The notes beneath the pieces are model-generated. The model was not told where the DNA came from, did no database searches, and was given only the letters and a program-made list of their open reading frames with translations. From the IMG/VR virus record IMGVR_UViG_3300006033_000029, positions 1 through 61,769 of that record: a stretch of DNA of 61,769 nucleotides; one strand, given 5' to 3'. Positions within the stretch are counted from its first letter, which is position 1. The number at the start of each line of letters is the position of its first letter. Of this stretch, positions 1 to 61,769 are shown in pieces. The stretch is from a virus (taxonomy: Duplodnaviria > Caudoviricetes). Both the position numbers and the translations under genes were made by a program.

Positions 1-230
1 CTCGTCCAGGCCAGCAGGGCTGCACCTCGTCCAGGCCAGCAGGGCCGCACCTCGTCCAGGCCACCAGGGCTGCACCTCGGACGCGCCAGCAGGGCTGCAC
101 CTCGTCCAGGCCAGCAGGGCTGCACCTCGTCCAGGCCACCAGGGCTGCACCTCGTCCAGGCCACCAGGGCTGCACCTCGTCCAGGCCACCAGGGCTGCAC
201 CTCGTCCAGGCCACCAGGGCTGCACCTCGG
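1..230. repeat. Tandem array of nine 25-bp units CTCGTCCAGGCCA(G/C)CAGGGCTGCAC plus a partial unit
   Basis: Units start at 1, 26, 51, 76, 101, 126, 151, 176 and 201. Unit 4 is divergent (CTCGGACGCG...). No spacers. Confidence 0.97.
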
Positions 231-347
231 GCGAGACTTCAAACATTCAAAGCTATGCAGACGTGAATATGTTTTTCCGGGAAGGTGTGGGCAGGCAGGA
301 GCGCTGCAGTCGCACACCAGGCCGCTAGGTCCGAACGGGTTAGCCGT

Positions 348-559
348 CACTACCTTGGAACCTCGCCGTGTCTAATTTTCCGCACTACCTCAGACCCTCG
401 CCGTTGCTTGAGCGCACTACCTCGGCACTGCAGCCGTACCTGACTCCCATCCCACTACCTCGGCACTGCAGCCGTGCCCGGATTGTTGCCGAGAAACACC
501 ACTACCTTGGAAAGTTGCCAAGAACTCTTCAGTTCATCAGCACACTGACTACCTTGGAA
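348..559. repeat. Six spaced direct repeats (C/G)ACTACCT(T/C)(G/A)G
   Basis: Copies at 348, 383, 415, 453, 500 and 547. The copies at 415 and 453 share the longer CACTACCTCGGCACTGCAGCCGT. Confidence 0.85.
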
Positions 560-584
560 TGTCAGCAAAGAACAGGAGTTCGAA

Positions 585-1183
585 GTGGTTCCGCCAGTGC
601 CGATGGAAGGTTTCACAAAAGACGGTGCGGTTGTTCTGCGCCAGGTCGAGAGCGACAACACACAGTTGGCGCGATGGCTCGTCAGATGCGCTTGTGGCGC
701 CGAGTTCGTAAAGCGAGGTTCCGACATTCGACGCGGACAATATCTTCGCTGTCGTTCCTGTGCGAACAGGCACTTAGCCGAACTCAGTAGGACTCACGGA
801 GAGACCGACGGCTATCTTATGGTGGCTAGAGAGAACATGCTCAAGCGATGCTACAGCGATACTTATGAAGGCCCGAAAACTACGCCGGTCGAGGCATCGC
901 CGTTTATGAGCCCTGGCGCAACTCGTACTCGACCTTTGCCGCTGACATCCGCAGGGAGATTGGCGAACGCCCTTCGAAAGCGCATTCGATCGACCGCATC
1001 AACAACGATGGCAACTATGAGCCTGGCAACGTCCGATGGGCTACAAGATCTGAGCAGATGCGGAACAGACGCCCGTCTTCTCAATGGAAGGGGAAAGGTG
1101 ACAGACCAAGGAAGACTCCATCCATGACCCAGGAGCCGAACCCACTGCAGGCTTACGTCGACGCGCTCCTATGTTGGCCGTGA
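585..1183 (+). pseudogene. Free-standing HNH homing endonuclease interrupted by a -1 frameshift near 878
   Basis: Frame 0 reads WLVRCACG...CRSC...THG...MLKRCY. The -1 frame continues NYAGRGIAVYEPW...SIDRINNDGNYEPGNVRWATRSEQMRNRR to TGA at 1181-1183. SD AGGAG precedes GTG 585. Confidence 0.85.
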
Positions 1184-1220
1184 AACGAATCTTGCGAAAC
1201 GGATTCGCCACTTTCGATTT

Positions 1221-1313
1221 GTCAAGTGCCGAGCGTCAAATGCTGAGCGGAATCACTTTGCGGGTTGTTTTCCTCGAACCGATATGGCTTAATCCGCGCG
1301 TCAAGTGCTGAGC
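1221..1313. repeat. Three 14-bp direct repeats GTCAA(G/A)TGC(C/T)GAGC
   Basis: At 1221, 1235 and 1300, upstream of ORF 1329. Confidence 0.7.
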
Positions 1314-1328
1314 GTGAGGAACGACATC

Positions 1329-1559
1329 ATGAATCCTGCCCTTACCGTTTACGTCCGCATCGCGCTCTACATCCTCGCGGGCCGTCTCATGGCCGGTGGC
1401 TGGATCCCCGAAGACGTGAAGCTGATGCTGGTCTCCCCCGAGATGGTCGAGACCACGACCGGCATCCTGCTCGGCGCCATCACGATCGCCTGGTATCACT
1501 ACAGCCGGGCGCGCAACGCCATTGTCAGGTTGGTGAAGTCGAGTGCCGGGGCTCGGTAA
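1329..1559 (+). CDS. Small membrane protein, holin-like
   Basis: SD GAGG before ATG 1329. Two hydrophobic segments and a basic C-terminus. Confidence 0.6.
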   Translation: MNPALTVYVRIALYILAGRLMAGGWIPEDVKLMLVSPEMVETTTGILLGAITIAWYHYSRARNAIVRLVKSSAGAR

Positions 1560-1932
1560 ACTCTTAAGTCTGATCTTCGGAGGCGGGCTACCCGATCAAC
1601 TGCGCCGTGCCTATGAGGCGAAGCTGCGCGCACAGAACGACGCCGACAAACTGGCGCTGGACCGCGACATCGAACGTATCAGCGCAGCGATCGAGATGGC
1701 ACGCATCGCGGCGCAGGATCGTCTCGGCGCCACCTCCATCGGTCGATACCTCATCGTCGTGCCCTATGGCATCTGGTGGGCAGCGATCTTCCTGGTGCAG
1801 ATCCTAAACCCTTGGTTTGGCCTGAACCTCGTGGTGATCGACGTGCCGCCCATGATTCATGACATGGCGAAAGTGCTGATCCCTGCAATCCTCATCGCTG
1901 ACGTGGGTCAGACGTTGGCGCGTCGCCGCTGA
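1543..1932 (+). CDS. Membrane protein, possible holin/lysis accessory
   Basis: Amphipathic N-terminus, coiled coil, two C-terminal hydrophobic helices, RRR tail. Confidence 0.6.
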   Translation: MPGLGKLLSLIFGGGLPDQLRRAYEAKLRAQNDADKLALDRDIERISAAIEMARIAAQDRLGATSIGRYLIVVPYGIWWAAIFLVQILNPWFGLNLVVIDVPPMIHDMAKVLIPAILIADVGQTLARRR

Positions 1933-2048
1933 TAATAGCGGATTCCGGGAAACAATACTTGACAAATCAGCAACATAACTACCGAGCGCCCTTGACCTAC
2001 AAGCGTGAGTAGGGAATCGTTTCCTTACAACTACAAGGGGTATTTAAG

Positions 2049-3170
2049 TTGGGAATCAGCGACGATGAACGCGCTCGTCGAGACGCACTGATCGCTGAGG
2101 CGCAGCGCAGCGGGCGATCAATGAAAGACGTCGCCGCCGAGTTGGGTATCAACGAGCGGACTTTGCGCCGATACCGCGAAGCCAAGGGTGACCCCGCGAT
2201 CGAGGAAGCCAAGTCAGCGGTCAACACGGCTCTCGAACCCGCGCTTGTCTGGGCCAAGACGAAGAGCGAGGATGGCACCAGCTTCTCCGTGCTGCTAAAA
2301 CCACAGGTCTGTAGCGAAAGCACTCTCGAACACATCCGTGAAGTCTTCGACGGAATCGTCCCGGCCGATCCAGTCCAGCCGCCAGACCAAGTGAAGAGCG
2401 ACCTCCTGACGCTATACCCGCTGATGGACGCACACATCGGCATGATGGCTTGGGGCCGCGAGACGGGCGACGTGGACTACGACCTGAAACTCGCAGCCCA
2501 GGACATGCGTCACGCCTTTACCCAGGTGACGGCACTGGTCCCGCCCTCTGACACGGCGCTGCTCATCGTCGGCGGCGACTACACGCACCAGGACGACAGC
2601 AATGCCGAGACGCCCGCCTCGAAGCACAAGCTGGACGTCGACGGGCGCTTCCACAAGGTGCTAGACGAGGCGATCAGGATCCTCGTCGAGGCGGTCGACA
2701 TCCTGCTCAGGAAGCACCGCACGCTGCATGTGCGCGTACTCAGGGGCAATCATGATCCTCATGCTCACCTGATCATCACGTTCGCGCTGTACGAGCGCTA
2801 CCGCAATGAGCCACGCATCAGGGTCGAGAAGGAACCGCGCGATCTGTTCATGATGCAATGGGGCCGGTCGGCGATCTTCGCTCACCACGGCGACAAGGCC
2901 AAGCCGCAGCAGATGGCGCTCTACCTCAGTGACATATGCCCGTTCTGGTCCGAGACGAAGCACCGGCATCTGTTCACCGGCCACGTCCATCATGATCAGG
3001 CGAAGGACGTCGGGCCGCTGCGCTTCGAGAGTCTGCGTGCCTTCTGCCCGCCTGACGCCTACGCCGCGTCTATGGGCTATGGCGGGCGTCGGGCTCTGCA
3101 GGCGGTCACATTCCACAAGCAGAAGGGTCTGGTGCTGCGGGCACTGGATCCCATCGAGAGGGCTGCATGA
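2049..3170 (+). CDS. Calcineurin-like metallophosphoesterase with N-terminal HTH
   Basis: Motifs DAH, GGD, GNHD, HHGD and TGHVH. N-terminal MKDVAAELGINERTLRRY HTH. Confidence 0.85.
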   Translation: MGISDDERARRDALIAEAQRSGRSMKDVAAELGINERTLRRYREAKGDPAIEEAKSAVNTALEPALVWAKTKSEDGTSFSVLLKPQVCSESTLEHIREVFDGIVPADPVQPPDQVKSDLLTLYPLMDAHIGMMAWGRETGDVDYDLKLAAQDMRHAFTQVTALVPPSDTALLIVGGDYTHQDDSNAETPASKHKLDVDGRFHKVLDEAIRILVEAVDILLRKHRTLHVRVLRGNHDPHAHLIITFALYERYRNEPRIRVEKEPRDLFMMQWGRSAIFAHHGDKAKPQQMALYLSDICPFWSETKHRHLFTGHVHHDQAKDVGPLRFESLRAFCPPDAYAASMGYGGRRALQAVTFHKQKGLVLRALDPIERAA

Positions 3171-3745
3171 TCAGCGCAGACGACATCGAGGCCATGCAGG
3201 ATAACGGGCCGTCCCTGTTGGGCATCTGCGGTCGCAAAGGCTCGGGCAAGAGCACCGCTGCTCAAGTGCTGCTTGACGCCGGCTGGAAGCGGGTGAAGTT
3301 CGCCGATCCGCTGAAGAACATGCTGCGAGTGATCGGGCTCGACGACCGTCACATCGAGGGTGATCTGAAGGAACTACCTTGCGACCTGCTTGGGGGCAAA
3401 ACGCCTCGCTGGGCCATGCAGAGCCTCGGCACCGAGTGGGGCCGCAACTGCATCTTCCCCGACTTCTGGATGAGCCTGGCGCGGCGTGAGATCGCGCTGG
3501 TGCTGGCACAGGGTTACAGCGTCGTGGTGGACGACGTGCGGTTTGACAACGAGGCGCAGATGATCCGCGACTTGGGCGGCTCGGTGCTCCTGATCAAGCG
3601 CGGCTCGGATGCACCGATCGAGCATGAGAGCGAGAAGGGTGTCACGCCCGACTTCACCTATGAGAACGATCTCACGGTCAAACATCTGACCGGCTACATG
3701 CACTACGTCTTTCTTGAAAACGAATCCTTGCGTTCCGTCTTATAA
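3167..3745 (+). CDS. Deoxynucleoside monophosphate kinase
   Basis: P-loop GRKGSGKST, plus KFADPLK, TPRWAMQSLGTEWGR, DDVRFDNE and HESE. Confidence 0.92.
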   Translation: MISADDIEAMQDNGPSLLGICGRKGSGKSTAAQVLLDAGWKRVKFADPLKNMLRVIGLDDRHIEGDLKELPCDLLGGKTPRWAMQSLGTEWGRNCIFPDFWMSLARREIALVLAQGYSVVVDDVRFDNEAQMIRDLGGSVLLIKRGSDAPIEHESEKGVTPDFTYENDLTVKHLTGYMHYVFLENESLRSVL

Positions 3746-3761
3746 TCACTTTAATAGTGAT
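3745..3761. promoter_or_regulatory. Operator-like palindrome ATCAC-TTTAATA-GTGAT
   Basis: Perfect match to the recurrent ATCAC-N7-GTGAT motif, upstream of ORF 3786. Confidence 0.75.
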
Positions 3762-3785
3762 ATATGAGCGTAAGGAGAACACGCG

Positions 3786-3953
3786 ATGGGTGTGACTGTC
3801 CGCAGATATGGTCGACGCAAGTTCACCAGCATGTACGCGCTGATCAATGAACTCAGGAAGGCGATCCGCGAGCACGATGCCGAGAAGACCGAGGCGATCT
3901 GGGATCAGTGCGAGCCGTTCATCGACGTAGTGTTTGAAAGGGGCGCCGAGTAG
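3786..3953 (+). CDS. Hypothetical protein, 55 aa (MGVTVRRYGRRKF...)
   Basis: SD AAGGAG, ATG 3786 to TAG 3953. Too short for the supplied ORF track. Confidence 0.7.
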   Translation: MGVTVRRYGRRKFTSMYALINELRKAIREHDAEKTEAIWDQCEPFIDVVFERGAE

Positions 3954-3961
3954 CGCCCCTT
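3938..3961. terminator. GC-rich hairpin between convergent genes
   Basis: Stem AAGGGGCGC/GCGCCCCTT. Confidence 0.7.
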
Positions 3962-3970
3962 CCCTTCAGA

Positions 3971-6900
3971 TCAACCGCACTTGCTGTCGCCACAGTCGAG
4001 GCACTGGAAGCAGCCCGCCTCGTTCTTTGTATTGAAGCTGCTGCACTTCGGACACTGCTTCGACTTGGGCACATTCACTGCCGGACTGAAAGTGTGAAGA
4101 TCTTCGTCCTCGGCGACGCCACCGACGTGAACGGTCATCCGCTTGTCATCCATATGCCGCTCGATGACGCCACCGATCGCCGCCAGCACCGATGGGATGT
4201 ACTTCCCACCCAGCCAGGCTCCGCCGCGAGGATCGAACACGGCCTTCAGTTCCTCGGCAACGAACCGAACATCGCCGCCACGCCGGAACACTGCCGAGAT
4301 CATTCTCGTCAGCGCCACGATCCACGAGAAGTGCTCGGTGTCCTTGGAGTTGATGAATACCTCGAAGGGGTTGCCATGCTCATCGTCGTTGATGGTGACG
4401 TAGATCGCGTGCTCGCTACCCGGCCACTTCAGCTTGTAGGTGTAGCCCATCAGATGTTCAGGCCGCTCGGCGAGAGGTGTGGGGGTCGGGGCGTCGGGCT
4501 CTGACAGTGAACCGCCAGACTCGCCATCAATAGCTGTCTCATCCTTCTTCGGCTCCACACTCAGCACGGATCCAGTGACGTCGTTGGGTCGGTAGGTCGT
4601 GCAGCCCTTGCAGCCCATCTCGTAGGCCATCAGGTAGACCGCCTTGAAGTCGTCAAAGGAGATGTCCTCGGGCAGATTCACCGTCTTGCTGATCGAGGAG
4701 TCGACCCACTTCTGCGCAGCCGCTTGCATCTTGACGTGTGCCTCTGGCGGGAGGGTCTGCGCGCTGACGAAGTAGTCGGGAAGAGGCTGATCCTTGTCGA
4801 CGCGAATGGTGCGACTCCACAGCCCATAGGCGTAGTCCTCAACCTGCTCCTCGCGCTTCGAGCCGTCCTTCTCGAGCACCTTGCGGGTGTAGTGGTAGGC
4901 AAAGACTGGCTCGATGCCCGAGGAGATGTTGCCGGCATAGAGCGAGATGGTGCCGGTCGGCGCGATGGATGTCAGGTGTGAGTTGCGGAGGCCATACTTG
5001 GCAATGGCGAGGCGAACTTCCTCATCGAACTGCTGAATGTAGGGATGGTTGAGGTATGCCTCCTTGTCGAAGAGCGGGAACGGTCCCTTTTCAACGGCCA
5101 ACTCCGCACTTGCAAGATAGGCTTCTTGGGCGATGGATCGAGTGATTGCGTCAACCCAGGCAACAGCCTCATCGCTACCATAGGTGATGCCCAGCATCAG
5201 CAGCGCATCGGCGACGCCGGTCACGCCGAGGCCGATGCGGCGCTTGTTCTTCGACTCCTCGGCCTGCTGCGGAAGTGGGAAATTGGTCACCTCGATCACG
5301 TTGTCGAGCATCCGCACGGCAGTGCGGACCAGTTCCTTCAGAGCCTTGGAATCGAGGTGCGCGGTCTCGCTGTCGAATGGATGCTTGATCAGCGCCGCCA
5401 GGTTGATCGAACCCAGCAGACACGCGCCGTAGGGCGGGAGGGGCTGCTCGCCGCAATTTCCAGTATAACACCATTCCGAAGGAAACACATGTTCATCGTG
5501 ATACACAGAGATGTCCCAGACTTTGTGATGACCGACACTCTTTGTTCTTTTCACCACTTGATGTGAGGAGGAAACATGATCTCGTTTCTCACTTTTCAGG
5601 TGATCCTTTAGACGCGCCATCTTGCGTCCGCAAGACAAACGAAACAGATTGGAGAAGCGAACGGTGTTGCCATGACTGAGAGTGAGATCGCACCTATCGT
5701 AAAGCCCGCCGAAGGCTTCCGACTTTGAATCTCGAAGATTGCTGTTGATGCCGTGAAATGCCAAAAGTACTGCTACTTCTCGGCACAGCGCAGAACTCTT
5801 GTTGGTGAAGGTGATAGGTGCGTTTTCACCTGAAACATCATTCACGCATCCATCGGTAGAGAACAGACCGTCAACAAAACCGGCGATGAAATCGTCGTTC
5901 GATACCCAAACAGTCGCCGGAAGAGATGATTTGTCACCAAAGGTCAGGCCGACCCTTTCGACAAATTGCCGAACAACCGCGTCTCTCGTGACATTCAGTA
6001 TAACTTCGTCTGCCTGTTCTTTGGGAGCGACATTGAAGTACTCTGCGACAATGCCCTGCAGATCGGTGTCCAATTTATTACAATGAACCGACATGTAAGC
6101 CCGACCATCGTCAGACCTGACGTTGTATGAACCATCTCCGAAGACGATGCCTGCGACCAGGCCGTCTTGGTATGTAAGATCTGGGCGATTCGTCATGCCC
6201 AACCGCTCATTGCGGTTAAGCGGAATGCGATCGCCATCGCGCAGATCAGAAGCGTAGGACTTCAGATAACGACCATTGACCTGCACCGGCCAGCGATGTT
6301 CCTTTGTGGATCGAACAGTCTTACCGCCTCCGAAATCTATCTCCAAAACTTCAGCGGATTCGCTGGACAGGAAGCACTTTGCTGGCGCCCATCTTCCGTC
6401 AAGAGATTTAACGAAGAACTCTTTGCCTTCGAGGCTCTCGATTGGGAATATGCCGTCTTTGGTGTGGATCATCGTTCCTGCTGGCATTGAAGGATTAGTC
6501 GCGGCGATCGTCTCGCAGTAGTTCAGCGGGTTCATCGCGTTGATGCGATCAATGAAGATCACGCCCGGCTCGGCGTAGTCATAGGTCGCCTTCATGATCT
6601 TGTCCCAGAGATCCCGGGCGCGCACCGTCCGCTCAAGCAGCGTCTCTCCGGCACGCTTCTCGAAGTGCAGCCGCCAATCTGCATCGTCCTTGACGGCCTG
6701 CATGAAGGCGTCGGTGACCAGGACAGACATGTTGAACATCCGAAGGCGCGCCGGATCCTGCTTCGCCTCGATGAAAGCTTCGATGTCCGGATGATCGCAG
6801 CGCATCGTCGCCATCATGGCGCCACGTCGCGAACCGGCCGACATCACGGTGCGGCACATCGAGTCCCAGCAGTCCATGAAGGTGAGCGGCCCCGAAGCGT

Positions 6901-7312
6901 CGGAACCGACTCCCTTCACCAGCGTCCCCTTCGGCCGAATGGTCGAGAAGTCGTGCCCGATCCCGCCGCCCTGCTGCATGGTCAACGCCGCATCCTTGAG
7001 CGCGTCGAATATCCCCTCCATGCTGTCGGGGATGGTGCCCAAGACGTAACAGTTGAGCATCGTGACGCGCCGCCCGGTCCCGGCACCCGAGATGATCCGC
7101 CCGGCCGGGAGGAACTTGAAGCCTTCGAGGGCCTTGTAGAACTTATCCTCGAAGTGCGCCTGATCCTCGGGCTTCTCGGCCGATGCGAGCGCCTTGGCGA
7201 TGCGCCGCCAGGTGTCTTCGACCGTCACGTCGATCGGCGTGCCATCTGGCTCCTTGAACCGATACTTCGCGTCCCAGATCTGCTCCGCGATCAGCGCGGG
7301 AAAACTTGACAT
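3971..7312 (-). CDS. nrdJ: Class II (adenosylcobalamin-dependent) ribonucleotide reductase containing an intein
   Basis: FLPAGRI, NCYV, GGGIGHDFS, RRGAMM, TNP|intein|CGEQPL, SIAPTGTIS, KGCTTYR. C-terminal TSCPD-like domain and Zn ribbon. No small-subunit gene present. Confidence 0.95.
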   Translation of the reverse strand: MSSFPALIAEQIWDAKYRFKEPDGTPIDVTVEDTWRRIAKALASAEKPEDQAHFEDKFYKALEGFKFLPAGRIISGAGTGRRVTMLNCYVLGTIPDSMEGIFDALKDAALTMQQGGGIGHDFSTIRPKGTLVKGVGSDASGPLTFMDCWDSMCRTVMSAGSRRGAMMATMRCDHPDIEAFIEAKQDPARLRMFNMSVLVTDAFMQAVKDDADWRLHFEKRAGETLLERTVRARDLWDKIMKATYDYAEPGVIFIDRINAMNPLNYCETIAATNPSMPAGTMIHTKDGIFPIESLEGKEFFVKSLDGRWAPAKCFLSSESAEVLEIDFGGGKTVRSTKEHRWPVQVNGRYLKSYASDLRDGDRIPLNRNERLGMTNRPDLTYQDGLVAGIVFGDGSYNVRSDDGRAYMSVHCNKLDTDLQGIVAEYFNVAPKEQADEVILNVTRDAVVRQFVERVGLTFGDKSSLPATVWVSNDDFIAGFVDGLFSTDGCVNDVSGENAPITFTNKSSALCREVAVLLAFHGINSNLRDSKSEAFGGLYDRCDLTLSHGNTVRFSNLFRLSCGRKMARLKDHLKSEKRDHVSSSHQVVKRTKSVGHHKVWDISVYHDEHVFPSEWCYTGNCGEQPLPPYGACLLGSINLAALIKHPFDSETAHLDSKALKELVRTAVRMLDNVIEVTNFPLPQQAEESKNKRRIGLGVTGVADALLMLGITYGSDEAVAWVDAITRSIAQEAYLASAELAVEKGPFPLFDKEAYLNHPYIQQFDEEVRLAIAKYGLRNSHLTSIAPTGTISLYAGNISSGIEPVFAYHYTRKVLEKDGSKREEQVEDYAYGLWSRTIRVDKDQPLPDYFVSAQTLPPEAHVKMQAAAQKWVDSSISKTVNLPEDISFDDFKAVYLMAYEMGCKGCTTYRPNDVTGSVLSVEPKKDETAIDGESGGSLSEPDAPTPTPLAERPEHLMGYTYKLKWPGSEHAIYVTINDDEHGNPFEVFINSKDTEHFSWIVALTRMISAVFRRGGDVRFVAEELKAVFDPRGGAWLGGKYIPSVLAAIGGVIERHMDDKRMTVHVGGVAEDEDLHTFSPAVNVPKSKQCPKCSSFNTKNEAGCFQCLDCGDSKCG
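5456..6490 (-). mobile_element. 345-aa intein with two-motif LAGLIDADG endonuclease at the RNR active-site Cys
   Basis: Starts SMPAGTMIHT. Block B STKEHRW. Motifs VAGIVFGDG and VDGLFSTDG. Ends VWDISV...YTGN|C. Confidence 0.93.
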
Positions 7313-7319
7313 ATGATGC

Positions 7320-7336
7320 CTCACTATTCGGGTGAT
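7320..7336. promoter_or_regulatory. Operator-like site CTCAC-TATTCGG-GTGAT directly upstream of nrdJ
   Basis: One mismatch to ATCAC-N7-GTGAT; overlaps the nrdJ SD. Confidence 0.7.
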
Positions 7337-7383
7337 TTAACGCACATCTTGTGCCAGAAGGCTCTAGGCCACACAAGGATTCG

Positions 7384-7515
7384 TTAGGGACTAAGTACCA
7401 CTGCAAGCGTGACCGACACACATGTCCCGATGAAGTAGTGCACTTTCTCTCGCCGATGGATCATTTCAACAGAGCAGATCAGGGCAACGATGAGAAAGCC
7501 GATAGGGATCACCAT
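7384..7515 (-). CDS. 43-aa hydrophobic peptide, or remnant of a membrane protein
   Basis: AGGAGG SD then MVIPIGFLIVALICSVEMIHRREKVHYFIGTCVSVTLAVVLSP. Confidence 0.45.
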   Translation of the reverse strand: MVIPIGFLIVALICSVEMIHRREKVHYFIGTCVSVTLAVVLSP

Positions 7516-7831
7516 AGATCCTCCTAGTAGAGTTCGGGACCAGATAGCGACGACGAAAAACGCGATCAGTCCGGTCAGCCAGAGAAGGTACGTTGATCAC
7601 CGTGGTCGCCGGGCTTGATCCGCGCGTGGCAATCTTCACCGCCTGGGAAGATCGAAAAAACCTGATATTCTGGCCGACCCGGTTCCTTGCGGCGGCTTCG
7701 GCCATCAGTGACGCATCCTCATGCGACAGGCGCGCCACGACCAGCAGATAGTTTGCCGGGTCGTCGCGCGCCGTAGCCTTGGCGCGGGCCGCACTGGTGG
7801 ACTCCAGCCGTTCCACAAGAGCATCGCTCAT
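7466..7831 (-). CDS. Hypothetical protein; C-terminal half probably chimeric
   Basis: Coupled to the upstream gene by an ATGA overlap with GGAG SD. Sequence character changes after AEAAAR (~7685). Confidence 0.45.
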   Translation of the reverse strand: MSDALVERLESTSAARAKATARDDPANYLLVVARLSHEDASLMAEAAARNRVGQNIRFFRSSQAVKIATRGSSPATTVINVPSLADRTDRVFRRRYLVPNSTRRIYGDPYRLSHRCPDLLC

Positions 7832-7944
7832 TCCGTCTCTCCTTTCATGAGGCCCCAGATGGCGATTCCGATCACCTCCACCGCCATGAGCAGCACGAGG
7901 GTCAGCAAGGCGGAGGTGTCGGGGTCAGGCATCAGTTCACCCAT
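7828..7944 (-). CDS. Small single-TM protein
   Basis: SD GAGG, then MGELMPDPDTSALLTLVLLMAVEVIGIAIWGLMKGETE. Confidence 0.55.
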   Translation of the reverse strand: MGELMPDPDTSALLTLVLLMAVEVIGIAIWGLMKGETE

Positions 7945-8245
7945 GGCGCGCGTCCTCGGCCCAGACCGCCGCCGCGCATTCAGGGTCCTTCTCAGCGACC
8001 AGCGCACGGTCGTCTGCGTCGCAATCCAGCACGCGTGGCAGGCACCCGTCCTCGCCTTCGATGCCTGCGGCAAAGAGGATCGCAGACGCGCGCTGGCAAT
8101 GAGTGTGCGACTTCCAGACCCAAGCATCACCGCCATCAACGATGCGGGCGCGAACGTAGATTTCGCCGGGCGCAATGCGGCCCCCGCAGTTTTCACAGCG
8201 GTGCGGCTTATTTGCGCGTTGCGTTGTCGTCCCGAGGTTAAGCAT
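7937..8245 (-). CDS. Zn-binding hypothetical phage protein
   Basis: ANKPHRCENCG...KSHTHC. SD GAGG before ATG 8245. Confidence 0.7.
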   Translation of the reverse strand: MLNLGTTTQRANKPHRCENCGGRIAPGEIYVRARIVDGGDAWVWKSHTHCQRASAILFAAGIEGEDGCLPRVLDCDADDRALVAEKDPECAAAVWAEDARHG

Positions 8246-8699
8246 GGCGCGCGTCCTCGCCCAGCGCGGCACGGATCGCCCGCGAAACTGCTGCCGCGTA
8301 ATCGTCCAGCGTGGTTTCGGCGTCGTGCACGTTGTCCAGTGCGCCCCAGATGAAATCCTGTTCGGTCGCTTCGTTGATCTGATGGCGCATCTTCTCCACC
8401 CGTGCCAGCGCCGCGTCACGCTCGGCTTCGGCGGCCTTGGCCCGCTGATAGTTGGTCTGCGAAACCTCTGCCCACTCCGCGACACCATGGTCGCTCTGCG
8501 CGACGGCCTCCCGCAGGCGCTGCAACTCGGCCAGAGCGTCGGCGCGGGGGATGAGGTCGCCGGACAGGGCGGCGTTGAGGATGGTGGCGATGGCGTCACG
8601 GATTTCGGTCCGGAATAGCGTTGGCAGAAAGTGTGCGCCATTCCAGTTACTGTGCGGCTTCACTTCCGCGATGGCTTCGGCAAGGGTCATGTCAGCCAT
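8238..8699 (-). CDS. Hypothetical coiled-coil protein
   Basis: SD AGGAG; heptad region AKAAEAERDAALARVEKMR. Confidence 0.7.
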   Translation of the reverse strand: MADMTLAEAIAEVKPHSNWNGAHFLPTLFRTEIRDAIATILNAALSGDLIPRADALAELQRLREAVAQSDHGVAEWAEVSQTNYQRAKAAEAERDAALARVEKMRHQINEATEQDFIWGALDNVHDAETTLDDYAAAVSRAIRAALGEDARHA

Positions 8700-8735
8700 T
8701 GTCGATCTCCTCGAGATTCGCGCGCTGTTCCGGTG

Positions 8736-8999
8736 TCATGTCCGCCCCCATTCCCTATCGCTCAACTCGCGCGGCGTGATACCCAGCCGCCGAGCCTCCT
8801 CTTGCAGGCTCACCCCCCGCGCCACGCGGTCCCGGCGCATCTCGCGACCGATCTGGTAGCGCAGGGCTTGTGTCTTGCTGACGGCGCCTGCGCCCTGGCA
8901 AAACAGGCACTCGGCCGCGTCGGCTGCGTTCGGGCTGACCCCGCTCCAGACAATCTCCACGATGCCGGCGCCGCTGCACTCGGGGCAGGTGGTGGTCAT
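8736..8999 (-). CDS. DnaJ-type Zn finger fused to an XRE-like HTH
   Basis: CPECSGAG and CLFCQGAG repeats, then GVSLQEEARRLGITPRELSDREWG. Confidence 0.75.
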   Translation of the reverse strand: MTTTCPECSGAGIVEIVWSGVSPNAADAAECLFCQGAGAVSKTQALRYQIGREMRRDRVARGVSLQEEARRLGITPRELSDREWGRT

Positions 9000-9418
9000 G
9001 TGTTCATCTCCGTCAACTCCTGATCCGTCACGGTCAGCCGATCCCACGAATACGGTGCGTTTTGCTCGACGCGCCCCTTGAGGACGCGGCCATTCTTCCC
9101 GACCGGCACGAGCCGCTTCCAGCCCTCTGGCGTCACCCGGACCACATAGCGGTTCCGCGCGAGAGGCGACGTGTAGCCCTTGGGATGCCAGAGGATGATG
9201 GTCCTCATGGGCGTGATGCCGAGTGCGGCCAGTTCGGCCACGGCAACCGCCTGCCGGGCCTCCTGCACCCGGCGCTTAGCAGCCCATATCGCCGGATTAG
9301 TCCTGTTGGCGGCGGCGCGGTAGGCGGCGAGCTTGCGCTCATACGCGCGAGATAGGGCGGCCTCGGCAACCTTGGCGCGCTTCTTCGCATCGGCGATGCG
9401 GATTTCGGCGCGGGTCAT
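8996..9418 (-). CDS. Hypothetical basic protein
   Basis: Coupled ORF with SD AAGGAG. Confidence 0.65.
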   Translation of the reverse strand: MTRAEIRIADAKKRAKVAEAALSRAYERKLAAYRAAANRTNPAIWAAKRRVQEARQAVAVAELAALGITPMRTIILWHPKGYTSPLARNRYVVRVTPEGWKRLVPVGKNGRVLKGRVEQNAPYSWDRLTVTDQELTEMNT

Positions 9419-9729
9419 TCGGGACGCTCCTTCTCGATCCTGTCGGCTAGGGCGGCACGGGCCACTAGCGCGGCCTCCATTGGCTCGTCTGCGTGTTTCA
9501 CCACGATCAGGTGGGCGTTGGCAACGGTTTCATTTTGGCTGGTGTGAGCATCCCACTTATACGGCCACTGTCCTCCCGGGCGAACAACCGTCTTGTCTGT
9601 GATGCTGACTGCTTCAATCGACAGAGGCCAGCCAGTCCATTGCCCGCCGCTGTCATCAATGAATACCACCCAAGGCCCCGGCGTCGTGCCTTCCAGCAGC
9701 TTCGCCGCCTGTTCTGCGGTGATGGTCAT
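9415..9729 (-). CDS. Ead/Ea22-like hypothetical protein
   Basis: LLEGTTPGPW...ANAHLI pattern. SD GGAGG. Confidence 0.6.
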   Translation of the reverse strand: MTITAEQAAKLLEGTTPGPWVVFIDDSGGQWTGWPLSIEAVSITDKTVVRPGGQWPYKWDAHTSQNETVANAHLIVVKHADEPMEAALVARAALADRIEKERPE

Positions 9730-9730
9730 T

Positions 9731-10429
9731 TCAACGCCTCCGCTTCGGAGCAAACTCCGCGCGCCAGGGCTCGATGAATGGGAGATCCTTCTTCTCGCCC
9801 CGTGCCGGCATGAGAATGCCGAAAGCGTTCGGGACATAGGCGTGGGTGACGATCATCGGAGCGTCTTGCTTGTAAGCCGTGATGTCGAGAACGGGACGGT
9901 CGGTGTCAGAGAGGATCGAGAAGGCCGGGGCGAAGTCCGCGAAGTAGCGCGGGTTGAAGCAAAGATCGACAGGGGCCGACTGCTTGAGGCCGATGGCCCG
10001 CCACGGGATGACGCGCTGCCACTCAGGGAAGGTGCCGTCGACCTCCTGAACCATGATCGTGTCGGAGAGCGTGCCTTCGTCCCAGCGATCAGCGCCGTCG
10101 GGGCTGCACATGCCGCGGATCTCGGCCGGCTGGTTGCCGGGCCTGGTCTTCTCTCCGATGTCGATCGACAGGACGCGCTGGCCGATTTCCTTTTTCGGAA
10201 CCTTCAAGCCCTTGGCCTTCCAGTCCATCGACAGGATGCAGTCGCGCGGCGTGTAGCCGTGTTCGTCGTGGACGACCATCATGCGGTGGCCGTCGGTGGC
10301 GAGCAGGACCACGCCCTTGACCGGGTGCGGCTGGATGGCAACGCCGCAGAGATAGTAGTAGGTTTCCTCGGTCGAGACGGCCACGGACGCGGCCAGAAGG
10401 CAGGCGGTGGAAACGATCAGGCGGGTCAT
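9731..10429 (-). CDS. Truncated DNA polymerase III beta-clamp-like protein (domains II-III)
   Basis: STEETYYYLCGV, LATDGHRM, VDGTFPEWQRVIP, FNPRY and ILMPAR parallel DnaN motifs. Confidence 0.8.
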   Translation of the reverse strand: MTRLIVSTACLLAASVAVSTEETYYYLCGVAIQPHPVKGVVLLATDGHRMMVVHDEHGYTPRDCILSMDWKAKGLKVPKKEIGQRVLSIDIGEKTRPGNQPAEIRGMCSPDGADRWDEGTLSDTIMVQEVDGTFPEWQRVIPWRAIGLKQSAPVDLCFNPRYFADFAPAFSILSDTDRPVLDITAYKQDAPMIVTHAYVPNAFGILMPARGEKKDLPFIEPWRAEFAPKRRR

Positions 10430-10644
10430 TTCACAATCTCCGCGTCGAGGTCGGGGAGGGGGGAGTAGTTGATGCTGAGCTTTTCGATTCTGGTGAGTTG
10501 GTCGTCGTCGAGAAGCTGGCCGATGGCGCAGCGATGGCCGTTGCTTTTCACTCGGTAGGAGCAGCCGCCGGAGGGGTCGATGGCAAGCTGACCTTGCTCG
10601 ACGACGCCGAGAACGGCGCGGTTGAGGGCGTTTTGAAGTTCCAT
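10426..10644 (-). CDS. Hypothetical protein
   Basis: SD AAGGAG; GCSYR...RCAIGQL phage-type motif. Confidence 0.6.
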   Translation of the reverse strand: MELQNALNRAVLGVVEQGQLAIDPSGGCSYRVKSNGHRCAIGQLLDDDQLTRIEKLSINYSPLPDLDAEIVK

Positions 10645-10748
10645 GTCAGGTCTCCTTGGGTCTGGTTAACTTTGGATGTCGGCCCGCTCGATTGATGGGC
10701 CGGACACCAAAATCAACGCTGGTCGCCGCAGTTGGGCCGACCCGAAGG

Positions 10749-11360
10749 TCAGAAGCGGATGCCGACCCGCAGCGAGGTGCTGTCGTGGAAGTCGCCGGTC
10801 GTGTGCTTGATACCCAGCAGGAGACGCTTGCCCAGCTTCAGGTCGGCCCCGGCTCCGTAGATCATGCCGCTGGTGCCGTCAGCATCCCCGACCCCGGCGA
10901 GGCCGTAGACCAGCACGTTGCCGAGGTCCACGCCGCCCTGAGCTTCCAGAGATTTCAGGTCACCGAGGACGCCTGCCTCAATGCCACCGACGATCCTGCC
11001 GAAGTCATGGCGATAGCCGAGAAACGCGCCAACGTGGTCCTTGCTGGTCTCGGTCGTCACCGTCTCGCCCGGCACCTGCACCCGCTCCACCGAGTAGCCC
11101 TCGGGCGGGACATAGGTCGCACAGTCCACGGGATCGTCGCTGAACCGCTTGCCCGCGATGTCATCGAACTTGAAGCACTGCTCGCTGTATTCGGTTCTGC
11201 TGCCCAGGGAATTCATCCTGCCGTAGCTGAGGCCGACGTAAGGGCCGCCCCAATCGCTGCGAGGCTTCATCACCTCGGGATCGGTCAGCCCCTTTTCCAG
11301 AAGGCCATCGGCACTGGCCGAAGTGGCCAACAGCGACAGGCTAAGCATCAGAGTCTTCAT
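10749..11360 (-). CDS. Outer-membrane beta-barrel protein (Omp25/RopB-like) with signal peptide
   Basis: Signal peptide MKTLMLSLSLLATSASA, DWGGPYVGLSYG, alternating beta-strands, C-terminal Phe (LRVGIRF). Confidence 0.85.
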   Translation of the reverse strand: MKTLMLSLSLLATSASADGLLEKGLTDPEVMKPRSDWGGPYVGLSYGRMNSLGSRTEYSEQCFKFDDIAGKRFSDDPVDCATYVPPEGYSVERVQVPGETVTTETSKDHVGAFLGYRHDFGRIVGGIEAGVLGDLKSLEAQGGVDLGNVLVYGLAGVGDADGTSGMIYGAGADLKLGKRLLLGIKHTTGDFHDSTSLRVGIRF

Positions 11361-11399
11361 CGCTTGGTTCTCCTTCATCAGCGATTCGATACTAAGAAA

Positions 11400-11470
11400 G
11401 TATCCCTAGAGGTGATCATTAGCAAGCACTATTATCACTTGCGCCGGAATAGTCTCACTAATAAGGTGAT
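11400..11470. promoter_or_regulatory. Divergent promoter region with operator-like sites
   Basis: TTGCGC(11439)-N17-TAAGGT(11462). CTCAC-N7-GTGAT at 11454-11470 and GTATC-N7-GTGAT at 11400-11416. Confidence 0.7.
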
Positions 11471-11492
11471 CAACACATACGCGGAGAATCAA

Positions 11493-11693
11493 ATGACATT
11501 GACCACCACCTTCGAGGCGATCCGGCTCACCAGCCGCGACACACCAGAAGCGATCTACATCAGACACCCGAGTCGGCCGCTGAAGTGTCTTTTCCTGCCC
11601 AGGGCAGCGATCGTTCACATGAGCAAACTGACAAAGGGCTACTGGTCGATCGAGATTCCCGAAACCCTCGCAATCGAGAAGGACATCCTCTGA
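11493..11693 (+). CDS. Hypothetical protein
   Basis: SD GGAG; MTLTTTFEAIRL...EIPETLAIEKDIL; TGATG-coupled to the next gene. Confidence 0.7.
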   Translation: MTLTTTFEAIRLTSRDTPEAIYIRHPSRPLKCLFLPRAAIVHMSKLTKGYWSIEIPETLAIEKDIL

Positions 11694-12016
11694 TGGCACG
11701 CGACGAATATGACGACGACCTGGCCGGCGCCAGCACCACCGATGGGCGCGGCCGCAACAGCCGCGATGACAGCCACGGCCCTTATGCCGTGGCGTCCGAC
11801 GAACTGCGCCAGTTTATCGAGCGCATCGAGCAACTGCGCGAAGAGCAGGCCGACATCAAGGAGCAGGAGAAGGAAGTCTTCGCCGAAGCCAAGGGTCGCG
11901 GCTACGACACGAAGACCATGCGCGAGGTGCTGAAGATCAGGAAGCAGAATCCTGGTGAGCGCGCCGAACAGCAGGCGATCCTTGAGACCTATCTCGCCGC
12001 ACTCGGTATCGACTGA
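11693..12016 (+). CDS. gapR: GapR/DUF2312 (UPF0335) nucleoid-associated protein
   Basis: VASDELRQFIERIEQLREEQADIKEQEKEVFAEAKGRGYDTKTMREVLKIRK...ILETYLAALG. Confidence 0.92.
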   Translation: MARDEYDDDLAGASTTDGRGRNSRDDSHGPYAVASDELRQFIERIEQLREEQADIKEQEKEVFAEAKGRGYDTKTMREVLKIRKQNPGERAEQQAILETYLAALGID

Positions 12017-12261
12017 TGGCCGACCTTGAAGCTGATCTGCGCGCTGCCGCGAGGAACGGCTTCCTTGATCTCAGCCTGCATCGTCGGCCGACCGGCGAAT
12101 GGGAAGCTGCGTATCGCACGACCGACACTCTCGAAGTCTACCGCCACGAGGCGAAGGACATCGTTGAGGCGATCGGCAAGGCGGTGCGCAGCGGCACTCG
12201 AGTCGTAAAGGCCGTCTCACCGCAGCCGAAGCGGCGGCGTGACACGGAGGATCTCGCGTGA
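12016..12261 (+). CDS. Hypothetical protein ending PKRRRDTEDLA
   Basis: Coupled ORF in the operon. Confidence 0.75.
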   Translation: MADLEADLRAAARNGFLDLSLHRRPTGEWEAAYRTTDTLEVYRHEAKDIVEAIGKAVRSGTRVVKAVSPQPKRRRDTEDLA

Positions 12262-12485
12262 TCGACATCTCTTTCGCCTTTGGTGACAAATACCAAGGTG
12301 TCTCCTTCTGGAAAGCCTCGGACGGTCGCGTTCAGTGTAACATCAAGAATAACGGCGGCTTCACCATCGACTACGGCGACACTCCCGAAGAAGCCTGGGA
12401 GAACGCACGGGCTCAGGCCGAGGGACGCAAGGCGCGACCGAGCAGCCCGAAGAAACGCCGCCGCGACACAGAGGATCTGGCATGA
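12258..12485 (+). CDS. Hypothetical protein ending PKKRRRDTEDLA
   Basis: Coupled ORF; GGAGG SD before GTG. Confidence 0.75.
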   Translation: MIDISFAFGDKYQGVSFWKASDGRVQCNIKNNGGFTIDYGDTPEEAWENARAQAEGRKARPSSPKKRRRDTEDLA

Positions 12486-13027
12486 ACCGCCAAGGCACAT
12501 GGATGCAGACCGTCAGCGGGAAGGCTTTCTGGCCGATCGACCCGCGCCCCGAGGAACTGGACATCGGCGACATCGCTCATGCCCTCAGCATGATGTGCCG
12601 CTACGGCGGGCACTGCAGCCGTTTCTACAGTGTCGCCGAGCACAGCGTGCTGATGGCATCCTATGCTCTCGCCAACCACGGCGAAGAGGTAGCGAAGATC
12701 GCTCTGATGCACGATGCGACCGAAGCGTATCTGACAGACGTGATCCGGCCGATCAAGGCGCACCTCTCCAATTACAAGGAGATCGAGGGGCGTCTCTGGC
12801 TTTGCGTCGCCGAGCGTTTCGGTCTGCCGAGGGTAATCCCCGATGAAGTACAGCACCTCGACAACGCGATCCTCCGTGACGAGATGAGCGCGCTGCACAT
12901 GCCGCCGCCGATGGATTGGAACATCCCGTCCGAGGGTCTCGGCGTGCATATCGCTGGCTGGGAGCCGTCACTCGCCAGGTGGGCCTTCCTCGGCATGTAC
13001 TATCGGCTATGGGGTGAGACATGCTGA
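12482..13027 (+). CDS. HD-domain phosphohydrolase (5'-deoxynucleotidase, YfbR/YfdR-like)
   Basis: DIAHALS..CRYGGH, YSVAEHS, LMHDATEAYLTDV. Confidence 0.9.
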   Translation: MNRQGTWMQTVSGKAFWPIDPRPEELDIGDIAHALSMMCRYGGHCSRFYSVAEHSVLMASYALANHGEEVAKIALMHDATEAYLTDVIRPIKAHLSNYKEIEGRLWLCVAERFGLPRVIPDEVQHLDNAILRDEMSALHMPPPMDWNIPSEGLGVHIAGWEPSLARWAFLGMYYRLWGETC

Positions 13028-14316
13028 TCACTCGTCCCTGGGCGCTTTACAACGAGATTGACGAATATGCAGCAGACTGGCTCGAAAACCTCATTCGACT
13101 TGGTGTCATCGCTCCGGGTGTTGTCGATCGCCGAAGCATCGAAGATCTTCGAGGAGATGACCTCCGAGGATTTCGACAGTGCCATTTCTTCGCTGGCATC
13201 GGAGTTTGGAGTTACGCCCTCCGTTGCGCGGGCATCCCGGATGACGCTCCTCTTTGGACGGGAAGCTGCCCCTGCCAACCTTTCAGCGCGGCAGGCAAAG
13301 GAACAGGGATGGATGATGAGCGGCACCTATGGCCTACCTGGTTCCACCTCATCCAGCAGGAACGCCCGCCACGCATCTATGGAGAGCAGGTTGCGAGCAA
13401 GGACGGCCTCGGTTGGCTCGACCTTGTACTCGCTGACATGGAAGCAGAGGACTACTCCATCTGGGCGGTCGATACCTGCTCTGCGGGCAGTGGGGCGCCG
13501 CATATCCGACAGCGGCTCAGGTTCTTCGCCTACGATCTACGATCTTCCACAGGTCGGCTGGAACACACCGGCGATGACCGATCACAAGGGCGGCTACTTG
13601 GGCGGCAGGATGCGCAACGGGGAACTCTCGACGGATCGTCTGGACGTGACAGCGCAGTTGACCGGATGGCCAGCAGTGACGACCATGACGGGCGGTCAGA
13701 CCTCTCGCAGCGGCGACCGGAAGAACGAACCGCTGATGGGCGGGGCAGCGCAGCTTTGCGGATTGCCGACCTGCACGGCGACGGATGCAATCAAGGGCGG
13801 CAACGTCTCACCTCGGCCGGGGATGATGGGTTTGTCGGAAACGGTGCCCTTGGCAGGCTGGCCGACGCCAGCGGTAGCGGACGACAACAACTCCCGATAC
13901 TCGCCAGAAGCGATGGAGCGGGAAGCCGCGCGGGAGAAGAAGGGGTCGAGCCTCGGGACCGCAACCTACATTCAGATGACCCACGACGGCCCGGCCCGAC
14001 TAACGGCTTCTGGCGAGATGCTGATTGGCTCTTCTGCCGGGATGGAAAGTGGAGGCCAGTTGAATCCGGCACATTCCCGCTGGTTGATGGGTCTGCCTTC
14101 CGTATGGGATCAGGCGGCGCCTTTGAAGGCAAGTCGCGGCAAGGGATGCTCAGATGCTACGGAAACGCGGTCGACCTCCAAGCAACGATCGACTTCATCG
14201 AAGCCACTCTCGAACCGGACGTCATTGACGCTTTACGAAGTGGCTCTGATGAGCCTTGCCAATCACCTTTAGAGTTATATACTCGCAGCAGACGTGACAT
14301 CGAGGATCTGGCATGA
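13021..14316 (+). CDS. C5-cytosine DNA methyltransferase, alpha polypeptide (motifs I, IV, VI, VIII, X)
   Basis: [36 protein letters not shown] and C-terminal YGNAV. The middle region is low-information and lacks motif IX. Confidence 0.88.
13058..14272 (+). CDS. C5 methyltransferase beta polypeptide in the +1 frame (TRD-like repeats plus motif IX); true start uncertain, possibly ATG 13313/13316
   Basis: 404 open codons nested in the alpha gene. Modules GWNTP, GWPAV, GLPTC and GWPTP, then [18 protein letters not shown]. Confidence 0.78.
14256..14283 (+). promoter_or_regulatory. Probable internal promoter/operator in the MTase 3' end
   Basis: TTGCCA...TATACT enclosing ATCAC-CTTTAGA-GTTAT. The 15 bp AATCACCTTTAGAGT is identical to 60465-60479. 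Confidence 0.55.
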
Positions 14317-14504
14317 GCGAATCGCGTGACCACATTTGCCCCCGCTGCGGCAGTTACCTGCCGATCGTCACGGTGCGCGTCCCGGTGTACGAGGATCGAA
14401 CTGTCTGGGACGAGATCGACAGCATCGGAAGATCCCCGGTCTTGACCGGCTACGAGGAGCGCGAGGATGTCACCGAGTGCGTCCGCTGCACGGGGTCGTA
14501 CTGA
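14313..14504 (+). CDS. Small Zn-ribbon protein
   Basis: CPRC...CVRC. Confidence 0.7.
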   Translation: MSESRDHICPRCGSYLPIVTVRVPVYEDRTVWDEIDSIGRSPVLTGYEEREDVTECVRCTGSY

Positions 14505-14746
14505 TGAAGCATGAGTTCTCACTTTCAAGCAAGCTTGCCGCCCTTGATGTCGGACACGTCATCTATCTGGACGACGACGATCCCGTTGCGGAAGGTCGCA
14601 CTTCCGCGACCCAGATGGAGAGGCAGGTTACCAACATCGTCGCGAAGAGTGAAAAGCTGAAAGGGCGGAAGTTCAGCACTGCAAGATGCGGTCTCATCAT
14701 CGCTCGATCCATGCGACCCGTCCTTCGCATCGAGAGAATCGAGTGA
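14504..14746 (+). CDS. Hypothetical protein
   Basis: TGATG coupling; MKHEFSLSSKLAALDVG... Confidence 0.65.
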   Translation: MKHEFSLSSKLAALDVGHVIYLDDDDPVAEGRTSATQMERQVTNIVAKSEKLKGRKFSTARCGLIIARSMRPVLRIERIE

Positions 14747-14964
14747 TGCAGGACACCAACAGATACCCGGCGATCTGCTACCGATGCGGCCAGCGCTGCG
14801 CGGCTGGTGAAGGCGTCGTCTCATATCCGACCTGGGAGCACCTGAAGGCGTGGCCGCATCATCCACACCGCAAGGTTCTCGTCGAGCACAAGGAGTGCGC
14901 CGAGAAGTTCGCCGGGACATTCGTCCACTACATTGACCAACCGGAAAGGAAGACAGATGCGTAA
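14746..14964 (+). CDS. Small Zn-binding protein
   Basis: NRYPAICYRCG...EHKEC. Confidence 0.65.
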   Translation: MQDTNRYPAICYRCGQRCAAGEGVVSYPTWEHLKAWPHHPHRKVLVEHKECAEKFAGTFVHYIDQPERKTDA

Positions 14965-15133
14965 CCTGCCTCGTCACATCGTTGCCGCGCTGAACAAGTT
15001 CGACGAGGCCGCGCAGCAGTTGGCATTCAAGGGCGCCGCGATGCCCGAGGAACGCCACGCTATCGTCCACCAGCATCAGCAAGCCCGCGAGAAGCTGGAA
15101 ATCGTCATCCAGAAAGCATTGGAGAAGCGCTGA
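14957..15133 (+). CDS. Hypothetical protein
   Basis: SD AAGGA; helical 58 aa. Confidence 0.6.
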   Translation: MRNLPRHIVAALNKFDEAAQQLAFKGAAMPEERHAIVHQHQQAREKLEIVIQKALEKR

Positions 15134-15258
15134 TGGTCATCTGTTTCAAGGGGCACATGCTCTGCTTCGCCCAAGACGCCCGGTCGGCAACCCAAGACCT
15201 CGCCTTGGCTCTGCTCAGCGCCATCCAGCAATCCTATCCCGAGAGGCTCGCCAAATGA
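15133..15258 (+). CDS. Hypothetical 41-aa protein
   Basis: Fills the gap exactly, with TGATG and ATGA overlaps. Confidence 0.5.
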   Translation: MVICFKGHMLCFAQDARSATQDLALALLSAIQQSYPERLAK

Positions 15259-16145
15259 CCATCGCCGCCAAAGTGATCGCCCACAGTCGAGCGGACGCGG
15301 GTACGCCCGATCTGATCACGCTGCAACTGCGATACCCGCGTTTCATCCATGCTGAGTTCATGACCCACCGGGTCTTCTCGCGCAACGCCAGCAGCAGCCG
15401 GGCCATCCCGGTCGAGCGGATGATCCGGGACGTGATCGATGATCCGGCGATGCCGGTGCGCTGGGGCGCCAACCAGCCGGGGATGCAGGACGCGGGGGAT
15501 CACGATGCCTTGGTTCTCTGCGGCGCTTCTGTCGCCGAGGTGGATCACTATGGACCATACGTCTCGCCCGATCAGGCGTGGTGCTACGCTCGGGACAAGG
15601 CCGTCGAGATGGCGCGGAACTTCGCCATGGCAGGCTACCACAAGCAGGTCGTGAACCGGCTGCTGGAACCCTTCGGTCACATCAGCGTCGTAGTCACCGC
15701 GACCGAGTGGGATAACTTCTTTGCGCTGCGCTGCCACCCGGATGCCGATCCTACGATGCGGGCGCTGGCTGAGGCGATGCGGGATGCGATTGCCGCTTCG
15801 AAGCCGGAAATCGTTGATGGTGGGTGGAGTTGGCACCTTCCCTATATCACCGAAGAAGATTTGCGATCGGACGTTGTGCAGAGCAAGTTGCAGCCCGAAG
15901 CAAACCGACTGCTGGCCATGATCAGCGCCGCCCGCTGTGCCAGGGTGTCCTACCTGAACCACGACGGCAGCAGCCCTGACATCGACAAGGACCTCGCACT
16001 AGCCAAGAGGCTACTGGAGTCGAAGCATATGTCTCCGTTCGAGCATCAGGCCGAAGCGTGCGCCAACGGCGTCAAGAAGACCTACCTGACCAGCAACCTG
16101 CGCGGCTGGTATCAGTTCCGCAAGATTATCGAGGTCGCAGCATGA
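15255..16145 (+). CDS. thyX: Flavin-dependent thymidylate synthase
   Basis: AEFMTHRVFSRNASSSRAIP, HKQVVNRLLEPF, SAARCARVSY, HMSPFEHQA. Confidence 0.92.
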   Translation: MTIAAKVIAHSRADAGTPDLITLQLRYPRFIHAEFMTHRVFSRNASSSRAIPVERMIRDVIDDPAMPVRWGANQPGMQDAGDHDALVLCGASVAEVDHYGPYVSPDQAWCYARDKAVEMARNFAMAGYHKQVVNRLLEPFGHISVVVTATEWDNFFALRCHPDADPTMRALAEAMRDAIAASKPEIVDGGWSWHLPYITEEDLRSDVVQSKLQPEANRLLAMISAARCARVSYLNHDGSSPDIDKDLALAKRLLESKHMSPFEHQAEACANGVKKTYLTSNLRGWYQFRKIIEVAA

Positions 16146-16179
16146 CCGCCCGAGACGACGCCTTCAAGGAAGGGAAAGC

Positions 16180-16614
16180 ATGATGACCGTCTCTTGGTCG
16201 GAACACTACATGGGCTTCGCCAAGCACGCAGCCACCAAGTCGAAGGACGTCACGAAGGTCGGTGCTGTCCTGGTCGGTTCCGAGGGTGAGGTGCGGCTCA
16301 CTGGCTACAACGGACCACCGAGGGGTGTACTCGATCTCCCTGAACGCCGTGAGCGGCCGATGAAGTACCTCTACGTCTCGCACGCAGAGAGCAACCTCAT
16401 CGCGTTCGCGGCGCGTGAGGGAATCGCTACCAAGGGCTGCACGGTCTATGTAACGCACACGCCCTGCGCCGGATGTATGAAGGCTCTGATCCAAGCTGGT
16501 GTCTCACGCATCGTCTGTGGTGACGGTACGACGTCGATGCCCGCCGAAGAGTTCGAGGTGGCGCGCCTCATGGCCAAGGAAGCAGGTGTGAAGTACGAGA
16601 TCGTGCAAGCATGA
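16180..16614 (+). CDS. dCMP deaminase
   Basis: KVGAVLV, TGYNG, HAESN, PCAGC. Confidence 0.93.
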   Translation: MMTVSWSEHYMGFAKHAATKSKDVTKVGAVLVGSEGEVRLTGYNGPPRGVLDLPERRERPMKYLYVSHAESNLIAFAAREGIATKGCTVYVTHTPCAGCMKALIQAGVSRIVCGDGTTSMPAEEFEVARLMAKEAGVKYEIVQA

Positions 16615-16877
16615 CAATCCTCATCTACGAGTGCCCCGAGGCGCCACCGAAGCGCCGGTTCATCGCTCAGCATGAGCGAATGGAAAACAGCCTCTACCTG
16701 ACCTGTCACGGCTCAACGGCAGAGATCGCCCGAGCCAAGGCGCAACTGATGCTGGACTATGCCTCGCTCGATCCGAAGGAGCGCACCGGATTCAAGTTGA
16801 AGGAGCGTCTCGAAGCCCTGAACGGAGGCAACCTTCCTTCCCGTAAACCCCGCCGCGACGTCGACGACCTCGCCTGA
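16611..16877 (+). CDS. Hypothetical protein ending RKPRRDVDDLA
   Basis: ATGA-coupled ORF. Confidence 0.7.
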   Translation: MTILIYECPEAPPKRRFIAQHERMENSLYLTCHGSTAEIARAKAQLMLDYASLDPKERTGFKLKERLEALNGGNLPSRKPRRDVDDLA

Positions 16878-16893
16878 TACCCGGAGACCCGAA

Positions 16894-17616
16894 TTGCCTG
16901 AGCACTCGATCGCCGACGCGGTGGTGACATCTATGAAGCGGCACAAGCGCAAGCCTGCCGACTTCTATCCTACCCCTGCAGACGTGACCCACGCCCTCTG
17001 TCAGTGGCTCGATCTAGGTCAAGGAATTCAGATCTGGGAGCCTGCATGTGGCGACGGTGCTATGGCGAAGGTTTTGCTGCACTACGCCGACAGCGTGATC
17101 GCTACCGATTACCGGGAGGACTCTGGTTACGGCTATGGAGGTGTCGACTTCCTAAAGCAGCCAGAAGATCCTGATGAAAAGCTTTCACCAGATTGGATCA
17201 TCACGAACCCGCCGTTCAACCTGGCTCTGGACTTCATCCGGCACGCGCTGACCTTCACCCCGAACGTCGCCATGCTGCTGAAGGCCACCTACTGGAACGC
17301 TGCTGGACGAGCGAAGTTCTTCAGCGATCATCCGCCAGCTTGGATCCTTCCGCTGACGTGGCGTCCAGCCTTTCTGGAAGCGGAGCGGGGCAGCAGCCCG
17401 TTGATGGACGTAATGTGGTGTGTGTGGAAGGCTAACTCGGAAGGGCAAACTAAATTCACCCCACTGCTTCGACCGAAAGTAGTAACTGATCTGTCGCGCG
17501 GCGAACCCGAGTATGTCGACTTCCTTGAGCGGAGATTCAAGATCGACAGTGACGTCTATGCAACGGAGTCGCACCCTTACCTCGACCTCCTCGGAATTTG
17601 CTTGTCGGCAGAGTGA
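16894..17616 (+). CDS. Amino (probably N6-adenine) DNA methyltransferase
   Basis: DFYPTP, WEPACGDG (SAM binding), IITNPPF (catalytic). TTG start after GGAG. Confidence 0.88.
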   Translation: MPEHSIADAVVTSMKRHKRKPADFYPTPADVTHALCQWLDLGQGIQIWEPACGDGAMAKVLLHYADSVIATDYREDSGYGYGGVDFLKQPEDPDEKLSPDWIITNPPFNLALDFIRHALTFTPNVAMLLKATYWNAAGRAKFFSDHPPAWILPLTWRPAFLEAERGSSPLMDVMWCVWKANSEGQTKFTPLLRPKVVTDLSRGEPEYVDFLERRFKIDSDVYATESHPYLDLLGICLSAE

Positions 17617-17656
17617 AGCCCTGTTAATCACTGTTGCAGTTACTATGAGGGACAAC

Positions 17657-17932
17657 ATGAACGATTCGCGACTCCCCTTCTCGTCCTATGACGAGACCTC
17701 GGGGGCAATGCTCAAAGTCTGGGCCGTGGAAGACAGCGGAACCTGGGATGATGATGTGCAAAGGGGAAAGGGATACGCCGACGACCTGTTTCGGTTGGCG
17801 AAGACACATGAGAATGATGCGCTGACCGTGCGTGTGATTCGAGGGGGCGCGAAGAAGCGGGACGGCGTGTCGACGGGCTTCATGCTCCGCCTGGCCGAGA
17901 TGATCCGCTCATCGACGCCGACACTACCATGA
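17657..17932 (+). CDS. Hypothetical protein
   Basis: SD GAGGG. Preceded by the variant operator ATCAC-N7-GTTAC at 17627-17643. Confidence 0.6.
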   Translation: MNDSRLPFSSYDETSGAMLKVWAVEDSGTWDDDVQRGKGYADDLFRLAKTHENDALTVRVIRGGAKKRDGVSTGFMLRLAEMIRSSTPTLP

Positions 17933-18150
17933 GCCCGAGAAACAGGCTGCGCCTGATACTCCTCGCAGAGTTCCTGCGCAGCCCGCGCACGCTCTTCTTC
18001 ATTCTCATCGCTGAAATCCTGACGACAGTCTGGCTTGCCGCAAGTGGTTTTTACATCACGGCCATACTGACAGCATCGCTTGCGACCTTGGACGTAGGCA
18101 GGTTCGGGAAGTGGGTGGTGGAGAACCGGACTTCGCGGCGGTCCAGATGA
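17929..18150 (+). CDS. Small two-TM membrane protein
   Basis: Hydrophobic LFFILIAEILTTVWLAASGFYITAILTASLA. Confidence 0.55.
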   Translation: MSPRNRLRLILLAEFLRSPRTLFFILIAEILTTVWLAASGFYITAILTASLATLDVGRFGKWVVENRTSRRSR

Positions 18151-18153
18151 GGC

Positions 18154-18372
18154 CGAGAACCAACGTGGCTCCGATTCCGCAAAAGTGCGCCTAGGTCGTC
18201 CCTTCGTAGGTCACCTTCGACTTGATAATGCCCCAGGCAATCAACACGATCCCTCCGATCACGAGTGCGCCAGCAAGCGTGTATAAGCCATTCACAGCGA
18301 GATCCATGAAGCGGTCGTCCGAGCCAAATCGCTCGGACAACTTGTCGAGAACCAACGTGGCTCCGATTCCGC
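18154..18372. repeat. 27-bp exact direct repeat CGAGAACCAACGTGGCTCCGATTCCGC
   Basis: Copies at 18154-18180 (intergenic) and 18346-18372 (inside the endolysin gene), 192 bp apart. Confidence 0.9.
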
Positions 18373-19279
18373 TGCCGGCAGCGAACGTGCCTGATGCGGT
18401 CTCCGGGAGTTCTTCCACCGGACGCTTGGCGACGGGCTCCCTGGCGGTCATCTTGAATCGCTGTAGCGCCTCGAAGGTCTCAGGCCCGACAACACCGTCC
18501 ACTGTGATCTTGGACGCCTTCTGGAAGGCGACGACTGCCCGTTTGGTGCTCGGTCCGAAGTCCCCATCGACAGTGATGCTGTAGCCGGCGCGACGGAGCA
18601 ACTGCTGCACCTCGCGCACGCGCGCGCCATGAGAGCCAATGCGCAGCATCGTAACGGCGCTGGGAAGCTTCTCCGGGGCCTCTTCGCGCAGCAGTCTCAG
18701 CGCTGCTGTGTAAGCCTTGGCCATTTTGGTGTGGTATGCGTTCTTTCGGTATGCCGGCCCGTTGTAGCCTCGGGCGAAACCGGACCAGTCCAGACGGTCG
18801 ATCTCGTCCTTCAGGCCGAAGTGGACGATGAAGCGACACATGATGTCGACTTGACCGGCCAGTCCGGTTTCCGCCAGGTCGAACATCTTTTCAGGGTGCT
18901 CGAAGCCGAGGGTCTTCCAATGTGAACCCATCACCTGCCCGACGCCGATGGAGATCGAAGAGATCGCTGCCACCTTGTCGATCGTGATAGCGCGTTCAAG
19001 CATGTCATAACGGCCGCGCTGCGACTTGGGGTTCTTCACGACGCCAGCTTGCGGATGCGCCAGTCCCGCTCGAACAGCGGCAGCCCGCTTCGCTCCTTTC
19101 AGAAGTCGGTAGAAGTAGTGACCTTCCCAGCGAATCACCGGAGCGTTTTCGGCGACATCCTTGGCGAAGATCTGCCCAGCGCTCTCGACGTTGACGACAG
19201 CAACAAGGGCGGGCAGAGAGATAGCATGCTTGTCGGCCACTGTCTTCAAGGAGCGCGCTTGCGCAAGGGTCAGCGCCAT
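18191..19279 (-). CDS. Endolysin: DUF3380-type N-acetylmuramidase, peptidoglycan-binding domain and C-terminal hydrophobic helices
   Basis: VESAG, IRWEGHYF, GVGQVMG, FARGYNG. VDGDFGPSTKRAVVAFQ...VDGVVGPET PG-binding repeat. Confidence 0.93.
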   Translation of the reverse strand: MALTLAQARSLKTVADKHAISLPALVAVVNVESAGQIFAKDVAENAPVIRWEGHYFYRLLKGAKRAAAVRAGLAHPQAGVVKNPKSQRGRYDMLERAITIDKVAAISSISIGVGQVMGSHWKTLGFEHPEKMFDLAETGLAGQVDIMCRFIVHFGLKDEIDRLDWSGFARGYNGPAYRKNAYHTKMAKAYTAALRLLREEAPEKLPSAVTMLRIGSHGARVREVQQLLRRAGYSITVDGDFGPSTKRAVVAFQKASKITVDGVVGPETFEALQRFKMTAREPVAKRPVEELPETASGTFAAGSGIGATLVLDKLSERFGSDDRFMDLAVNGLYTLAGALVIGGIVLIAWGIIKSKVTYEGTT

Positions 19280-19296
19280 CAGATCACCTTCGCAGA

Positions 19297-19313
19297 ATCA
19301 CTCGATCAGTGAT
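19297..19313. promoter_or_regulatory. Operator palindrome ATCAC-TCGATCA-GTGAT upstream of the endolysin gene
   Basis: Perfect motif match. Confidence 0.75.
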
Positions 19314-19345
19314 CACCATACTGCAAAGGCGAACATCTTACCAGC

Positions 19346-19771
19346 CTAGCGGATGGTGAACTCGTTGCTGACCACATTCAGCATCTTCCTGGGCAGGAAC
19401 CCGGGGTAGATCTCCCAGGTCGTCGTCAGGATATAGATGCCTGCATCCAAAGTGGGGCACGCCCCTGCAGTCCACCACTCCAAAGTCAGGTCTTCAGGCA
19501 ATTCCGCGTCTGCCCGGTAATCGGCGCTTCCTGCACTAGGGCATACGATAACCCACCCAGCCCCTTGTCGCTTCCTGACGATAGCTGACCACTCCCCGAA
19601 GAAGGGACGCACGATCTCTCGCTCTACCTCCATGGTGATCGGCTGTCCGGCCAGCCCGTCGTTGACGTGGATACGTTGGACCTTGAACCACCAATCTGCG
19701 GGCCATAGCCAGGCGATCAGGAACAGGCCCCACAAGCCCATCAGGATGCGGCTCCAGGTGCGGTCGCTCAT
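19346..19771 (-). CDS. Membrane-anchored protein in the lysis region
   Basis: N-terminal TM ILMGLWGLFLIAWLW; ATGA overlap with the upstream holin-like gene. Confidence 0.7.
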   Translation of the reverse strand: MSDRTWSRILMGLWGLFLIAWLWPADWWFKVQRIHVNDGLAGQPITMEVEREIVRPFFGEWSAIVRKRQGAGWVIVCPSAGSADYRADAELPEDLTLEWWTAGACPTLDAGIYILTTTWEIYPGFLPRKMLNVVSNEFTIR

Positions 19772-20064
19772 TTCGGTTCCTTCCAGTCCATGAAGTCGCG
19801 CTTCAGGTCGCCAGGCCGCTGGGAGTAACGGATGATCCGCCGCACGATCTGTTCCCCCGTCAGCGCCAGGATAGCTGCCGTCGGCGTCTTGTAGACCTCC
19901 GGGTTCAGCCCGGACCAGTCGAGAAGTGGATCGGTGAGCAGCCACGCCGACCCTACGCCCATGACGAAAGTCAGGCAGGCGTACTTGAGCGTCAGGGTCT
20001 GGGACAACATCACCTTCACCGCAGCCGAGCCTATGATCGCGGTCCAGTAGCGCCAATCTTCCAT
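19768..20064 (-). CDS. Holin-like membrane protein
   Basis: SD AAGGAG; 2-3 hydrophobic segments; charged C-terminus; next to the endolysin gene. Confidence 0.65.
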   Translation of the reverse strand: MEDWRYWTAIIGSAAVKVMLSQTLTLKYACLTFVMGVGSAWLLTDPLLDWSGLNPEVYKTPTAAILALTGEQIVRRIIRYSQRPGDLKRDFMDWKEPK

Positions 20065-20161
20065 TCTCGGCTCCTTGTGTAGGCGGCATTTCGCCTGCTT
20101 ATACAACCTGCGGTATGCTGTGACAACACGACCTGCTGTGGGTGGTTTTGATCAGGCCCAC

Positions 20162-21154
20162 TTAGGCTGCGGACTTCAAGCCGACCTGGATACCAGAGAG
20201 GTCGGCCCCGGCCCAGGCAACAGCGGTAGCGGGGTTAGTCTCCCAGATTTTCTGCCAGACGGTGCTGTCCCCGATGGTCTGATCAGCCCCGTCATAGTCC
20301 GAGCCGCTGAGTCGCAGGAAGTGTGCCAGCTTGGACGGGGTGCCGCTCTTGCGGTGTGCCCGCCCCGAGGCCACGACAGCGACGATCCCCCCAGACCCGG
20401 CATAGGCGACGGGGTTCCAGGAGGTCCGCTGCCCAGCCCCGGTGGACAACAGGCCAGTCGTCGGGTCTGCCGTGTTCAGGTCGGTGAGGGTGCCAGACAT
20501 GTCGCTGTAGAAGCCTGCCGAGTTTACACTGAGTTCGCCCAGCCGCATACCAATGGTCGAGGTGGTGGCGATGATGAACTCCGAGTAGTTCGCCCGGTTC
20601 AGGTTCTGGTATCCGATGTTGCCACCCCGGCAGACCAGTCGGTTCGGGATGCCCCTGCCACCGTTGGCGGTGTTCGTCGCGGACATCGCCAGGGAGCCAT
20701 TGACGTAGACCTCGACGGTCGTGGTGGACCCGGAAACAGTGCACTTGATGTCTACCAGATAGGCCGTGTTCACGACCCAAGTCTGCGTCCCGGCAGAGTT
20801 GACGTCAGACGTTCCCTTGACCCGAAGGAACGTGGCGTCGGACACGTTGCCGTTCTTAAACAATTCGGCAACGGGTTGGTTGGAACTGTTCACGAGTTGC
20901 AACCACGGAGTGCTGCTCCCGCCGTCTGTGCCGCCGTCGGTGCAATACAGTCGGAAGTGGAACCACTGCGTGGCGTCGGTGCCTGGGGTGAGAAGCACAA
21001 GCCGCCCCGCTTGAGAGATGTCGGCACCACTGGTAAAGCAGGCAAGACCATTGCTGACATAGGAACTGTCGAAGTGCCCAGCCGTCGTGCTTTCAATGAA
21101 GCCGGAAAACTCGTCGAACTCGAAGTAGCGGTTGGCGACTTTCAGGATGGTCAT
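20162..21154 (-). CDS. Virion/tail-fibre-associated protein
   Basis: Beta-rich G/S/T composition; C-terminal WETNPATAVAW...QVG motif; position after the tail fibre gene. Confidence 0.65.
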   Translation of the reverse strand: MTILKVANRYFEFDEFSGFIESTTAGHFDSSYVSNGLACFTSGADISQAGRLVLLTPGTDATQWFHFRLYCTDGGTDGGSSTPWLQLVNSSNQPVAELFKNGNVSDATFLRVKGTSDVNSAGTQTWVVNTAYLVDIKCTVSGSTTTVEVYVNGSLAMSATNTANGGRGIPNRLVCRGGNIGYQNLNRANYSEFIIATTSTIGMRLGELSVNSAGFYSDMSGTLTDLNTADPTTGLLSTGAGQRTSWNPVAYAGSGGIVAVVASGRAHRKSGTPSKLAHFLRLSGSDYDGADQTIGDSTVWQKIWETNPATAVAWAGADLSGIQVGLKSAA

Positions 21155-21157
21155 GGT

Positions 21158-21847
21158 CTATCCTTTCACCACATAGAAGCTTTGGTTGACGGCCTTGATA
21201 CCGTCGGCGGAGGGGGCACTGCCTTCTTTCACGACATAGATCGACTGGCGCGAGGCCCTGATCCGGCTGGCGGCGAGCCAGGAATTGTTCACCACGTCGA
21301 TGTCGGCCAGAAGCGTCATGTCTGCAGAGGCGTAGTAGGTGAACCCGCTCATGGCCGGGTCTGGGGTCACGTCCCCGGCGGCAAGGGTCATGAACCACGT
21401 CGAGTCATTCAGGAGCGCGAACGATGATCCAGAGTTGGCGGTCAGAACGAAGCAGATGCCCAATGAGAAAGCCCCGGTGAACGACACAGTTGTCTCGTCA
21501 CTCTGGATGCTGCTGCTTGCGGCCAAGGAGAACCCGGAGGCTCCACCAAATTTCACTTCGGTGGGAGCATTCTGGAACAGGTAGCCTTCCCGCGTGGCCG
21601 CGACTTCTCCGACAAAGACCTTCGACACCGTCACAGTGTTGGAGGGGCGAGACTGGAACGTCAGGCGGATTTTCGTGAAGGCCGAGAGCAACATCCCCGG
21701 ATTGTAGACCATCATGTATGTTCGGTTCGTCGTCAGGCCAATCGAGTTGTTGAACGACGTCGTGTAGAGGTCCGTCCAGGGCAAGGGTGTCCCGAGGCCT
21801 GCAGACATCGCAGCCGCCGAGACACCACTAAGGAGGGCTGAAATCAT
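21158..21847 (-). CDS. Tail-fibre-associated protein
   Basis: TGATG coupling to the fibre gene; beta-rich. Confidence 0.6.
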   Translation of the reverse strand: MISALLSGVSAAAMSAGLGTPLPWTDLYTTSFNNSIGLTTNRTYMMVYNPGMLLSAFTKIRLTFQSRPSNTVTVSKVFVGEVAATREGYLFQNAPTEVKFGGASGFSLAASSSIQSDETTVSFTGAFSLGICFVLTANSGSSFALLNDSTWFMTLAAGDVTPDPAMSGFTYYASADMTLLADIDVVNNSWLAASRIRASRQSIYVVKEGSAPSADGIKAVNQSFYVVKG

Positions 21848-22731
21848 CAGATCAACTCCAGGTCGCCGGTCAAATCCCACTCGTTCGTGCCGACCTTGAT
21901 CAGGGACGCGCTGGAGCCTTGCTTCCGCAGCTTCGAGGTCTCGGGGGTGTTGATCGTCACGGTGCCGTCGAAGGGCGAGACGGTCGTCTGCCCAGCCCCG
22001 GTCTGCCTGAGGTGGATCACGGTCCCGATGGGGAAGGCCACCGTCGTGTTGGTCGGCACAGTCAGGGTATTGGCCCCGGCGAGGTTCATGCGGACATAGG
22101 CCCCAGCATCCCCGAGGGCCAGCGTGTAGTTCGCCGTGCGGGTGTTGACCGTCAGAGCACCACCGCCACCGCCAGACGGAGCGGCCCAGGTGCCGTCAGC
22201 CCGCAGGAAGTTCGTCGTTCCGCCGCCTGATGCCGGGACCAGCCCCTTCGCGCCGCTGGTAAAGGTGTCCAGCATTTCGGTGACCTGTGTTCCGGTAAGG
22301 TCTTCCGGGGAGCCGGTGCCTGCCGCGGTGCGGCCCTTGATCCGAGCCGTAGCCATGTCGGCAAGCTTGGAGTTGGTGACAGAGCCGTCGACAAGACCTC
22401 CACCACTTACTACCCAAGATGTGCCGTCGAAGACAACCAATTCATCAGTGTCTCGAACCCAGGCGCGCCAGCCTTCTTGTGGCGTCAGATAGACCCAAGC
22501 CCCATTGTCGCGCACGGCAACCTTGTTTGGCTCAGCAGCGGCATCAGAGCGAACGATGTAAATGTCGCCGTCTGTGGGAGACACGGGCAGCACTGTGGTG
22601 CGAGAGACGACGCTCAGTTGTGTCAGTGCCGACAAGGTTAGCCAGTTTGTATCGACACCGGGCTTCCAGCCAGACTCTCCAAGAGCCCAGAATCCGTTCA
22701 GACCGATACCCGGTAGTGTGCGTGACGGCAT
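21847..22731 (-). CDS. Tail fibre protein (DUF2793-like N-terminus)
   Basis: PVSPTDGDIYIV...WVYLTPQEGWRAWVRD; C-terminal TVAFPIGT...WDLTGDL. Confidence 0.8.
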   Translation of the reverse strand: MPSRTLPGIGLNGFWALGESGWKPGVDTNWLTLSALTQLSVVSRTTVLPVSPTDGDIYIVRSDAAAEPNKVAVRDNGAWVYLTPQEGWRAWVRDTDELVVFDGTSWVVSGGGLVDGSVTNSKLADMATARIKGRTAAGTGSPEDLTGTQVTEMLDTFTSGAKGLVPASGGGTTNFLRADGTWAAPSGGGGGALTVNTRTANYTLALGDAGAYVRMNLAGANTLTVPTNTTVAFPIGTVIHLRQTGAGQTTVSPFDGTVTINTPETSKLRKQGSSASLIKVGTNEWDLTGDLELI

Positions 22732-22772
22732 GGTTGCCCCTTTCAGAACGTGAGCATATCTGATTGCGGAAG

Positions 22773-23213
22773 TCAGTCGATGTTTGTGCCGATAACCAGC
22801 CGCAGCACCCGCACTTCGGCCCCGACAGTCACTGTCTTCTGGTTCACGATCAGCTTGCTCATCGCCTCTGCCATATTCTCGCTGACCTCGCCTTGGTGCG
22901 TAGGCTCCCCATCCGTACCATAGATGCGGAAGAAGCTGATGTCGCCGGCATCGAGCGCCTCTTGTGCCGGGGTCGTCGACAGTGCTGCTTCGACGACCCC
23001 GCTACCCCCGATCTGGGCGGCCGGCCCAAACATCGAATCCTCGAATTCGAAGGAGCACACATGGCGGTTCTGCGCGACGTTCAGGGCGGCTGCAGCGCTT
23101 GTCGGCACAGGACCGGTGTACAGCGAGAGACTTGCGCTACCTGGGCCGGGGGCGAAAGGTGCATCGGCAACGGCCCGCACCATGGCAATGGCGACAGGGA
23201 CTGTGATCAGCAT
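22773..23213 (-). CDS. Putative tail/virion protein
   Basis: SD GGAGG before ATG 23213; LSLYTG...FFRIY..DG pattern. Confidence 0.6.
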   Translation of the reverse strand: MLITVPVAIAMVRAVADAPFAPGPGSASLSLYTGPVPTSAAAALNVAQNRHVCSFEFEDSMFGPAAQIGGSGVVEAALSTTPAQEALDAGDISFFRIYGTDGEPTHQGEVSENMAEAMSKLIVNQKTVTVGAEVRVLRLVIGTNID

Positions 23214-23214
23214 C

Positions 23215-25512
23215 TCATCCTCCATATGACGTACCGTAGTCGTACCCATAGCCGACGCCGATCACGGCAAGAATCGAGTGGCCTTGAATGGATTCGCCTG
23301 CTGATGTCTTGGCGGTCGCCTTGACGAAGCCGCGCGTGAAACTTCCAAACGCAGATGCAGGCAGCGTATATGAGGTGCCCGTAAGCCCGTCGGTTGTGCT
23401 GATGACCATGCCATCTTCGCCGATCACGGTTATCGTTGTCGTCTGCCCCGCTTCCGGAGTAACGCTGGGATCGTTCCATGAGAGCAGAACCGAGTCTTCC
23501 GTGAGACGATTGCGGTTCTTCCATGTCAACGCGAGGCTTGTCGCCCCTATGGCCGTGACAGTGCCATCTTCCACGCCGTTGACGCGGAAGTCGGCCGGGC
23601 GTGTGGGAAGCCAAGGGCGACGGCTTAGAGTGCCGTCCAGATCGGGGGAGTCATCCAGCGCCAGCACACCCAGAGAAGTCATGCTGAGAAGCCTGTATGT
23701 CACCGGCTGATCGCCAACGCGCACCGTGGCGTCGTAGAAGTCGGCGTCGGGGGAAATGAACCAGACCGGCGATCCTGCCGACCAGGCTCTCGGAACCGTA
23801 TCCAGCATTCCTCGCTGCAGCGTGACCGTGTTGAGCCCGATGGCAGTGACGAGGCATATTTCTTGCGAGCCGTCGCCCGTACCTAGCAGAGCGAAGTGCC
23901 CGACGTCGACGCCGTAGCCGCTGGTAGGCACGGTGACAGTTGCAACGCTGGTGGTACCGGAGAACGGCAGCGCCGACACCAGCGACGAACGGCTGAGCAG
24001 ACTCTTCGTCTCGGCACCTTCCCAGACGAGCCCGACGCCGGGCACCGCACCCTCGGACATGATGACGTAGGAGGACACGTCATTGCTCGCGTCAGCGGCC
24101 AGCACACCTGCGATCACATCAGGATCGCTCAGCGAACTGATGTCTTCCCCGGATTGCACGAGGAAATAGTAGGGCAGGGTGATGACCTGAGAGAAGTCCA
24201 GCGGTGAGGGCACTTCGGTCTGAGGCACCCAAGCCGTCGATGGCGGGGTCATGTATGTGCCGACATCGAGCGCGAAGATGTCCTCGGTCAGCGACAGTTT
24301 GACCTTGGAGTCGTTCGTCTTGCCGTAGTCGACCTCTCCGACACGCATGACGATGCCATCCATGCCATGTTCCGGCCAAGTGACTTTCACGCAGTCTCCG
24401 GGCACGACGCGCCAGGCAGAACGGTTCACGATCGCAGTGCAGGACATCAGAGGCGCCGCTGCGACACGCAGATCGCGCTGCGCGAGCCGCATCGCCAAGT
24501 CCTTGTTCCGGACTCCCTTCATGGATTTGGTCTGGCTGACAATCTCCTGGATCGCCATGTTCCCGAGATCCTGAGCGGTGACCGTCTCTTCTTCCTCGTT
24601 CTCGGGGTTTGTCCATGTGACGCTGAGTTCGTTGATTGTCTCGCCCCAAGCCTTGCGCTGGAAGCCCTTCAAATCGGCGTTGTCGGGTGTGATATGAAAG
24701 AGGGTTTCGGGGTCGTAGTCGTCCCTGATCAACTTGATGTCGAACAGTCCTGTCGCAGGATTTACGAAGATCACGCCCTCCACATATTCCAGCATCGAGG
24801 CGATGAAGTCTTCGCCGCTCTGCTGTTCCACCCAAAGGACAGATACTCCGATACCCTCGTTGAAGACGACTTGGGAGACAGCATCGAAGTTCGCGGTGTT
24901 GATGGCACTTGTCGCAATGCCGAGCCCCCAATCGGTGTTGGTCATCACCTCGTAGATGATGTGGATCGGGTTCGCGTCATCACCAACCATCGCGTAGAGC
25001 GAGTTGAGCACTTTCGGAGCCCGTCGCGCTTTAACCCAGACAGCAGGAATGTTCGGTTGGTTGGCGCGCCAATAGAAGCCCTTCTGGCTCGCGATGGTGA
25101 CGTTGGCAAAAGCAGTGGCGAGACCGAGTACGTTGCCGATGATGCCAGTGCCGTATGAGCCAGATGGCCCGCCACTGACATGACCGCTGAAGAATAGAGA
25201 AGCGATGCCGCGATGCGCAGGGCACGTTGCCTCAGTTCGACCCATCTTGTTTGCCAGGTATTCGGGAATCGTCTGCGAAAACCTGCCATCCAAGTATGTG
25301 ACTGCACCTGAGACTCCACCTTCCTTCTTGATACCGCCGAAAAGATCCTGGTTGTCGATCCGGATAACAGCAGACGTGTCCAGATCGCCGCTCCAAATCT
25401 CTTTCTCATCAACGAAGATAGCCTTGATGGCATCGACAGGCCCCGTGGCAAATCCATACCAGAGGGACATGTAATACTGGACGACTTCGATCTTCGGCTT
25501 CTTAGACCCCAC
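23215..25512 (-). CDS. Tail tip / central tail hub protein
   Basis: GPVDAIKAI, DANPIHIIYE, KLIRDDYD, PGDCVKVTWP, LQRGMLDTVP. Confidence 0.85.
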   Translation of the reverse strand: MGSKKPKIEVVQYYMSLWYGFATGPVDAIKAIFVDEKEIWSGDLDTSAVIRIDNQDLFGGIKKEGGVSGAVTYLDGRFSQTIPEYLANKMGRTEATCPAHRGIASLFFSGHVSGGPSGSYGTGIIGNVLGLATAFANVTIASQKGFYWRANQPNIPAVWVKARRAPKVLNSLYAMVGDDANPIHIIYEVMTNTDWGLGIATSAINTANFDAVSQVVFNEGIGVSVLWVEQQSGEDFIASMLEYVEGVIFVNPATGLFDIKLIRDDYDPETLFHITPDNADLKGFQRKAWGETINELSVTWTNPENEEEETVTAQDLGNMAIQEIVSQTKSMKGVRNKDLAMRLAQRDLRVAAAPLMSCTAIVNRSAWRVVPGDCVKVTWPEHGMDGIVMRVGEVDYGKTNDSKVKLSLTEDIFALDVGTYMTPPSTAWVPQTEVPSPLDFSQVITLPYYFLVQSGEDISSLSDPDVIAGVLAADASNDVSSYVIMSEGAVPGVGLVWEGAETKSLLSRSSLVSALPFSGTTSVATVTVPTSGYGVDVGHFALLGTGDGSQEICLVTAIGLNTVTLQRGMLDTVPRAWSAGSPVWFISPDADFYDATVRVGDQPVTYRLLSMTSLGVLALDDSPDLDGTLSRRPWLPTRPADFRVNGVEDGTVTAIGATSLALTWKNRNRLTEDSVLLSWNDPSVTPEAGQTTTITVIGEDGMVISTTDGLTGTSYTLPASAFGSFTRGFVKATAKTSAGESIQGHSILAVIGVGYGYDYGTSYGG

Positions 25513-25711
25513 GGCGCTGCCTCAGCATCTCTACGGCCTTCAAGGCCAGCCCGTCGCCGGTTGCAAGCAAAAGTTCGGCGCTCACACCGTTTTCCAGAAA
25601 GGAACGGAAGTCGATGCCGTGCGAATCGCACCAACTTTTCTGACCACGAACGCAGAAGCCGCAACTAATGAGATCGCGCGCAGTGATCCTGAAGTCTGAC
25701 GTCTCGCTCAT
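25502..25711 (-). CDS. Tail assembly protein
   Basis: GFCVRGQKSWCDSHGIDFRSFLENG. Confidence 0.8.
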   Translation of the reverse strand: MSETSDFRITARDLISCGFCVRGQKSWCDSHGIDFRSFLENGVSAELLLATGDGLALKAVEMLRQRRGV

Positions 25712-25932
25712 GCTTTCACCTTGCGCTTCACATACTGCTTGTCGCCAAACCAGAGGCAGTTGGGGCTCTTGATCGTCTTGGTGCCGAACAGCACCGGAAT
25801 AGGGCGCCCGGCGTCGGCCGTAGGATCATCCGCCTCGGTGATTGCCGAGTCGTCGATCTTCGGCTTTGGCATGATGAGATACGAGATCACCATCAGGGCC
25901 AAGCCGACGATCAGTTGCAGAAAGAGTCCCAT
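25708..25932 (-). CDS. Tail assembly protein
   Basis: Hydrophobic N-terminus; PTADAGRPIPVLFGT...PNCLWFGD. Confidence 0.8.
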   Translation of the reverse strand: MGLFLQLIVGLALMVISYLIMPKPKIDDSAITEADDPTADAGRPIPVLFGTKTIKSPNCLWFGDKQYVKRKVKA

Positions 25933-25980
25933 CGCGTTTCCGATATTCCGTTATAGGTAATCTATAGCACGAAAGGTGAC

Positions 25981-26811
25981 TTAGTAGAACAGGTTCGATC
26001 TGCTCACGGGGTTCTTCGTGGGGATGAAGGGGCATCCACCGAAGTTGTGGATATTGTTGTGAGAATTGCATCCCGCCTCGTCTCTGGTGCAGCCCCGAAT
26101 CACCGTCACTGCCGTGCCGGTTACGATCCCCTTTGGCGCTCCACTGAGCGTCAGAGTGTCACCGACGATTCGCACGATCGAGCGTACCTCGCGGTCGCCG
26201 GCCGCGTTCAACCACTCTGCCATGCCGCCGATATAATCGCTCACTGGCCTGGGGTTCCAACCGCCGACCAGAGTGATCCTGTGACCGCTGACCGAACTCA
26301 CGACAGCATCGGTCGACGCCGCAGTCTTGTTTGCGTTGCACCAGGGGCCGTAGAGTTTGTGCGAGCATCCGTAGCTGTAGTGCCGCCTCAGCCCGAAGCG
26401 CTTCATCGAAGTCCGGGCAGACTCGCAGTTCAAGATCAGTTCCGGCGCTTCACGCTTGGCAGACAGGATCCTGCCGGCCCAGATGGTGAGGAATTGAGCA
26501 TCGGGGTCGTTCAGGTGGCCTTGGAAGATCGTCAGCGCGACCTCTTGGGAAGGCGGGTAAGCCAAGAAAAGATCGGCGACGTCGAGTTTCAGCGACAGAC
26601 GAACTTCCATCGCTGCCTTGTCCATGTTGCCCTTCACCACGATGGCGCCCCGGGTCACTGCGACAGAGCGATAGAGGCGTCCATCGTGTGTGATGTCATA
26701 AGGGGCGTCCGTGTAGGCATAGTAACTGCTGGTCGACTCACCATACCTGATCAGGAACAAGTTGCAGGGCGTGCCCTTGCTGCGGCTGTTTTCGCGGGCG
26801 TTCAGGCTCAT
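25981..26811 (-). CDS. DUF2163/BR0599-family tail hub protein
   Basis: GCSHKLYGPWC and GCTRDEAGC...NNIHNFGGCPFIP Cys pattern. Confidence 0.88.
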   Translation of the reverse strand: MSLNARENSRSKGTPCNLFLIRYGESTSSYYAYTDAPYDITHDGRLYRSVAVTRGAIVVKGNMDKAAMEVRLSLKLDVADLFLAYPPSQEVALTIFQGHLNDPDAQFLTIWAGRILSAKREAPELILNCESARTSMKRFGLRRHYSYGCSHKLYGPWCNANKTAASTDAVVSSVSGHRITLVGGWNPRPVSDYIGGMAEWLNAAGDREVRSIVRIVGDTLTLSGAPKGIVTGTAVTVIRGCTRDEAGCNSHNNIHNFGGCPFIPTKNPVSRSNLFY

Positions 26812-26813
26812 GG

Positions 26814-28532
26814 TCAGGTCTCCGCAGGGACGTAGCGCAACGCTTGCATTGTCAAGCTGATCTGCGAAGTTTCATCGGTCAACCACTGGACGGTCAGACC
26901 ATCGGTCGAGAAGCGCCAGAGGGGGAGCCAGCATATCTGCAAGATCAGCGCCGGGTCTGCCGTGTTGAACAGCGGGGTCGTCAGACCAATCACCGTATCG
27001 TTCCCATTCTCATCGGAAATGAAGGTGATCGTGTCGATGTGCAGCGCTTCATAAGTACCATTGGCGTAGAAGATGATCAGGTCTTTGTAAACCACGTCAT
27101 CGAGATAGTCCTGATAAATCTCGCGCCCTTCAAAACGAAGTCCGAATGTCCCAGCCGGGGCCACACTCTTCAACTTGAGATCCTCGGCAAAGGTCGGCAT
27201 GAAGAACTCGCCTTGCGCCCCCCTGTTGCGTCGGAAGAAGTCCACGATGGCGTCGGTGCGCTCACGAGACGACCCGATGTATTGGGCCTTGTGGATGCGC
27301 ATGTTGAAAGGTCTGGGGATGTTGAAATCCTTGCGCCCCTTCCCGTAGTCAATGATTTCCAGCGCCGCCTCGAACTCCGGCGCGACAGAAGACGCCCAAT
27401 CGGGACGTTCGAGAAAGAGTTCTCGTCCGAGATGAAACGCAGTCCCCGCTGGCACCGACCACCAAAGTTCCTCGCCAGGATCAGCGTCAAAGGTGACGTT
27501 CACCGACGCCGTGCGGTTCGTAAGCTGGGATGCCGTGATCTTGGTGCCGAGGTAGCCCACATATGCCGGATAGACCTTGCTGCCTGCAACCCAACTCCGA
27601 TCGAGGTCAGAAGTCAGAATAACCGAGTTGCCAACCGCAGTGTCGATCTTGCGTACGGCAAACTCAGACTGCGAAGCATTTCCGCGCATCAGCACAACGG
27701 TTCTCCCCGGAAGCATCCAGTCGACAGATTCTTCCAGGACCAGGGTGTTATGCCCAGCATTGGCGTCTTCGATCAATGCGATTCCATGACTGAAATCCGG
27801 CATCAGTGTGCTCTTGTTTTGCCAAGAAGCCATCTGCCGAATGAACTGCCGGAACGTGCCTTCGTTGACCAAAGTCGTGAACTTGATAGCCATCCTTGGG
27901 TCGGTGCGGTTGGCGATCCGTTGCTCGAAGCCGCTGCGTGAGGCAATGATCTCGGTCATGAATTCGTAAGACACTTCGACCGGGCTGGTCCAGTTCGGTA
28001 GAAATGCCCAGACCTTTGCGCGAACACCGGTGACCGGCAGAGCCACTTGCTCAGTCGGAGTGAACTCGAATACGATCGAGAAGTCGACGTCGGGGTCACC
28101 ATTCTCATCGGCGGTGACGACGAACGTTTTCTGCGCGAGGGGTTTCATGGTCAGCGGTAGAGCAACGCCGCTGACAGAAACACTTTCATCCCCGGAAGTG
28201 TCGATGCTGGACAGAACCACTGTGCTGCGCTTTGCGTTCCACATTACCGCCGTCCGACCAACTGTCGCCGAGATGGCGCCGAAGTCGATCGTTTGTGGAA
28301 TGAACCAGATGCGGTTGTAGAAGTCGTCGTAGAAGGAGGGCAGCAAGTCTCCCGCGTAGGTCTGCAAACCATAGCGAGTAGATGGCTGATTGATGTCCGC
28401 ATCACCATAAATGCAATCCACACCTTCGACCGCACTCTCCCACATGTTGGTGTTGAGCGGTCTGATCGGCGAGAGCGCCGAAGTCTTGGAGAATTCACCT
28501 ACTGTGATGAAATAGCCCGGGAACGACGGCAT
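26814..28532 (-). CDS. Virion structural (tail tip) protein
   Basis: FYDDFYNRIWFIP, PNWTSPV...EQRIANR; TGATG start at 28532. Confidence 0.8.
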   Translation of the reverse strand: MPSFPGYFITVGEFSKTSALSPIRPLNTNMWESAVEGVDCIYGDADINQPSTRYGLQTYAGDLLPSFYDDFYNRIWFIPQTIDFGAISATVGRTAVMWNAKRSTVVLSSIDTSGDESVSVSGVALPLTMKPLAQKTFVVTADENGDPDVDFSIVFEFTPTEQVALPVTGVRAKVWAFLPNWTSPVEVSYEFMTEIIASRSGFEQRIANRTDPRMAIKFTTLVNEGTFRQFIRQMASWQNKSTLMPDFSHGIALIEDANAGHNTLVLEESVDWMLPGRTVVLMRGNASQSEFAVRKIDTAVGNSVILTSDLDRSWVAGSKVYPAYVGYLGTKITASQLTNRTASVNVTFDADPGEELWWSVPAGTAFHLGRELFLERPDWASSVAPEFEAALEIIDYGKGRKDFNIPRPFNMRIHKAQYIGSSRERTDAIVDFFRRNRGAQGEFFMPTFAEDLKLKSVAPAGTFGLRFEGREIYQDYLDDVVYKDLIIFYANGTYEALHIDTITFISDENGNDTVIGLTTPLFNTADPALILQICWLPLWRFSTDGLTVQWLTDETSQISLTMQALRYVPAET

Positions 28533-29527
28533 CAGTTGCTCCTGTAGGCATAGCCCAAGTAGACAGAGGATTCGTACAAGCGGTAAGAACTTCCACCCGC
28601 TGCTGGCTCCGCAGCGCTGTCCCGCTTGCTCGTTGCTGCGAACGCTCGCCAAGTTTCCGAACCGACAGTGAGTACTGCCCGTGGCTCGATGAACTGGTTG
28701 TTGATCAGACGTACCCCTGAAGGCTTCCCGATGGCTCGGAAGCGCACATCCCCTGTCACGGTCTGTGTCGCGTAGAGGTTTACCGGGATCAGGATGTTGG
28801 CACCCGAGAACTGGCTCACAGCCTTTGCGACCAGCGGGTCGTTGATAGAATCGGCGAAGCCGCCAAGCACCTCATCTCCGATGTAGGATGACGGAACACT
28901 CGTGCCACGGGGGTTGCGGAAACGTCGCCAAGTGACAATGTTGTCGGGGTGGACGATACGGACGCCACCAGATTCATCGTCGGCCCAAGCGGTCTGAACA
29001 TTTGAAAAGAGGAAGTTCTTGCGACTGCGAGAACTCATGCCACTCGAACCCACAAAACTGCCCATCGGGCCGTTCTGAGATGAGATAACTTCACCGCCCT
29101 GATAATCGCCGATCTTCTCCATGAAGCCGAGGTAGAGGTGGCGGTACAGGTTGTAGCCATGCTCAGTAACGATAGCGATGAAGGGTTCGGGCGTCAGCAT
29201 CCCGATCAGGTAGACCTTCTGAGGGTGCTGGATGATGGCAACAGCGGGTGCTGCCGTGGTCGCAAAGATGGGTGCCCTGATCGTCGACTTCGGAACGATA
29301 CCGCTGATCGTTTCCTGCGCAGTCCAGCGCAGATCCCGGTTGACGCCGCTGGTGATGCTGGAGAGAGCGAAAGCGACGCCGCCAGGGCCTGCGCCATTGT
29401 AGTTGGGATGTCGCACGATCGGGTTGGATGCGGTACCCGACACATCGAAACCAAGTGCCGTGGCGAAGGCATGGACGAGCGGAGGAATGTCGCTCATCGC
29501 GCTGATGATGTGTTCGCTATATGCCAT
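28532..29527 (-). CDS. Virion structural protein
   Basis: MAY N-terminus, YRHLYLG; position after the TMP gene. Confidence 0.75.
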   Translation of the reverse strand: MAYSEHIISAMSDIPPLVHAFATALGFDVSGTASNPIVRHPNYNGAGPGGVAFALSSITSGVNRDLRWTAQETISGIVPKSTIRAPIFATTAAPAVAIIQHPQKVYLIGMLTPEPFIAIVTEHGYNLYRHLYLGFMEKIGDYQGGEVISSQNGPMGSFVGSSGMSSRSRKNFLFSNVQTAWADDESGGVRIVHPDNIVTWRRFRNPRGTSVPSSYIGDEVLGGFADSINDPLVAKAVSQFSGANILIPVNLYATQTVTGDVRFRAIGKPSGVRLINNQFIEPRAVLTVGSETWRAFAATSKRDSAAEPAAGGSSYRLYESSVYLGYAYRSN

Positions 29528-29530
29528 TTC

Positions 29531-30517
29531 TCACTCCAACCGGATCGCCATGTAGGTGCTTGTCGTCGAGCGGAATACGTTCTGAACGACGAGATGATCG
29601 ACAGATTCGATCTGCACAGTATTCTCGGACGCATTGCCGACACCAGGGCAGACGTAGCATCCGTCGAGTACGCCGAACATCTGCAACGAGTTGTTCGTCT
29701 GGATCAGAGTGATGGGATCCAGCGGGAAAATGCCGCCATAAGACATCATCTGTCTGGACCGAATGGAATTGTAGCCGGGCGTCTCGTAGGAACCGCTTGC
29801 TGCTGAAAGCAGAAAACGGTTACCGCCGTCCACATCGTATTCCTGATAGCGGTACGGGCCAATACATGCCTGGGCTCTGGAGTCGTTAACAGACGGGGCG
29901 TTCATCCAGCCGCCGTTTGGCCCGAGAATATACCCACTAGCCCTGTCGACGCCGGAACCGGCATAAGGAGAGAAGGGAAACGCGGCATGGGCATCTACAG
30001 TCGAACGCCAGGATGCGACTTCGGACGACGCGCTCGAAGAGCCACCGATAAAGAGCGGGTAGGGATATTCAGTGGGGAGCGCGTAGGGTAGGAAGAGACC
30101 GCAGTACGCCACCTCGTAAACGGTGCTCATGTTCGCCACGACCATGAAGCGTCGCCCGCTCGCAACGAACCAGTATTTCATCGGCCCGGCGTCAAGCCAG
30201 ATTCGCACCCCGGGGGAGACGTTGAGGTGTTCGGTAACGAGCAGAGCGGACGAGTTGATGGCACTCATCCCGTGGAACTGAATCCTGTGATCGTCAGTGC
30301 CAGTCGTCGTTGTCAACGCCATGCTGATGAAGATCGAATCGGTGCCAGCCGCACCCGGGCCACGGAGGACCACACCCGATGTCGAACCGCTCGGGTGCGT
30401 CCAGACCACATCCCATTCTTCCCCCGCCGCGACAAGGGACACATCTGCCGTGAGGAACGCGAGAAGCTTGTTCCAAAGGTCGGTGCTGCTCGTCGCGATA
30501 CCTGTCGCGTAAGCCAT
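29531..30517 (-). CDS. Virion structural protein (distal-tail region)
   Basis: YWFVASGRRF, YCGLFLPY...EYPYPLFIGG, LVVQNVFR. Confidence 0.8.
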   Translation of the reverse strand: MAYATGIATSSTDLWNKLLAFLTADVSLVAAGEEWDVVWTHPSGSTSGVVLRGPGAAGTDSIFISMALTTTTGTDDHRIQFHGMSAINSSALLVTEHLNVSPGVRIWLDAGPMKYWFVASGRRFMVVANMSTVYEVAYCGLFLPYALPTEYPYPLFIGGSSSASSEVASWRSTVDAHAAFPFSPYAGSGVDRASGYILGPNGGWMNAPSVNDSRAQACIGPYRYQEYDVDGGNRFLLSAASGSYETPGYNSIRSRQMMSYGGIFPLDPITLIQTNNSLQMFGVLDGCYVCPGVGNASENTVQIESVDHLVVQNVFRSTTSTYMAIRLE

Positions 30518-30522
30518 ATCTC

Positions 30523-33500
30523 TCAGCCCTCCATAGCCTGTTTGAACGCAGCAGGGTTCGCCCTGATGTAGTTCAGAATGGTTTCTTCGCCGACAACGTT
30601 GCTCAGCGACTCCTTTAGGAAGGAAGCCGCGTCGAACATGTTGACGATCTTCGTTCTACCGACAGGCTGTGCCATCCCGCCACCGTTCCTGATGTGACGC
30701 GGGTCGTTCTCGGTGAGCACTTCTTCGCCTGCCTTCAGGATCGCAGGCACCTCATTGGGCTTCAGCCCGGCAATACCGCCAGAGTGGTAGCGCATGGCGC
30801 CGCTGAACCAGGCGGGGCTGACGTTCCGCGAGCCGACGCCAACACCGGAGGCTCCGACAACACCGCCCGTGTGCATGAGTCCGACGCCGAACAGACCGCC
30901 AGAGATGCTCTTGGAAATCTGCTGCAAGGTGTTGAAGAGCGCCTGCTTGATGATCATCTTCGCGATCTCCATCAGAAAGTCGGCCGCGAACTGACGGAAT
31001 GCTTCTCCGAGTGCGCCAACAGCATCCTCGCCGTTCGCGATAGCCTGCGCGAACTTGTCGAACATATTCAAGATGCCGCTGTCGAGCATGTTGAAGATGT
31101 TCTCTTGAACCTGCTGCTGCGTGTAAGCCGCCTGCCGAGCGGCATTACCCACGCTTTGCAGAGACAAAGCAAGAGCGTTGTTCTGAGCGACCGCCGCAGC
31201 AGCCTTGTCCCCGCCCATCACGCTATACAGTTGATTGGCCTGCGCGATTGCTTCTGACAGTTGGGTGTTGACCCCTGCGATCTGCCCTTCGAGTTCCTGG
31301 ACCTTGGCGGTATTGCCTTGATCTTCGTAGATGCGCCGCTGTTCGATCAGCGCGTTGCGCTGACTTTCGAGTGCGTTGATACGCTCCTCGATCTGTTCCA
31401 GTTCGGTCTTTGCACCTTTTTGTGCCTGCAGAGCCTCGTTCAAGTCATACTGCGCTCCGAGCAACTCGCGCGCCCGGGCGATCTCCTCCTCGGTGATAGC
31501 CGGGTTCTGCTCGCGGAGGGCTCTGATCTGCTCCTCGATGAAGGCTTCGCGCTCTTTGCCCTCCATCTTCTTCTGAAGCATCTCGTTCTCGAAGCCCAAG
31601 TCGGCGAGCGACTGCGCGGTCGCTTCCCGCTGCTTCTTCTGCTCATCGGCGATACGCTCTTCCTCAGAGACACGCTTCCTGGTCTCTTCGGCGATACCAC
31701 CATATGCCGCGAGAAGGCCCTCGGCGCGTGCCTGATGGGCTGACATCTGATTATACACCTTGTCGGAAACATCACCAGGAGCGCCACCGTTGTGCTCATC
31801 GGTTGCGTGGATCTTGGATGCGTCACCGGCGTTGATTGCCGCGTAGATTTGGAGCAGACCGTCGCCAGCTTTGACGCCAGCATCTTCGAGGTATTTTCCG
31901 ACTGCGCGGATTTGCTCTTCGATGGAAGAGTCCGCCGAGACGCCATACTTCGCAGCCTGCGGTTCTCCCCACTGAATGAGACCACGGTGCTGTCCCCACT
32001 GCGTAGTTGGACCCGCCTTCCAAGGATCGAACGTGCCACCAGTCTCGTACGACATCACCGTGAGCAGATCTTTTGCGCTGAGGCCCATCTGCTCGGCGAG
32101 TTCCGTCGTAGCGCGAACGAGTTCTTCCATCTGAGCGCCTTGCGGCGTGCCACGTTCGGTCGTGTATTTGGCTTCGTAGTCGCTCGAATCCAGTTTCGGA
32201 ATGTTGATGTTGGCGAAGCCCTGTCCCCAAAGCTTCATCACTTCGAGGATCTTGGAGTAGTCACCACTCTCCCAGGCAGCGACCAGCGCCGACCATGCCG
32301 TTGCGTTCAACTCAGTCGTCTTCTTGAGTTTCTCCATCTCCTCGCGGAGTTCGGGGATGAAGCCTTTCAGTTTGTCGATGGCATCGGCATAGGTGATTGT
32401 GGACGTGGCACCTTCATCAAAGGATCTGCTGGCATCGTCAGCCGACTCGGCCACATCCTTGAGTTTGGCGTCAGATAGCCCGAGTGCTTCGCTCACGAGG
32501 TCGATCTTGCTGCCGAAATTCTGCGCGATCTGAGCCGCCAGCGACGTCCGATCAGCTTGCTCTTCGAGGGCGCGGGCCTGATCGAGAAGCGTTTCTAGGT
32601 ACTTCTGCGCATCGGCGTTGCCACGCGCAATCGCTTCCTTGTAAAGCTTTTCCAGTTCAAGACGATAGTCCTTGGCTCTGATGGTACCGTCTTCCAAAGC
32701 GCTTCCGAGTGACTGCAACGAAAGCGTCAGTTCGCGGGCGTCTCCGTTGAAACCACCTGCCCAGGAAAAATCCACAGCAGTCGTGCTTCTGGCTGCGCGA
32801 GCCGCTTCGTCCCGCAGTCGACCATAGGCGTCGACCATCTGACGCAGACTTGCGTTGGCCTGGTCCAGCGAGACGGCTTTGATGGCATCGCCCCACTCCC
32901 CGGTCTTGTCCTTCACATTGTCGTAATTCTCAAGAACTGCCGACATGATGCGGTTGTGTTCGTCGAGCGCTGCCGTGGTCGCGTCGACCCCAGACGCCCA
33001 ATTCGTGAGCAGCGGGACCGCCAGTAGAGATGCCAAGGTGATCAGGACGCCTACAGGCCCACCAAGAGCGACGAGGGCGCCGTTCAGCAGCGCGAGGGCG
33101 CCGCGCCATACACCAAGCGCACCGGCGATAGCGAGGCTGCTCGTGCGAGCCAACAGGGTGCGAGCCGAGAAGGTCGCAACGAGGTTGCCCGCCGTCAGCA
33201 TCGTGGTGCCGAGGAGCGCCGCTCGGCCCTGCGCTGATAGCAGTTGTGCGCCCATTGCCACGGCGGAAGCCCCGACCGTCCTCAGAGCCGCTCCAAATGC
33301 CGTGGTCTGCGTCACCGCCATCTGCTGACGCGCGCCGAGTTCTGCGGTTCCGACGGCGGCGGTCCGCAGATTCGCCACCATCAACTGAATGTTCTGGATG
33401 CTCGAATTGAGCCAGGACGCGAGTTTCAGGCTGATGATCAGTTGCAGAACGTCGCCAAAGAACTCAGCGTTTTCCACGAGATAACGAAGCCCATCAGCCG

Positions 33501-35601
33501 CCTTACCAGCAGCGGCACCAAGGGCGAGGAAGAAGTCGCGCCCCTCGCGACTCTGAAGGCGTTGGTTCAGCGTCGCCAAAAGTTCATTGAATGAGTCGAT
33601 GAAGCCGCCGTTGGCAACTTGAAGCTGAGCCTGGAAGATGTTGTTCCAGAACTTGCCCAACTGCGCCGTGGTGGACTGTAGAGACTTCGACAACTGCGGC
33701 CCGAAGCGCCGATTCAACTCGTCCGCGAACTTCAGGAAGTTGGTCGAGTTGGCGAGCACTTCGCCTTCTTCGAGCATCTTGTAGAGTTCTGCCGACGTGA
33801 CACCGAGGGCGTCTGCCATGATGTTCATGGCGCCCGGGAGCCGCTCCCCAAGCTGCTGCCGCAGTTCCTCGGAACTGATCTTACCCTTCGAGATCATCTG
33901 GGTGAGAGCCAGGAAGACGCCGTTCATGTCTTCCAGTGACAGCTTGTTCACCCGACCCGCCTCGGCCACCGCGAGGAACACCTTCCGGGTTTCCTGAGTA
34001 GCGAAGTTGGCTGCTTGGGCGGCGACAGCGAACTTAGAATACTGGTCGGCCAAGGTGCCAAACTCGATCCCGAGACGCGCTGCCTGGGCTTGCAGGAATT
34101 GCAGTTCTGCGCCGGTCTTCTGCTGGTTCTGCTCGAAGACGACCCCGAGGCGGTTCTGTGCGGCCTCCATCTTCTGATAGGCTTGCAGCACGCCGCCGAC
34201 GTTGCTGATGGTGCCGTAGAGCCCCACATAAGCCGTGGCGAGGCTCAGGATCTCCCCGCGAAGGCGCTGGAAGATCGACATGGCCTGACGCGACTCACGG
34301 TTGAAGCCGTCGAGGATTCCCTTGGCCGATGCTGCTCCCTGCCGCTGCATGGCCTTGGTAGCCTCGTCGATGTCGGTCTTGAGTTTCCGTTGCGAGGTGC
34401 TGGTCTGCGTCGTGGCGGAAGCAAGGCGCGAGAACATCGGTGGCAGCATGTTTGCCGCACCGCTGATGCGGTTCATCTGCACCGCGAGCGCCTGGTATTC
34501 GCCCTTGGCAGCGCGAGATGCGGCGATCACCTGTTTCTGCCGCTCTGCGAGTTCGGTAATGTTACCCGAGGTGGACTTCATCTGCCCCCCGAGACGCGCA
34601 GCCTCTTCCTGCAACGCCTGCCAGGACGCCTTCGCGGCATCGGCCTGCGTACGCAACTCCTGCATCCGCGCGGCAGTCTTCGGATCCACGAATTGACCGG
34701 CACCCGTGCTGTAACGCATGAGCGCCTGCATGACGGCGCCGAGACGTTCGATCTCCGGGATCAGCTTGCCGGTAGTGGAAGAAGTGTCGTTCGCTTCGCG
34801 ATCAAAGACGTTCAGCGCGGATGCGGCTTCTCGCACCGATGCTTCGATTTGCGAGTACTCGGCCTCGGCTTGATCAAGGTTGCCCTTCTGCTCGGCAAGG
34901 GCCGAGGTGGTCTTCTCGATGTCAGCGACGAGTGTGCGCTGCGAAGATCGTACTGACCTGATCTCGCTCGTGATTTGCTTGAGTTCGCCAGCCGTCTTCG
35001 CGACCTGGGCTTGCAGTTCCTTGTAGGTGCTGGCGTTCTTTTCGACAGATTGCCGAGCAGCATCCAGACGCGCTTTCGTGGCGGCAATGCCGTCATCACG
35101 CCCGGCCGTGCCAGCGGGCCTTGCCTGCGCCGCCTTGTAGGCTTTCTCGGCAGCAGCGAGTTCCTTCATCGCCGCAGCCTTCTTCAGCGTCGCCTGCCGG
35201 GCCTGATCGAGTGCGGCCTTCTCTGCCTTCAGCCGGTGCTCGACCTGCTGTGCGTTCCGTTCCAGATCAGCGAGACGAGCCGCAGCGGCCTGACTGTCCT
35301 GACCGAGCGACTGCAACTTTGCTTCGGTGCCGGCGAGTTCGCCCTTGAGGCGAGACACCGCGTCTGCTGCCGAGCCCATGATCGCCGTTGCACGGTCGAG
35401 TGCGGCGAATGCGTTGGACTTGGCCTTGAGGCGGTCGAGTTCGTCCCCGAGACCCCCGAGTGCGCCGTCGACCTTGGCGGTGGACGAGGCGAGACCTTCC
35501 TGACTTCCTTTGAGAACCTTGAGAGCGTCCGAAACCTGATCGAGGCTCTTGGACGCTTGGTTCTTGGCGCGGATGATCAGGTTTACGTCGCGGTTCGCCA
35601 T
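30523..35601 (-). CDS. Tape measure protein with an internal lysozyme/transglycosylase-like domain
   Basis: 1692 aa, Ala-rich coiled coil; QMISKGKISSEELRQQLGERLPGA motif; YETGGTF...GLIQW; C-terminal HSGG...EVPAILKAGEEV. Confidence 0.95.
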   Translation of the reverse strand: MANRDVNLIIRAKNQASKSLDQVSDALKVLKGSQEGLASSTAKVDGALGGLGDELDRLKAKSNAFAALDRATAIMGSAADAVSRLKGELAGTEAKLQSLGQDSQAAAARLADLERNAQQVEHRLKAEKAALDQARQATLKKAAAMKELAAAEKAYKAAQARPAGTAGRDDGIAATKARLDAARQSVEKNASTYKELQAQVAKTAGELKQITSEIRSVRSSQRTLVADIEKTTSALAEQKGNLDQAEAEYSQIEASVREAASALNVFDREANDTSSTTGKLIPEIERLGAVMQALMRYSTGAGQFVDPKTAARMQELRTQADAAKASWQALQEEAARLGGQMKSTSGNITELAERQKQVIAASRAAKGEYQALAVQMNRISGAANMLPPMFSRLASATTQTSTSQRKLKTDIDEATKAMQRQGAASAKGILDGFNRESRQAMSIFQRLRGEILSLATAYVGLYGTISNVGGVLQAYQKMEAAQNRLGVVFEQNQQKTGAELQFLQAQAARLGIEFGTLADQYSKFAVAAQAANFATQETRKVFLAVAEAGRVNKLSLEDMNGVFLALTQMISKGKISSEELRQQLGERLPGAMNIMADALGVTSAELYKMLEEGEVLANSTNFLKFADELNRRFGPQLSKSLQSTTAQLGKFWNNIFQAQLQVANGGFIDSFNELLATLNQRLQSREGRDFFLALGAAAGKAADGLRYLVENAEFFGDVLQLIISLKLASWLNSSIQNIQLMVANLRTAAVGTAELGARQQMAVTQTTAFGAALRTVGASAVAMGAQLLSAQGRAALLGTTMLTAGNLVATFSARTLLARTSSLAIAGALGVWRGALALLNGALVALGGPVGVLITLASLLAVPLLTNWASGVDATTAALDEHNRIMSAVLENYDNVKDKTGEWGDAIKAVSLDQANASLRQMVDAYGRLRDEAARAARSTTAVDFSWAGGFNGDARELTLSLQSLGSALEDGTIRAKDYRLELEKLYKEAIARGNADAQKYLETLLDQARALEEQADRTSLAAQIAQNFGSKIDLVSEALGLSDAKLKDVAESADDASRSFDEGATSTITYADAIDKLKGFIPELREEMEKLKKTTELNATAWSALVAAWESGDYSKILEVMKLWGQGFANINIPKLDSSDYEAKYTTERGTPQGAQMEELVRATTELAEQMGLSAKDLLTVMSYETGGTFDPWKAGPTTQWGQHRGLIQWGEPQAAKYGVSADSSIEEQIRAVGKYLEDAGVKAGDGLLQIYAAINAGDASKIHATDEHNGGAPGDVSDKVYNQMSAHQARAEGLLAAYGGIAEETRKRVSEEERIADEQKKQREATAQSLADLGFENEMLQKKMEGKEREAFIEEQIRALREQNPAITEEEIARARELLGAQYDLNEALQAQKGAKTELEQIEERINALESQRNALIEQRRIYEDQGNTAKVQELEGQIAGVNTQLSEAIAQANQLYSVMGGDKAAAAVAQNNALALSLQSVGNAARQAAYTQQQVQENIFNMLDSGILNMFDKFAQAIANGEDAVGALGEAFRQFAADFLMEIAKMIIKQALFNTLQQISKSISGGLFGVGLMHTGGVVGASGVGVGSRNVSPAWFSGAMRYHSGGIAGLKPNEVPAILKAGEEVLTENDPRHIRNGGGMAQPVGRTKIVNMFDAASFLKESLSNVVGEETILNYIRANPAAFKQAMEG

Positions 35602-35657
35602 AGTCGCCCTCTCACTCTGGACGTTACCTTCTTATCTTAAAAGTGAGCGCACGACCA

Positions 35658-36310
35658 CTAGGATTGCGTCATATCCTTGATCTTCTTCCGGAACACTTCA
35701 CCGGCTTTCTTGGAGAGGATTGACGAGACCGCCATCTGAAGCAGCACAGCGCGAGAAGCCTCTTCGCGATCAATGCGCTCCACCACATACTCTGCTTCCA
35801 CATAGACCATGCCCACCGGATACAGGCGAGCATGGCGATGACCGTGGGCCAGGAGCAGACTTACTTGGCGTCGGATCCCGGCAACCCACTCGGCGAAGGT
35901 TGCGACTCGGGCATCAGATTGTTGATGCCCTTGATCAGACGGACGACGGCCTCGATGAATTTTTTTGGCCCACCTGCCGCGTCGAAGGTCAGTTGGGCGA
36001 TCTTCTCGATCGCTTCCTGCTGGACGGTCAGCGGCAGTTTGGCCACCTTGTCGGTCAGATGCGGCCGATCCGCAGCCATCGCGATCATCTTGTTCAGCAG
36101 CATCGGCGCCGTGTCGATGAGGTCCATGCCGACCGAGAGCGGACTGGCAGACGGGTTGCCGGCGTACTTCTGGAAGAACGCTTCCATCTCGTTGCCGTGC
36201 TGGCTCATCAATTTGGTGATGTCCTGCAAAGACAAACCCCTGACGGCGAACGAATCGCCGCCAGGGAGACCGACTTCGAGGGTCGGCAGTTCAAAGTCTT
36301 CGAGCGCCAT
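35658..36310 (-). CDS. Tail assembly chaperone, -1 frameshifted long form (gpGT-like)
   Basis: Slippery A AAA AAA at 35960-35966. The -1 frame is open to TAG 35658 (…VSLLLAHGHRHARLYPVGMVYVEA…KKIKDMTQS). Confidence 0.82.
35861..36310 (-). CDS. Tail assembly chaperone (gpG-like)
   Basis: Between the major tail and TMP genes; FAVRGLSLQDI. Confidence 0.85.
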   Translation of the reverse strand: MALEDFELPTLEVGLPGGDSFAVRGLSLQDITKLMSQHGNEMEAFFQKYAGNPSASPLSVGMDLIDTAPMLLNKMIAMAADRPHLTDKVAKLPLTVQQEAIEKIAQLTFDAAGGPKKFIEAVVRLIKGINNLMPESQPSPSGLPGSDAK

Positions 36311-36342
36311 TGTGTTCTCCTGACGTTGGCGGGCAGTTCAGA

Positions 36343-37110
36343 TCAGAGCGGGCGACCGTCGATGTAGATTGCCTCGTAGCCGGGCCGCTTCAGAATCTCG
36401 ACGTTGAACGGGATCTGCTGCCACTCGTCGCCCTTCAGAGCGAAGTCGCCGTTGGGCGACAGCTTGACGTATGGCATGTACCAGTCGTAGCGCTTGCCCT
36501 GCGGGTTGTAGCTGATGAAGCGCAGTGCGCCCGCGATCGCCGACGAGCCCGAGATCACACGCTCGCGGGTCTGCGCGGCGACGGTGTAGTCGACGGTCAG
36601 GTCATCGCCATCGACCACGGTGGGCGAGGTGGACAGCAGCGTGATGCGGCCCAGAGCAGCGTCCAGCGTGTAGTCGGTGTTCAGCACCAGAGTGGTCGCA
36701 CCCTTGCTGACGGTGACTGCGGTGACGTTGCGGACGCCCGAGGGGTTCGTCGGCGACATGCCGAGTTGATAGGTCAGGCCCTTCTTGACGTCGTTCATCG
36801 CTTCGTCGTTCACGCTCGCAGCAGCAGTCGCGAAGATCTCCGAGGTTCCGAAGAAGAACAGCGCCAGGTTCTCGGGGCTCACGTTGTCGGTAATGAACGA
36901 CGCCGTGCGGTTGGTCTGCAGCACGATCGATTCGTCCTTCTCGCGCACACCCCGGTCGGAGTTGTAGTGATCGAGGTTCTCCGACTCGATGGTCGCGCTG
37001 AACTCGGGCGAGTTGCCGATGTACCGCTCGCCGCTCAGGACGAAGTTGACGGGATCCGAAAAACGGTCGAAGTGCAGTTCGCCGCGACCGAGCGTGTAGT
37101 TGTTTGCCAT
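36343..37110 (-). CDS. Major tail tube protein
   Basis: NYTLGRGELHF...ERYIGNSPEF...PNGDFALKGDEW. Confidence 0.9.
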   Translation of the reverse strand: MANNYTLGRGELHFDRFSDPVNFVLSGERYIGNSPEFSATIESENLDHYNSDRGVREKDESIVLQTNRTASFITDNVSPENLALFFFGTSEIFATAAASVNDEAMNDVKKGLTYQLGMSPTNPSGVRNVTAVTVSKGATTLVLNTDYTLDAALGRITLLSTSPTVVDGDDLTVDYTVAAQTRERVISGSSAIAGALRFISYNPQGKRYDWYMPYVKLSPNGDFALKGDEWQQIPFNVEILKRPGYEAIYIDGRPL

Positions 37111-37136
37111 GACAGGTCAGTCCTTTCAGTTGGCGA

Positions 37137-37171
37137 ATCACCCAAAGTGTGAGGATCACTATACAGGTGAT
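37137..37171. promoter_or_regulatory. Tandem operator sites upstream of the major tail gene
   Basis: ATCAC-CCAAAGT-GTGAG (37137) and ATCAC-TATACAG-GTGAT (37155). Confidence 0.75.
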
Positions 37172-37186
37172 TCAGTGGATGGAAAA

Positions 37187-37717
37187 TCAGGAGTAGGGTT
37201 CCTCAAGTGTCTCTGCCAAGCGCAAGGTGAGCGTTAACCAGAAGAAGGCGTCTGCGGTGGCGTCTTCGGGTGGGCGCACGCTCCCCTGGCCGATATACAT
37301 CTCCATGACGCGACCATCCATTTCCAGGATGTTGTTGCCGCGATCACGCTTCTTCTCTTTGATAAGAACCGCTTTGACTTCGGACATCAGGTGATGAGCC
37401 GGGTCAGATGGGTTCTGACGATCATCGTCGGCGAAGCCTTGGATGAGCAACTCCCACGGGCCGGTCGAGCCGTGGTGATCCCCACGGGCCTGCGCGACCT
37501 CGGCCGGGATCGGCGCTTCGAGAATCGACACCATTGGGATCGGGTCGTCCTGGTCGTAACGGATGCGACCACGGAAGACTTTCTTGCGCAGGTCAAAGTG
37601 GTAGCCGTTGTCGGGGTTCACCTCTTCGATCGCGCGAGTCAGTCGACGCAGAACCCGGAGACGGAACGGAACCGGCTTCACATCGAGAGTGCCGTTGCAG
37701 TAGAGAATGGGCAGCAT
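37187..37717 (-). CDS. Tail terminator/completion protein
   Basis: VFRGR...PMVSILEAP...LLIQGF..DD; synteny. Confidence 0.75.
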   Translation of the reverse strand: MLPILYCNGTLDVKPVPFRLRVLRRLTRAIEEVNPDNGYHFDLRKKVFRGRIRYDQDDPIPMVSILEAPIPAEVAQARGDHHGSTGPWELLIQGFADDDRQNPSDPAHHLMSEVKAVLIKEKKRDRGNNILEMDGRVMEMYIGQGSVRPPEDATADAFFWLTLTLRLAETLEEPYS

Positions 37718-38313
37718 CAGAATGGCTCCAAATCCAGCAGGCGCGTGAACTCCTCTTCCAGGAAGACTGCCGCGTCCTTCTTCGTCATCTCCCGCGCATA
37801 GTTGAACGCCTGATTGACGCTGATACCATAGAGCAGCCACAGCCCCTCAGCCAGCTTGCTCGGCTTGTAGGCGGCGTCGGGGCGGGCTCCACGAGCGGTG
37901 CGAACTGCCAACCCGAGGTTGCTGTTCTCTCCCTTGGCGCCGCGCAGTTTGACCGGGAACGCGCGCTCAAGCGTAGCACTGCGCCCCTTCTTCATCTCGA
38001 TCACGACACCCATACGATTGACGGTGCCGCTGATCATGAAGCGAGCAAGCGATGTCGCTCTGGCGCGGGCGGTGAGCATCGCCTCAAGGTTTGAAGTGCG
38101 AGCCCGCTTGCTGACGACCAGACGACCTTTACTCGGGTCCAGGTAGTTGCCCGGGAAATTATACTGTCTGCGCATCGCGTCAGCGCTGTGAGCACGGGAG
38201 AAGTCGGCAGTCCTGTTGATCGCACGGAGAGCCGCTGTCTCGATTCTGGGCTTCAGGTCCACGAGGTCGAGATCTTCCAGACCTTCAACGAAGACAGCAT
38301 ATTCTCCGCTCAT
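37717..38313 (-). CDS. Neck/tail completion protein (gpZ-like)
   Basis: AALRAINRTA, TSLARF, LLYGISVNQAF. Confidence 0.75.
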   Translation of the reverse strand: MSGEYAVFVEGLEDLDLVDLKPRIETAALRAINRTADFSRAHSADAMRRQYNFPGNYLDPSKGRLVVSKRARTSNLEAMLTARARATSLARFMISGTVNRMGVVIEMKKGRSATLERAFPVKLRGAKGENSNLGLAVRTARGARPDAAYKPSKLAEGLWLLYGISVNQAFNYAREMTKKDAAVFLEEEFTRLLDLEPF

Positions 38314-38687
38314 CGTGCGCGCTCTGGATATGGGAAATTCCGCAGCTTTTCAGCAGGAACACGCAACACGTTCGCCGTCACCGTGATGTCTTCGGGAGGC
38401 TGAACAGTGTCGATCTGGTACACCAGGTCTTTCTCAACACTGATGTAGAAATTCCGGGACGGCTTGACCTCGCTCAGCAGCATCTCGATGCGCGGCGTGT
38501 TGTCGAGCACTTCGGCATAGTTGAAGTTGGTGCCCTTGAGATCGCCCAGGCTTTGAAAGCGATCAGTGATGATCACACGGATTTCGACCGGAGCATCGGC
38601 GGGATCCTTGAAATAGAAGGCAGTTCGAGCCATCCGCTCGAACTTCTTCCGTGTGGATCTGCGCAATGCTTCGGTGAAGCGGTCCAT
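38310..38687 (-). CDS. Head-tail joining protein (gpFII-like)
   Basis: Synteny; YQIDTVQPPEDITV. Confidence 0.65.
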   Translation of the reverse strand: MDRFTEALRRSTRKKFERMARTAFYFKDPADAPVEIRVIITDRFQSLGDLKGTNFNYAEVLDNTPRIEMLLSEVKPSRNFYISVEKDLVYQIDTVQPPEDITVTANVLRVPAEKLRNFPYPERAR

Positions 38688-38908
38688 CAGCGCCGCTTCC
38701 CCCGTTTGCCCCAGCCCTTCGGGGCGGGCGAGTCAGCAGGCGGCTCAAGCAGCATTTCAAGTTGCGGTGCGGGTAGACGAACGGAACCCTGAGCAGCCAG
38801 TTCCTCTGCTACTTGACGCGGTAGAACAAGCGTCACCGGAGGACGATGCACTTCTCCTGCCCATTCGACAGTGTGGATCAGAGTGACTTCGATGGTTCCG
38901 TTCGTCAT
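38687..38908 (-). CDS. Hypothetical head-associated protein
   Basis: Coupled ORF after the capsid gene. Confidence 0.6.
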   Translation of the reverse strand: MTNGTIEVTLIHTVEWAGEVHRPPVTLVLPRQVAEELAAQGSVRLPAPQLEMLLEPPADSPAPKGWGKRGKRR

Positions 38909-38919
38909 GACTTCCCCCG

Positions 38920-39198
38920 TCAGGCCAGGTCGTTGTCGGGCTTCTTGTCGCCAGCAGATTCGACCTTCTTGTCGTCAGCCTTCTCGGCCTTCGCAGCGCG
39001 CTTCTTCTGCTCTTTGACCATGCGCTTGCTTTCGGCCTCGGCGATCTCGCCGATCGTGGCCTTGCGCAGATAGCCGTTGGCGATCGCGGCCTCGGCTTCA
39101 TCTTCGGGGAAGTCGAAAGCGATGGTGTTGGCAGGCGCGCAGAACTTCTTGCCGTCGACCAAGTAGTAGAGACGCACGAGTGCGAGGTATTGGTTCAT
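38920..39198 (-). CDS. Hypothetical protein (gpFI-like position) ending DKKPDNDLA
   Basis: SD GAGGAG; charged tail. Confidence 0.7.
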   Translation of the reverse strand: MNQYLALVRLYYLVDGKKFCAPANTIAFDFPEDEAEAAIANGYLRKATIGEIAEAESKRMVKEQKKRAAKAEKADDKKVESAGDKKPDNDLA

Positions 39199-39223
39199 AT
39201 GAGTTCTCCTCAGAAACAGCGTT

Positions 39224-39248
39224 CGCCCGGCAGACCATCTGCCGGGCG
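39224..39248. terminator. Hairpin downstream of the major capsid gene
   Basis: Stem CGCCCGGCAGA/TCTGCCGGGCG. Confidence 0.65.
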
Positions 39249-39256
39249 TTTGTTTA

Positions 39257-40360
39257 TCAGATGTTCAGGACGGTCGCCTTGAACGTGCGGTTCGGGAACC
39301 GGGGGATCGGCAGCGGCGCCGACTGCGACAGCATGTTGATCGCCGAGGGGTTCGGGATCTCGTACTGCTTCTGGAAGATGTCGGTGCGGATGCCCGCCGC
39401 CGACGCCTGAACGTCGTAGATCGCGCCGAACGCCATCAGCCCGTTGACGCCCGGGGCCGACATGAAGATGTCGTTCGGGTTGAGCATCTCGACCGTGTTG
39501 CCGGCGTCAGTCAACTGCTGATCCCGATAGGTCCAGACATCCAGAGCGCCGCCCGTGCCGCCGATACGGCCCAGATAGGCCGGTCTGTTGTTGTCGTCGG
39601 ACATACCAGTCACAACCAGGCCGCGCTGGAAGGACGTTCCTTCGCCGCCACGGTATTTCGTATCGAGCAGCTCCTTGATCTGGTTGTTCGCCATGAAAGG
39701 AGCCACGACGTTTGCGCCAAGGATCAGGTTGTTGTAGTTGCCACCGAACTGCGCAGCACGGCCAAGTCCGACCCATTCCGACAGGTCGCCGAGGATGTCG
39801 TGCGTCGGACTGGACCAGTCGATGCCGGCCGAGTAGGCCACGGTCAGGTTGGGATCGCGGCCGAAGCTGATGGTGACTTCCGGATTCGGCTGACCCTGGT
39901 CATGCTCGTACTTCACGGTAACAGCAGCGTCGATCAGGGCACGGGCGCACATGTAGTCCCAGGTCCGGTAGATCGAGGTGAGGTGCTGCTCGGCGACCTC
40001 AGAAGTGCGCAGATCGAAGCGGGCCTGCATGTCGAGTCGCTCGCCGGTCAGCACTTCTTCCGGGGTCAGCGACGTCGCGTCTTCCGGACGAACCGCGTCC
40101 AGCAGCTTGATGTAGGCCGGCGTGAAGGTCTCGACGGACATACCGCGATGCTTCACGATAGGCTTGCCCATATGCGAAGGCTGAGCGAAGGGCGCCATCG
40201 CACGGGTTCCGGTGATCTTGCCGAAGGCGATCTCCATGTTGTCGGAGAAGAACGGCGTGCCGCCGAAGTAGGTGCGGCGAAACCAGTCGGTCGGGTTTTC
40301 CAGTCGCGCGTCGCGGCGGATCTCGACGAGTTCCCGCTGCGAGAAAATGCTGAGAGCCAT
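39257..40360 (-). CDS. Major capsid protein (lambda gpE family)
   Basis: MAPFAQP, FTPAYIK, LMAFGAIYD, MLSQSAPLPIP. Confidence 0.93.
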   Translation of the reverse strand: MALSIFSQRELVEIRRDARLENPTDWFRRTYFGGTPFFSDNMEIAFGKITGTRAMAPFAQPSHMGKPIVKHRGMSVETFTPAYIKLLDAVRPEDATSLTPEEVLTGERLDMQARFDLRTSEVAEQHLTSIYRTWDYMCARALIDAAVTVKYEHDQGQPNPEVTISFGRDPNLTVAYSAGIDWSSPTHDILGDLSEWVGLGRAAQFGGNYNNLILGANVVAPFMANNQIKELLDTKYRGGEGTSFQRGLVVTGMSDDNNRPAYLGRIGGTGGALDVWTYRDQQLTDAGNTVEMLNPNDIFMSAPGVNGLMAFGAIYDVQASAAGIRTDIFQKQYEIPNPSAINMLSQSAPLPIPRFPNRTFKATVLNI

Positions 40361-40423
40361 GTTGATGTCCTTTCAACTCTCGGGTGATGGGAGAACGGCC
40401 CCGCCGAAGCGGGGACGCAGCGG

Positions 40424-40861
40424 TTACGGGGTGTAGGTCTTCGGGGCGCCGACCTTGATGTTCGGTTCCAGAGCCCGGATCGCCGCCAGCTTCTTCGCGT
40501 CGGTGTCGAACGTCGCGTCCCACACCAGGCGGTTGAAGTTGAAGTGGCCGGTCTTGTAGACCAGAGCACCCTTGTAGTTGGTCGAAGCGTCGGTGGTGAC
40601 GGCCTCCGCCAGGATACCGATCGGGTTGATCGCGTTGGTGGGGGTCGCGTTCCACGTCGCCTTGACCAGACGTCCGTTGGTGTCCTTGCCGACGACGGTG
40701 AACGCCGCGAGGGTCTGCGAAGCGGCCACGACTTCGGTGAACGTCACCGGCTCGGGATGCGTCGACAGGAACAGCGATTCTGGGGTCGCGCCGATTGTGT
40801 CCGAGGTTCGGGCCGGGATGCCGAGGCCCGAGTCCACGGCAGGAATGGGATAGTTCGCCAT
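40424..40861 (-). CDS. Head decoration protein (gpD-like)
   Basis: PIGILAEAV...VYKTGHFN...LVWD; between the protease and capsid genes. Confidence 0.85.
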   Translation of the reverse strand: MANYPIPAVDSGLGIPARTSDTIGATPESLFLSTHPEPVTFTEVVAASQTLAAFTVVGKDTNGRLVKATWNATPTNAINPIGILAEAVTTDASTNYKGALVYKTGHFNFNRLVWDATFDTDAKKLAAIRALEPNIKVGAPKTYTP

Positions 40862-40889
40862 GTGATTACTCCTTCATGGTCTCAGGGGT

Positions 40890-42152
40890 TCACTTCTTGT
40901 CCCAGCCACGCATGGCCGCGACACGCTGAGCGCGCGAGGGCTGCTGGTCTTCGTCGGTGCCGCCAGCGCTGATGTTCGGCGCACCGCCCTCGACGGCGGA
41001 TTGGAACTGCGCAGCCGGGGTCGTAAGCGCGGTCGAAGCTGCTTCCTCGGGCATGTCGGCCAGGCTGGCATTCGCTTCATCCAGCGACAGCGCGGTCTTC
41101 ATCGCGAGGGACATCGCAGCCTTCGGCCGCTTCTTGCCTTCTTCGCTGGCGAGGATCGCCGCGATGCGGGCACGTTCGGCAGTCGCACCGGCCTTCACGC
41201 CTTCAGCGTGACCTTCAGCGCGAGCGGCGTCGATGGCGGCTTGATCGACCGCCGCAGAGGTCTCTTTGGTCATGTGCTCATCTCCTTGGACTTGAGCGGT
41301 TTCGAGATCAGCGGCAAAAGCCGCCACGGCGTCATCAAGCGGCCCGACTGCATCAGCAAGGCCGATTGAAATTGCCTCGGAAGGCGAGTAGGTGAGGGCT
41401 TCCGTCTTGCGGACATTCTCACTATCCATCTTCCGGTTTCGGGCCACGGTGGCCACGAACACTTCTCCAAGTTCATCGATGCGGGCTTGGATACGCGCCC
41501 GGGCGTCTTCGCCCAGAGCCTCGTAAGGGTTGCCGTCGGTCTTGTGCTTGCCGAACTGGATGAAGGTGACCTTGATCCCTTCGTTCTCAAGCGCCTTGGA
41601 ATAGTCGACGTGAGCGCTCACAACGCCGATCGAGCCCACGCCACCAGTACGCGACATGACGATCTTGTCGGCCAGCGAGGCGATGGCGTATGCGGCCGAG
41701 TAGGCGTACTCATGGGCGAAGGCACGCACCGGCTTGTTGCCCTTAGCCGCGAACATCTTGTCCACGGCATCGAAGCAGCCCGACACGTCGCCGCCCGGGG
41801 AATTGATCAAGAAGGCGATGCCGCGCACGTTGGCGTCAGCCATGCCACGCTGGAACGCCTTGAGGATGTAGTCGTAGCCGGTCGCCCAACCACCAATGGT
41901 CCAAGGAAAGTCGTGCAGCAGAACACCTTTGACCGGAATGGTCAGGATGCCGTCTCTGACGTTGTAGGGCCGGTAGCGAGCACGCCAGTCGTCGTCGCGG
42001 AACCAGAAATCGTCCTGCCCTGAAGCAGCGAGCAACTTCGGAAGATCCTCATGCGCAGAGAGTGCCGCCAGATTGGCGTTGAACACGCTCTGCTGTTGCA
42101 CGGAGACCAGCGACGGGTTGTCCTGAAAACTGGCGAGGAATGTCTCAAGCAT
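40890..42152 (-). CDS. S49 prohead protease with C-terminal scaffold
   Basis: INSPGG, AYSAAYAIAS, GSIGVV, FVATVARNR. An internal GGAG-ATG at MTKETS suggests a nested scaffold start. Confidence 0.93.
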   Translation of the reverse strand: MLETFLASFQDNPSLVSVQQQSVFNANLAALSAHEDLPKLLAASGQDDFWFRDDDWRARYRPYNVRDGILTIPVKGVLLHDFPWTIGGWATGYDYILKAFQRGMADANVRGIAFLINSPGGDVSGCFDAVDKMFAAKGNKPVRAFAHEYAYSAAYAIASLADKIVMSRTGGVGSIGVVSAHVDYSKALENEGIKVTFIQFGKHKTDGNPYEALGEDARARIQARIDELGEVFVATVARNRKMDSENVRKTEALTYSPSEAISIGLADAVGPLDDAVAAFAADLETAQVQGDEHMTKETSAAVDQAAIDAARAEGHAEGVKAGATAERARIAAILASEEGKKRPKAAMSLAMKTALSLDEANASLADMPEEAASTALTTPAAQFQSAVEGGAPNISAGGTDEDQQPSRAQRVAAMRGWDKK

Positions 42153-43863
42153 TCTGGTTCTCTACTGCACTGTCGGGATTGTCGGCCTCGGTGCTCGGAG
42201 TCAACGCAGCGGTCATAGTCTGGTTGCCGGGGAACACGAGTTCTCTCTTCTTGATGTCGGCCTGCTCACGCTGCTGCTGTGCGAAGACCTGGCGCCAGTC
42301 GTTGCCGAGGCGCGCGTGCTCCTGCTCGTAAGTGCTGAGACCGCTCTGCAGGCGCAGGACCGCCGCCTGGGTTTCCTTCAACTCGTCGATCTGGCCGCGC
42401 GATGCGCCGATCCACTCTGCCGAGGAGTATGCCTCCTTGTTCATCCGCTCCCAGAACGACGGAGCGTTGCGCGGCATCGAGGTAATCTCGCCGATGGCGA
42501 TGGCTTCTTCCAGCCAGAGCGAATAGATGATGTTGGCGAACCTGTCGGCGACGTTACGCTTCACCGACTGCATGGTCTTCCACGTCTCGTTGTTCGCGGC
42601 CCGAGCCGACGAGTAGTTCGTCTTGCTGTAGTCCTTCGACAACTGCTCGTAGCTGACGCCGAGGATCGCCGCGATGTAGCGAAGAAGGCTCTGCTCGAAG
42701 TCAGTGCCGATCAGACCGCCCTGCGACGGGCTGCGCAGGTTCAGCTTCATGCCCGGCAGAAGATGCGGAACCTTGACGCCATCAAGAGTCAGGTTCTCCG
42801 AAGTGCTGGCGTAGGCTTCCGAGGCGGTCATGTAGCCCGATGTCACCGACGCCAAAGCCTTCGCCACCGCGTTGCTGTCCAGTTGCCCGCCGCCGATGGC
42901 TTGGAACACGACTTCGCTGGGCAGTTCCGACTCGATGGTCGCGGCGTAGGTCGCGTTCAGGACGGCGTTCTGCAGCGTCACCTCTCGGAATCGCTTGGTG
43001 ATGCGAGACTCCTTGAGCCCAGCGACCATAGCCGAGAAACCGCGCGACTGTGCGGCCCGCTGCTGCTCGAAGATGTGGATCACCTTGTCACGGCCCCATC
43101 CATAAGTGCGGGCGACGCGTGTCCACGAGTTGCGTGCCTGCATGATGTCGCCAGGATGGACGTCGCGGATGTGGTATGCGACAGGAGCGCCGTAGCGGTC
43201 CTTTTCCACGCCCATGCTCATCTGCGGTCCATCGCGCATCGTCGGCGGCGTGCTCAGACGATCGGGGTCGATCAGTTGAATCGCGGTGCGGAACGGCTTG
43301 CGGTCACGCGGGTATTCAGCAGTGCCGAAAACTTCGCCGGTCGTCGTGAACTGTGCGATGGCGAGACGGACAAGACCGGTCAGAGTGTTGACGCGCTGAG
43401 CATCGACATAGCACGACGGGCTCTCGGCCCACAGCGTGAACTTGCTCTCGACTTCGGTCTGAAATTCCTCAGCCCACGTCTCGTCCAAAGCCGAATTCTC
43501 AAAAGACAGATACTTGTAGTTCGGCTTGGAGTTCAGCAGGAACATCGCGCCGACAATGCTGTCCTTGCGGATCTCAGCACCGGCAGCGGCGTATGCGTCA
43601 TTGCGGATGGTGTCGCGAACGCGGGCATCCATCAGTCGCTTGGACGGAGCCAGGTCGCGGTCGGCCGAGCGCACGGGCGGCTGGAACAGCAGCATCTCTT
43701 GCGAGAGACGGCTTCCGGCCTCATACGCCTCGCCGATCATGGCTTTCGGGACGGCGCCCGTGTCGGGCTGGAGAACTTCACCAGACACGGGCGCCCTTGA
43801 CAAGGGCGAGATGACCGCCCCGGCCAATTCGAGGATCTCTTGTCTACGGCTCGCACGCACCAT
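42145..43863 (-). CDS. Portal protein (lambda family)
   Basis: QLIDPDRL, GVEKDRYGAPVAYHI, QSRG, YSKTNYSSARA, IDELKE. Confidence 0.95.
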   Translation of the reverse strand: MVRASRRQEILELAGAVISPLSRAPVSGEVLQPDTGAVPKAMIGEAYEAGSRLSQEMLLFQPPVRSADRDLAPSKRLMDARVRDTIRNDAYAAAGAEIRKDSIVGAMFLLNSKPNYKYLSFENSALDETWAEEFQTEVESKFTLWAESPSCYVDAQRVNTLTGLVRLAIAQFTTTGEVFGTAEYPRDRKPFRTAIQLIDPDRLSTPPTMRDGPQMSMGVEKDRYGAPVAYHIRDVHPGDIMQARNSWTRVARTYGWGRDKVIHIFEQQRAAQSRGFSAMVAGLKESRITKRFREVTLQNAVLNATYAATIESELPSEVVFQAIGGGQLDSNAVAKALASVTSGYMTASEAYASTSENLTLDGVKVPHLLPGMKLNLRSPSQGGLIGTDFEQSLLRYIAAILGVSYEQLSKDYSKTNYSSARAANNETWKTMQSVKRNVADRFANIIYSLWLEEAIAIGEITSMPRNAPSFWERMNKEAYSSAEWIGASRGQIDELKETQAAVLRLQSGLSTYEQEHARLGNDWRQVFAQQQREQADIKKRELVFPGNQTMTAALTPSTEADNPDSAVENQNA

Positions 43864-44084
43864 CAGAAGAACGCCCTCATGGGCGGTCGCGGAGCAGTCG
43901 GCAGACCGAGTTGAGACTTGAGATCTTGGATGTAAGTGCGCAGACGCGGCAGCGTGGTGGAATTGTATTCGACGCGCTGTCCGTTCTGATGAACGATGAC
44001 CTTCACGCTCTGCCCGATGGCGAGTTCGTGGTATGCCTGCTCGGCTTCCTTCAGAAGCGCAGTCAGTTCTTCCCGCGTCGCCAC
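43863..44084 (-). CDS. gpW head-tail joining protein
   Basis: EAEQAYHELAIG...NGQRVEY...LRTYIQDLKSQLG. Confidence 0.9.
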   Translation of the reverse strand: MATREELTALLKEAEQAYHELAIGQSVKVIVHQNGQRVEYNSTTLPRLRTYIQDLKSQLGLPTAPRPPMRAFF

Positions 44085-44117
44085 CAACGAGCCCTCACAA
44101 TGGTCTGTGCTAGAAGT

Positions 44118-44154
44118 ATCACTGTTAGGGTGATCGTGCAACGCTGAAAGTGAT
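44118..44154 (-). promoter_or_regulatory. Tandem operators within a probable head-gene promoter
   Basis: ATCAC-TGTTAGG-GTGAT (44118) and GCAAC-N7-GTGAT (44138). The minus strand reads TTGCAC-N17-TACTTC. Confidence 0.75.
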
Positions 44155-44159
44155 GACGT

Positions 44160-46295
44160 TCAGCCGAGTTTCTTGCCGAGTGCTCGCAAGGCTTCGAGTG
44201 GGTCTTCGGTCTGTTTTACGCTGAAAGGCTCGTCGTCCTCGTCCCGCAAGATCAGCGGGTTCTTGTCCCAATCCCAAGCCCACTCCGGAAGTTTCGCCTC
44301 GTCCGACCAATCGAATTTCTCCACGGCGCCGAACTTCGGCAGCACCCGAAGGCCGAGCGTGTAGACCAGAAGGTCGGTGCTTTCGTTCCGCAGGCTTCTC
44401 GGGTTCTCCCAGCGACGGGTCTTCTTGTCGTACACCTCGACGCACAGTTCCTGGTAGAACCAGAGTTTCAGATGAGAAGCGAAGCTGATCATCCCGCCAC
44501 CTGGCTCAGTGCGGTCGAGCATTCCATCTAATTGCGTCTTGAGCGCGTTGACGTTCAGTTCGAGAATCGGGATCTCGCCTCGCGCCCCAGCGTTGCGGTC
44601 CTTTCGACCGGAATCCGGGTATCCAATCTTCGCCCGCGGGGCTTCGACTGTTGACATGCCCTTAAGCAGATGGAAGACCTGAAAGAAGGTGTTGGGATGT
44701 TCGTTGCGCAATTTTCGAACGAACTCATATGCGCGGGCAGTCACCCCCTTTGCACCGGCCGAGTCGCAGACGGTGAACTTGATCGGCATTCGCCGGCCAG
44801 AGCCGTCGATCAGAGGATAGGTGCGACGCATGACATCGGTGATCAGCACGTCCCAATCTTCGAGATACGCCCCGGGCTTCAACGGGTAGGGGTGACCTTC
44901 CGAGTCGAGGCGCGGTGCCTTGCGCAGCGTGAATCGGTCAACGATCTTGATGTCGCCACCCGGCGCGTGACCGTGGATCTGCACAACGAAGCGACCTGGC
45001 GAGTCCTGCACGTCGACGGCGGCAGTCAGGAAGCGCACGCCTTCTGGCACATGTGGGTCATCTTCGTCGCCCCAATCGTTGCCGACTGAACGGGCGCGCA
45101 GTTGCTCGGGTGTCCGCTCGCTGGTGAGACTCGGCGGGAGGAATGGGAGCCCTAGATCGACGTTCACGACCGCTTTCAGCGTCTCGTGGTCCATCGTCTT
45201 CTCGTATTCGCGGTACGCTTCGAGGTATCGCTGCACGAGTTCGCGCCAGGTCACGAAGGCCGCTGCCGGCCCCTTCAGCCAGAAGGATGCGACCTCTGAC
45301 TCCTCGCCCTTGCCGACAACGATGCCATCTGACGTGATCTTCTGGCCGTCACGCAGCCATTTACCTTTCTTGTTCAGCCCGTACTTGCCAGGCTGCGGGA
45401 CGGGCTTTGCTGTCTGATCGGCATCGTGGGTATGTGGGAAGCCGCACTCCGGACAGATCATCCGCACGTTCGCCGCCTTCTCGGCGACGCTCATGTTCTC
45501 GTCCTTTGGCCATTCCAGTTTGTCGAAGTCAGGCTCGAAGTATTCGTTGCACTGCGCGCAGGGCACATACCAGCGGCGGCGATCACCCGTGTTGTAGACA
45601 CTCAGCAGACCGACCGTCGGTGGCGCCTCATGTGGGGTCTTGGGCTGGAAGTGTGGATCCAATACCTCAAAACCGGGCGAGCCTTCAGCCACGGTCATGC
45701 CGCGACGGCGCGCAGTCTGCGTCCGCTTCTTGGCGAGAGGCCATGGCGCACCTTGACCTTCGACGTTCATGTCCATGCGGTCATAGTCAGCGAGCCATAC
45801 ACGGCGCAGCGTCTTGCCCGAAAGTTCGGTGATCGACGGCCACTTGATCAGCAGCCGCATCCCGCTCTTGAAGCGCACGACCTCGGTGTTGATGTTCTGC
45901 TTGCCAGGGATGATCGTGTCTGCCAAGGCTGGGCTCTGCCGGATGGCTTTGCGCAGATCACCTTGTGACCAGTCCCGCGCGACGCTCTGCGTCATGCCAA
46001 TGAACATCATGTCGGCCGGGTCGCACTTGGCGCTGTAGATCAGCCAGTTGAAGAAGGGCTCTGATTTGCCGCATCGTGCGGGACCGACGAAAACCAGACC
46101 AGTGAAGTCCAGCGACTCCATCGTGTCCATGATTTCGACCAGATATGGCGCGACGTCGTTATCCCACGGGCCGCTGGTGATGTCGTTGCTGAGGCGTCGA
46201 TACTTCCCCGCCGCTTCCGACACGCTGAGGCGCTCAGGCGGGCGAATGGCCTGCGCGATTTCCTTGAGTAGATCGCCGAAGGTGCGGAAGGTCAC
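44160..46295 (-). CDS. terL: Terminase large subunit (lambda GpA family)
   Basis: GPWDNDVAPYL, Walker A GPARCGKS, GDRRRWYVPCAQC, AAVDVQ, RNESTD. Confidence 0.95.
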   Translation of the reverse strand: MTFRTFGDLLKEIAQAIRPPERLSVSEAAGKYRRLSNDITSGPWDNDVAPYLVEIMDTMESLDFTGLVFVGPARCGKSEPFFNWLIYSAKCDPADMMFIGMTQSVARDWSQGDLRKAIRQSPALADTIIPGKQNINTEVVRFKSGMRLLIKWPSITELSGKTLRRVWLADYDRMDMNVEGQGAPWPLAKKRTQTARRRGMTVAEGSPGFEVLDPHFQPKTPHEAPPTVGLLSVYNTGDRRRWYVPCAQCNEYFEPDFDKLEWPKDENMSVAEKAANVRMICPECGFPHTHDADQTAKPVPQPGKYGLNKKGKWLRDGQKITSDGIVVGKGEESEVASFWLKGPAAAFVTWRELVQRYLEAYREYEKTMDHETLKAVVNVDLGLPFLPPSLTSERTPEQLRARSVGNDWGDEDDPHVPEGVRFLTAAVDVQDSPGRFVVQIHGHAPGGDIKIVDRFTLRKAPRLDSEGHPYPLKPGAYLEDWDVLITDVMRRTYPLIDGSGRRMPIKFTVCDSAGAKGVTARAYEFVRKLRNEHPNTFFQVFHLLKGMSTVEAPRAKIGYPDSGRKDRNAGARGEIPILELNVNALKTQLDGMLDRTEPGGGMISFASHLKLWFYQELCVEVYDKKTRRWENPRSLRNESTDLLVYTLGLRVLPKFGAVEKFDWSDEAKLPEWAWDWDKNPLILRDEDDEPFSVKQTEDPLEALRALGKKLG

Positions 46296-46984
46296 AGCAC
46301 CACCTCTTCGTCCATGTCACCGGCCAATGGGTGAGTCTCGTCGGCCTCGGCCATACGGATTGCATCAGTGTAGATGTCCTCTTGGAGCCCATCCATGACC
46401 GCTCTGATCAGTTTGTATTGATCGGGCGTGATGCCAGTCATCCGTTCGAGTTGATCGGGGACGAGTTGGAGACGCTCGCGGATCGAGAGCAGGTACTCGC
46501 TGAACTTCGCCAGCACCTCTGACGTGTGCCAAAGTTCCCCTTCTTCCTGCATCACGCGGTTGCGGGCGCGTCTGGCTTGCCACAACTTGAGGCGCAGATC
46601 GTCGGGGAGATCATCGTCCTTGATGCTGCGTAAGAACTCCGCAGTGTCCACCTTCGGGTCGACCAGGTATGCAGCGGCGTCGGCCACCAAATAGAGCGGG
46701 TTGCCGTGCGCCCCGACGTCGATCGGGCGGCAGTCCTTCAGGCGGCGCTTCACCTGGTGCTCAGTCATGCCGAACACGAGCGCCAACCAGCGAACCGGCA
46801 CACCCTGCTTGATCTGGTAGACGCCACGGTAGGAGAGGTCCACGTCGCCATCTTCTTCGCCCTTCGGAGGTGGCAGCAGGGAAGGGTCGATCTTGCGCGG
46901 TCGCCCAGGACCACGGCGCGGCGGTGCCGTCACGACGCCCGCCAATTCGTCAATCTCGCGGCGGCGGTCTTCAGGCATCATCAA
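46292..46984 (-). CDS. terS: Terminase small subunit (Chi-like)
   Basis: Directly upstream of terL; wHTH-like WLALVFGMTEHQVKRRL; AAAYLVDP; GELWHT. Confidence 0.8.
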   Translation of the reverse strand: MMMPEDRRREIDELAGVVTAPPRRGPGRPRKIDPSLLPPPKGEEDGDVDLSYRGVYQIKQGVPVRWLALVFGMTEHQVKRRLKDCRPIDVGAHGNPLYLVADAAAYLVDPKVDTAEFLRSIKDDDLPDDLRLKLWQARRARNRVMQEEGELWHTSEVLAKFSEYLLSIRERLQLVPDQLERMTGITPDQYKLIRAVMDGLQEDIYTDAIRMAEADETHPLAGDMDEEVVL

Positions 46985-48528
46985 CAGATTTCCCAGATGT
47001 TGAAGGCCCGCCCGATGCGCCTGGCTTCAACACTAATGCTGTTCGGCTGCACACCGGCGATGCTGACGATACGGTTGTTCATCATCTCCACATAGTCGGG
47101 GTTCAGTTCGCACAGGATGCCCCTGCGCCCATGTTTCAGAGCCACGCCTGCGGTCGTGCCGCTGCCGCCGAACGGGTCCAGCACCGTGCCGCCAGATGGG
47201 CAACCGGCAAGGATGCACGGCTCTATCAGGTCGGGCGGGAAGGTCGCGAAGTGCGCACCCTCGAAGGGCTTGGTCGTGACGGTCCAGACGCTGCGGCGGT
47301 TGCGCTTTGTGAAGTCATCACCGTCACGACGCTGGCCGGACTTCCATTCCGCACGACCATCGAGCTGCTTCGCACCGGCGCTGGTGTACGGACGCCGTGG
47401 ATCGTTTGTGACGCTCGGCTCCTTAATCGCCTCGGCATCGAAGTAATACCTCGGCGACTTCGAGAGCAGGAAGATGTACTCGTGCGCCTTGGTGCAGCGG
47501 TCGCTCACGCTTTCCGGCATCGGGTTCGGCTTGTGCCAGATGATGTCCTGTCGAAGGAACCAGCCCGGCTCGAAAGCGGACGGCGGCTCGATCAACCACG
47601 ATGGTATGTCCACAGATGCACGCTGGTTGAGCGAGGAAAGCAGATCAGTCAGCACCTTCCTCTTGTCGCGAGTGGCGTCACGCTGCGGCGAGTGCCCTAG
47701 CCTTTTGGCATCAGCCATCAGTAAAAGCAGGTTGTAGGCCACCATCGCTTGGCGCTTTTTCTCGATCAGATAGGGGTAGATTTCCCGCAGGATCAGCGTC
47801 TTGTTTTCGATCCCATGAACTATCCATCGCCAAGTCGGACGCTTGCCAATATGGCCGTCGCCGGGAACATCATGCTCACTCCGGCTGGCTGGCCAGATGC
47901 GCGCGGCTTCTTCCAGCAGGGCGCGGGAACTGTTCGTTATGGTGATGTGAACGCCGGTCCTCGGGCGCCCATCATCTGCCCGAACGTGGTGAAACCCGCA
48001 GATGGTCCCTTCTCCGTCGATCATTGCCGCGAGCCAAACACGGTCACGTTCGCGAGTGATCTTGCCTGTGTAGTATGGATCGCGCAGAGCCGTTGCGACT
48101 GCCCACGGGATGCCGATCAGGTCTTTGTGCTTCAGCCCGATGGCGGGGGCGTTGCGTGTAGGGTTGTATCCGTCGTGACGGCCGCGGTTGACGTTCGCAC
48201 CATCAGCAGCCTTGCCGCTTTTCCCGCCTGCCAGCGTTTCGGCGGGCTGGTGAGTGCCGCCGCGCGCAGCCGCATGGGCGCTGTAGCTATCCCCCAGGTT
48301 CAGCCACAGCGTACCGTCATCGCGCAGCACGCGCCGCACCTCGCGGAACACCTCGACCAGCCGCGCCACGAAGGCGTCGGGCGTTGCCTCAAGCCCGATC
48401 TGGCCCTCGTGCCCGTAATCCCGCAGACCGAAGTAAGGTGGGCTGGTGACGCAGGTATGGACGCACTTATCAGGCAGATGACGCAGCGATTCGATGCAGT
48501 CGCCGATGGAAATCAGGACGCTACTCAT
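46981..48528 (-). CDS. Beta-class N4C/N6A DNA methyltransferase with an in-frame LAGLIDADG insertion
   Basis: VTSPPYFGLRDY, KDLIGIPW, WFLRQDIIWHKPNPMPES, HFATFP, LDPFGGSGTT. Confidence 0.93.
   Translation of the reverse strand: MSSVLISIGDCIESLRHLPDKCVHTCVTSPPYFGLRDYGHEGQIGLEATPDAFVARLVEVFREVRRVLRDDGTLWLNLGDSYSAHAAARGGTHQPAETLAGGKSGKAADGANVNRGRHDGYNPTRNAPAIGLKHKDLIGIPWAVATALRDPYYTGKITRERDRVWLAAMIDGEGTICGFHHVRADDGRPRTGVHITITNSSRALLEEAARIWPASRSEHDVPGDGHIGKRPTWRWIVHGIENKTLILREIYPYLIEKKRQAMVAYNLLLLMADAKRLGHSPQRDATRDKRKVLTDLLSSLNQRASVDIPSWLIEPPSAFEPGWFLRQDIIWHKPNPMPESVSDRCTKAHEYIFLLSKSPRYYFDAEAIKEPSVTNDPRRPYTSAGAKQLDGRAEWKSGQRRDGDDFTKRNRRSVWTVTTKPFEGAHFATFPPDLIEPCILAGCPSGGTVLDPFGGSGTTAGVALKHGRRGILCELNPDYVEMMNNRIVSIAGVQPNSISVEARRIGRAFNIWEIC
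47569..48078 (-). mobile_element. ~170-aa single-motif LAGLIDADG homing endonuclease domain, in frame, no intein motifs
   Basis: WLAAMIDGEGTI...ITNSS...WRWIV...LREIYPYLIEKKRQA, lying between ALR and GWFLR of the MTase. Confidence 0.85.
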
Positions 48529-48755
48529 CAGGCCAACTCGTGACTATCGCGTTTCCGTTTGGGCTTGCTGCCCATCTTGTCGCCGAGCCATTGCTCGACC
48601 TGGTTCTTATGCCACAGGGGTGCTCTGCCGATGTAGATCGGCTCAGGAACTCGACCATCCTTGACATGTCGCCACAGCGTCGTCTTCGACATGCGGAACA
48701 GCGACATCATGTCGGCACTGTCGAGCATCTGAAGATGAGAGTTTTCGGGTTTCAC
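48528..48755 (-). CDS. AlpA/excisionase-like HTH protein ending PKRKRDSHELA
   Basis: MSKTTLWRHVKDGRVPEPIYIG..PLW. GTG start after AGGTGG. Confidence 0.85.
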   Translation of the reverse strand: MKPENSHLQMLDSADMMSLFRMSKTTLWRHVKDGRVPEPIYIGRAPLWHKNQVEQWLGDKMGSKPKRKRDSHELA

Positions 48756-48794
48756 AGGGTTCCACCTAGTAGCATTTGCCGTCACCAAGACCCT

Positions 48795-48831
48795 ATCAGC
48801 CGAAAAGTGATTGTGCAACCCTTCGGGTGAT
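48795..48831 (-). promoter_or_regulatory. Tandem operators within a probable promoter
   Basis: ATCAG-N7-GTGAT (48795) and GCAAC-N7-GTGAT (48815). The minus strand reads TTGCAC-N17-TAGGGT. Same 20-bp spacing as at 44118. Confidence 0.72.
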
Positions 48832-48842
48832 CATTTATTAGG

Positions 48843-51299
48843 TCAGCGGTGATTTGCTGAAGTCTTTCGTCTGCCTAACAATTTCAGGCGAAGATCCGCC
48901 ATAATCTCGTCTTGTGTGATGGCCCGATCCTGCAATTTTGGAAGAATATCATCATCATAGGTGCCCTTGGCGATGATGTGGCGGATGGTGACCGGCCTCG
49001 TTTGCCCTGGGCGGTGCAGACGCTTGTTCATCTGCTGATAGGTTTCCAGATCATGAGTCAACCCATACCAGACGAGTATGTTCCCGCCGAACTGAATATT
49101 CTGACCATGTCCCACAGATTGTGGGTGCGCGAGCAACAGGTCGATCTTGCCGGCGTTCCAATCGGCCTTCGTTTTCCTGACGTCACCCTCTCCAAAGACC
49201 ACCGCTTTCTTGAATTTCTTCCTGATTCGATCGAGGTCGAACTTGAAGTTATAGGCCACCAGGACGGGCGCACCGTCGGCTTCATTGACGATCTCTTCGA
49301 GGGCTTCCAGCTTCTTGTCGTGGATCCAGACGTCACGTCCGTTCTCGTCATACATGCTGCCGTTGCAGTTATGCACAATCAGAGGGCCGCGCGATCCTCT
49401 GACGACATACCGGTTTCTCGGCCCACAGTCGGCGATGTCATAGACTTTCGATCTACGGGTTTGAACAATCTCTGTCCGCGAAGGCCCCTCCTGAACCTCC
49501 TGTAGAAAGTCTGATATTCCAAACCCGCCTTCTCTGCTGCTTCCGCTAGACAGATCGTACCCCACGGACTCTCGACATGCACGTTGACTCGGGTGTTCCG
49601 CAACTGCTGTTTCTCCGTCACCCATCGGTAGTTCTGCGCCGAATACGGCTCGTTGTTGTTCACCCTGTCGATGGACAAATTGTCCGCGTATCCAACTCTC
49701 ACATCTTCCCAGAACGCCTCGAAAGATTCGAACCACGCTTGAGGCATGTCGATCCCACGACCCCCATAGTTCTTGAAATCCTTGGCCAAAGGATCCCGGC
49801 AACGAGACTTCATGAGCGTCCAAATCCGGTAGGGCCTGGTGCCAGTCATACCGTGACCATTTACACCTCTGCTCACAGTTTTCCCGTGCTTGCAGCCGCA
49901 GTTCGGAGTGGCTGTGGGTCGATGTGGCAAACGAAGATTCTGACTGATCCGAACTACTTCCTTCCCGCAGTCGCAACGGCACAGCCAGGTGGCCTTCTTC
50001 GTAGAAGTTGCCGTCGACCCGTGTCTCGACAAAACCGTCAGGTAACCGAACTTCATGCCGGTCAAATCTTTCGCAGGATGCGCCATCGAGAATCTCTTCT
50101 GCCTTCTTCCAACCTTCTACAGTAAGAATAAGATGCTCTTTGGTCATATCAACGCCAAAGCAAGGAATAACTTCCTTTTCTCCTTGGTAAAGGAGACCGC
50201 CATGAGCGACAAACTGCTCCCCATCCCATATGAGGTCAGTCGCCCCAATACTTTCGATTGGCTTCCATCCGTCTCTGGTAAGAACATCAGTACCTTCGGC
50301 GATGCAGAACTGCAGCAGTTTGCCCGCCAGCACGCCCCGGTTCACAGCCTCGATGTCATAGGCTTCGGAGACCAACGTCTTCTTGAACGCTTGGTATTCT
50401 TCCATCGCCTTGCGAGGCAGCGTGACGCGAACATCGTTGATCAGCAGCGGCGGCAAATCGGGGTAGAGTTCTGGGTCGAGCGTGAACATGATGTCGCTCA
50501 TGCGCTCAGTAATCTCCCTCTGTGCATGAGGCTTTGGCGTCAGATTCCAGCCCATGTAGTCCTTGTCGAACCACCGCTCCTCGAACTTCGTGCGAGACGA
50601 CCCGAGGCGCTCCCCGAGGTCGGCGATATAGGCCAAGCCCCACATGTTCCGCAGCCCTTTGGGCGTCGGCGTGCCAGTCATCAGAACGATACGCTTGACA
50701 AACTTCCGAGCCTTCGCAGCCGCGCCGAAGATACTGATCTCCTTCGTGGCGGTGCGCTTCTTCCCGTTCTTGAAAACGCTCGCCTCGTCGACGATCATCA
50801 TGTCGTAAGGCCACTTCTTCTCGAAGTGCTTCCAAAGCCAGGGCAGACCCTCCTTGTTGATGATGTGGACCTCGGCGCCATCCGAGACCAAGCGCCGACG
50901 CTTCCACTCCTTCGCTCTCGTTCGGTGCCGACCGGCCCACTTGGACGCCTCTGCTGCCGGAAGACCTGCGATCTTGGCGATCTCATAGGCGTCCTTGTAG
51001 GCACGCACGATGTCCTCGTCGTCATCTTCGGCCCTGATGAGCGTCCAGTCGATGTGGTTCAAGTGCTTCCAATCAGCGAACTCATCCGGATAGGTGGCCG
51101 TGGCGACCAGCATGGGCGCGACGATCAGCACTTTCTTGACGATGCCATCTTCGAGCAGGTCGTCGGCAGCGGTGAGCACGGTGACGCTTTTTCCGGCCCC
51201 CATCTGCCATCCGAGGATGGTGATCTCGTTCTCATATATTTGCCGAATTCCCCACTTTTGGAATGAGCGAAGCTGACTGCGCTTGATGCCGTTGGTCAC
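48843..51299 (-). CDS. SNF2-like superfamily 2 helicase containing an intein
   Basis: MGAGKS, IVDEAS, MTGTP, KLLQF|intein|CNG, GHGQNIQ, RLHRPGQ. Confidence 0.93.
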   Translation of the reverse strand: MTNGIKRSQLRSFQKWGIRQIYENEITILGWQMGAGKSVTVLTAADDLLEDGIVKKVLIVAPMLVATATYPDEFADWKHLNHIDWTLIRAEDDDEDIVRAYKDAYEIAKIAGLPAAEASKWAGRHRTRAKEWKRRRLVSDGAEVHIINKEGLPWLWKHFEKKWPYDMMIVDEASVFKNGKKRTATKEISIFGAAAKARKFVKRIVLMTGTPTPKGLRNMWGLAYIADLGERLGSSRTKFEERWFDKDYMGWNLTPKPHAQREITERMSDIMFTLDPELYPDLPPLLINDVRVTLPRKAMEEYQAFKKTLVSEAYDIEAVNRGVLAGKLLQFCIAEGTDVLTRDGWKPIESIGATDLIWDGEQFVAHGGLLYQGEKEVIPCFGVDMTKEHLILTVEGWKKAEEILDGASCERFDRHEVRLPDGFVETRVDGNFYEEGHLAVPLRLREGSSSDQSESSFATSTHSHSELRLQARENCEQRCKWSRYDWHQALPDLDAHEVSLPGSFGQGFQELWGSWDRHASSVVRIFRGVLGRCESWIRGQFVHRQGEQQRAVFGAELPMGDGETAVAEHPSQRACRESVGYDLSSGSSREGGFGISDFLQEVQEGPSRTEIVQTRRSKVYDIADCGPRNRYVVRGSRGPLIVHNCNGSMYDENGRDVWIHDKKLEALEEIVNEADGAPVLVAYNFKFDLDRIRKKFKKAVVFGEGDVRKTKADWNAGKIDLLLAHPQSVGHGQNIQFGGNILVWYGLTHDLETYQQMNKRLHRPGQTRPVTIRHIIAKGTYDDDILPKLQDRAITQDEIMADLRLKLLGRRKTSANHR
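49368..50306 (-). mobile_element. 313-aa intein in the helicase
   Basis: Block A CIAEGTDVLTRDG, block B MTKEHLILT, block F VYDIADCGPRNRYVV, block G LIVHN|C. Confidence 0.92.
49379..50086 (-). CDS. HNH homing endonuclease nested in the +1 frame of the helicase intein
   Basis: DLTGMKFGYLTV, WLCRCDCG, NCGC, HGMTGTRPYRIW..MKSRC, KNYGGRGI, SIDRVNNNEPYSAQNYRW, QLRN, C-terminal HTH-like segment. Confidence 0.9.
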   Translation of the reverse strand: MAHPAKDLTGMKFGYLTVLSRHGSTATSTKKATWLCRCDCGKEVVRISQNLRLPHRPTATPNCGCKHGKTVSRGVNGHGMTGTRPYRIWTLMKSRCRDPLAKDFKNYGGRGIDMPQAWFESFEAFWEDVRVGYADNLSIDRVNNNEPYSAQNYRWVTEKQQLRNTRVNVHVESPWGTICLAEAAEKAGLEYQTFYRRFRRGLRGQRLFKPVDRKSMTSPTVGRETGMSSEDRAAL

Positions 51300-51571
51300 T
51301 CGAACAGCGCCCTCCCGGCATCAATGCTGTCAATGACATGGACCTCGAAGCCGAGGTCGCGCAGCCGGGCGATCTCGCGCTCCTGATGCGGCTCTGGTTT
51401 CTTCCCCCGGGCTTTGAACTCCACGATGATCAGTCGCGCACCTGGGCCGAAGAACCAGCGATCGGGGCTCCCGGCGCGATTCATGTAGACGACCTTCCGC
51501 TGCATGAATCCTGCCGACTCGGCGATCTTGCAGACCGTACGCTCAATGTGGGATTCAAGGACGCCCATCAC
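51296..51571 (-). CDS. VRR-NUC domain nuclease
   Basis: LESHIE, GSPDR, VEFKA, HQEREI. Confidence 0.9.
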   Translation of the reverse strand: MMGVLESHIERTVCKIAESAGFMQRKVVYMNRAGSPDRWFFGPGARLIIVEFKARGKKPEPHQEREIARLRDLGFEVHVIDSIDAGRALFE

Positions 51572-53652
51572 AGTTCCTCGTAATAGCCGATGTCTTCGAG
51601 GATACGCCGAGCCTCACGCACATACCATGCAAAATCAACGTCTTCGGGGAACTCGTCCGGAAGATCCATGATGGGGCGGGCACCATCACTCTTCGGCACG
51701 CGGTTCAAGCTGTCCTTGTAGTGAATGGCCCCGTTGCCACAGGTCGACTGATACCAGCGAATGGCCTTGCCGAGGTAGTGCGCATCACCGGCGTCGAAGC
51801 GCGCGCCAGGCTTGAGCAGTTGCCCCCGTTTTCCGCGCCGCTCGAACTCGATCTCTTTGACGTTCCAGATCGCCCCACCCTTCACAGTGCGCACAGTGAC
51901 GAATTTGCGAATGTCACGGCACTCGCGGATGGTCTTGGAGACAGGCGTGCCGGTGGAAAGAAACGTCGCTACTGCTTCGGCGCAGATGTCCATCGTCGGG
52001 TTCTTCTTCTCTTCCAGACCAGACTTCGCGTAGGCACCCTTGCGCTTGACGCCGCCATCAGGCTTCAGCGCATAGTAGTTGTTCACATCCCTACTGTAGA
52101 TCGCGATATACTCTACGCTTTCCATCTCGAAGCCTGTCTCTTTCTCCCAGCGTTTGATGATAGACTTCATCTCGTCTAGGCGTTTGCGCGGGCACTTTAT
52201 CACGATGCCGTCAGTGTTCCCGCTGACGACGGAAATGCCCGCCAGTTCCAACCACTCAATCAGCATCAGCAGCGCCAACTGACCGGTCAGCGTCACGGTA
52301 ATCAGCAGGTTCGGGGAGAACAGCGCAGACCAACGCGAGCCCAGCTTCCCGAAGGCGCCGTTGATCATGATCTTGCCACCTTCATTGGCGACCTTCTGCT
52401 GGTGCGCTTCAGCCTTCAGTTCGGCCAGACGTTCCACGATCAGTTCACTCTGGCGGTCGACCTGTTCGATCTGCGCCTGTAACGCCTTGATCTCTTTCTC
52501 AAGTTCCTTCTGCTTCGCCTTTGCCGCTAGGCGGCGATCGACAATGCTTCGGTAGACCTTGAGGAACACCTTCCCCATCGTCTCCGGGTAGAGCCCGAGG
52601 GTTAGGATGATGTTCGGGTAGTAGGATGCCACGTCGGCGTCGATCAGCACATATTCATCATCGGAGTGGTGGACGGCGCGCTTCTCGGAAGAGTGCAGAC
52701 CACCGATGCCCATGCGGTAGACAGAGGTGCCGAGCCGCAGAGCGCCCTCGCGGTTGTCCTCCTCGTCCTCGTTCAGGTGACCGATCGTCTCGCCCATCTG
52801 CTCGAAGGTGATCTCGGCATCAGACAAGAAGTCTGGCATCTGCACCTTGCCGCTGTAGGACAGCTTGAACTCCCAAGCCTCGATCGTGTCGAGGAGATCG
52901 TTCAGGTGCTCGTTCTCGAAGCGGATGTAGTCAGGCGCGCGGTACTTGAAGGGCTTGATGTTCGCGAGGTCGGGCTTCTTCGGCGCGGTGCCGGTGATCT
53001 GCTCGACGCGCTTCTTGATGACCGCCTCAGCCACCTGAGCGTCGGACTTCGAGCGAAGGTCCATGCCATATTCGCGGGAGAGTTCTGTGCGCAGCGCGAT
53101 CTGCTCGGACAGGCTCAAATACAGGTCTTTCGTGGCCTGAAGGTCGTTCTTCCAGTACCGGTAGACCTCTTCCTTCTGGTCCTCAGTGAGGATCGCCTCG
53201 GGGTCGATCGGCAAGTCCTGCATCCGCTTGCCGTGGATGCGACCATTGTAGATCTTCAGGCTCGCCTTGCCGGGGGCGACCTCGATCAAGTCGATGTGGT
53301 CGAGTTTCTTGGGGATCTCGATTTCCCAATCGCGCTCGATGTCCCACGCCTTCTGCTGAACAAAATCTCCGTTCTTCCCCCGCTTACCGACGACGATCTC
53401 GTTCGCGAGACGCTTCAGCGCCTTCGCCGCGAATCCCTTGAGCGCGGCGAACAAGATCAGTATGTCGAACCCTCGGCTGTTGAAGCCGACGATCAGGTTT
53501 TTCATCACCAGACGACGAATCGCATTGCGATCTTCGAGCGATAGCGGTTCTTCGAACTCCCACGACCAGATCTCGTCGGTCTGGAAGTCCATGAAGCCGA
53601 TCAAGCAGTAGTTCTCGTAGATCTCGATGTCGTGGATCAGTGTTCGCTTCAC
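51568..53652 (-). CDS. DNA polymerase, family B-like, with 3'-5' exonuclease
   Basis: Exonuclease motifs HDIE, GFNSRGFD, YWKND. Polymerase motifs DVASYYP, KIMINGAFGK, NTDG. Confidence 0.9.
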   Translation of the reverse strand: MKRTLIHDIEIYENYCLIGFMDFQTDEIWSWEFEEPLSLEDRNAIRRLVMKNLIVGFNSRGFDILILFAALKGFAAKALKRLANEIVVGKRGKNGDFVQQKAWDIERDWEIEIPKKLDHIDLIEVAPGKASLKIYNGRIHGKRMQDLPIDPEAILTEDQKEEVYRYWKNDLQATKDLYLSLSEQIALRTELSREYGMDLRSKSDAQVAEAVIKKRVEQITGTAPKKPDLANIKPFKYRAPDYIRFENEHLNDLLDTIEAWEFKLSYSGKVQMPDFLSDAEITFEQMGETIGHLNEDEEDNREGALRLGTSVYRMGIGGLHSSEKRAVHHSDDEYVLIDADVASYYPNIILTLGLYPETMGKVFLKVYRSIVDRRLAAKAKQKELEKEIKALQAQIEQVDRQSELIVERLAELKAEAHQQKVANEGGKIMINGAFGKLGSRWSALFSPNLLITVTLTGQLALLMLIEWLELAGISVVSGNTDGIVIKCPRKRLDEMKSIIKRWEKETGFEMESVEYIAIYSRDVNNYYALKPDGGVKRKGAYAKSGLEEKKNPTMDICAEAVATFLSTGTPVSKTIRECRDIRKFVTVRTVKGGAIWNVKEIEFERRGKRGQLLKPGARFDAGDAHYLGKAIRWYQSTCGNGAIHYKDSLNRVPKSDGARPIMDLPDEFPEDVDFAWYVREARRILEDIGYYEEL

Positions 53653-53700
53653 GTCGCACCAAAGGTTTGACCCCCGGTGCTACCGAGGGTCAGTGTCGTG

Positions 53701-54543
53701 TCAGGCCACGTCCTCGTCGCGGCTGCGACGGCGCCGGGGTGCCGGCTCGTCGTCTTCATCATCGCGGCTGCGGCGGCGAGGAGCCCGATCTTCGTCCTCG
53801 TCACGGGACCGACGCTTCGGACGTTCTTCCTCATCTTCATCATCGCGGCTGCGGCGGCGAGGAGCCCGCTCTTCATCTTCATCTTCGTCTTCATCGTCGC
53901 GGCTGCGGCGCTTCGGACGTTCATCCTCGTCGTCATCGCGGGACTTGGAACGGCGGCTCGGCCGTTCATCCTCGTCATCGTCCTCGAAGTCGTCGGCGTC
54001 GATCGGCGCGGCACCGAACGCTTCGCCGTCAGCGCGGAACTTCACCCCTTCGAGGCTGGCGTTGATGCGCTTTCCGTACTTGTTGTCCTGACCCCAGACG
54101 CGGACGATCATGTCGACGTAGCATCCGGCGTAGGGAGCACCCTCCTCACCCTCACGCACGTCCTGGCCGTCAACATCGAGGACGCGCGGCTTCCTCGCGT
54201 TGGATGCGGTGACGTACATCATGCCCTCGTAGCCTTCCTTCATCTCCTCAAGGTCTTCGGAGTCCTTCAGGCAGATCTTCGTCGGAGAGAACTTCGGAGC
54301 ACCCTTCGGCCATGTGGTCCTCTTCACATGCTCGATCGCGTCTTCCAGCTTGGCGATGTTCACCTTGCCGATCTTCGTGGTGGGGTCCATCAGTGCCACC
54401 GCGCTGAACTTCGGCTCGCCCGAACTGTCGCCACCGTCGCTGCCGCCAAATACCTTGGCCTTGTAGATGGACGGGTAGGAGAGACGGACGTTCTTCAGCA
54501 GAACTCGCGCCGGATCCTTCTTCTTCTTCTCGGTCATGTTCAA
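53701..54543 (-). CDS. Single-stranded DNA-binding protein (DUF2815-like) with a long mixed-charge repeat tail
   Basis: NVRLSYPSI, PKFS, YAGCYV, NKYGKRINASLEGVKF..DGEAFG. Confidence 0.9.
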   Translation of the reverse strand: MNMTEKKKKDPARVLLKNVRLSYPSIYKAKVFGGSDGGDSSGEPKFSAVALMDPTTKIGKVNIAKLEDAIEHVKRTTWPKGAPKFSPTKICLKDSEDLEEMKEGYEGMMYVTASNARKPRVLDVDGQDVREGEEGAPYAGCYVDMIVRVWGQDNKYGKRINASLEGVKFRADGEAFGAAPIDADDFEDDDEDERPSRRSKSRDDDEDERPKRRSRDDEDEDEDEERAPRRRSRDDEDEEERPKRRSRDEDEDRAPRRRSRDDEDDEPAPRRRRSRDEDVA

Positions 54544-55733
54544 TCCTCTTCGTTGAACTCATCTGCGATGTTGCGTAGCGCCGGTCTCGCGTCCTCCACC
54601 GGCACAAGGACGGGCTTCCGCTCGCCATTGTCGATCAGATCGGCTAATTCCTCGAACTCCTTGTCGCTGAGAACCTCGCTAGCCTTCTTGGGAGTAATCA
54701 CCTTTTTGGTGTAAACTCTCTCAAGAGGTAAGTACTCACGCAAAGCTTTTTCGGCTGCGTCATTGTCGAGCCACTTTCGAGGTGGCGAACGCCCCTCCAC
54801 GACCTTCAGACCAGGTGTCGGACGCCCCTTGATGGCATCGTCGATGATCTCGGCCTTGATGCGCTCAAGGTATTTCATGATCATGCTGCTGTGCTTGTAA
54901 AGGAACGAGCGACGCTCTGGAGTGAGCAGCCCGATCGGCGTCATGCGGAGCGGCAGATCGTGCTCCATGTGATCGTCGAGTTCATCGAAGTCGCGGACAA
55001 TCATGTCGAGATTGAACTTGTCATACTCGGGGCACTGACGGTCCTTGGCGCCCGGGCAGTAGGCATCGTCGCACCACGCACCGGCAATACGCGGAGCGTC
55101 GTCCCGTGCAACTTCCTTCGCCAGACGCTTCAGCCTCTTGCCGAATTCCAGCAGCGTGTCGAGATCGGTGTCCCATTCGCCACCGCCGCCGCGCACCCGG
55201 GGCTGGTGGATGATCAGGCGGAACTCCTCAACGTCGCTCTGCCCACGGACAAAGGTGTCCCAGAGCCCAAGGGCATAGGCCATGATCTGCGGATTCCTGA
55301 CCGGGCTGATCGGTTTGAAGCCGAACTTCCAGTCGAATACCGTGATGCGCTTCTTGCCCACAATGCCGACGTCGCATGTGCCAAACTGCTCGGGCATCCA
55401 GCGGCCGAGGTCGACGCGCTTCTCCACCAGCAGTTTGCCAGGGATGTCGTCGATGATGTCAAGGCCATCTCGAATGCCCTCTGCGTCCTCTTCGGTGAGT
55501 TCGTACTTGTAGCCGTTGTAGGTGCGCACTTCGCCCACCATGTCGAAGGGATCAAGGTTCCTGTTCAGACAGTCCTCAGCGAACGAGTGCAGGATCGTGC
55601 CTTCGTCTGCCATCGGGCCGGCGCCGTCCTCGTCATCAAGGCTGTCGATGAAGTTCACGGAACCCGGACAACTGAGCGCCCGTGCGAGAGTTGAGGGGCC
55701 GATCCGGGCATGAGCACGTTCGCGTGGTGCCAC
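54540..55733 (-). CDS. DUF2800 Cas4-like (PD-(D/E)XK) exonuclease
   Basis: HARIGPS..CPGS, ADEGTILH, FGTCD, FDWKFG, NPQIMAYALG, GLKVVEGR. Confidence 0.9.
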   Translation of the reverse strand: MAPRERAHARIGPSTLARALSCPGSVNFIDSLDDEDGAGPMADEGTILHSFAEDCLNRNLDPFDMVGEVRTYNGYKYELTEEDAEGIRDGLDIIDDIPGKLLVEKRVDLGRWMPEQFGTCDVGIVGKKRITVFDWKFGFKPISPVRNPQIMAYALGLWDTFVRGQSDVEEFRLIIHQPRVRGGGGEWDTDLDTLLEFGKRLKRLAKEVARDDAPRIAGAWCDDAYCPGAKDRQCPEYDKFNLDMIVRDFDELDDHMEHDLPLRMTPIGLLTPERRSFLYKHSSMIMKYLERIKAEIIDDAIKGRPTPGLKVVEGRSPPRKWLDNDAAEKALREYLPLERVYTKKVITPKKASEVLSDKEFEELADLIDNGERKPVLVPVEDARPALRNIADEFNEED

Positions 55734-55734
55734 T

Positions 55735-56286
55735 TCAGTTCTTCTCCCAAGGGAAAACGAAGCCGTTCAGCCGTTCGCCGTGATAGCCGCGACCCCAGGT
55801 CGTGTGAACAACAGCGTCCCAGCCCTTTTCCTTCATCTTCTTCCGAATCTTGCAGATCATGACGTCGATGATTTTCGGGTTGATCAGTTCCCCGGAAGAG
55901 CGGCTTCCGTAGATGGCGTCGTAGATCACCTCTTTCGGCATGAAGCGGTCATCGAAGACCATCAGAAGAATTTGCGCCTCAGTGGCGGTGAAGCCTTGAC
56001 GACAAACCTTCATGACTCGGTCTTCTTCCAGTGCAGGAACAAGTTGCCGCACCAATTCCAGAAGGAATTCGACCGCATCGCGAGCGCCCATATCGGCGAC
56101 AGCCCTCTCGATCGAAGCGATCTTGGGAATACGCGAGCCGTGAACCTCGATGCCGAGTGCTTTGGCCCTACGCATGATCGTATTGCGACCGTAACCGAGT
56201 TCGCGGCCGATAGCGGTGGCAGAGAGGCCGTCTGCGACGCGCTGGCGCAGTTCAGCGGGGTCCATCCGAGCCGGTTGTTGTGTCAT
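55735..56286 (-). CDS. Transcription regulator: N-terminal HTH (GcrA-like) fused to a CtrA-like OmpR-type winged helix, no receiver domain
   Basis: ADGLSATAIGRELGYGRNTIMRRAKALG; KEVIYDAIYG...KIIDVMICKIRKKM...HTTWGRGY. Confidence 0.82.
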   Translation of the reverse strand: MTQQPARMDPAELRQRVADGLSATAIGRELGYGRNTIMRRAKALGIEVHGSRIPKIASIERAVADMGARDAVEFLLELVRQLVPALEEDRVMKVCRQGFTATEAQILLMVFDDRFMPKEVIYDAIYGSRSSGELINPKIIDVMICKIRKKMKEKGWDAVVHTTWGRGYHGERLNGFVFPWEKN

Positions 56287-56287
56287 C

Positions 56288-56689
56288 TCAATACTTCTTG
56301 CCCCCTGCTGCACGGGTTTCCAGCTTGTGATCGGCGCGCTGCCGGTTGTAGCGGTTCTTCTCGATGATCGCGCCGGCCACGTCCAAACCCAGCGCAGCCG
56401 CCGTGTCGAAGATGCGGAGGATGCAGTCAGCGAACTCGACCTCGCGGCCGTCGCGGTGAGGCAGTTTGTCGTCCATCAACCCATTGCGATCAGCTTCCAG
56501 CGCCTCGGAGAGTTCCGAGTGCATCAGCGCCACTACTTCACCGAAGTTGCGCTTGATCGGCAGCAGCGTCGTCGGATCGGTGTACCAGCCAGCCTCGGTG
56601 GCGGTGCGGTGCGCGAGATCCTGAGCCTTCGCCAGACCGATGTAGGCGTCGGCCTCTTCGCGACTCATGTCGTCGATCGTAAGACGCAT
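56288..56689 (-). CDS. MazG-like NTP pyrophosphohydrolase
   Basis: ALMHSELSEALEADR...EVEFADCILRIFD...EKNRYN. Confidence 0.88.
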   Translation of the reverse strand: MRLTIDDMSREEADAYIGLAKAQDLAHRTATEAGWYTDPTTLLPIKRNFGEVVALMHSELSEALEADRNGLMDDKLPHRDGREVEFADCILRIFDTAAALGLDVAGAIIEKNRYNRQRADHKLETRAAGGKKY

Positions 56690-56919
56690 CAGCCGACCCT
56701 CCGAAGGCCGACAGTGGGGAAACCGTTGGCCTGGTGCCACATGAACTGGCTCAGAGCCACCGGCATCTTCTTCGCCCGGCGCTGCTGGTGGCGAACGACC
56801 TGGCGAGAGAGACCGAGGTCTTCGGGGGCGTTCTTCAGCCGCTTCGCCGTGGCCTTGCGGTGTACATCGAGACGCTTCGCAGCGCGCTCAGCACCGGTCG
56901 TCACTTTCTTCTTCGTCAT
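56689..56919 (-). CDS. Hypothetical basic protein
   Basis: SD GGAG; TGATG-coupled. Confidence 0.6.
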   Translation of the reverse strand: MTKKKVTTGAERAAKRLDVHRKATAKRLKNAPEDLGLSRQVVRHQQRRAKKMPVALSQFMWHQANGFPTVGLRRVG

Positions 56920-57003
56920 CTCGGTTCTCCATTCGAGGTCCTCGGAGGAGACGCGCTGACGCGCCTCGCCGGAAGACCCCGCCGTGAAGCGGGGTCGCCG
57001 AGG

Positions 57004-57186
57004 TCAGATGACGGATTCCAGCGCGTCAACATCCCACCACGCCTCGACGGCGCGACCGTCACCGGCCATGTAGCGGACAAGCGCCTGGTCCGCGTGGTTC
57101 TTGTACTGAGCGTAGCCGACGACAATACCCTTCTCGCCAGAACAGACGATTTTCACCCGCTCGTCGAGACCGAATACCGGGTTCAC
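57004..57186 (-). CDS. Small SH3-like hypothetical protein
   Basis: SGEKGIVVGYAQY...VRYMAGDGRAVEAWW. Confidence 0.7.
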   Translation of the reverse strand: MNPVFGLDERVKIVCSGEKGIVVGYAQYKNHADQALVRYMAGDGRAVEAWWDVDALESVI

Positions 57187-57620
57187 GCCAGCGACTCCTC
57201 TTCGTAGCCGGTTTCATCACCGGCCTTGTATGCGGTCAGCGCGTCAAGTGCCTTCTGCCGTTCGGCCTCGGGGATCTCCGACATCTTCTTCACGCCGTGA
57301 CTGGCGATGATGCGCTTGACCAGCGCGCGGCGGGCGTCGTGTTCGTCATCGTCGTCGACTTCCAGGAACTCGACAGTCGCGTCGGCCATTTCCTTTTCGG
57401 TCGGAGCCCTCTTCGCCTTCGGTTTCTCGGCAGCAGCCTCCTTCGGCGGGCGCCCGCGACCACGCGGAGCATCTTCGACTTCGACGTCCTTCGGCTTCTC
57501 GGCCGGCGCCGAGGTCTTCGCGGCAGCGCCAGCAGCAGCCTTGGCCGTGAGCCCTTCCAGAAGATCGCTGTTGCGGTTAAGTGCCGCCGTGAGAGCCTTG
57601 ATTTCGTCTTCAAGTGCCAT
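57183..57620 (-). CDS. Hypothetical protein with an AT-hook-like RGRGRPPK, ending EEESLA
   Basis: SD GGAG; first gene of the replication operon. Confidence 0.75.
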   Translation of the reverse strand: MALEDEIKALTAALNRNSDLLEGLTAKAAAGAAAKTSAPAEKPKDVEVEDAPRGRGRPPKEAAAEKPKAKRAPTEKEMADATVEFLEVDDDDEHDARRALVKRIIASHGVKKMSEIPEAERQKALDALTAYKAGDETGYEEESLA

Positions 57621-57681
57621 GAGTCTTGTTCTCCATCAGGGTTGGTTCAGTGATGTCGATTGAAAACACCTTCCAAGCACG

Positions 57682-57713
57682 TTGTCAAACGCTAAAATCA
57701 CCCATATGGTGAT
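57682..57713 (+). promoter_or_regulatory. Sigma70-type promoter overlapped by an operator
   Basis: TTGTCA-N17-TATGGT, with ATCAC-CCATATG-GTGAT at 57697-57713. Confidence 0.78.
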
Positions 57714-57740
57714 GACGAAGAACGACATCTGGGAATCAAC

Positions 57741-58043
57741 ATGACCGACCTTCCTTCCCCGATCCCTCGCGGCAGCAGCGCGGGAGAAGAGCGCACCGAC
57801 CTCTATGTGCTCTGCTACAGGAGTCTACCCCTCCATCGAAAGGTGATCAAAAACCGGAAAGGCGAGGAGTGGCGCGGGCTCGACATCGAGCGAATCTCCA
57901 AGGAAATCGGTGTTTCCAAGCAGAAAATCAGCATGTGGATGAAGCAGAACAGCCTGCCGGGTCAGCGCGTGAAAGCCTTGATCGGACTTGAAGGCAGCAC
58001 GCTCACCTTCGAGACGCTCGGGCCGTTCATCAACGCCCGCTGA
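57741..58043 (+). CDS. Cro/XRE-like HTH regulator
   Basis: IERISKEIGVSKQKISMWMKQNSLP; divergent from the replication operon. Confidence 0.75.
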   Translation: MTDLPSPIPRGSSAGEERTDLYVLCYRSLPLHRKVIKNRKGEEWRGLDIERISKEIGVSKQKISMWMKQNSLPGQRVKALIGLEGSTLTFETLGPFINAR

Positions 58044-58164
58044 CCACCCTCCTGATCACCAATTACCGGCAAGAATCAGGGGACGATCTTATGAATTTGG
58101 ACTTCGAGACAGTCCCGAACGCGAAAAAGCAGCACGCGACCTCTTCGGCGAAGGGGAACGACCG

Positions 58165-60450
58165 TTGTTGAACGACGCGATCTCCCTGCGAAATGCCGGT
58201 TTTTCAGTGATTTGGCTGAAAAAGAGGTCGAAACGGCCTGTCGACGAGAAGTGGACCGACAAAGAGACTCTGAGCGTTGAGAGGCTGAAATCCTCCTACG
58301 TCCAAGGCTACAACTGCGGCGTCAGACTCGGAAAACCCTCCGTCGTCGGTGGTCTTTACCTCCATGTGCTCGATGTCGACATCCGGAAGGCCGAATTGGC
58401 GTCGCAGGCGAGAAAAACGGTCGAATCGCTGCTGAAAACGCGATTTTCTGACTTCCAAGCGGTCATTTCAGGCTCTGGCGGGGCGTCGAGGCACCTTTAC
58501 TTCGGCACGGACAAACCGTTTCGGTCCAAGAAACTATGGCACTCTGACGACAAGTTCCTCGGCGACGACGGCTCGGAGCATTGGGGCGCCGAGATCGAGT
58601 TGATCGGAACAGGCAAGCAGGTCGTGCTACCGCCGTCGATTCACCCGGATACCGGCAAGCCTTATGTCTGGGAAGAGGGCGAATTCTACGTCGAAGACCT
58701 GATCGAGATCGATTCGGACCTTCTGGAAGACCTGATCGGCGTCAAGGAACGCCATATCGTCGATGATAAAGGGCCGCTCGGGCTCTCGGAAGACGAGATT
58801 GAGGGCTATCTGGCCGATCTGGACCTGGCGACGTACTGTGAGGACCGCGAGGGCTGGATCAAGGTCGGCATGGCCCTGCATCATGAGTTCGACGGTGCCG
58901 ACATCGGCCTGAAGATCTGGAATAAGTTCTCAAAGCAGTCGAAGAAGTTCGATGCTCGCATCTCAAGGCAGCAATGGCACAGTTTCAGGGGATCGGAGCA
59001 GCCGATTACGTTCGCCAGCATCATCCAGGCAGCGAATGAGCACCGCCACCAGATCGAATGGGAGTCCCTGCCCGACGAATTCAATGACGACGAAGATGAT
59101 CCCGATGAAGACGTGCCGCCGCTGCGCAAGGAGCGACGCGAAGAGCCTCGACGCCATGTCGAGGAACAGGAAGAGGGCATACCGCCACACATCCTGACCA
59201 TCCCAGGCGTCCTCGGGCTGGCGGTCGAGCACTACAACGCAACCTCGACGCAGAAGCAGCCGCAGTTCGCCGTGCAGACAGCTTTGGCGCTCGGCTCAGT
59301 TGTCCTCGGCCGCTACTGGATGACCGAGCACGACAACTTTTCGTCGCTCTACCTGGTCAATCTGGGTGTCACGGGATCCGGCAAGGAATTCTCCCGCAAG
59401 TTCATCTCCCGTGCGCTGGAAGAAGCTGGCCTCGGAGAGATCGTGGGGCCGTCCATGTACGCATCATCGGCCGGGATCATGTCGGAACTCGCATGGAAGC
59501 CGCGCCACATTACGGTCTACGACGAGTTCGGGATGCTGCTCGCCAGCACCGGCAACAAGTCCAACACCAACCTGCGCGACGCCCAGCGCCTTCTGATGAG
59601 CCTATTCGGTCAACTCGGCGACGTGGCCCGTCCGGTGGCCTATTCGACCAACGGCAAGACGGCACAGCAGATCGAGGGCATGAGGCAGCAGAAGGTCGTC
59701 AGACCGGCCATCACGCTGCTCGGTCTATCGACTCCCGAGACCTTCTTCGACGCGCTGTCGCAGGACGACGTGGCAAACGGCTTCCTGAACCGCCTACTGG
59801 TCGTGAACAGCCGCAGAGACCCCCAGGTCGAAGATCCTCGGGCGTGGAAGAAGATCCCGGCTGAACTGCGCGCGTGGATCAAGGAATTCGGCAAGAGCGA
59901 CTCAGAGGACTTCCTCGAAAGCGAGATCTCCACCGAGGCGGAAGACCCAGAGGTGGTCGAGTTCACCAGCGGCGCCAAGGCGCGTCTGCGCGAGATTGCC
60001 CATGAGGTCATCGACCTGCAGGCGAAGTACCGACCCTACCGTCTGGACGGGATGCTGTCGCGCTCGCGGGAAATCGCCATGCGGATCGCACTGATCGTGG
60101 CGCTGAGCCGCAACAAGAAGCGCATCGACGAGGAGTCGGTCAACTGGTCCTGGGACTACGTTCGCTTCTACACGATGGAGACGATCGCCAACACGCGCCG
60201 CATGATGGGCTCGACGCCGATCGCGCGCATCGCCGATCACCTGGCAGACGTCATCGCCGAGGCCGGTCGGAAGGGCCTCAGCCAGCGCGACATGGGCCGC
60301 AAGTCCTACGAGTTCGCCAAGCTGGATAGCCGCGCACAAGGCGAGGTCATCTACGCGCTGACGACGCACATGGGCATCGTGAAAGTCAGCATCAAAGGCG
60401 AAAGTCGCGGTCGTCCGACCATCAGATACGTCCACGAAGACTACACCTGA
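58165..60450 (+). CDS. Primase-polymerase (Prim-Pol + PriCT-2) fused to a DUF3987-like helicase; TTG start approximate
   Basis: NCGVRLG, VLDVD, GASRHLYF, GKQVVLPPSIHP, REGWIKVGMALH, GVTGSGKE, YDEFG, NGFLNR. Confidence 0.9.
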   Translation: MLNDAISLRNAGFSVIWLKKRSKRPVDEKWTDKETLSVERLKSSYVQGYNCGVRLGKPSVVGGLYLHVLDVDIRKAELASQARKTVESLLKTRFSDFQAVISGSGGASRHLYFGTDKPFRSKKLWHSDDKFLGDDGSEHWGAEIELIGTGKQVVLPPSIHPDTGKPYVWEEGEFYVEDLIEIDSDLLEDLIGVKERHIVDDKGPLGLSEDEIEGYLADLDLATYCEDREGWIKVGMALHHEFDGADIGLKIWNKFSKQSKKFDARISRQQWHSFRGSEQPITFASIIQAANEHRHQIEWESLPDEFNDDEDDPDEDVPPLRKERREEPRRHVEEQEEGIPPHILTIPGVLGLAVEHYNATSTQKQPQFAVQTALALGSVVLGRYWMTEHDNFSSLYLVNLGVTGSGKEFSRKFISRALEEAGLGEIVGPSMYASSAGIMSELAWKPRHITVYDEFGMLLASTGNKSNTNLRDAQRLLMSLFGQLGDVARPVAYSTNGKTAQQIEGMRQQKVVRPAITLLGLSTPETFFDALSQDDVANGFLNRLLVVNSRRDPQVEDPRAWKKIPAELRAWIKEFGKSDSEDFLESEISTEAEDPEVVEFTSGAKARLREIAHEVIDLQAKYRPYRLDGMLSRSREIAMRIALIVALSRNKKRIDEESVNWSWDYVRFYTMETIANTRRMMGSTPIARIADHLADVIAEAGRKGLSQRDMGRKSYEFAKLDSRAQGEVIYALTTHMGIVKVSIKGESRGRPTIRYVHEDYT

Positions 60451-60457
60451 TTAGTCG

Positions 60458-60487
60458 TTGACTTAATCACCTTTAGAGTGATACTTC
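60458..60487 (+). promoter_or_regulatory. Promoter with operator ATCAC-CTTTAGA-GTGAT (60466-60482)
   Basis: TTGACT -35-like hexamer immediately upstream of a perfect palindrome. Confidence 0.75.
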
Positions 60488-60519
60488 TGAGGCACGGATG
60501 TATGCCACAGGAGAGAAAC

Positions 60520-61002
60520 ATGCTTGACGCCAAACCGACGATCGAAATTGAGGTGCCTTCCGGGCCGCAGAAGCAGCAGTTCAGCGCCATCTTCAAGCGT
60601 CCGAATTGGCCTCCCGACCTGGCGCCGATGCCATTCGGCATCATGTTGCATGAGAGCCTGTTACCCGAGGTGCTGATGGACAAAGTCGCTCTCCACGCGA
60701 AGAACCTCACCATCTGGGGTGGCGAGAAGGGCCGCTGGTTCCACTGCAAGAGCCGCCATGTGCAGCCGAGGGTGTCCATCCGGGATGCCAACGGCGAGTT
60801 GATGAGCGTCTACCAGACCGCAAGGCTCCTCTCGGACCTGACGACTGGCTTCGAGCTCATCGGCCTCGGGCTCGATCAGTTCACGCGCTACGTTCCCAAG
60901 CGGCTGATCTGCGCCTACAAGGACGACGTGCCGACGCTGATCGGGGTACAGTTCCGCTGGACGGACCTGATCGCGGCTTCTCTCGAACCGTGGGGCGCGT
61001 GA
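60520..61002 (+). CDS. Hypothetical protein
   Basis: SD AGGAG before ATG 60520. Confidence 0.7.
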   Translation: MLDAKPTIEIEVPSGPQKQQFSAIFKRPNWPPDLAPMPFGIMLHESLLPEVLMDKVALHAKNLTIWGGEKGRWFHCKSRHVQPRVSIRDANGELMSVYQTARLLSDLTTGFELIGLGLDQFTRYVPKRLICAYKDDVPTLIGVQFRWTDLIAASLEPWGA

Positions 61003-61136
61003 TGTCTAAGCACTACTGCTCGGTCTGCATGGCGCGGCACAGCAACGGCAGTGTCGGCCTATACGATGTTCACCTCGATCAGAGGGAGGCGAAACGCGCC
61101 AGGGTCGGCAACAGCGATCAGCCGTTTCATCGGTGA
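61002..61136 (+). CDS. Hypothetical 44-aa protein (CSVC)
   Basis: TGATG and GTGA overlaps with its neighbours. Confidence 0.5.
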   Translation: MSKHYCSVCMARHSNGSVGLYDVHLDQREAKRARVGNSDQPFHR

Positions 61137-61333
61137 ATATCGTGATGGAGAGTGAGGTCTGGTCCGAGGCGAAGAAACGGTGGCCGAAGCGCGACTACGA
61201 AAACTTCCGCGAGTGGCGCCATCGCGTGCTGACGAACCTTCTCCAAGAGCGCGTGAACGCGATAGAAGACCCCGCCGCGAAGGACGCTTTCGTCATTCTG
61301 GCGCGATTACTCGACCTCAGCAGCACCGACTGA
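61133..61333 (+). CDS. Hypothetical protein
   Basis: Coupled ORF followed by a terminator. Confidence 0.6.
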   Translation: MNIVMESEVWSEAKKRWPKRDYENFREWRHRVLTNLLQERVNAIEDPAAKDAFVILARLLDLSSTD

Positions 61334-61335
61334 TC

Positions 61336-61358
61336 AGGCCCGCTTCGGCGGGCTTTTT
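61336..61358 (+). terminator. Rho-independent terminator
   Basis: GCCCGC-TTCG-GCGGGC followed by TTTTT. Confidence 0.9.
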
Positions 61359-61366
61359 CACACCTG

Positions 61367-61610
61367 AATTTCGTCGAAAAAGTCCTGACGAAAATCGCTC
61401 GAAGGGTATTTTCGTCATTTTCGTCAATACCTGTCAGGGCGGCCCCCTGAGCGTTCGAGGTGTGAATCGGCCAAAAGGGGTGCACCCCCTCATTCTCATG
61501 ACGAAAATACCCCCCTCTATATGTAAATATATGTTTTTGCTAAGGTTTTGAGCGGTTGAATTTCGTCAAAAAACTATCGACGAAATTCGACGTTATTGAC
61601 GAAAATACCC
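61367..61610. repeat. Eight GACGAAA(A/T)T repeats in both orientations around an AT-rich tract; probable origin or packaging region
   Basis: Forward copies at 61386, 61499, 61579 and 61597; reverse copies at 61367, 61408, 61417 and 61559. Confidence 0.8.
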
Positions 61611-61769
61611 AACCTGTCGTGGGGTATCAGAACACCTCATTTTACCCGGATCAGTCCCTTTTGAGCCTGAAACAGTGTGAAACTGGATGCGATCTGCTGC
61701 TCATCAGCGATACGCTGTGAAACCTTGTGAAACGAGTCCGGCAAATGTTGCGTTTTTTGCAAAAAATCC

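What the first reader, a model, noticed from the sequence alone, without database searches (positions are those of the whole stretch)
12229..57200. Shared C-terminal tag (basic cluster-D-x-[ED]-[DE]-L-A-stop) on many unrelated proteins
Seen, C-termini: PKRRRDTEDLA (12016-12261), PKKRRRDTEDLA (12258-12485), [10 protein letters not shown] (C5 MTase), RKPRRDVDDLA (16611-16877), PKRKRDSHELA (AlpA-like), PRRRRSRDEDVA (SSB), DKKPDNDLA (38920-39198) and EEESLA (57183-57620). Similar strings occur near N-termini: RRREIDELAG (TerS), RRQEILELAG (portal), RDEYDDDLAG (GapR). Codons differ between copies (CGG CGG CGT GAC ACG GAG GAT CTC GCG vs CGC CGC CGC GAC ACA GAG GAT CTG GCA vs CGC CGC GAC GTC GAC GAC CTC GCC), which points to selection on the peptide. 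Known: SSB C-terminal tails are docking motifs, and C-terminal Ala/hydrophobic ends act as ClpXP degrons in alphaproteobacteria. Inference: a phage-wide address label that recruits proteins to a common hub or compartment, or times their degradation. Caveat: in several copies E-D doubles as the SD (GAGGA) of the next, overlapping gene. That does not explain the basic cluster or the uncoupled copies at 16877, 38920 and 53701.
Basis: partly seen in the sequence, partly recalled or inferred. Interest (0 to 1): 0.85.

Follow-up and report, generated by a model that had tools for sequence, protein, structure and literature searches.

The report
Shared SSB-type tail on phage proteins
Several unrelated early proteins of this phage end in a copy of the flexible tail of the phage's own single-stranded-DNA-binding protein, a conserved peptide handle that most likely plugs them all into one still unknown partner.

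Summary
The window is a whole 61.8-kb Chi-like siphovirus genome. [KR][KR]-D-x-[DEH]-[DE]-[LVIM]-A occurs five times in six frames, each time directly before a stop at the end of a called gene. Overlap with the next gene's ribosome site does not explain it: 29 of 33 coupled genes lack it and 3 tagged genes are uncoupled. Nor does DNA copying: synonymous codons are as scrambled as chance allows. The tag is conserved in relatives (10 of 11 homologues of the 75-aa protein; 4 of 4 orthologues in a syntenic contig).

The tag is one unit of the phage SSB's own C-terminal tail, which is six basic-acidic repeats ending RDEDVA. In six Chi-like phages the SSB tip differs (DLA, DDIA, DLLG, DEV, DDDI, GLI) and each phage's other proteins carry its own version (1 of 720 permutations). 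The link also holds in 68 prophage loci (0 of 2000 shuffles).

Best reading: a trans-acting docking peptide that mimics the SSB tail, as in T7 (gp2.5, gp4) and T4 (gp43, gp33, gp55). The reader protein is unidentified. This scan noted the same phenomenon before in other genomes. My literature searches found no description of it.

The parts
12226..12258 (+). Tag PKRRRDTEDLA at the C-terminus of an 81-aa protein of no known family (gene 12016-12261)
   Evidence: Translation. No Pfam or PHROG hit. The orthologue in L180 ends PKPKREVEDLA.
12447..12482 (+). Tag PKKRRRDTEDLA at the C-terminus of a 75-aa protein (gene 12258-12485)
   Evidence: 10 of 11 small homologues end [ED]DL[ALI]. In the model, residues 1-54 fold at pLDDT about 90 and the tail 55-75 scores about 55.
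14284..14313 (+). Tag [10 protein letters not shown] ending a roughly 28-aa C-terminal extension of the C5 cytosine DNA methyltransferase (gene 13021-14316)
   Evidence: Pfam DNA_methylase and phrog_363. Homologous MTase ORFs from 71 of the 80 loci: none ends in this tag and most stop near window residue 400. The L180 orthologue ends RKRDIEDLA.
16842..16874 (+). Tag RKPRRDVDDLA at the C-terminus of an 88-aa protein (gene 16611-16877). It is not coupled to the next gene (16-nt gap) and has no SD-like codons.
   Evidence: The L180 orthologue ends RKPHRDVDDLA.
48531..48563 (-). Tag PKRKRDSHELA at the C-terminus of the 66-aa AlpA/HTH_17-like protein (gene 48528-48728)
   Evidence: Pfam HTH_17 and Phage_AlpA, both below their cut-offs, and phrog_66. 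The orthologue in L092 ends PNRERDIDELA.
53704..53964 (-). C-terminal tail of the Enc34/gp2.5-type SSB (gene 53701-54537): six units of P-[KR]2-4-(S)-R-D-[DE]n, the last being PRRRRSRDEDVA-COOH. This is the template that the tags resemble.
   Evidence: Pfam Enc34_ssDNA-bd E 2e-29 and phrog_112. Repeat units and composition D28 R27 E19 in the last 100 residues. 37 of the 45 closest homologues end [DE][LVMI]A. The unit [KR]2-5..D.[DEH][DE] occurs 11 times in the proteome: 5 in this tail, 5 as tags two residues from a C-terminus, 1 elsewhere.
38923..38949 (-). Weaker tag DKKPDNDLA at the C-terminus of a 92-aa protein encoded just after the major capsid gene (gene 38920-39198)
   Evidence: The orthologue in L091 ends SDDKTDLA. 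Same-position proteins in Chi, DSS3-P1, RHph_X2_30, Loktanella phage and L094 end in each phage's own tip. Only L091 is a BLAST orthologue; for the others the correspondence is by position after the capsid gene.
57186..57203 (-). Weak tag EEESLA at the C-terminus of a 145-aa protein (gene 57183-57620). It has no basic cluster, and GAGGAG doubles as the SD of the next gene.
   Evidence: The only BLAST orthologue (Loktanella, E 2e-10) ends SRKRDDIT. Proteins at the same position upstream of the exonuclease gene end EEDDV (Chi), DDDDILG (DSS3-P1), EDDEI (RHph_X2_30) and EEEEGII (L094); these correspondences are by position, not by BLAST.
11699..11728 (+). N-terminal look-alike RDEYDDDLAG in the GapR-like protein (gene 11693-12016)
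   Evidence: Pfam GapR_DNA-bd. Orthologues: L180 DDDDLAG, Loktanella HDDIVGG, DSS3-P1 LDDLFG.
46937..46966 (-). N-terminal look-alike RRREIDELAG in the small terminase (gene 46292-46981)
   Evidence: L092 RRREMDDLAG, DSS3-P1 SIDDLLGG, RHph_X2_30 DFDDIFGA, L093 YSDVLGF.
43819..43848 (-). N-terminal look-alike RRQEILELAG in the portal protein (gene 42145-43863)
   Evidence: Pfam Phage_portal_2. L091 RKQEINELAG, DSS3-P1 ESLDLLGI, RHph_X2_30 EFADVLGP, L093 RYADVLGP, Loktanella QEIIGV.
17578..17595 (+). Near-C-terminal YLDLLG in the N6 DNA methyltransferase (gene 16894-17616), six residues before its end
   Evidence: The orthologue in RHph_X2_30 ends GGFIDVLGE. The L180 orthologue has YLELLG.

Best explanation
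The tag is a short linear docking peptide on a flexible C-terminal tail. [quoted passage not shown]

The SSB carries six such basic-acidic units in tandem. The C5 methyltransferase, the AlpA-like regulator and three small early proteins carry one unit each.

Because they present the same tip as the SSB, these proteins most likely bind, in trans, the same site or sites that read the SSB tail. That would bring them to the phage's replicating or recombining DNA, or let them compete with SSB there.

Shown: the motif, its position, its conservation, its identity with the SSB tail unit, and its co-variation with the SSB tip across phages.

Inferred: that it acts by binding a common partner, and which partner that is. 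Candidates are the DNA polymerase, the DUF2800 exonuclease, the SNF2 helicase, the SSB's own OB-fold groove, the large terminase or a host protein.
For: 1. Position and excess. All 5 strict matches in six frames sit directly before stops at gene ends. 7 of 77 proteins end [DE][LVM]A against 0.21 expected, and against 9 of 3400 control phage proteins.

2. Selection acts on the peptide, not the DNA. 48 of 78 same-residue codon pairs in the aligned tails use different codons, with 49.5 expected for independent draws.

3. SD or overlap does not explain it. 33 of 77 genes are coupled to the next gene and only 4 of those carry the tag. 3 tags are on genes with gaps of 11, 16 and 48 nt.

4. Conservation.
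- 10 of 11 small homologues of the 75-aa protein (37-77% identity) end [ED]DL[ALI] behind a variable linker, and D73 and L74 are invariant or nearly so.
- All 4 tagged orthologues in the syntenic contig L180 keep the last four residues.
- The AlpA-like orthologue in L092 and the 92-aa orthologue in L091 also keep it.

5. The tag equals an SSB tail unit. The unit [KR]2-5..D.[DEH][DE] occurs 11 times in the proteome: 5 in the SSB tail, 5 as tags two residues from a C-terminus, 1 elsewhere. 37 of the 45 closest SSB homologues end [DE][LVMI]A, and several end exactly ..RDDDDLA.

6. Co-variation.
- In six Chi-like phages the SSB's last four residues match the C-termini of that phage's own proteome best. 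The true pairing is the top 1 of 720 permutations (tails listed).
- In 68 prophage loci with this SSB family, the SSB tip matches 38 of 1596 neighbouring proteins, against 11.7 +/- 3.3 for shuffled tips (0 of 2000 shuffles reach 38).
- In an unbiased reduced-alphabet scan of 143 genomes or loci, the strongest shared tips are Chi, DSS3-P1, this window, L009, RHph_X2_30 and L094. L009 also carries an Enc34-type SSB, ending LFG.

7. The tail is appended and flexible. The MTase tag ends a roughly 28-aa extension that most of the homologous MTase ORFs from 71 of the 80 loci lack. In the model of the 75-aa protein the tail has pLDDT about 55.

8. Precedent.
- The acidic tail of T7 gp2.5 mediates contacts with polymerase and helicase-primase, and the gp4 tails dock on basic patches of gp5 (passages of PMC5686142, PMC10359462, PMC12593628).
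- T4 gp43, gp55 and gp33 share interchangeable hydrophobic-acidic C-termini that bind the gp45 clamp (passages of PMC2988020).
Against: - No reader protein was identified, so binding is inferred, not shown.
- The basic cluster in front of the acidic tip has no counterpart in the T7 or T4 tails.
- The window's SSB ends D-V-A while the clients end D-L-A, although close SSB homologues do end D-L-A.
- Two of the eight listed tails (38920-39198 and 57183-57620) lack the basic cluster and may belong to a looser class.
- All identified clients are DNA-binding proteins, so tails acting in cis remain possible.
- The polymerase is not a conserved component. The window's polymerase gives only a weak family-B hit and its Loktanella and RHph_X2_30 orthologues give no Pfam hit at all, whereas DSS3-P1 and L094 give weak family-A hits below the Pfam cut-off and L009 a family-A hit above it. 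A T7-style polymerase dock cannot simply be transferred.
- The window polymerase itself ends ..YYEEL.
- Gene calls are my own and are not curated.
Confidence: 0.6

Rival explanations
1. Scaffold-and-client condensate. The SSB's six alternating Arg-rich and Asp/Glu-rich blocks make it a multivalent polyampholyte that self-associates into a replication compartment. Proteins with one such unit partition into it through the same charge-block contacts, without a folded receptor pocket.
For: - The SSB tail is a blocky polyampholyte: its last 100 residues hold D28, R27 and E19 in six units.
- The Loktanella phage SSB has about nine RGRGRGRD-EEEDE units.
- The tags are single copies of the unit.
- E. 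coli SSB forms condensates that concentrate its partners (PMC7584906, abstract and introduction as shown in the outline).
Against: - In DSS3-P1, Chi, RHph_X2_30 and L094 the SSB tails are purely acidic with no basic blocks, yet the shared-tip phenomenon is just as strong. Charge-block coacervation therefore cannot be the general mechanism.
- The invariant part of the tag in orthologues is the last four residues, not the basic cluster. That points to a specific pocket.
- No experiment here bears on phase separation.
Confidence: 0.15
2. Tails acting in cis. Each tail folds back on its own protein's DNA-binding surface as a DNA mimic that tunes DNA affinity or specificity. The similarity between proteins reflects a common physico-chemical solution, not a common partner.
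For: - All identified carriers bind DNA: SSB, C5 MTase, HTH regulator, and in relatives primase, exonucleases, TerS and GapR.
- In Enc34 ORF6, removing the acidic tail lets the SSB bind dsDNA, and the tail lies in a neighbour's groove in the crystal (passages of PMC5686142).
- The T7 gp2.5 tail is reported to compete with ssDNA for the binding surface (reference list and text of PMC5686142 and PMC10359462).
Against: - A generic electrostatic mimic does not need a precise aliphatic-plus-small tip.
- It also gives no reason for the tip to switch together in unrelated proteins from phage to phage.
- The last four residues are better conserved than the charged part.
Confidence: 0.12
3. C-terminal degron. 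The basic cluster plus a nonpolar -LA carboxy-terminus marks early proteins for timed degradation by a host AAA+ protease such as ClpXP or Lon.
For: - The position at the extreme C-terminus with a free carboxylate and a nonpolar end resembles, as I recall it, ssrA-type (..LAA) and MuA-type (basic) ClpX signals.
- Most carriers are early proteins.
Against: - The same tail is on the SSB, and in relatives on primase-helicase and exonuclease, proteins needed throughout replication.
- The tip varies widely (LA, LLG, V, I, LI) between phages, including two that infect Rhodobacteraceae: Loktanella phage DDIA and Ruegeria phage DLLG. A host protease would hold it constant.
- The third-last residue is acidic, not nonpolar.
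- N-terminal copies exist.
Confidence: 0.08
4. By-product of gene organisation. The tail is imposed by the Shine-Dalgarno sequence and start codon of the overlapping downstream gene, or it is a repeated DNA element or recombination junction copied between gene ends.
For: In three copies GAG GAT (E-D) is the GAGGA of the next gene, and the last codon's third base is the first base of ATG or GTG.
Against: - 29 of 33 coupled genes lack the tag, and 20 coupled genes have SD-like sequence in their last 15 nt, mostly without it.
- 3 tags are uncoupled, and two tags contain no SD-like codons (16611-16877 and 48528-48728).
- Synonymous codon differences are at the level of independent draws (48 against 49.5 expected).
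- There are no copies in other frames or outside genes.
- The basic cluster and L-A are unexplained by SD.
- Peptide conservation continues in orthologues whose DNA has diverged.
Confidence: 0.03

Closest known systems
Acidic C-terminal tails of phage T7 gp2.5 (SSB) and gp4 (helicase-primase), which dock on gp5 DNA polymerase
   Same: - The SSB is of the same structural family (Pfam Enc34_ssDNA-bd; the Enc34 ORF6 structure resembles gp2.5, PMC5686142).
- The tail is disordered and acidic, and its end matters.
- A second, unrelated protein carries a like tail that contacts the same enzyme (PMC12593628 passages; the terminal Phe of both tails is recalled from memory, not from a call).
   Different: - Here at least five further proteins carry it, including a DNA methyltransferase, an HTH regulator and small proteins of no known family. 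In relatives the carriers include TerS, exonucleases and GapR.
- The tip is aliphatic-Ala, not Phe.
- The tail has a basic cluster.
- N-terminal versions exist.
- The partner is unknown, and the polymerase family is not conserved among phages that have the system.
Hydrophobic-acidic C-termini of phage T4 gp43, gp55 and gp33, which bind the gp45 sliding clamp
   Same: Several functionally different phage proteins share a short, interchangeable C-terminal motif on a variable linker that tethers them to one hub (PMC2988020 passages). In relatives the tips (..FLDILG..DDLLG..QLDIFG) look like clamp-binding tails.
   Different: - The window's tag (RRDxEDLA) has only one large hydrophobic residue and does not fit the bacterial clamp-binding consensus QL[SD]LF (consensus recalled from memory).
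- The Chi-like phages compared carry no gp45-type clamp.
- The window's own mini beta-clamp (9731-10429) has no BLAST counterpart in the four complete Chi-like genomes and three of the partial loci compared.
- Its 69%-identical homologue in L099 sits among proteins without such tags.
Bacterial SSB C-terminal peptide (E. coli ..DDDIPF), the hub for the SSB interactome
   Same: - A conserved acidic-hydrophobic tip after a disordered, poorly conserved linker mediates many protein contacts and also binds the OB fold (PMC7584906 introduction).
- Three of the 120 SSB homologues listed end ..DDENPF..DDEIPF or ..DDDTPF.
   Different: In bacteria the tip is on SSB only and the partners carry pockets. 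Here the tip itself is copied onto other proteins, which implies sharing of, or competition for, a reader.
C-terminal ClpX recognition signals (ssrA ..LAA; MuA basic tail)
   Same: Extreme C-terminal position with a nonpolar end, and a basic cluster as in MuA (both recalled from memory).
   Different: - The residue at -3 is acidic.
- The tag is present on the SSB.
- The tip varies between phages of related hosts.
- No test of stability was possible.

Membership tests
gp2.5/Enc34-type SSB C-terminal interaction tail | Sits at the extreme C-terminus of a gp2.5-type OB-fold SSB, after a disordered, compositionally biased segment | tested here: met
   For the SSB itself: Pfam Enc34_ssDNA-bd over residues 11-191, followed by about 90 residues of D/E/R/S/P repeats.
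gp2.5/Enc34-type SSB C-terminal interaction tail | Acidic residues capped by a hydrophobic residue at or next to the free carboxy-terminus, conserved among homologues | tested here: met
   37 of the 45 closest homologues end [DE][LVMI]A, and 103 of 120 have an acidic-plus-hydrophobic tip.
gp2.5/Enc34-type SSB C-terminal interaction tail | The tail binds the phage DNA polymerase and/or helicase-primase | not testable with these tools
   This needs a binding experiment. The single structure-prediction job gave no verdict either way (see Tried and rejected).
Shared docking tail (same peptide on SSB and other proteins, as in T7 gp2.5 and gp4) | Unrelated proteins of one phage carry the SSB's tip, and the tips change together between phages | tested here: met
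   - Tag equals an SSB tail unit.
- Own-phage pairing is best in 1 of 720 permutations.
- 38 of 1596 neighbouring proteins match against 11.7 expected; 0 of 2000 shuffles reach 38.
Bacterial sliding-clamp-binding motif | Consensus QL[SD]LF or QLxLxL (recalled), with two large hydrophobic residues that fill the clamp cleft | tested here: not met
   The window tags read D-x-[ED]-[DE]-L-A, with no Gln and only one large hydrophobic residue. Tips in L009 (..QLDIFG) do fit.
ssrA-type ClpX degron | The last three residues are nonpolar (..LAA, recalled), and the protein is unstable in a ClpXP-dependent way | tested here: not met
   The sequence part is not met: the last three residues are [DE]-[LV]-A. 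Stability is not testable here.
Translational-coupling artefact | The motif is confined to genes whose stop overlaps the next start, and is explained by SD plus start codon | tested here: not met
   Only 4 of 33 coupled genes carry it, 3 tags are on uncoupled genes, and two tags have no SD-like codons.

The most novel reading that the evidence does not exclude
Chi-like phages and their kin run a private, fast-evolving 'postcode'. The SSB tail is both the scaffold and the address. In this phage it is multivalent, with six basic-acidic units. Any phage protein that acquires one unit, at either terminus, is delivered to an SSB-organised replication and packaging compartment. DNA modification (two methyltransferases), regulation (AlpA-like, GapR-like), recombination and packaging (TerS, portal, the protein encoded after the capsid gene) would thus be wired together by one peptide code. 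No folded hub of known type would be needed.
Probability: 0.15. Interest if true: 0.85.

Novelty: new variant of a known kind. Interest (0 to 1): 0.62.

Why it matters
Shared docking tails are textbook knowledge for two or three replisome proteins of T7 and T4. Here the same principle covers many more kinds of protein: DNA methyltransferases, a transcription regulator, small proteins of no known family, and in relatives nucleases, primase, terminase and portal.

It runs through a whole phage family that includes the long-studied phage Chi, and the code changes from lineage to lineage.

It gives a direct experimental handle. A 10-residue peptide could be used to find the unknown reader, to assign a cellular address to proteins of unknown function, and to ask how replication, DNA modification and packaging are coupled in siphoviruses that lack a clamp.

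It is also a practical annotation rule. In phages with a gp2.5/Enc34-type SSB, proteins that end like the SSB probably belong to its interaction network.

Tried and rejected
It held the DNA polymerase (alignment A4), the mini beta-clamp (A1) and residues 41-75 of the 75-aa tagged protein (A2). The verdict was 'no answer', which is evidence neither for nor against binding. Twelve earlier hand-ins bounced on a full queue.

2. It is a genuine DnaN domain II-III homologue.
- It has no BLAST counterpart in the four complete Chi-like genomes and three of the partial loci compared.
- Its 69%-identical homologue in L099 lies in a different phage context, with a bacterial-type SSB (..DDEIPF) and no such tags.
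- I dropped it as the general reader. It is not excluded for this phage.

3. I paired 29 SSB and polymerase homologues by equal contig length and looked for polymerase columns that follow the tip class. The result is confounded by phylogeny and the pairing is heuristic, so I did not use it.

4. Direct search for the tag in IMG/VR by DNA pattern. It gave 5 single hits, none with a basic cluster, consistent with chance.

5. The search for related loci with the SSB alone was swamped by low-complexity words and gave 1 locus. With the polymerase alone it found none. Alignment A2 was too divergent to seed a scan, so I used a smaller alignment, A3.

6. Megablast of 12000-20000 against phage records gave only short methyltransferase matches and no close genome.

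7. Tandem Repeats Finder on the SSB tail found only short acidic-codon repeats. The peptide repeats have diverged at the DNA level.

8. Protein atlas for the 75-aa protein gave no named family.

9. Literature searches found papers on SSB, T7 and T4 tails. None in the held library describes a tail shared across Chi-like phage proteins. Subscription journals are not covered.

Full report
**What the window is.** The window is the whole assembly (61,769 bases, one contig). Its large terminase is 50% identical to that of Loktanella phage pCB2051-A, and 41-50% identical to those of other Casjensviridae. The head and packaging genes are lambda-like: gpA-type terminase, lambda-family portal, S49 protease, gpD-like decoration protein and gpE-like capsid protein. 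No close relative was shown in the phage record collection, so I called genes myself with a self-trained codon-usage script. This gave 77 genes after two corrections and one 13-aa call dropped. The C5 methyltransferase frame 13021-14316 was chosen because only that frame has the Pfam DNA_methylase hit.

On the 77 proteins, 7 end [DE][LVM]A. The same tripeptide occurs at 52 of 18,867 internal positions, so 0.21 terminal copies are expected. In proteins that I called the same way from other phage loci, the ending occurs in 7 of 1843 and 2 of 1557. The 80 loci around homologues of the methyltransferase (1.17 Mb) hold 30 internal six-frame matches of the loose pattern and none before a stop. The patterns are post hoc. 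An unbiased scan of reduced-alphabet terminal tripeptides over 143 genomes or loci nevertheless puts this window third, after phage Chi and Ruegeria phage DSS3-P1.

**Is it a by-product of gene packing or of DNA copying?** No.
- 33 of 77 genes abut or overlap the next gene, and only 4 of these carry the tag (plus the weak ..ESLA of 57183-57620).
- 20 coupled genes have SD-like sequence in their last 15 nt, mostly without the tag.
- Three tags are on genes followed by gaps of 11, 16 and 48 nt.
- The copies at 16611-16877 (GAC GTC GAC GAC CTC GCC) and 48528-48728 (GAT AGT CAC GAG TTG GCC) contain no SD.
- In the aligned last nine codons of six tails, 48 of 78 codon pairs that encode the same residue use different codons. 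Independent draws from the genome's codon usage would give 49.5. The DNA is therefore as scrambled as it can be while the peptide is kept.

**Is it conserved in relatives?** Yes.
- The 75-aa protein 12258-12485 has 14 hits in the representative library. Three are partial matches inside proteins of 1115-1481 aa, and I left those out. Of the 11 small homologues (37-77% identity), 10 end [ED]-D-L-[ALI]: 7 in LA, 2 in LL, 1 in LI. All have a basic cluster and a linker of variable length, and D73 and L74 are among the best-conserved columns.
- A 24-kb metagenomic contig, L180, is syntenic with window 8-21 kb. It keeps all four tags of that region (PKREVEDLA, PRREIEDLA, RKRDIEDLA, PHRDVDDLA). The last four residues are unchanged and the basic cluster is varied.
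- In L092 (TerL 94% identical) the AlpA-like orthologue ends NRERDIDELA. In L091 (88% identical) the orthologue of 38920-39198 ends DDKTDLA.
- The methyltransferase tag ends an extension of about 28 residues. I examined the homologous ORFs from 71 of the 80 loci. None ends in this tag and most stop near window residue 400. Nine (L001-L004, L006-L009, L011) have other extensions, ending EDLLA, FEDVLG, IGDLL, MELLV or GSIFE.
- In an AlphaFold model of the 75-aa protein, residues 1-54 fold with pLDDT about 90 and the tail 55-75 has about 55.

**What the tag is.** The phage's SSB (53701-54537, Pfam Enc34_ssDNA-bd, PHROG 'gp2.5-like') has a C-terminal region of about 90 residues. It is made of six units of P-[KR]2-4-(S)-R-D-[DE]n, the last being PRRRRSRDEDVA at the carboxy-terminus. 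The last 100 residues contain D28, R27 and E19.

The unit [KR]2-5..D.[DEH][DE] occurs 11 times in the proteome: five in the SSB tail, five as the tags (each exactly two residues from a C-terminus), and once elsewhere. Among 120 SSB homologues, 37 of the 45 closest end [DE][LVMI]A, several exactly ..RRSRDDDDLA. More distant ones end DDVV, DDDI, DDY, DLV, DDLLG or GLI, and three end in the bacterial ..[IN/T]PF type. The tag is thus a single copy of the SSB's own tail.

**The same holds, with other letters, in related phages.** I read the C-termini of five further genomes or loci.
- Loktanella phage: SSB ..RRRRSTGRDDDIA; others ..SRKRDDIT..TRRRDDDVI..TDDFI.
- DSS3-P1: SSB ..GDDDLLG; exonuclease ..VDDLLG; primase-helicase ..IEDLLG; others ..DDDILG..ISDLLA..VDDLLS..GEDLLG; two methyltransferases ..ALLA.
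- Phage Chi: SSB ..WEDEV; two exonucleases, primase, TerS and four more ..[DE][DE]V, in all 9 of 71.
- Rhizobium phage RHph_X2_30: SSB, primase and two more ..DD[DE]I, plus a second set ..FxD[IV]LG on a methyltransferase and five other proteins.
- L094: SSB ..DDGLI; exonuclease ..ESLI; helicase ..EALI; TerS ..ADLI.

I scored each SSB's last four residues against the C-termini of all six proteomes. The true pairing is the best of 720 permutations, and the same holds with five residues.

An independent set gave the same answer. In 68 prophage loci with this SSB family from bacterial genomes, the SSB tip matches 38 of 1596 neighbouring proteins, against 11.7 +/- 3.3 when tips are shuffled among loci. 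None of 2000 shuffles reaches 38. L009, a contig with an Enc34-type SSB ending ..LFG, has six more proteins ending [IL]FG. These include RusA and a GapR-like protein, and its C5 MTase ends ..GSIFE.

**N-terminal copies.**
- GapR-like: DDDLAG (window), DDDDLAG (L180), HDDIVGG (Loktanella), LDDLFG (DSS3-P1).
- TerS: EIDELAG, EMDDLAG (L092), IDDLLGG (DSS3-P1), FDDIFGA (RHph_X2_30), SDVLGF (L093).
- Portal: EILELAG, EINELAG (L091), SLDLLGI, FADVLGP, YADVLGP, QEIIGV.

The N6 methyltransferase 16894-17616 has YLDLLG six residues from its end, where its RHph_X2_30 orthologue ends FIDVLGE. A free carboxylate is therefore not always required. In the window the C-terminal form looks like [ED]-D-L-A-G without the Gly.

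**How it most likely works.** It is a short conserved tip on a variable, flexible tail; it is appended to unrelated folds; it is identical to the SSB tip; and it switches together across proteins from lineage to lineage.

This is how the T7 tails work. The gp2.5 tail contacts polymerase and helicase-primase, and the gp4 tails dock on basic patches of gp5 (passages of PMC5686142, PMC10359462, PMC12593628). It is also how T4 gp43, gp55 and gp33 share interchangeable hydrophobic-acidic C-termini for the gp45 clamp (passages of PMC2988020).

I put this at 0.6.
- The polymerase is the T7 analogue, but the phages that share the system do not share a polymerase. The window's gives a weak family-B hit. 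Its Loktanella and RHph_X2_30 orthologues give no Pfam hit. DSS3-P1 and L094 give weak family-A hits below the Pfam cut-off, and L009 one above it.
- The components common to all are the SSB core, the DUF2800 exonuclease and the SNF2 helicase.
- TerL is suggested by the motif on TerS, on portal and on the protein encoded just after the capsid gene. That is the lambda gpFI position, which is my inference from gene order.
- That the tip differs between phages of related hosts argues, weakly, for a phage-encoded reader.

**Rivals.**
- A condensate model (0.15) fits the six-unit polyampholyte SSB tail of this phage and of the Loktanella phage, and the known condensation of E. coli SSB (PMC7584906). 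It does not fit the purely acidic tails of DSS3-P1 and Chi, or the fact that the tip rather than the charge is the invariant part.
- Tails acting in cis as DNA mimics (0.12) fit the DNA-binding nature of the carriers and the Enc34 data. They do not explain co-switching of a precise tip.
- A degron (0.08) fits the position. It does not fit the presence on SSB, primase and exonuclease, nor the variation between phages.
- A gene-packing or DNA-repeat artefact (0.03) is contradicted.

**Novelty.** The kind is known: shared C-terminal docking tails of phage replication proteins. The variant is new to the literature I could search. Its features are a bipartite basic-acidic tail that is a unit of the SSB's own repeat, spread over methyltransferases, a regulator, small unknown proteins and (N-terminally) TerS, portal and GapR, as part of a family-wide, lineage-specific code. 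Searches found no description of it; the Enc34 paper treats the SSB tail only.

This scan has noted the same phenomenon before on other DNA: e1-249347 (Chi-like..EV/DV), e1-3438902 (acidic ..LLG), e1-1960956 (acidic ..Leu) and e1-337127 (nuclease plus SSB). I reached the reading before opening those notes. I reproduced the Chi and LLG patterns myself on public records. They too report an unidentified partner.

**Limits.**
- Gene calls are my own.
- Patterns for individual phages were chosen after inspection.
- Relatives in the permutation tests are not phylogenetically independent. Shuffling among related loci makes conservative rather than liberal.
- No binding, stability or localisation was or could be measured.

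Noticed in passing
window 9731-10429 (-): A 232-aa 'mini beta-clamp', homologous to DnaN domains II-III only.
- The pocket-forming segments are kept (ATDGHRM, DGTFPEW, ILMPAR).
- PDB 6deg E 6e-7; AlphaFold pLDDT 89; Foldseek top hits are DnaN (E 1.5e-9).
- It belongs to a family of proteins about 160-283 aa long: 98 hits in all, four of them full-length DnaN-like proteins of 350-406 aa, mostly from metagenomes.
- It ends in a basic ..PKRRR.
- Its function is unknown. It could mimic or compete with the host clamp.
   Followed up: partly
window 53704-53964 (-): The SSB tail is a blocky polyampholyte of six Arg-rich/Asp-Glu-rich units. The Loktanella phage SSB has about nine RGRGRGRD-EEEDE units. 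Tail length varies from about 240 to 350 aa totals among close homologues, as expected for repeat expansion and contraction.
   Followed up: partly
window 46981-48528 (-): This N6/N4 DNA methyltransferase is 515 aa and has an HNH-endonuclease-like segment (phrog_5046, residues 160-303). Its orthologue in L092 is 300 aa, so an inserted endonuclease or intein-like element is likely.
   Followed up: no
window 48843-51299 (-): The SNF2-type helicase is 818 aa, against 453-522 aa in the Loktanella, DSS3-P1, Chi, RHph_X2_30, L094 and L092 orthologues. The extra part carries endonuclease-like (phrog_93) and phrog_11354 matches.
   Followed up: no
window 3971-7312 (-): The ribonucleotide reductase large subunit is 1113 aa, with the PHROG match split into two stretches. 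The Loktanella phage orthologue is 761 aa. This may be an intein or another insertion.
   Followed up: no
window 51568-53652 (-) and L090, L094, L009: The DNA polymerase differs among phages that share the same SSB, exonuclease and helicase module. The window's gives only a weak family-B Pfam hit and its Loktanella and RHph_X2_30 orthologues give none. DSS3-P1 and L094 give weak family-A hits below the Pfam cut-off, and L009 a family-A hit above it. This looks like non-orthologous replacement of the polymerase.
   Followed up: partly
L009 (IMG/VR contig), whole locus: Seven proteins in 18 kb end in [IL]F[GE]: RusA, an Enc34-type SSB, a GapR-like protein, a C5 MTase and three small proteins. 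One tail, ..NQLDIFG, fits the bacterial clamp-binding consensus as I recall it. In that lineage the shared tail may address the host sliding clamp.
   Followed up: partly
L097+L098 (Rhizobium phage RHph_X2_30): There are two distinct shared tails in one genome. ..DD[DE]I is on SSB, primase and two others. ..FxD[IV]LG is on a methyltransferase and five other proteins, with N-terminal versions on TerS and portal. This suggests two readers.
   Followed up: no
window 44160-46295 (-) and orthologues: The large terminase C-terminus is conserved as ..L-x-x-L-[AG]-x-x-L-[GA] in all eight phages or loci compared (..ALRALGKKLG in the window). This is a different motif from the tag, and is presumably the portal-binding end.
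   Followed up: no
L180 14524-16854 (+): In the syntenic relative, the orthologue of the 240-aa N6 methyltransferase 16894-17616 is a 776-aa protein, so extra domains are fused N-terminally there.
   Followed up: no

Follow-up and report, generated by a model that had tools for sequence, protein, structure and literature searches.

A gene of 1.3 kb in an orphan position on a phage genome probably encodes both subunits of a C5 cytosine methyltransferase, a catalytic chain (alpha) and a second chain (beta) read from the +1 frame, which would work in the manner of M.EcoHK31I and carry its recognition cassettes on beta across an overlap of 1.1 kb. It lies in a stretch of 61,769 nucleotides (IMG/VR record IMGVR_UViG_3300006033_000029), all of which was analysed and is called the window below. 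Both frames are conserved, free of stops and selected in complementary segments; alpha has a catalytic fold and lacks a folded recognition domain, and the cassette content of beta is variable. In the proposed enzyme, alpha would provide a large catalytic, AdoMet-binding domain with motifs I, IV, VI and VIII, linked to the motif X helix by a disordered tether of ~190 residues, for whose existence the sole reason proposed is that the other frame codes there. Beta would begin with an unconstrained N-terminal tail, followed by a helix-hairpin that may dock on alpha, by four W-P-T-P cassettes of 32–43 residues that may contact the target DNA, and by a motif IX-like segment, whose counterpart organises the small (recognition) domain in ordinary C5 enzymes. 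The scheme supposes that the cell makes beta, that it pairs with alpha, and that specificity is set by the cassettes.

The first-pass annotation had described a C5 methyltransferase built from two overlapping frames, and every coordinate it gave for both frames and their motifs matched exactly when checked by program (Table 1). The five motifs it assigned to alpha (I, IV, VI, VIII and X) are all found in frame 0; the +1 frame that it called open for 404 codons is present in the ORF list (13058..14272 (+), 404 aa, TTG start, +1 offset relative to alpha); and the four beta repeats begin where it had placed them, with a spacing of 108/96/96 nt. Its low-information middle of alpha also stands: residues 176–329 are 64% G/R/D/S/A, modelled as disordered, and unconserved. 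The beta frame is open from 13028 and contains, besides the start used in Table 1, possible starts at TTG 13058, ATG 13067 and ATG 13241, while the third frame across the gene has 24 stops. The neighbouring genes encode a dNMP phosphatase and ThyX, and the methyltransferase is an orphan in the phage. The ATG of the next gene overlaps the alpha stop; the gene-junction motif found there has three copies in the window (12241, 12465 and 14296) against 0.01 expected.

Table 1. Features of the alpha/beta locus, in window coordinates.
Feature	Position	Strand	Chain or frame	Description
Alpha ORF	13021..14316	+	frame 0	431 aa, ATG start; catalytic chain of C5 cytosine methyltransferase
Alpha folded core	13021..13554	+	alpha	residues 1-178; AF2 pLDDT ~90
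YNEID segment	13048-13062		alpha	motif II/III-like, ahead of motif I
Beta ORF	13157..14272	+	+1 frame	371 aa from family-conserved ATG 13157; stop at 14272
Motif I HFFAGIG	13183-13203		alpha	
Motif IV PCQ	13270-13278		alpha	
Helix + beta-hairpin	13349..13495	+	beta	overprinted on alpha motifs VI-VIII; conserved; includes a 10-residue stretch at 13415-13444
Motif VI GEQV	13381-13392		alpha	
Motif VIII APHIRQR	13495-13515		alpha	
Cassette 1	13556..13663	+	beta	WNTP..., 36 aa; GWNTP at 13556; commonest 'DHKGG' type
Alpha linker	13561..14004	+	alpha	~residues 181-328; G/R/D/S-rich, disordered, unconserved, yet stop-free
Cassette 2	13664..13759	+	beta	WPAV..., 32 aa; GWPAV at 13664
Cassette 3	13760..13855	+	beta	LPTC..., 32 aa; GLPTC at 13760
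Cassette 4	13856..13996	+	beta	WPTP..., variable part ~43 aa; GWPTP at 13856
Dual-coded C-terminal block	13997..14110	+	both	beta motif IX-like segment 14054-14098; alpha segment 14005-14091
Motif X YGNAV	14158-14172	+	alpha	helix after it, pLDDT 77-82; alpha-type selection pattern
Gene-junction motif GACATCGAGGATCTGGCATGA	14296..14316	+		alpha end + Shine-Dalgarno-like GAGGA + next-gene ATG overlapping the stop

Alpha is the catalytic domain of a C5 cytosine methyltransferase. It scores 36.4 bits with Pfam PF00145 (cut-off 22; residues 72–172) and matches phrog_363 at E 2.3e-68; its NCBIfam TIGR00675 score, 21.5 bits, falls below the cut-off of 100.65. The alpha family profile matches residues 71–170 of M.HhaI at E 3e-15, and a Foldseek search with the alpha model retrieves M.HhaI (2uyc, E 7.5e-8) and M.HaeIII (1dct, E 8e-8) over ~195 aligned columns. 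The family score, five motifs on one chain and the catalytic-domain fold are thus those of a C5 enzyme, and a folded small domain bearing motif IX is missing from alpha. The five motifs comprise the glycine loop of motif I, the Pro-Cys of motif IV, the acidic residue of motif VI, the Q/R-x-R of motif VIII and the GN-x-V of motif X; residues P84 C85 Q86, E122, R163 R165, G59 and Y380 G381 N382 are invariant in 53 sequences. In the model, strands follow one another at residues 8–11, 33–36, 53–57 (motif I) and 78–83 (before PCQ). Residues 181–371 are unconserved and have pLDDT below 50, so that no folded recognition domain is visible on alpha; the motif X helix stands at ~80.

Beta matches phrog_31772 (E 9.8e-32) and phrog_1008 (E 6.2e-26). 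Pfam and NCBIfam searches of beta returned no match, its profile had no relevant match among PDB sequences (best E 0.26, unrelated), and its model found nothing above Z 4.7 among 48,161 chains, that score applying to the helix-hairpin only. The model has a mean pLDDT of 52, and its confident part is confined to residues 65–113 (pLDDT 66–85); in the helix-hairpin region, conservation of beta exceeds that of alpha in many columns. In the ESM Atlas the sole matches are viral clusters without names, and 'Mte8-like protein' is a mere annotation label that the beta ORF bears in K1H and related phages. A motif IX-like segment had been reported in the +1 frame, and it is indeed found there through the pattern L-N-P-x4-R-W-L-M-G-L-P, which is nearly invariant in the family. 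Because Pfam searched with this segment at E up to 10 gave no methyltransferase signal, the name denotes a pattern match to a consensus only.

The start of beta is marked by several features of the relatives. Among 60 of them an upstream +1 stop never lies past column 46, an ATG stands at column 45 or 49 in 51, and avoidance of stops in the beta frame sets in at column 47. In the window, a GGAG directly adjoins ATG 13157, which is a poor spacing of the Shine-Dalgarno type. The likeliest start of beta is nevertheless ATG 13157, used through internal initiation. One protein, P0056, was considered as a stand-alone beta and rejected, as its locus (L004) has an overlapping alpha.

It is also conceivable, although rather unlikely in our judgement, that alpha alone is the complete and active methyltransferase, and that beta is a real, functionally separate overprinted protein with, for example, a regulatory, DNA-binding or counter-defence role, or else does no more than add to or alter the specificity of the enzyme. 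Beta has no sequence or fold similarity detectable to any target-recognition domain; the motif IX-like pattern and the sole repeat architecture between motifs VIII and X are nevertheless on beta, and at the place of the C5 small domain alpha has ~190 disordered, unconserved residues. Alpha is annotated publicly as a whole DNA cytosine methyltransferase, and it retains a conserved and selected segment of 45 residues ahead of motif X. This segment could serve as a minimal recognition element, and alpha alone might therefore be active; a Pfam search of the C-terminal segment of alpha gave no match. The joint occurrence of alpha and beta does not decide between the two readings, since overlapping genes co-occur by construction and co-occurrence alone is no proof of shared function. 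Weighing against an independent alpha is the one nested-frame enzyme studied by experiment, M.EcoHK31I, whose activity requires both chains according to passages of PMC2836561 and PMC3404938.

Stop codons were counted against a null in which genes are re-coded from the codon usage of flanking genes. When alpha is re-coded with codon frequencies taken from elsewhere in the window, 6.7 stops are expected in the +1 frame, and none appeared in 0.06% of 5000 simulations (P = 0.0006). The open +1 stretch in alpha measures 414 codons; among the 41 window ORFs of at least 250 aa, the longest other such stretch is 245 codons, leaving aside an ORF that lies within a larger one. Among relatives, the beta frame has no stops in columns 47–76 (20.5 expected) or in columns 78–110 (4.7 expected), so that over motifs I–IV none is seen where ~25 are expected. 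The alpha frame is likewise free of stops across the cassettes in 50 relatives, against 247.8 expected; the third frame over the cassette region has 238 stops in 6602 codons. Two control regions behave as the null: upstream columns 10–46 have 80 stops (75.1 expected) and the motif X region has 41 (38.9 expected).

Selection was estimated by a simplified OLGenie-type dN/dS method, with a bootstrap over independent pairs. In columns 10–110, dN/dS is 0.21 for alpha and 1.07 for beta; in columns 111–172, which cover motifs VI–VIII and the helix-hairpin, both frames are purifying (alpha 0.37, beta 0.57). In the commonest cassette the order is reversed, with beta at 0.21 (0.11–0.30) and alpha at 2.04 (6 pairs), and in the C-terminal block, columns 651–682, the estimates are 0.54 (0.42–0.71) for alpha and 0.45 (0.36–0.56) for beta. 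Along the gene, purifying selection thus passes from alpha only (to about residue 108) to both frames, then to beta only, and finally to both again, and positional entropies concur with these segments. The idea of coding in two frames, put forward from the window alone, is upheld in the relatives: in nearly all of them both frames are stop-free even where their own protein varies freely, and purifying selection acts on either frame in the segments proper to it. These patterns support the view that both frames behave as coding sequence.

The same data bear on whether the two frames could be joined into a single polypeptide. Two programmed ribosomal frameshifts, one of +1 past motif VIII and one of -1 past motif IX, would give an ordinary enzyme in the order I–VIII, TRD, IX, X; the passage from frame 0 to +1 and back does yield the canonical motif order, and in the family consensus the first W-P-T-P directly follows motif VIII. 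Such a fusion needs neither the beta frame upstream of motif VIII nor the alpha frame across the cassettes, and openness would be expected in the fused segments only; both frames are stop-free well beyond them, against the ~25 and ~248 stops expected. In addition, the beta segment over motifs VI–VIII is under purifying selection and confidently folded. We therefore regard a frameshifted single chain as very improbable.

The family of two-frame genes is very large and mostly mis-annotated. The beta profile matches 21,465 cluster representatives, and both ORFs are present at +1 offset in 74 of 80 viral loci, which had been fetched with a beta query. Interruption of the +1 frame in homologues had been named beforehand as evidence against the reading; of the prophage loci retrieved with the alpha profile, 77 were found to contain the alpha ORF, and in 75 of these the +1 frame stays open across 95% or more of the span from motif I to motif X. 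The median open stretch in these 77 loci is 318 codons in the +1 frame versus 23 in the +2 frame. Phages epsilon15 and PHB09 have the identical two-frame layout; the alpha frame is interrupted in one viral relative (L028), and in phage PACT201 the gene is broken into mixed frames. A search of the literature outside subscription journals and REBASE found no description of this two-frame family.

Two published cases were considered as members and set aside. One is a phage-borne Dcm reported to trigger retron Ec86 (10.1101/2023.08.16.553469); it was dropped because in Bas01, a related phage of the Drexlerviridae, the Dcm-like gene lacks a +1 ORF and carries other motifs. The 'hidden HNH in a phage methylase' of ShiLan is, according to PMC11855218, a different overlap.

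The open +1 frame is not a product of chance: an untranslated by-product of G+C-rich codon usage might be suspected in a window of ~60% G+C, where ORF 23215-25512 holds another alternative-frame open stretch of 285 codons, and this is contradicted by the stop and selection tests, by dN/dS below 1 for the beta frame in three segments, by a third frame full of stops and by a +1 frame kept open in 75 of 77 alpha-retrieved relatives, whose hosts differ greatly in composition, and can be given practically no credence.

The cassette content of beta varies between relatives. When cassette cores are grouped into types by centroid clustering, 78 of the 159 other beta proteins have the type of cassette 1, in first, middle or last position, and 11, 14 and 1 of them have those of cassettes 2, 3 and 4, respectively. 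The types are shuffled among relatives independently of position, and the same type occurs twice in one protein in only 3 of 160 proteins, against 22.9 expected. Within the window, WPAV and LPTC (two of the four) deviate from W-P-T-P, and the pairwise nucleotide identity of the four modules is 0.59–0.66, so that they are not recent DNA duplicates. That modules can be added or lost with both frames intact, as suggested earlier, is borne out by relatives that have between 1 and 10 cassettes and keep both frames open. Shuffled, non-repeated cassettes fit independent specificity modules, although they do not prove them. It is tempting, if doubtful, to go further and to regard the W-P-T-P cassettes as autonomous, exchangeable target-recognition modules of a multispecific phage enzyme, whose protected sites would be rewired by shuffling cassettes of 30–45 residues. 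Each cassette would then be a harmless, stop-free linker in the alpha frame, and the gene would amount to an overprinted combinatorial library of anti-restriction specificities.

A two-frame layout demonstrated experimentally for one E. coli enzyme is thus conserved across a very large phage family. Should alpha and beta prove to be two subunits, then in the annotation of tens of thousands of 'DNA cytosine methyltransferase' genes of phages and prophages one half of the enzyme is absent or labelled 'hypothetical', and cloning or predicting the annotated chain only would mislead work on phage methylation, restriction evasion and defence triggers. To our knowledge, ~1.1 kb would be an unusually long conserved same-strand overlap, selected on both sides, for double-stranded DNA phages. 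It offers a clean natural system for two proteins sharing one sequence with both constraints visible: an old fold overprints a new helix-hairpin, and a junk linker is overprinted by old cassettes. Cassettes that set specificity, if such they are, would provide a ready-made toolkit for programming cytosine methylation and would record which restriction systems phages meet.

Among known C5 enzymes, M.HhaI and M.HaeIII have in common with alpha the catalytic fold, motifs IV–VIII, the cysteine of PCQ and a motif X of the form GN(A)V; alpha differs in having no small domain on the same chain and in the position of its motif II/III-like segment, which precedes motif I. The multispecific C5 methyltransferases of Bacillus phages, M.SPRI, M.Phi3TI and M.H2I, reportedly go back to work by Wilke et al. 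in 1988, Lange et al. in 1991 and Gunthert and Reiners in 1987. Each is a single polypeptide in which genetic experiments located the TRDs. Like them, the present gene is a phage-borne orphan with several short tandem modules between motifs VIII and IX, a likeness of layout; unlike theirs, its modules are on a separate overprinted chain, with the cassettes out of frame with the catalytic motifs.

The original source on M.EcoHK31I is said to be Lee, Kam and Shaw (1995). In the passages of PMC2836561 and PMC3404938 that concern it, this enzyme of E. coli HK31 (YGGCCR) is an alpha/beta C5 methyltransferase whose second chain is read in a different frame within the alpha gene; its TRD is predicted on alpha, and beta supplies motif IX only. 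The first-pass annotation had drawn this analogy, which is right as a nested-frame precedent, given the conserved second ORF within the phage alpha gene, and differs over the TRD, since the phage gene has its candidate recognition part on beta and beta spans nearly the whole alpha gene. Cassettes and motif IX-like segment are thus both on the phage beta, and in the phage alpha a disordered tether occupies the space from motif VIII to motif X; M.EcoHK31I is moreover part of a restriction-modification system, whereas the phage gene is an orphan. As to kinship, primer-encoded N-terminal pieces of the M.EcoHK31I alpha and beta (PMC2836561 supplement), which are fragments only, give no sign of a close one; they have no YNEID start, GSTLY..LTWK or W-P-T-P. 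In M.AquI (CYCGRG), by the account in PMC3404938, the small chain comprises half of the variable region with motifs IX and X, a natural split within or near the variable region into two assembling chains, which the phage enzyme would resemble if its chains assemble as proposed. That account describes no nested frame for M.AquI, and in the phage gene motif X stays on alpha.

The methyltransferase gene consists of two overlapping ORFs in the window: alpha in frame 0, and beta, which carries four W-P-T-P-type repeats (cassettes) and a motif IX-like segment. The motifs that the first-pass annotation had assigned to both ORFs were all re-located where it had placed them, and its open +1 frame of 404 codons was recovered at that length. 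In two of the cassettes the W-P-T-P motif itself is altered, to WPAV and LPTC. The window, a virus record of 61,769 bases that is ~95% complete by CheckV, contains one PF00145 match. Alpha scores 36.4 bits against the Pfam C5-methylase model (cut-off 22) and matches phrog_363 (E 2.3e-68); beta matches phrog_31772 (E 9.8e-32) and phrog_1008 (E 6.2e-26), both labelled DNA methyltransferase, and Pfam and NCBIfam searches with it gave no match.

Coordinates of the two ORFs, their motifs and the neighbouring genes
Feature	Position	Strand	Details
dNMP phosphatase (deoxyribonucleoside 5'-monophosphate phosphatase)	12482-13027	+	phrog_318, E 2e-61
Alpha ORF	13021..14316	+	431 aa; ORF listing
Beta ORF	13058..14272	+	404 aa, +1 offset to alpha; ORF listing
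Motif I, alpha	13183-13203	+	motif mapping
PCQ, alpha	13270-13278	+	motif mapping
GEQV, alpha	13381-13392	+	motif mapping
APHIRQR, alpha	13495-13515	+	motif mapping
GWNTP, beta	13556	+	motif mapping
GWPAV, beta	13664	+	motif mapping
GLPTC, beta	13760	+	motif mapping
GWPTP, beta	13856	+	motif mapping
Motif IX-like segment, beta	14054-14098	+	motif mapping
YGNAV, alpha	14158-14172	+	motif mapping
ThyX thymidylate synthase	15255-16145	+	phrog_85, E 7e-80

Alpha was modelled from an alignment of 53 sequences and beta from 56. In the alpha model, residues 1–178 form a Rossmann-like sheet (pLDDT ~90), residues 181–371 fall below 50 and a helix at 386–396, after motif X, reaches ~80. Its top Foldseek matches are M.HhaI and M.HaeIII (E ~8e-8), and the alpha profile matches M.HhaI residues 71–170 (E 3e-15). 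The beta model has a mean pLDDT of 52, its confident parts being limited to a helix (65–85) and a hairpin (91–113); a fold search with it returned nothing above Z 4.7, and a PDB sequence search with beta gave no match. Within alpha residues 1–90 (13021–13290) a motif II/III-like segment, reading AxYNEID... and then G.VD.RSIEDV, lies ahead of motif I, which is spaced just ~22 residues from PCQ. The first Rossmann strands, modelled at 8–11, 33–36, 53–57 (motif I) and 78–83, appear to be permuted in order relative to M.HhaI.

The two-frame layout is a family trait. Relatives found by blastn comprise 218 phage records, with hosts including Escherichia, Klebsiella, Salmonella, Burkholderia, Pseudomonas and Rhodobacter, in which DNA-level conservation (70–78%) is confined to query bases ~28–500 and 980–1089; both ORFs are present in phage epsilon15 and Bordetella phage PHB09. 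Of 80 viral loci retrieved by a beta query, 74 have PCQ and motif X in an alpha ORF that beta overlaps at +1. The remaining six are contig-end cuts (L012, L016, L045), two loci having both ORFs with the motif X pattern not satisfied (L062, L065), and one whose alpha frame is interrupted (L028). Retrieval with an alpha profile, which is less biased towards beta, gave 80 bacterial-genome loci, and alpha was located in 77. In 75 of the 77, stops are absent from the +1 frame across 95% or more of the motif I–motif X span, and the motif IX pattern is present in 74. Open stretches have a median length of 318 codons in the +1 frame versus 23 in the +2 frame. A counter-example is Pseudomonas phage PACT201 (L001, 1530–2727), in which the gene lies in pieces that switch several times between the alpha and beta frames, with fragmented annotation; either decay of the copy to a pseudogene or indel errors in the assembly would account for this.

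With the beta profile, 21,465 cluster representatives (50% identity) score E ≤0.001 and 8,711 score E ≤1e-30. A Pfam domain is absent from 118 of the 120 top-scoring beta-like proteins, and all 120 lack a descriptive name. The 120 top-scoring alpha-like proteins all carry PF00145, those named being labelled DNA cytosine methyltransferase. Most records annotate a single ORF, unlike Escherichia phage K1H (L084; 1002–1826 and 1090–1782, beta being a 'putative Mte8-like protein') and Xanthomonas phage PhiXhv-18 (L085; 801–1793 and 883–1788, both labelled 'DNA methyltransferase'). Searches outside subscription journals and REBASE found no literature interpreting the two ORFs. In two relatives (P0014 and P0115) beta contains an in-frame HNH (PF01844) insertion of ~170 aa just after the motif IX block, with the flanking ..AAPLKAS.. 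segment duplicated, which resembles a homing-endonuclease insertion; beta of the window has none.

The comparison of module counts across relatives proposed by the earlier reading was made on 160 beta proteins having both anchor motifs, which contain 1–10 cassettes each, mostly 3–4, of 29–50 residues. Clustered around centroids at 50% identity, the cassette cores fall into 181 types, 40 of them in at least five proteins, and make up 151 distinct architectures among the 160. Of the 159 other proteins, 78, 11, 14 and 1 contain the respective types of the four window cassettes, whose neighbours and positions vary. The commonest type opens the row of cassettes 32 times, lies inside it 31 times and closes it 18 times. 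A type is repeated within a protein in 3 of 160, versus 22.9 ± 3.6 in shuffles (0 of 5000 as low), a contrast inflated by the kinship of the proteins. Shuffled, non-redundant and independent of position, the cassettes behave in a way that would fit independent recognition modules.

The favoured reading, considered probable, is that alpha would act as the catalytic, AdoMet-binding chain and beta, translated from the alpha mRNA, as the recognition chain, docking on alpha via its helix-hairpin or motif IX block. That alpha is active alone, with beta having some other role or being a mere modulator, is thought rather unlikely. Selection was followed along 60 non-identical relatives aligned by codon, using the author's simplified OLGenie-type dN/dS estimate with a bootstrap over independent pairs. 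In columns 111–172 beta GSTLY.LTWK..TPSGR...LRAS.RRTS is conserved above alpha in many columns. The commonest cassette type has a dN/dS of 0.21 (0.11–0.30) for beta and 2.04 for alpha, in a small sample of 15 distinct DNAs and 6 pairs.

Mean entropy at alpha codon positions 1/2/3 and dN/dS (bootstrap range) along the alignment
Region	Entropy	dN/dS alpha	dN/dS beta	Constrained
Columns 10-110 (~alpha residues 9-108; YNEID, motif I, PCQ)	0.55/0.47/1.36	0.21 (0.18-0.24)	1.07 (0.93-1.21)	alpha only
Columns 111-172 (~residues 108-169; motifs VI-VIII)	0.63/0.55/0.87	0.37 (0.31-0.44)	0.57 (0.50-0.65)	both
W-P-T-P columns	1.17/0.54/0.54			beta
Before motif X (entropy 651-716; ratios 651-682)	0.62/0.39/0.46	0.54 (0.42-0.71)	0.45 (0.36-0.56)	both
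Motif X, columns 872-890	0.75/0.77/1.39	0.30	0.73	mainly alpha

Stop-free frames where their own protein is unconserved are the most telling result of the analysis. Expected stops come from re-coding every relative on the codon usage of the genes that flank it; the counts come from related sequences and not from independent trials, yet the contrast with two control stretches is still sharp. Across the cassettes the probability of a stop-free alpha frame averages 0.029 per sequence, and the third frame holds 238 stops in 6602 codons. The avoidance of stops in these stretches would be accounted for by two full-length products, but not by an untranslated frame. A double programmed frameshift yielding one chain likewise leaves stop avoidance in the unconserved stretches of both frames unexplained, and is improbable.

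Stops observed and expected in relatives
Frame and stretch	Observed	Expected
Alpha, across cassettes (50 sequences)	0	247.8
Beta, columns 47-76	0	20.5
Beta, columns 78-110	0	4.7
Beta, columns 111-172	0	79.0
Beta, columns 651-716	0	33.6
Control: beta frame upstream, columns 10-46	80	75.1
Control: beta frame, motif X region	41	38.9

Beta of the proposed two-chain enzyme appears to arise by low-level internal initiation. In none of the 60 relatives does the last upstream +1 stop fall after column 46; stop avoidance sets in at column 47, and an ATG stands at column 45 or 49 in 51 relatives (between columns 9 and 55 in the other nine). Column 49 is ATG 13157 in the window, giving a 371-aa beta; with GGAG directly adjoining this ATG, its Shine-Dalgarno context is poor. 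Since the +1 frame is open from 13028, ATG 13067 (401 aa; used in gene call P0001) and ATG 13241 could also serve as starts.

The open +1 frame of alpha is not chance, a reading of next to no weight: 6.7 stops are expected when alpha is re-coded on the codon usage found elsewhere in the window, and only 0.06% of 5000 trials were stop-free. The third frame over the gene has 24 stops. Among 41 window ORFs of at least 250 aa, alpha has the longest open +1 stretch (414 codons), followed by 245 codons elsewhere, setting aside one ORF nested in a larger one. A 270-aa ORF at 24119–24931 (−), with a low third-position G+C of 0.40, lies wholly within a 765-aa ORF at 23215–25512 (−) in another frame, where the open alternative-frame stretch is 285 codons; it is probably due to chance.

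Situated between the dNMP phosphatase and ThyX genes, the methyltransferase lies in a nucleotide-metabolism module. None of ten flanking ORFs tested matches a restriction enzyme family (seven lack any match), so the gene is an apparent orphan. By general knowledge of orphan methyltransferases in phages, it may have an anti-restriction role. A shared junction of ~21 nt, GAYACVGAGGATCTGGCATGA, ends three consecutive-module genes (12241–12261, 12465–12485 and 14296–14316, +), three copies versus 0.01 expected in the window. It encodes the peptide tail ..RRDTEDLA and holds a GAGGA Shine-Dalgarno-like box, and the start of the next gene overlaps the stop (ATGA, or GTGA in the copy ending at 12261). 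The junction may serve as a translational-coupling cassette or as a sequence for recombination at module boundaries.

M.EcoHK31I, invoked by the first-pass annotation, provides experimental precedent for a C5 enzyme whose two chains are read from nested frames (PMC2836561 and PMC3404938). The predicted TRD of M.EcoHK31I is on its alpha and motif IX alone on its beta, whereas in the window the cassettes and the motif IX-like segment are both on beta. The M.EcoHK31I fragments readable from primers in the PMC2836561 supplement, being fragments only, bear no likeness to the family of the window. Because of this differing TRD placement and these dissimilar fragments, the gene is regarded as working like M.EcoHK31I, by analogy.
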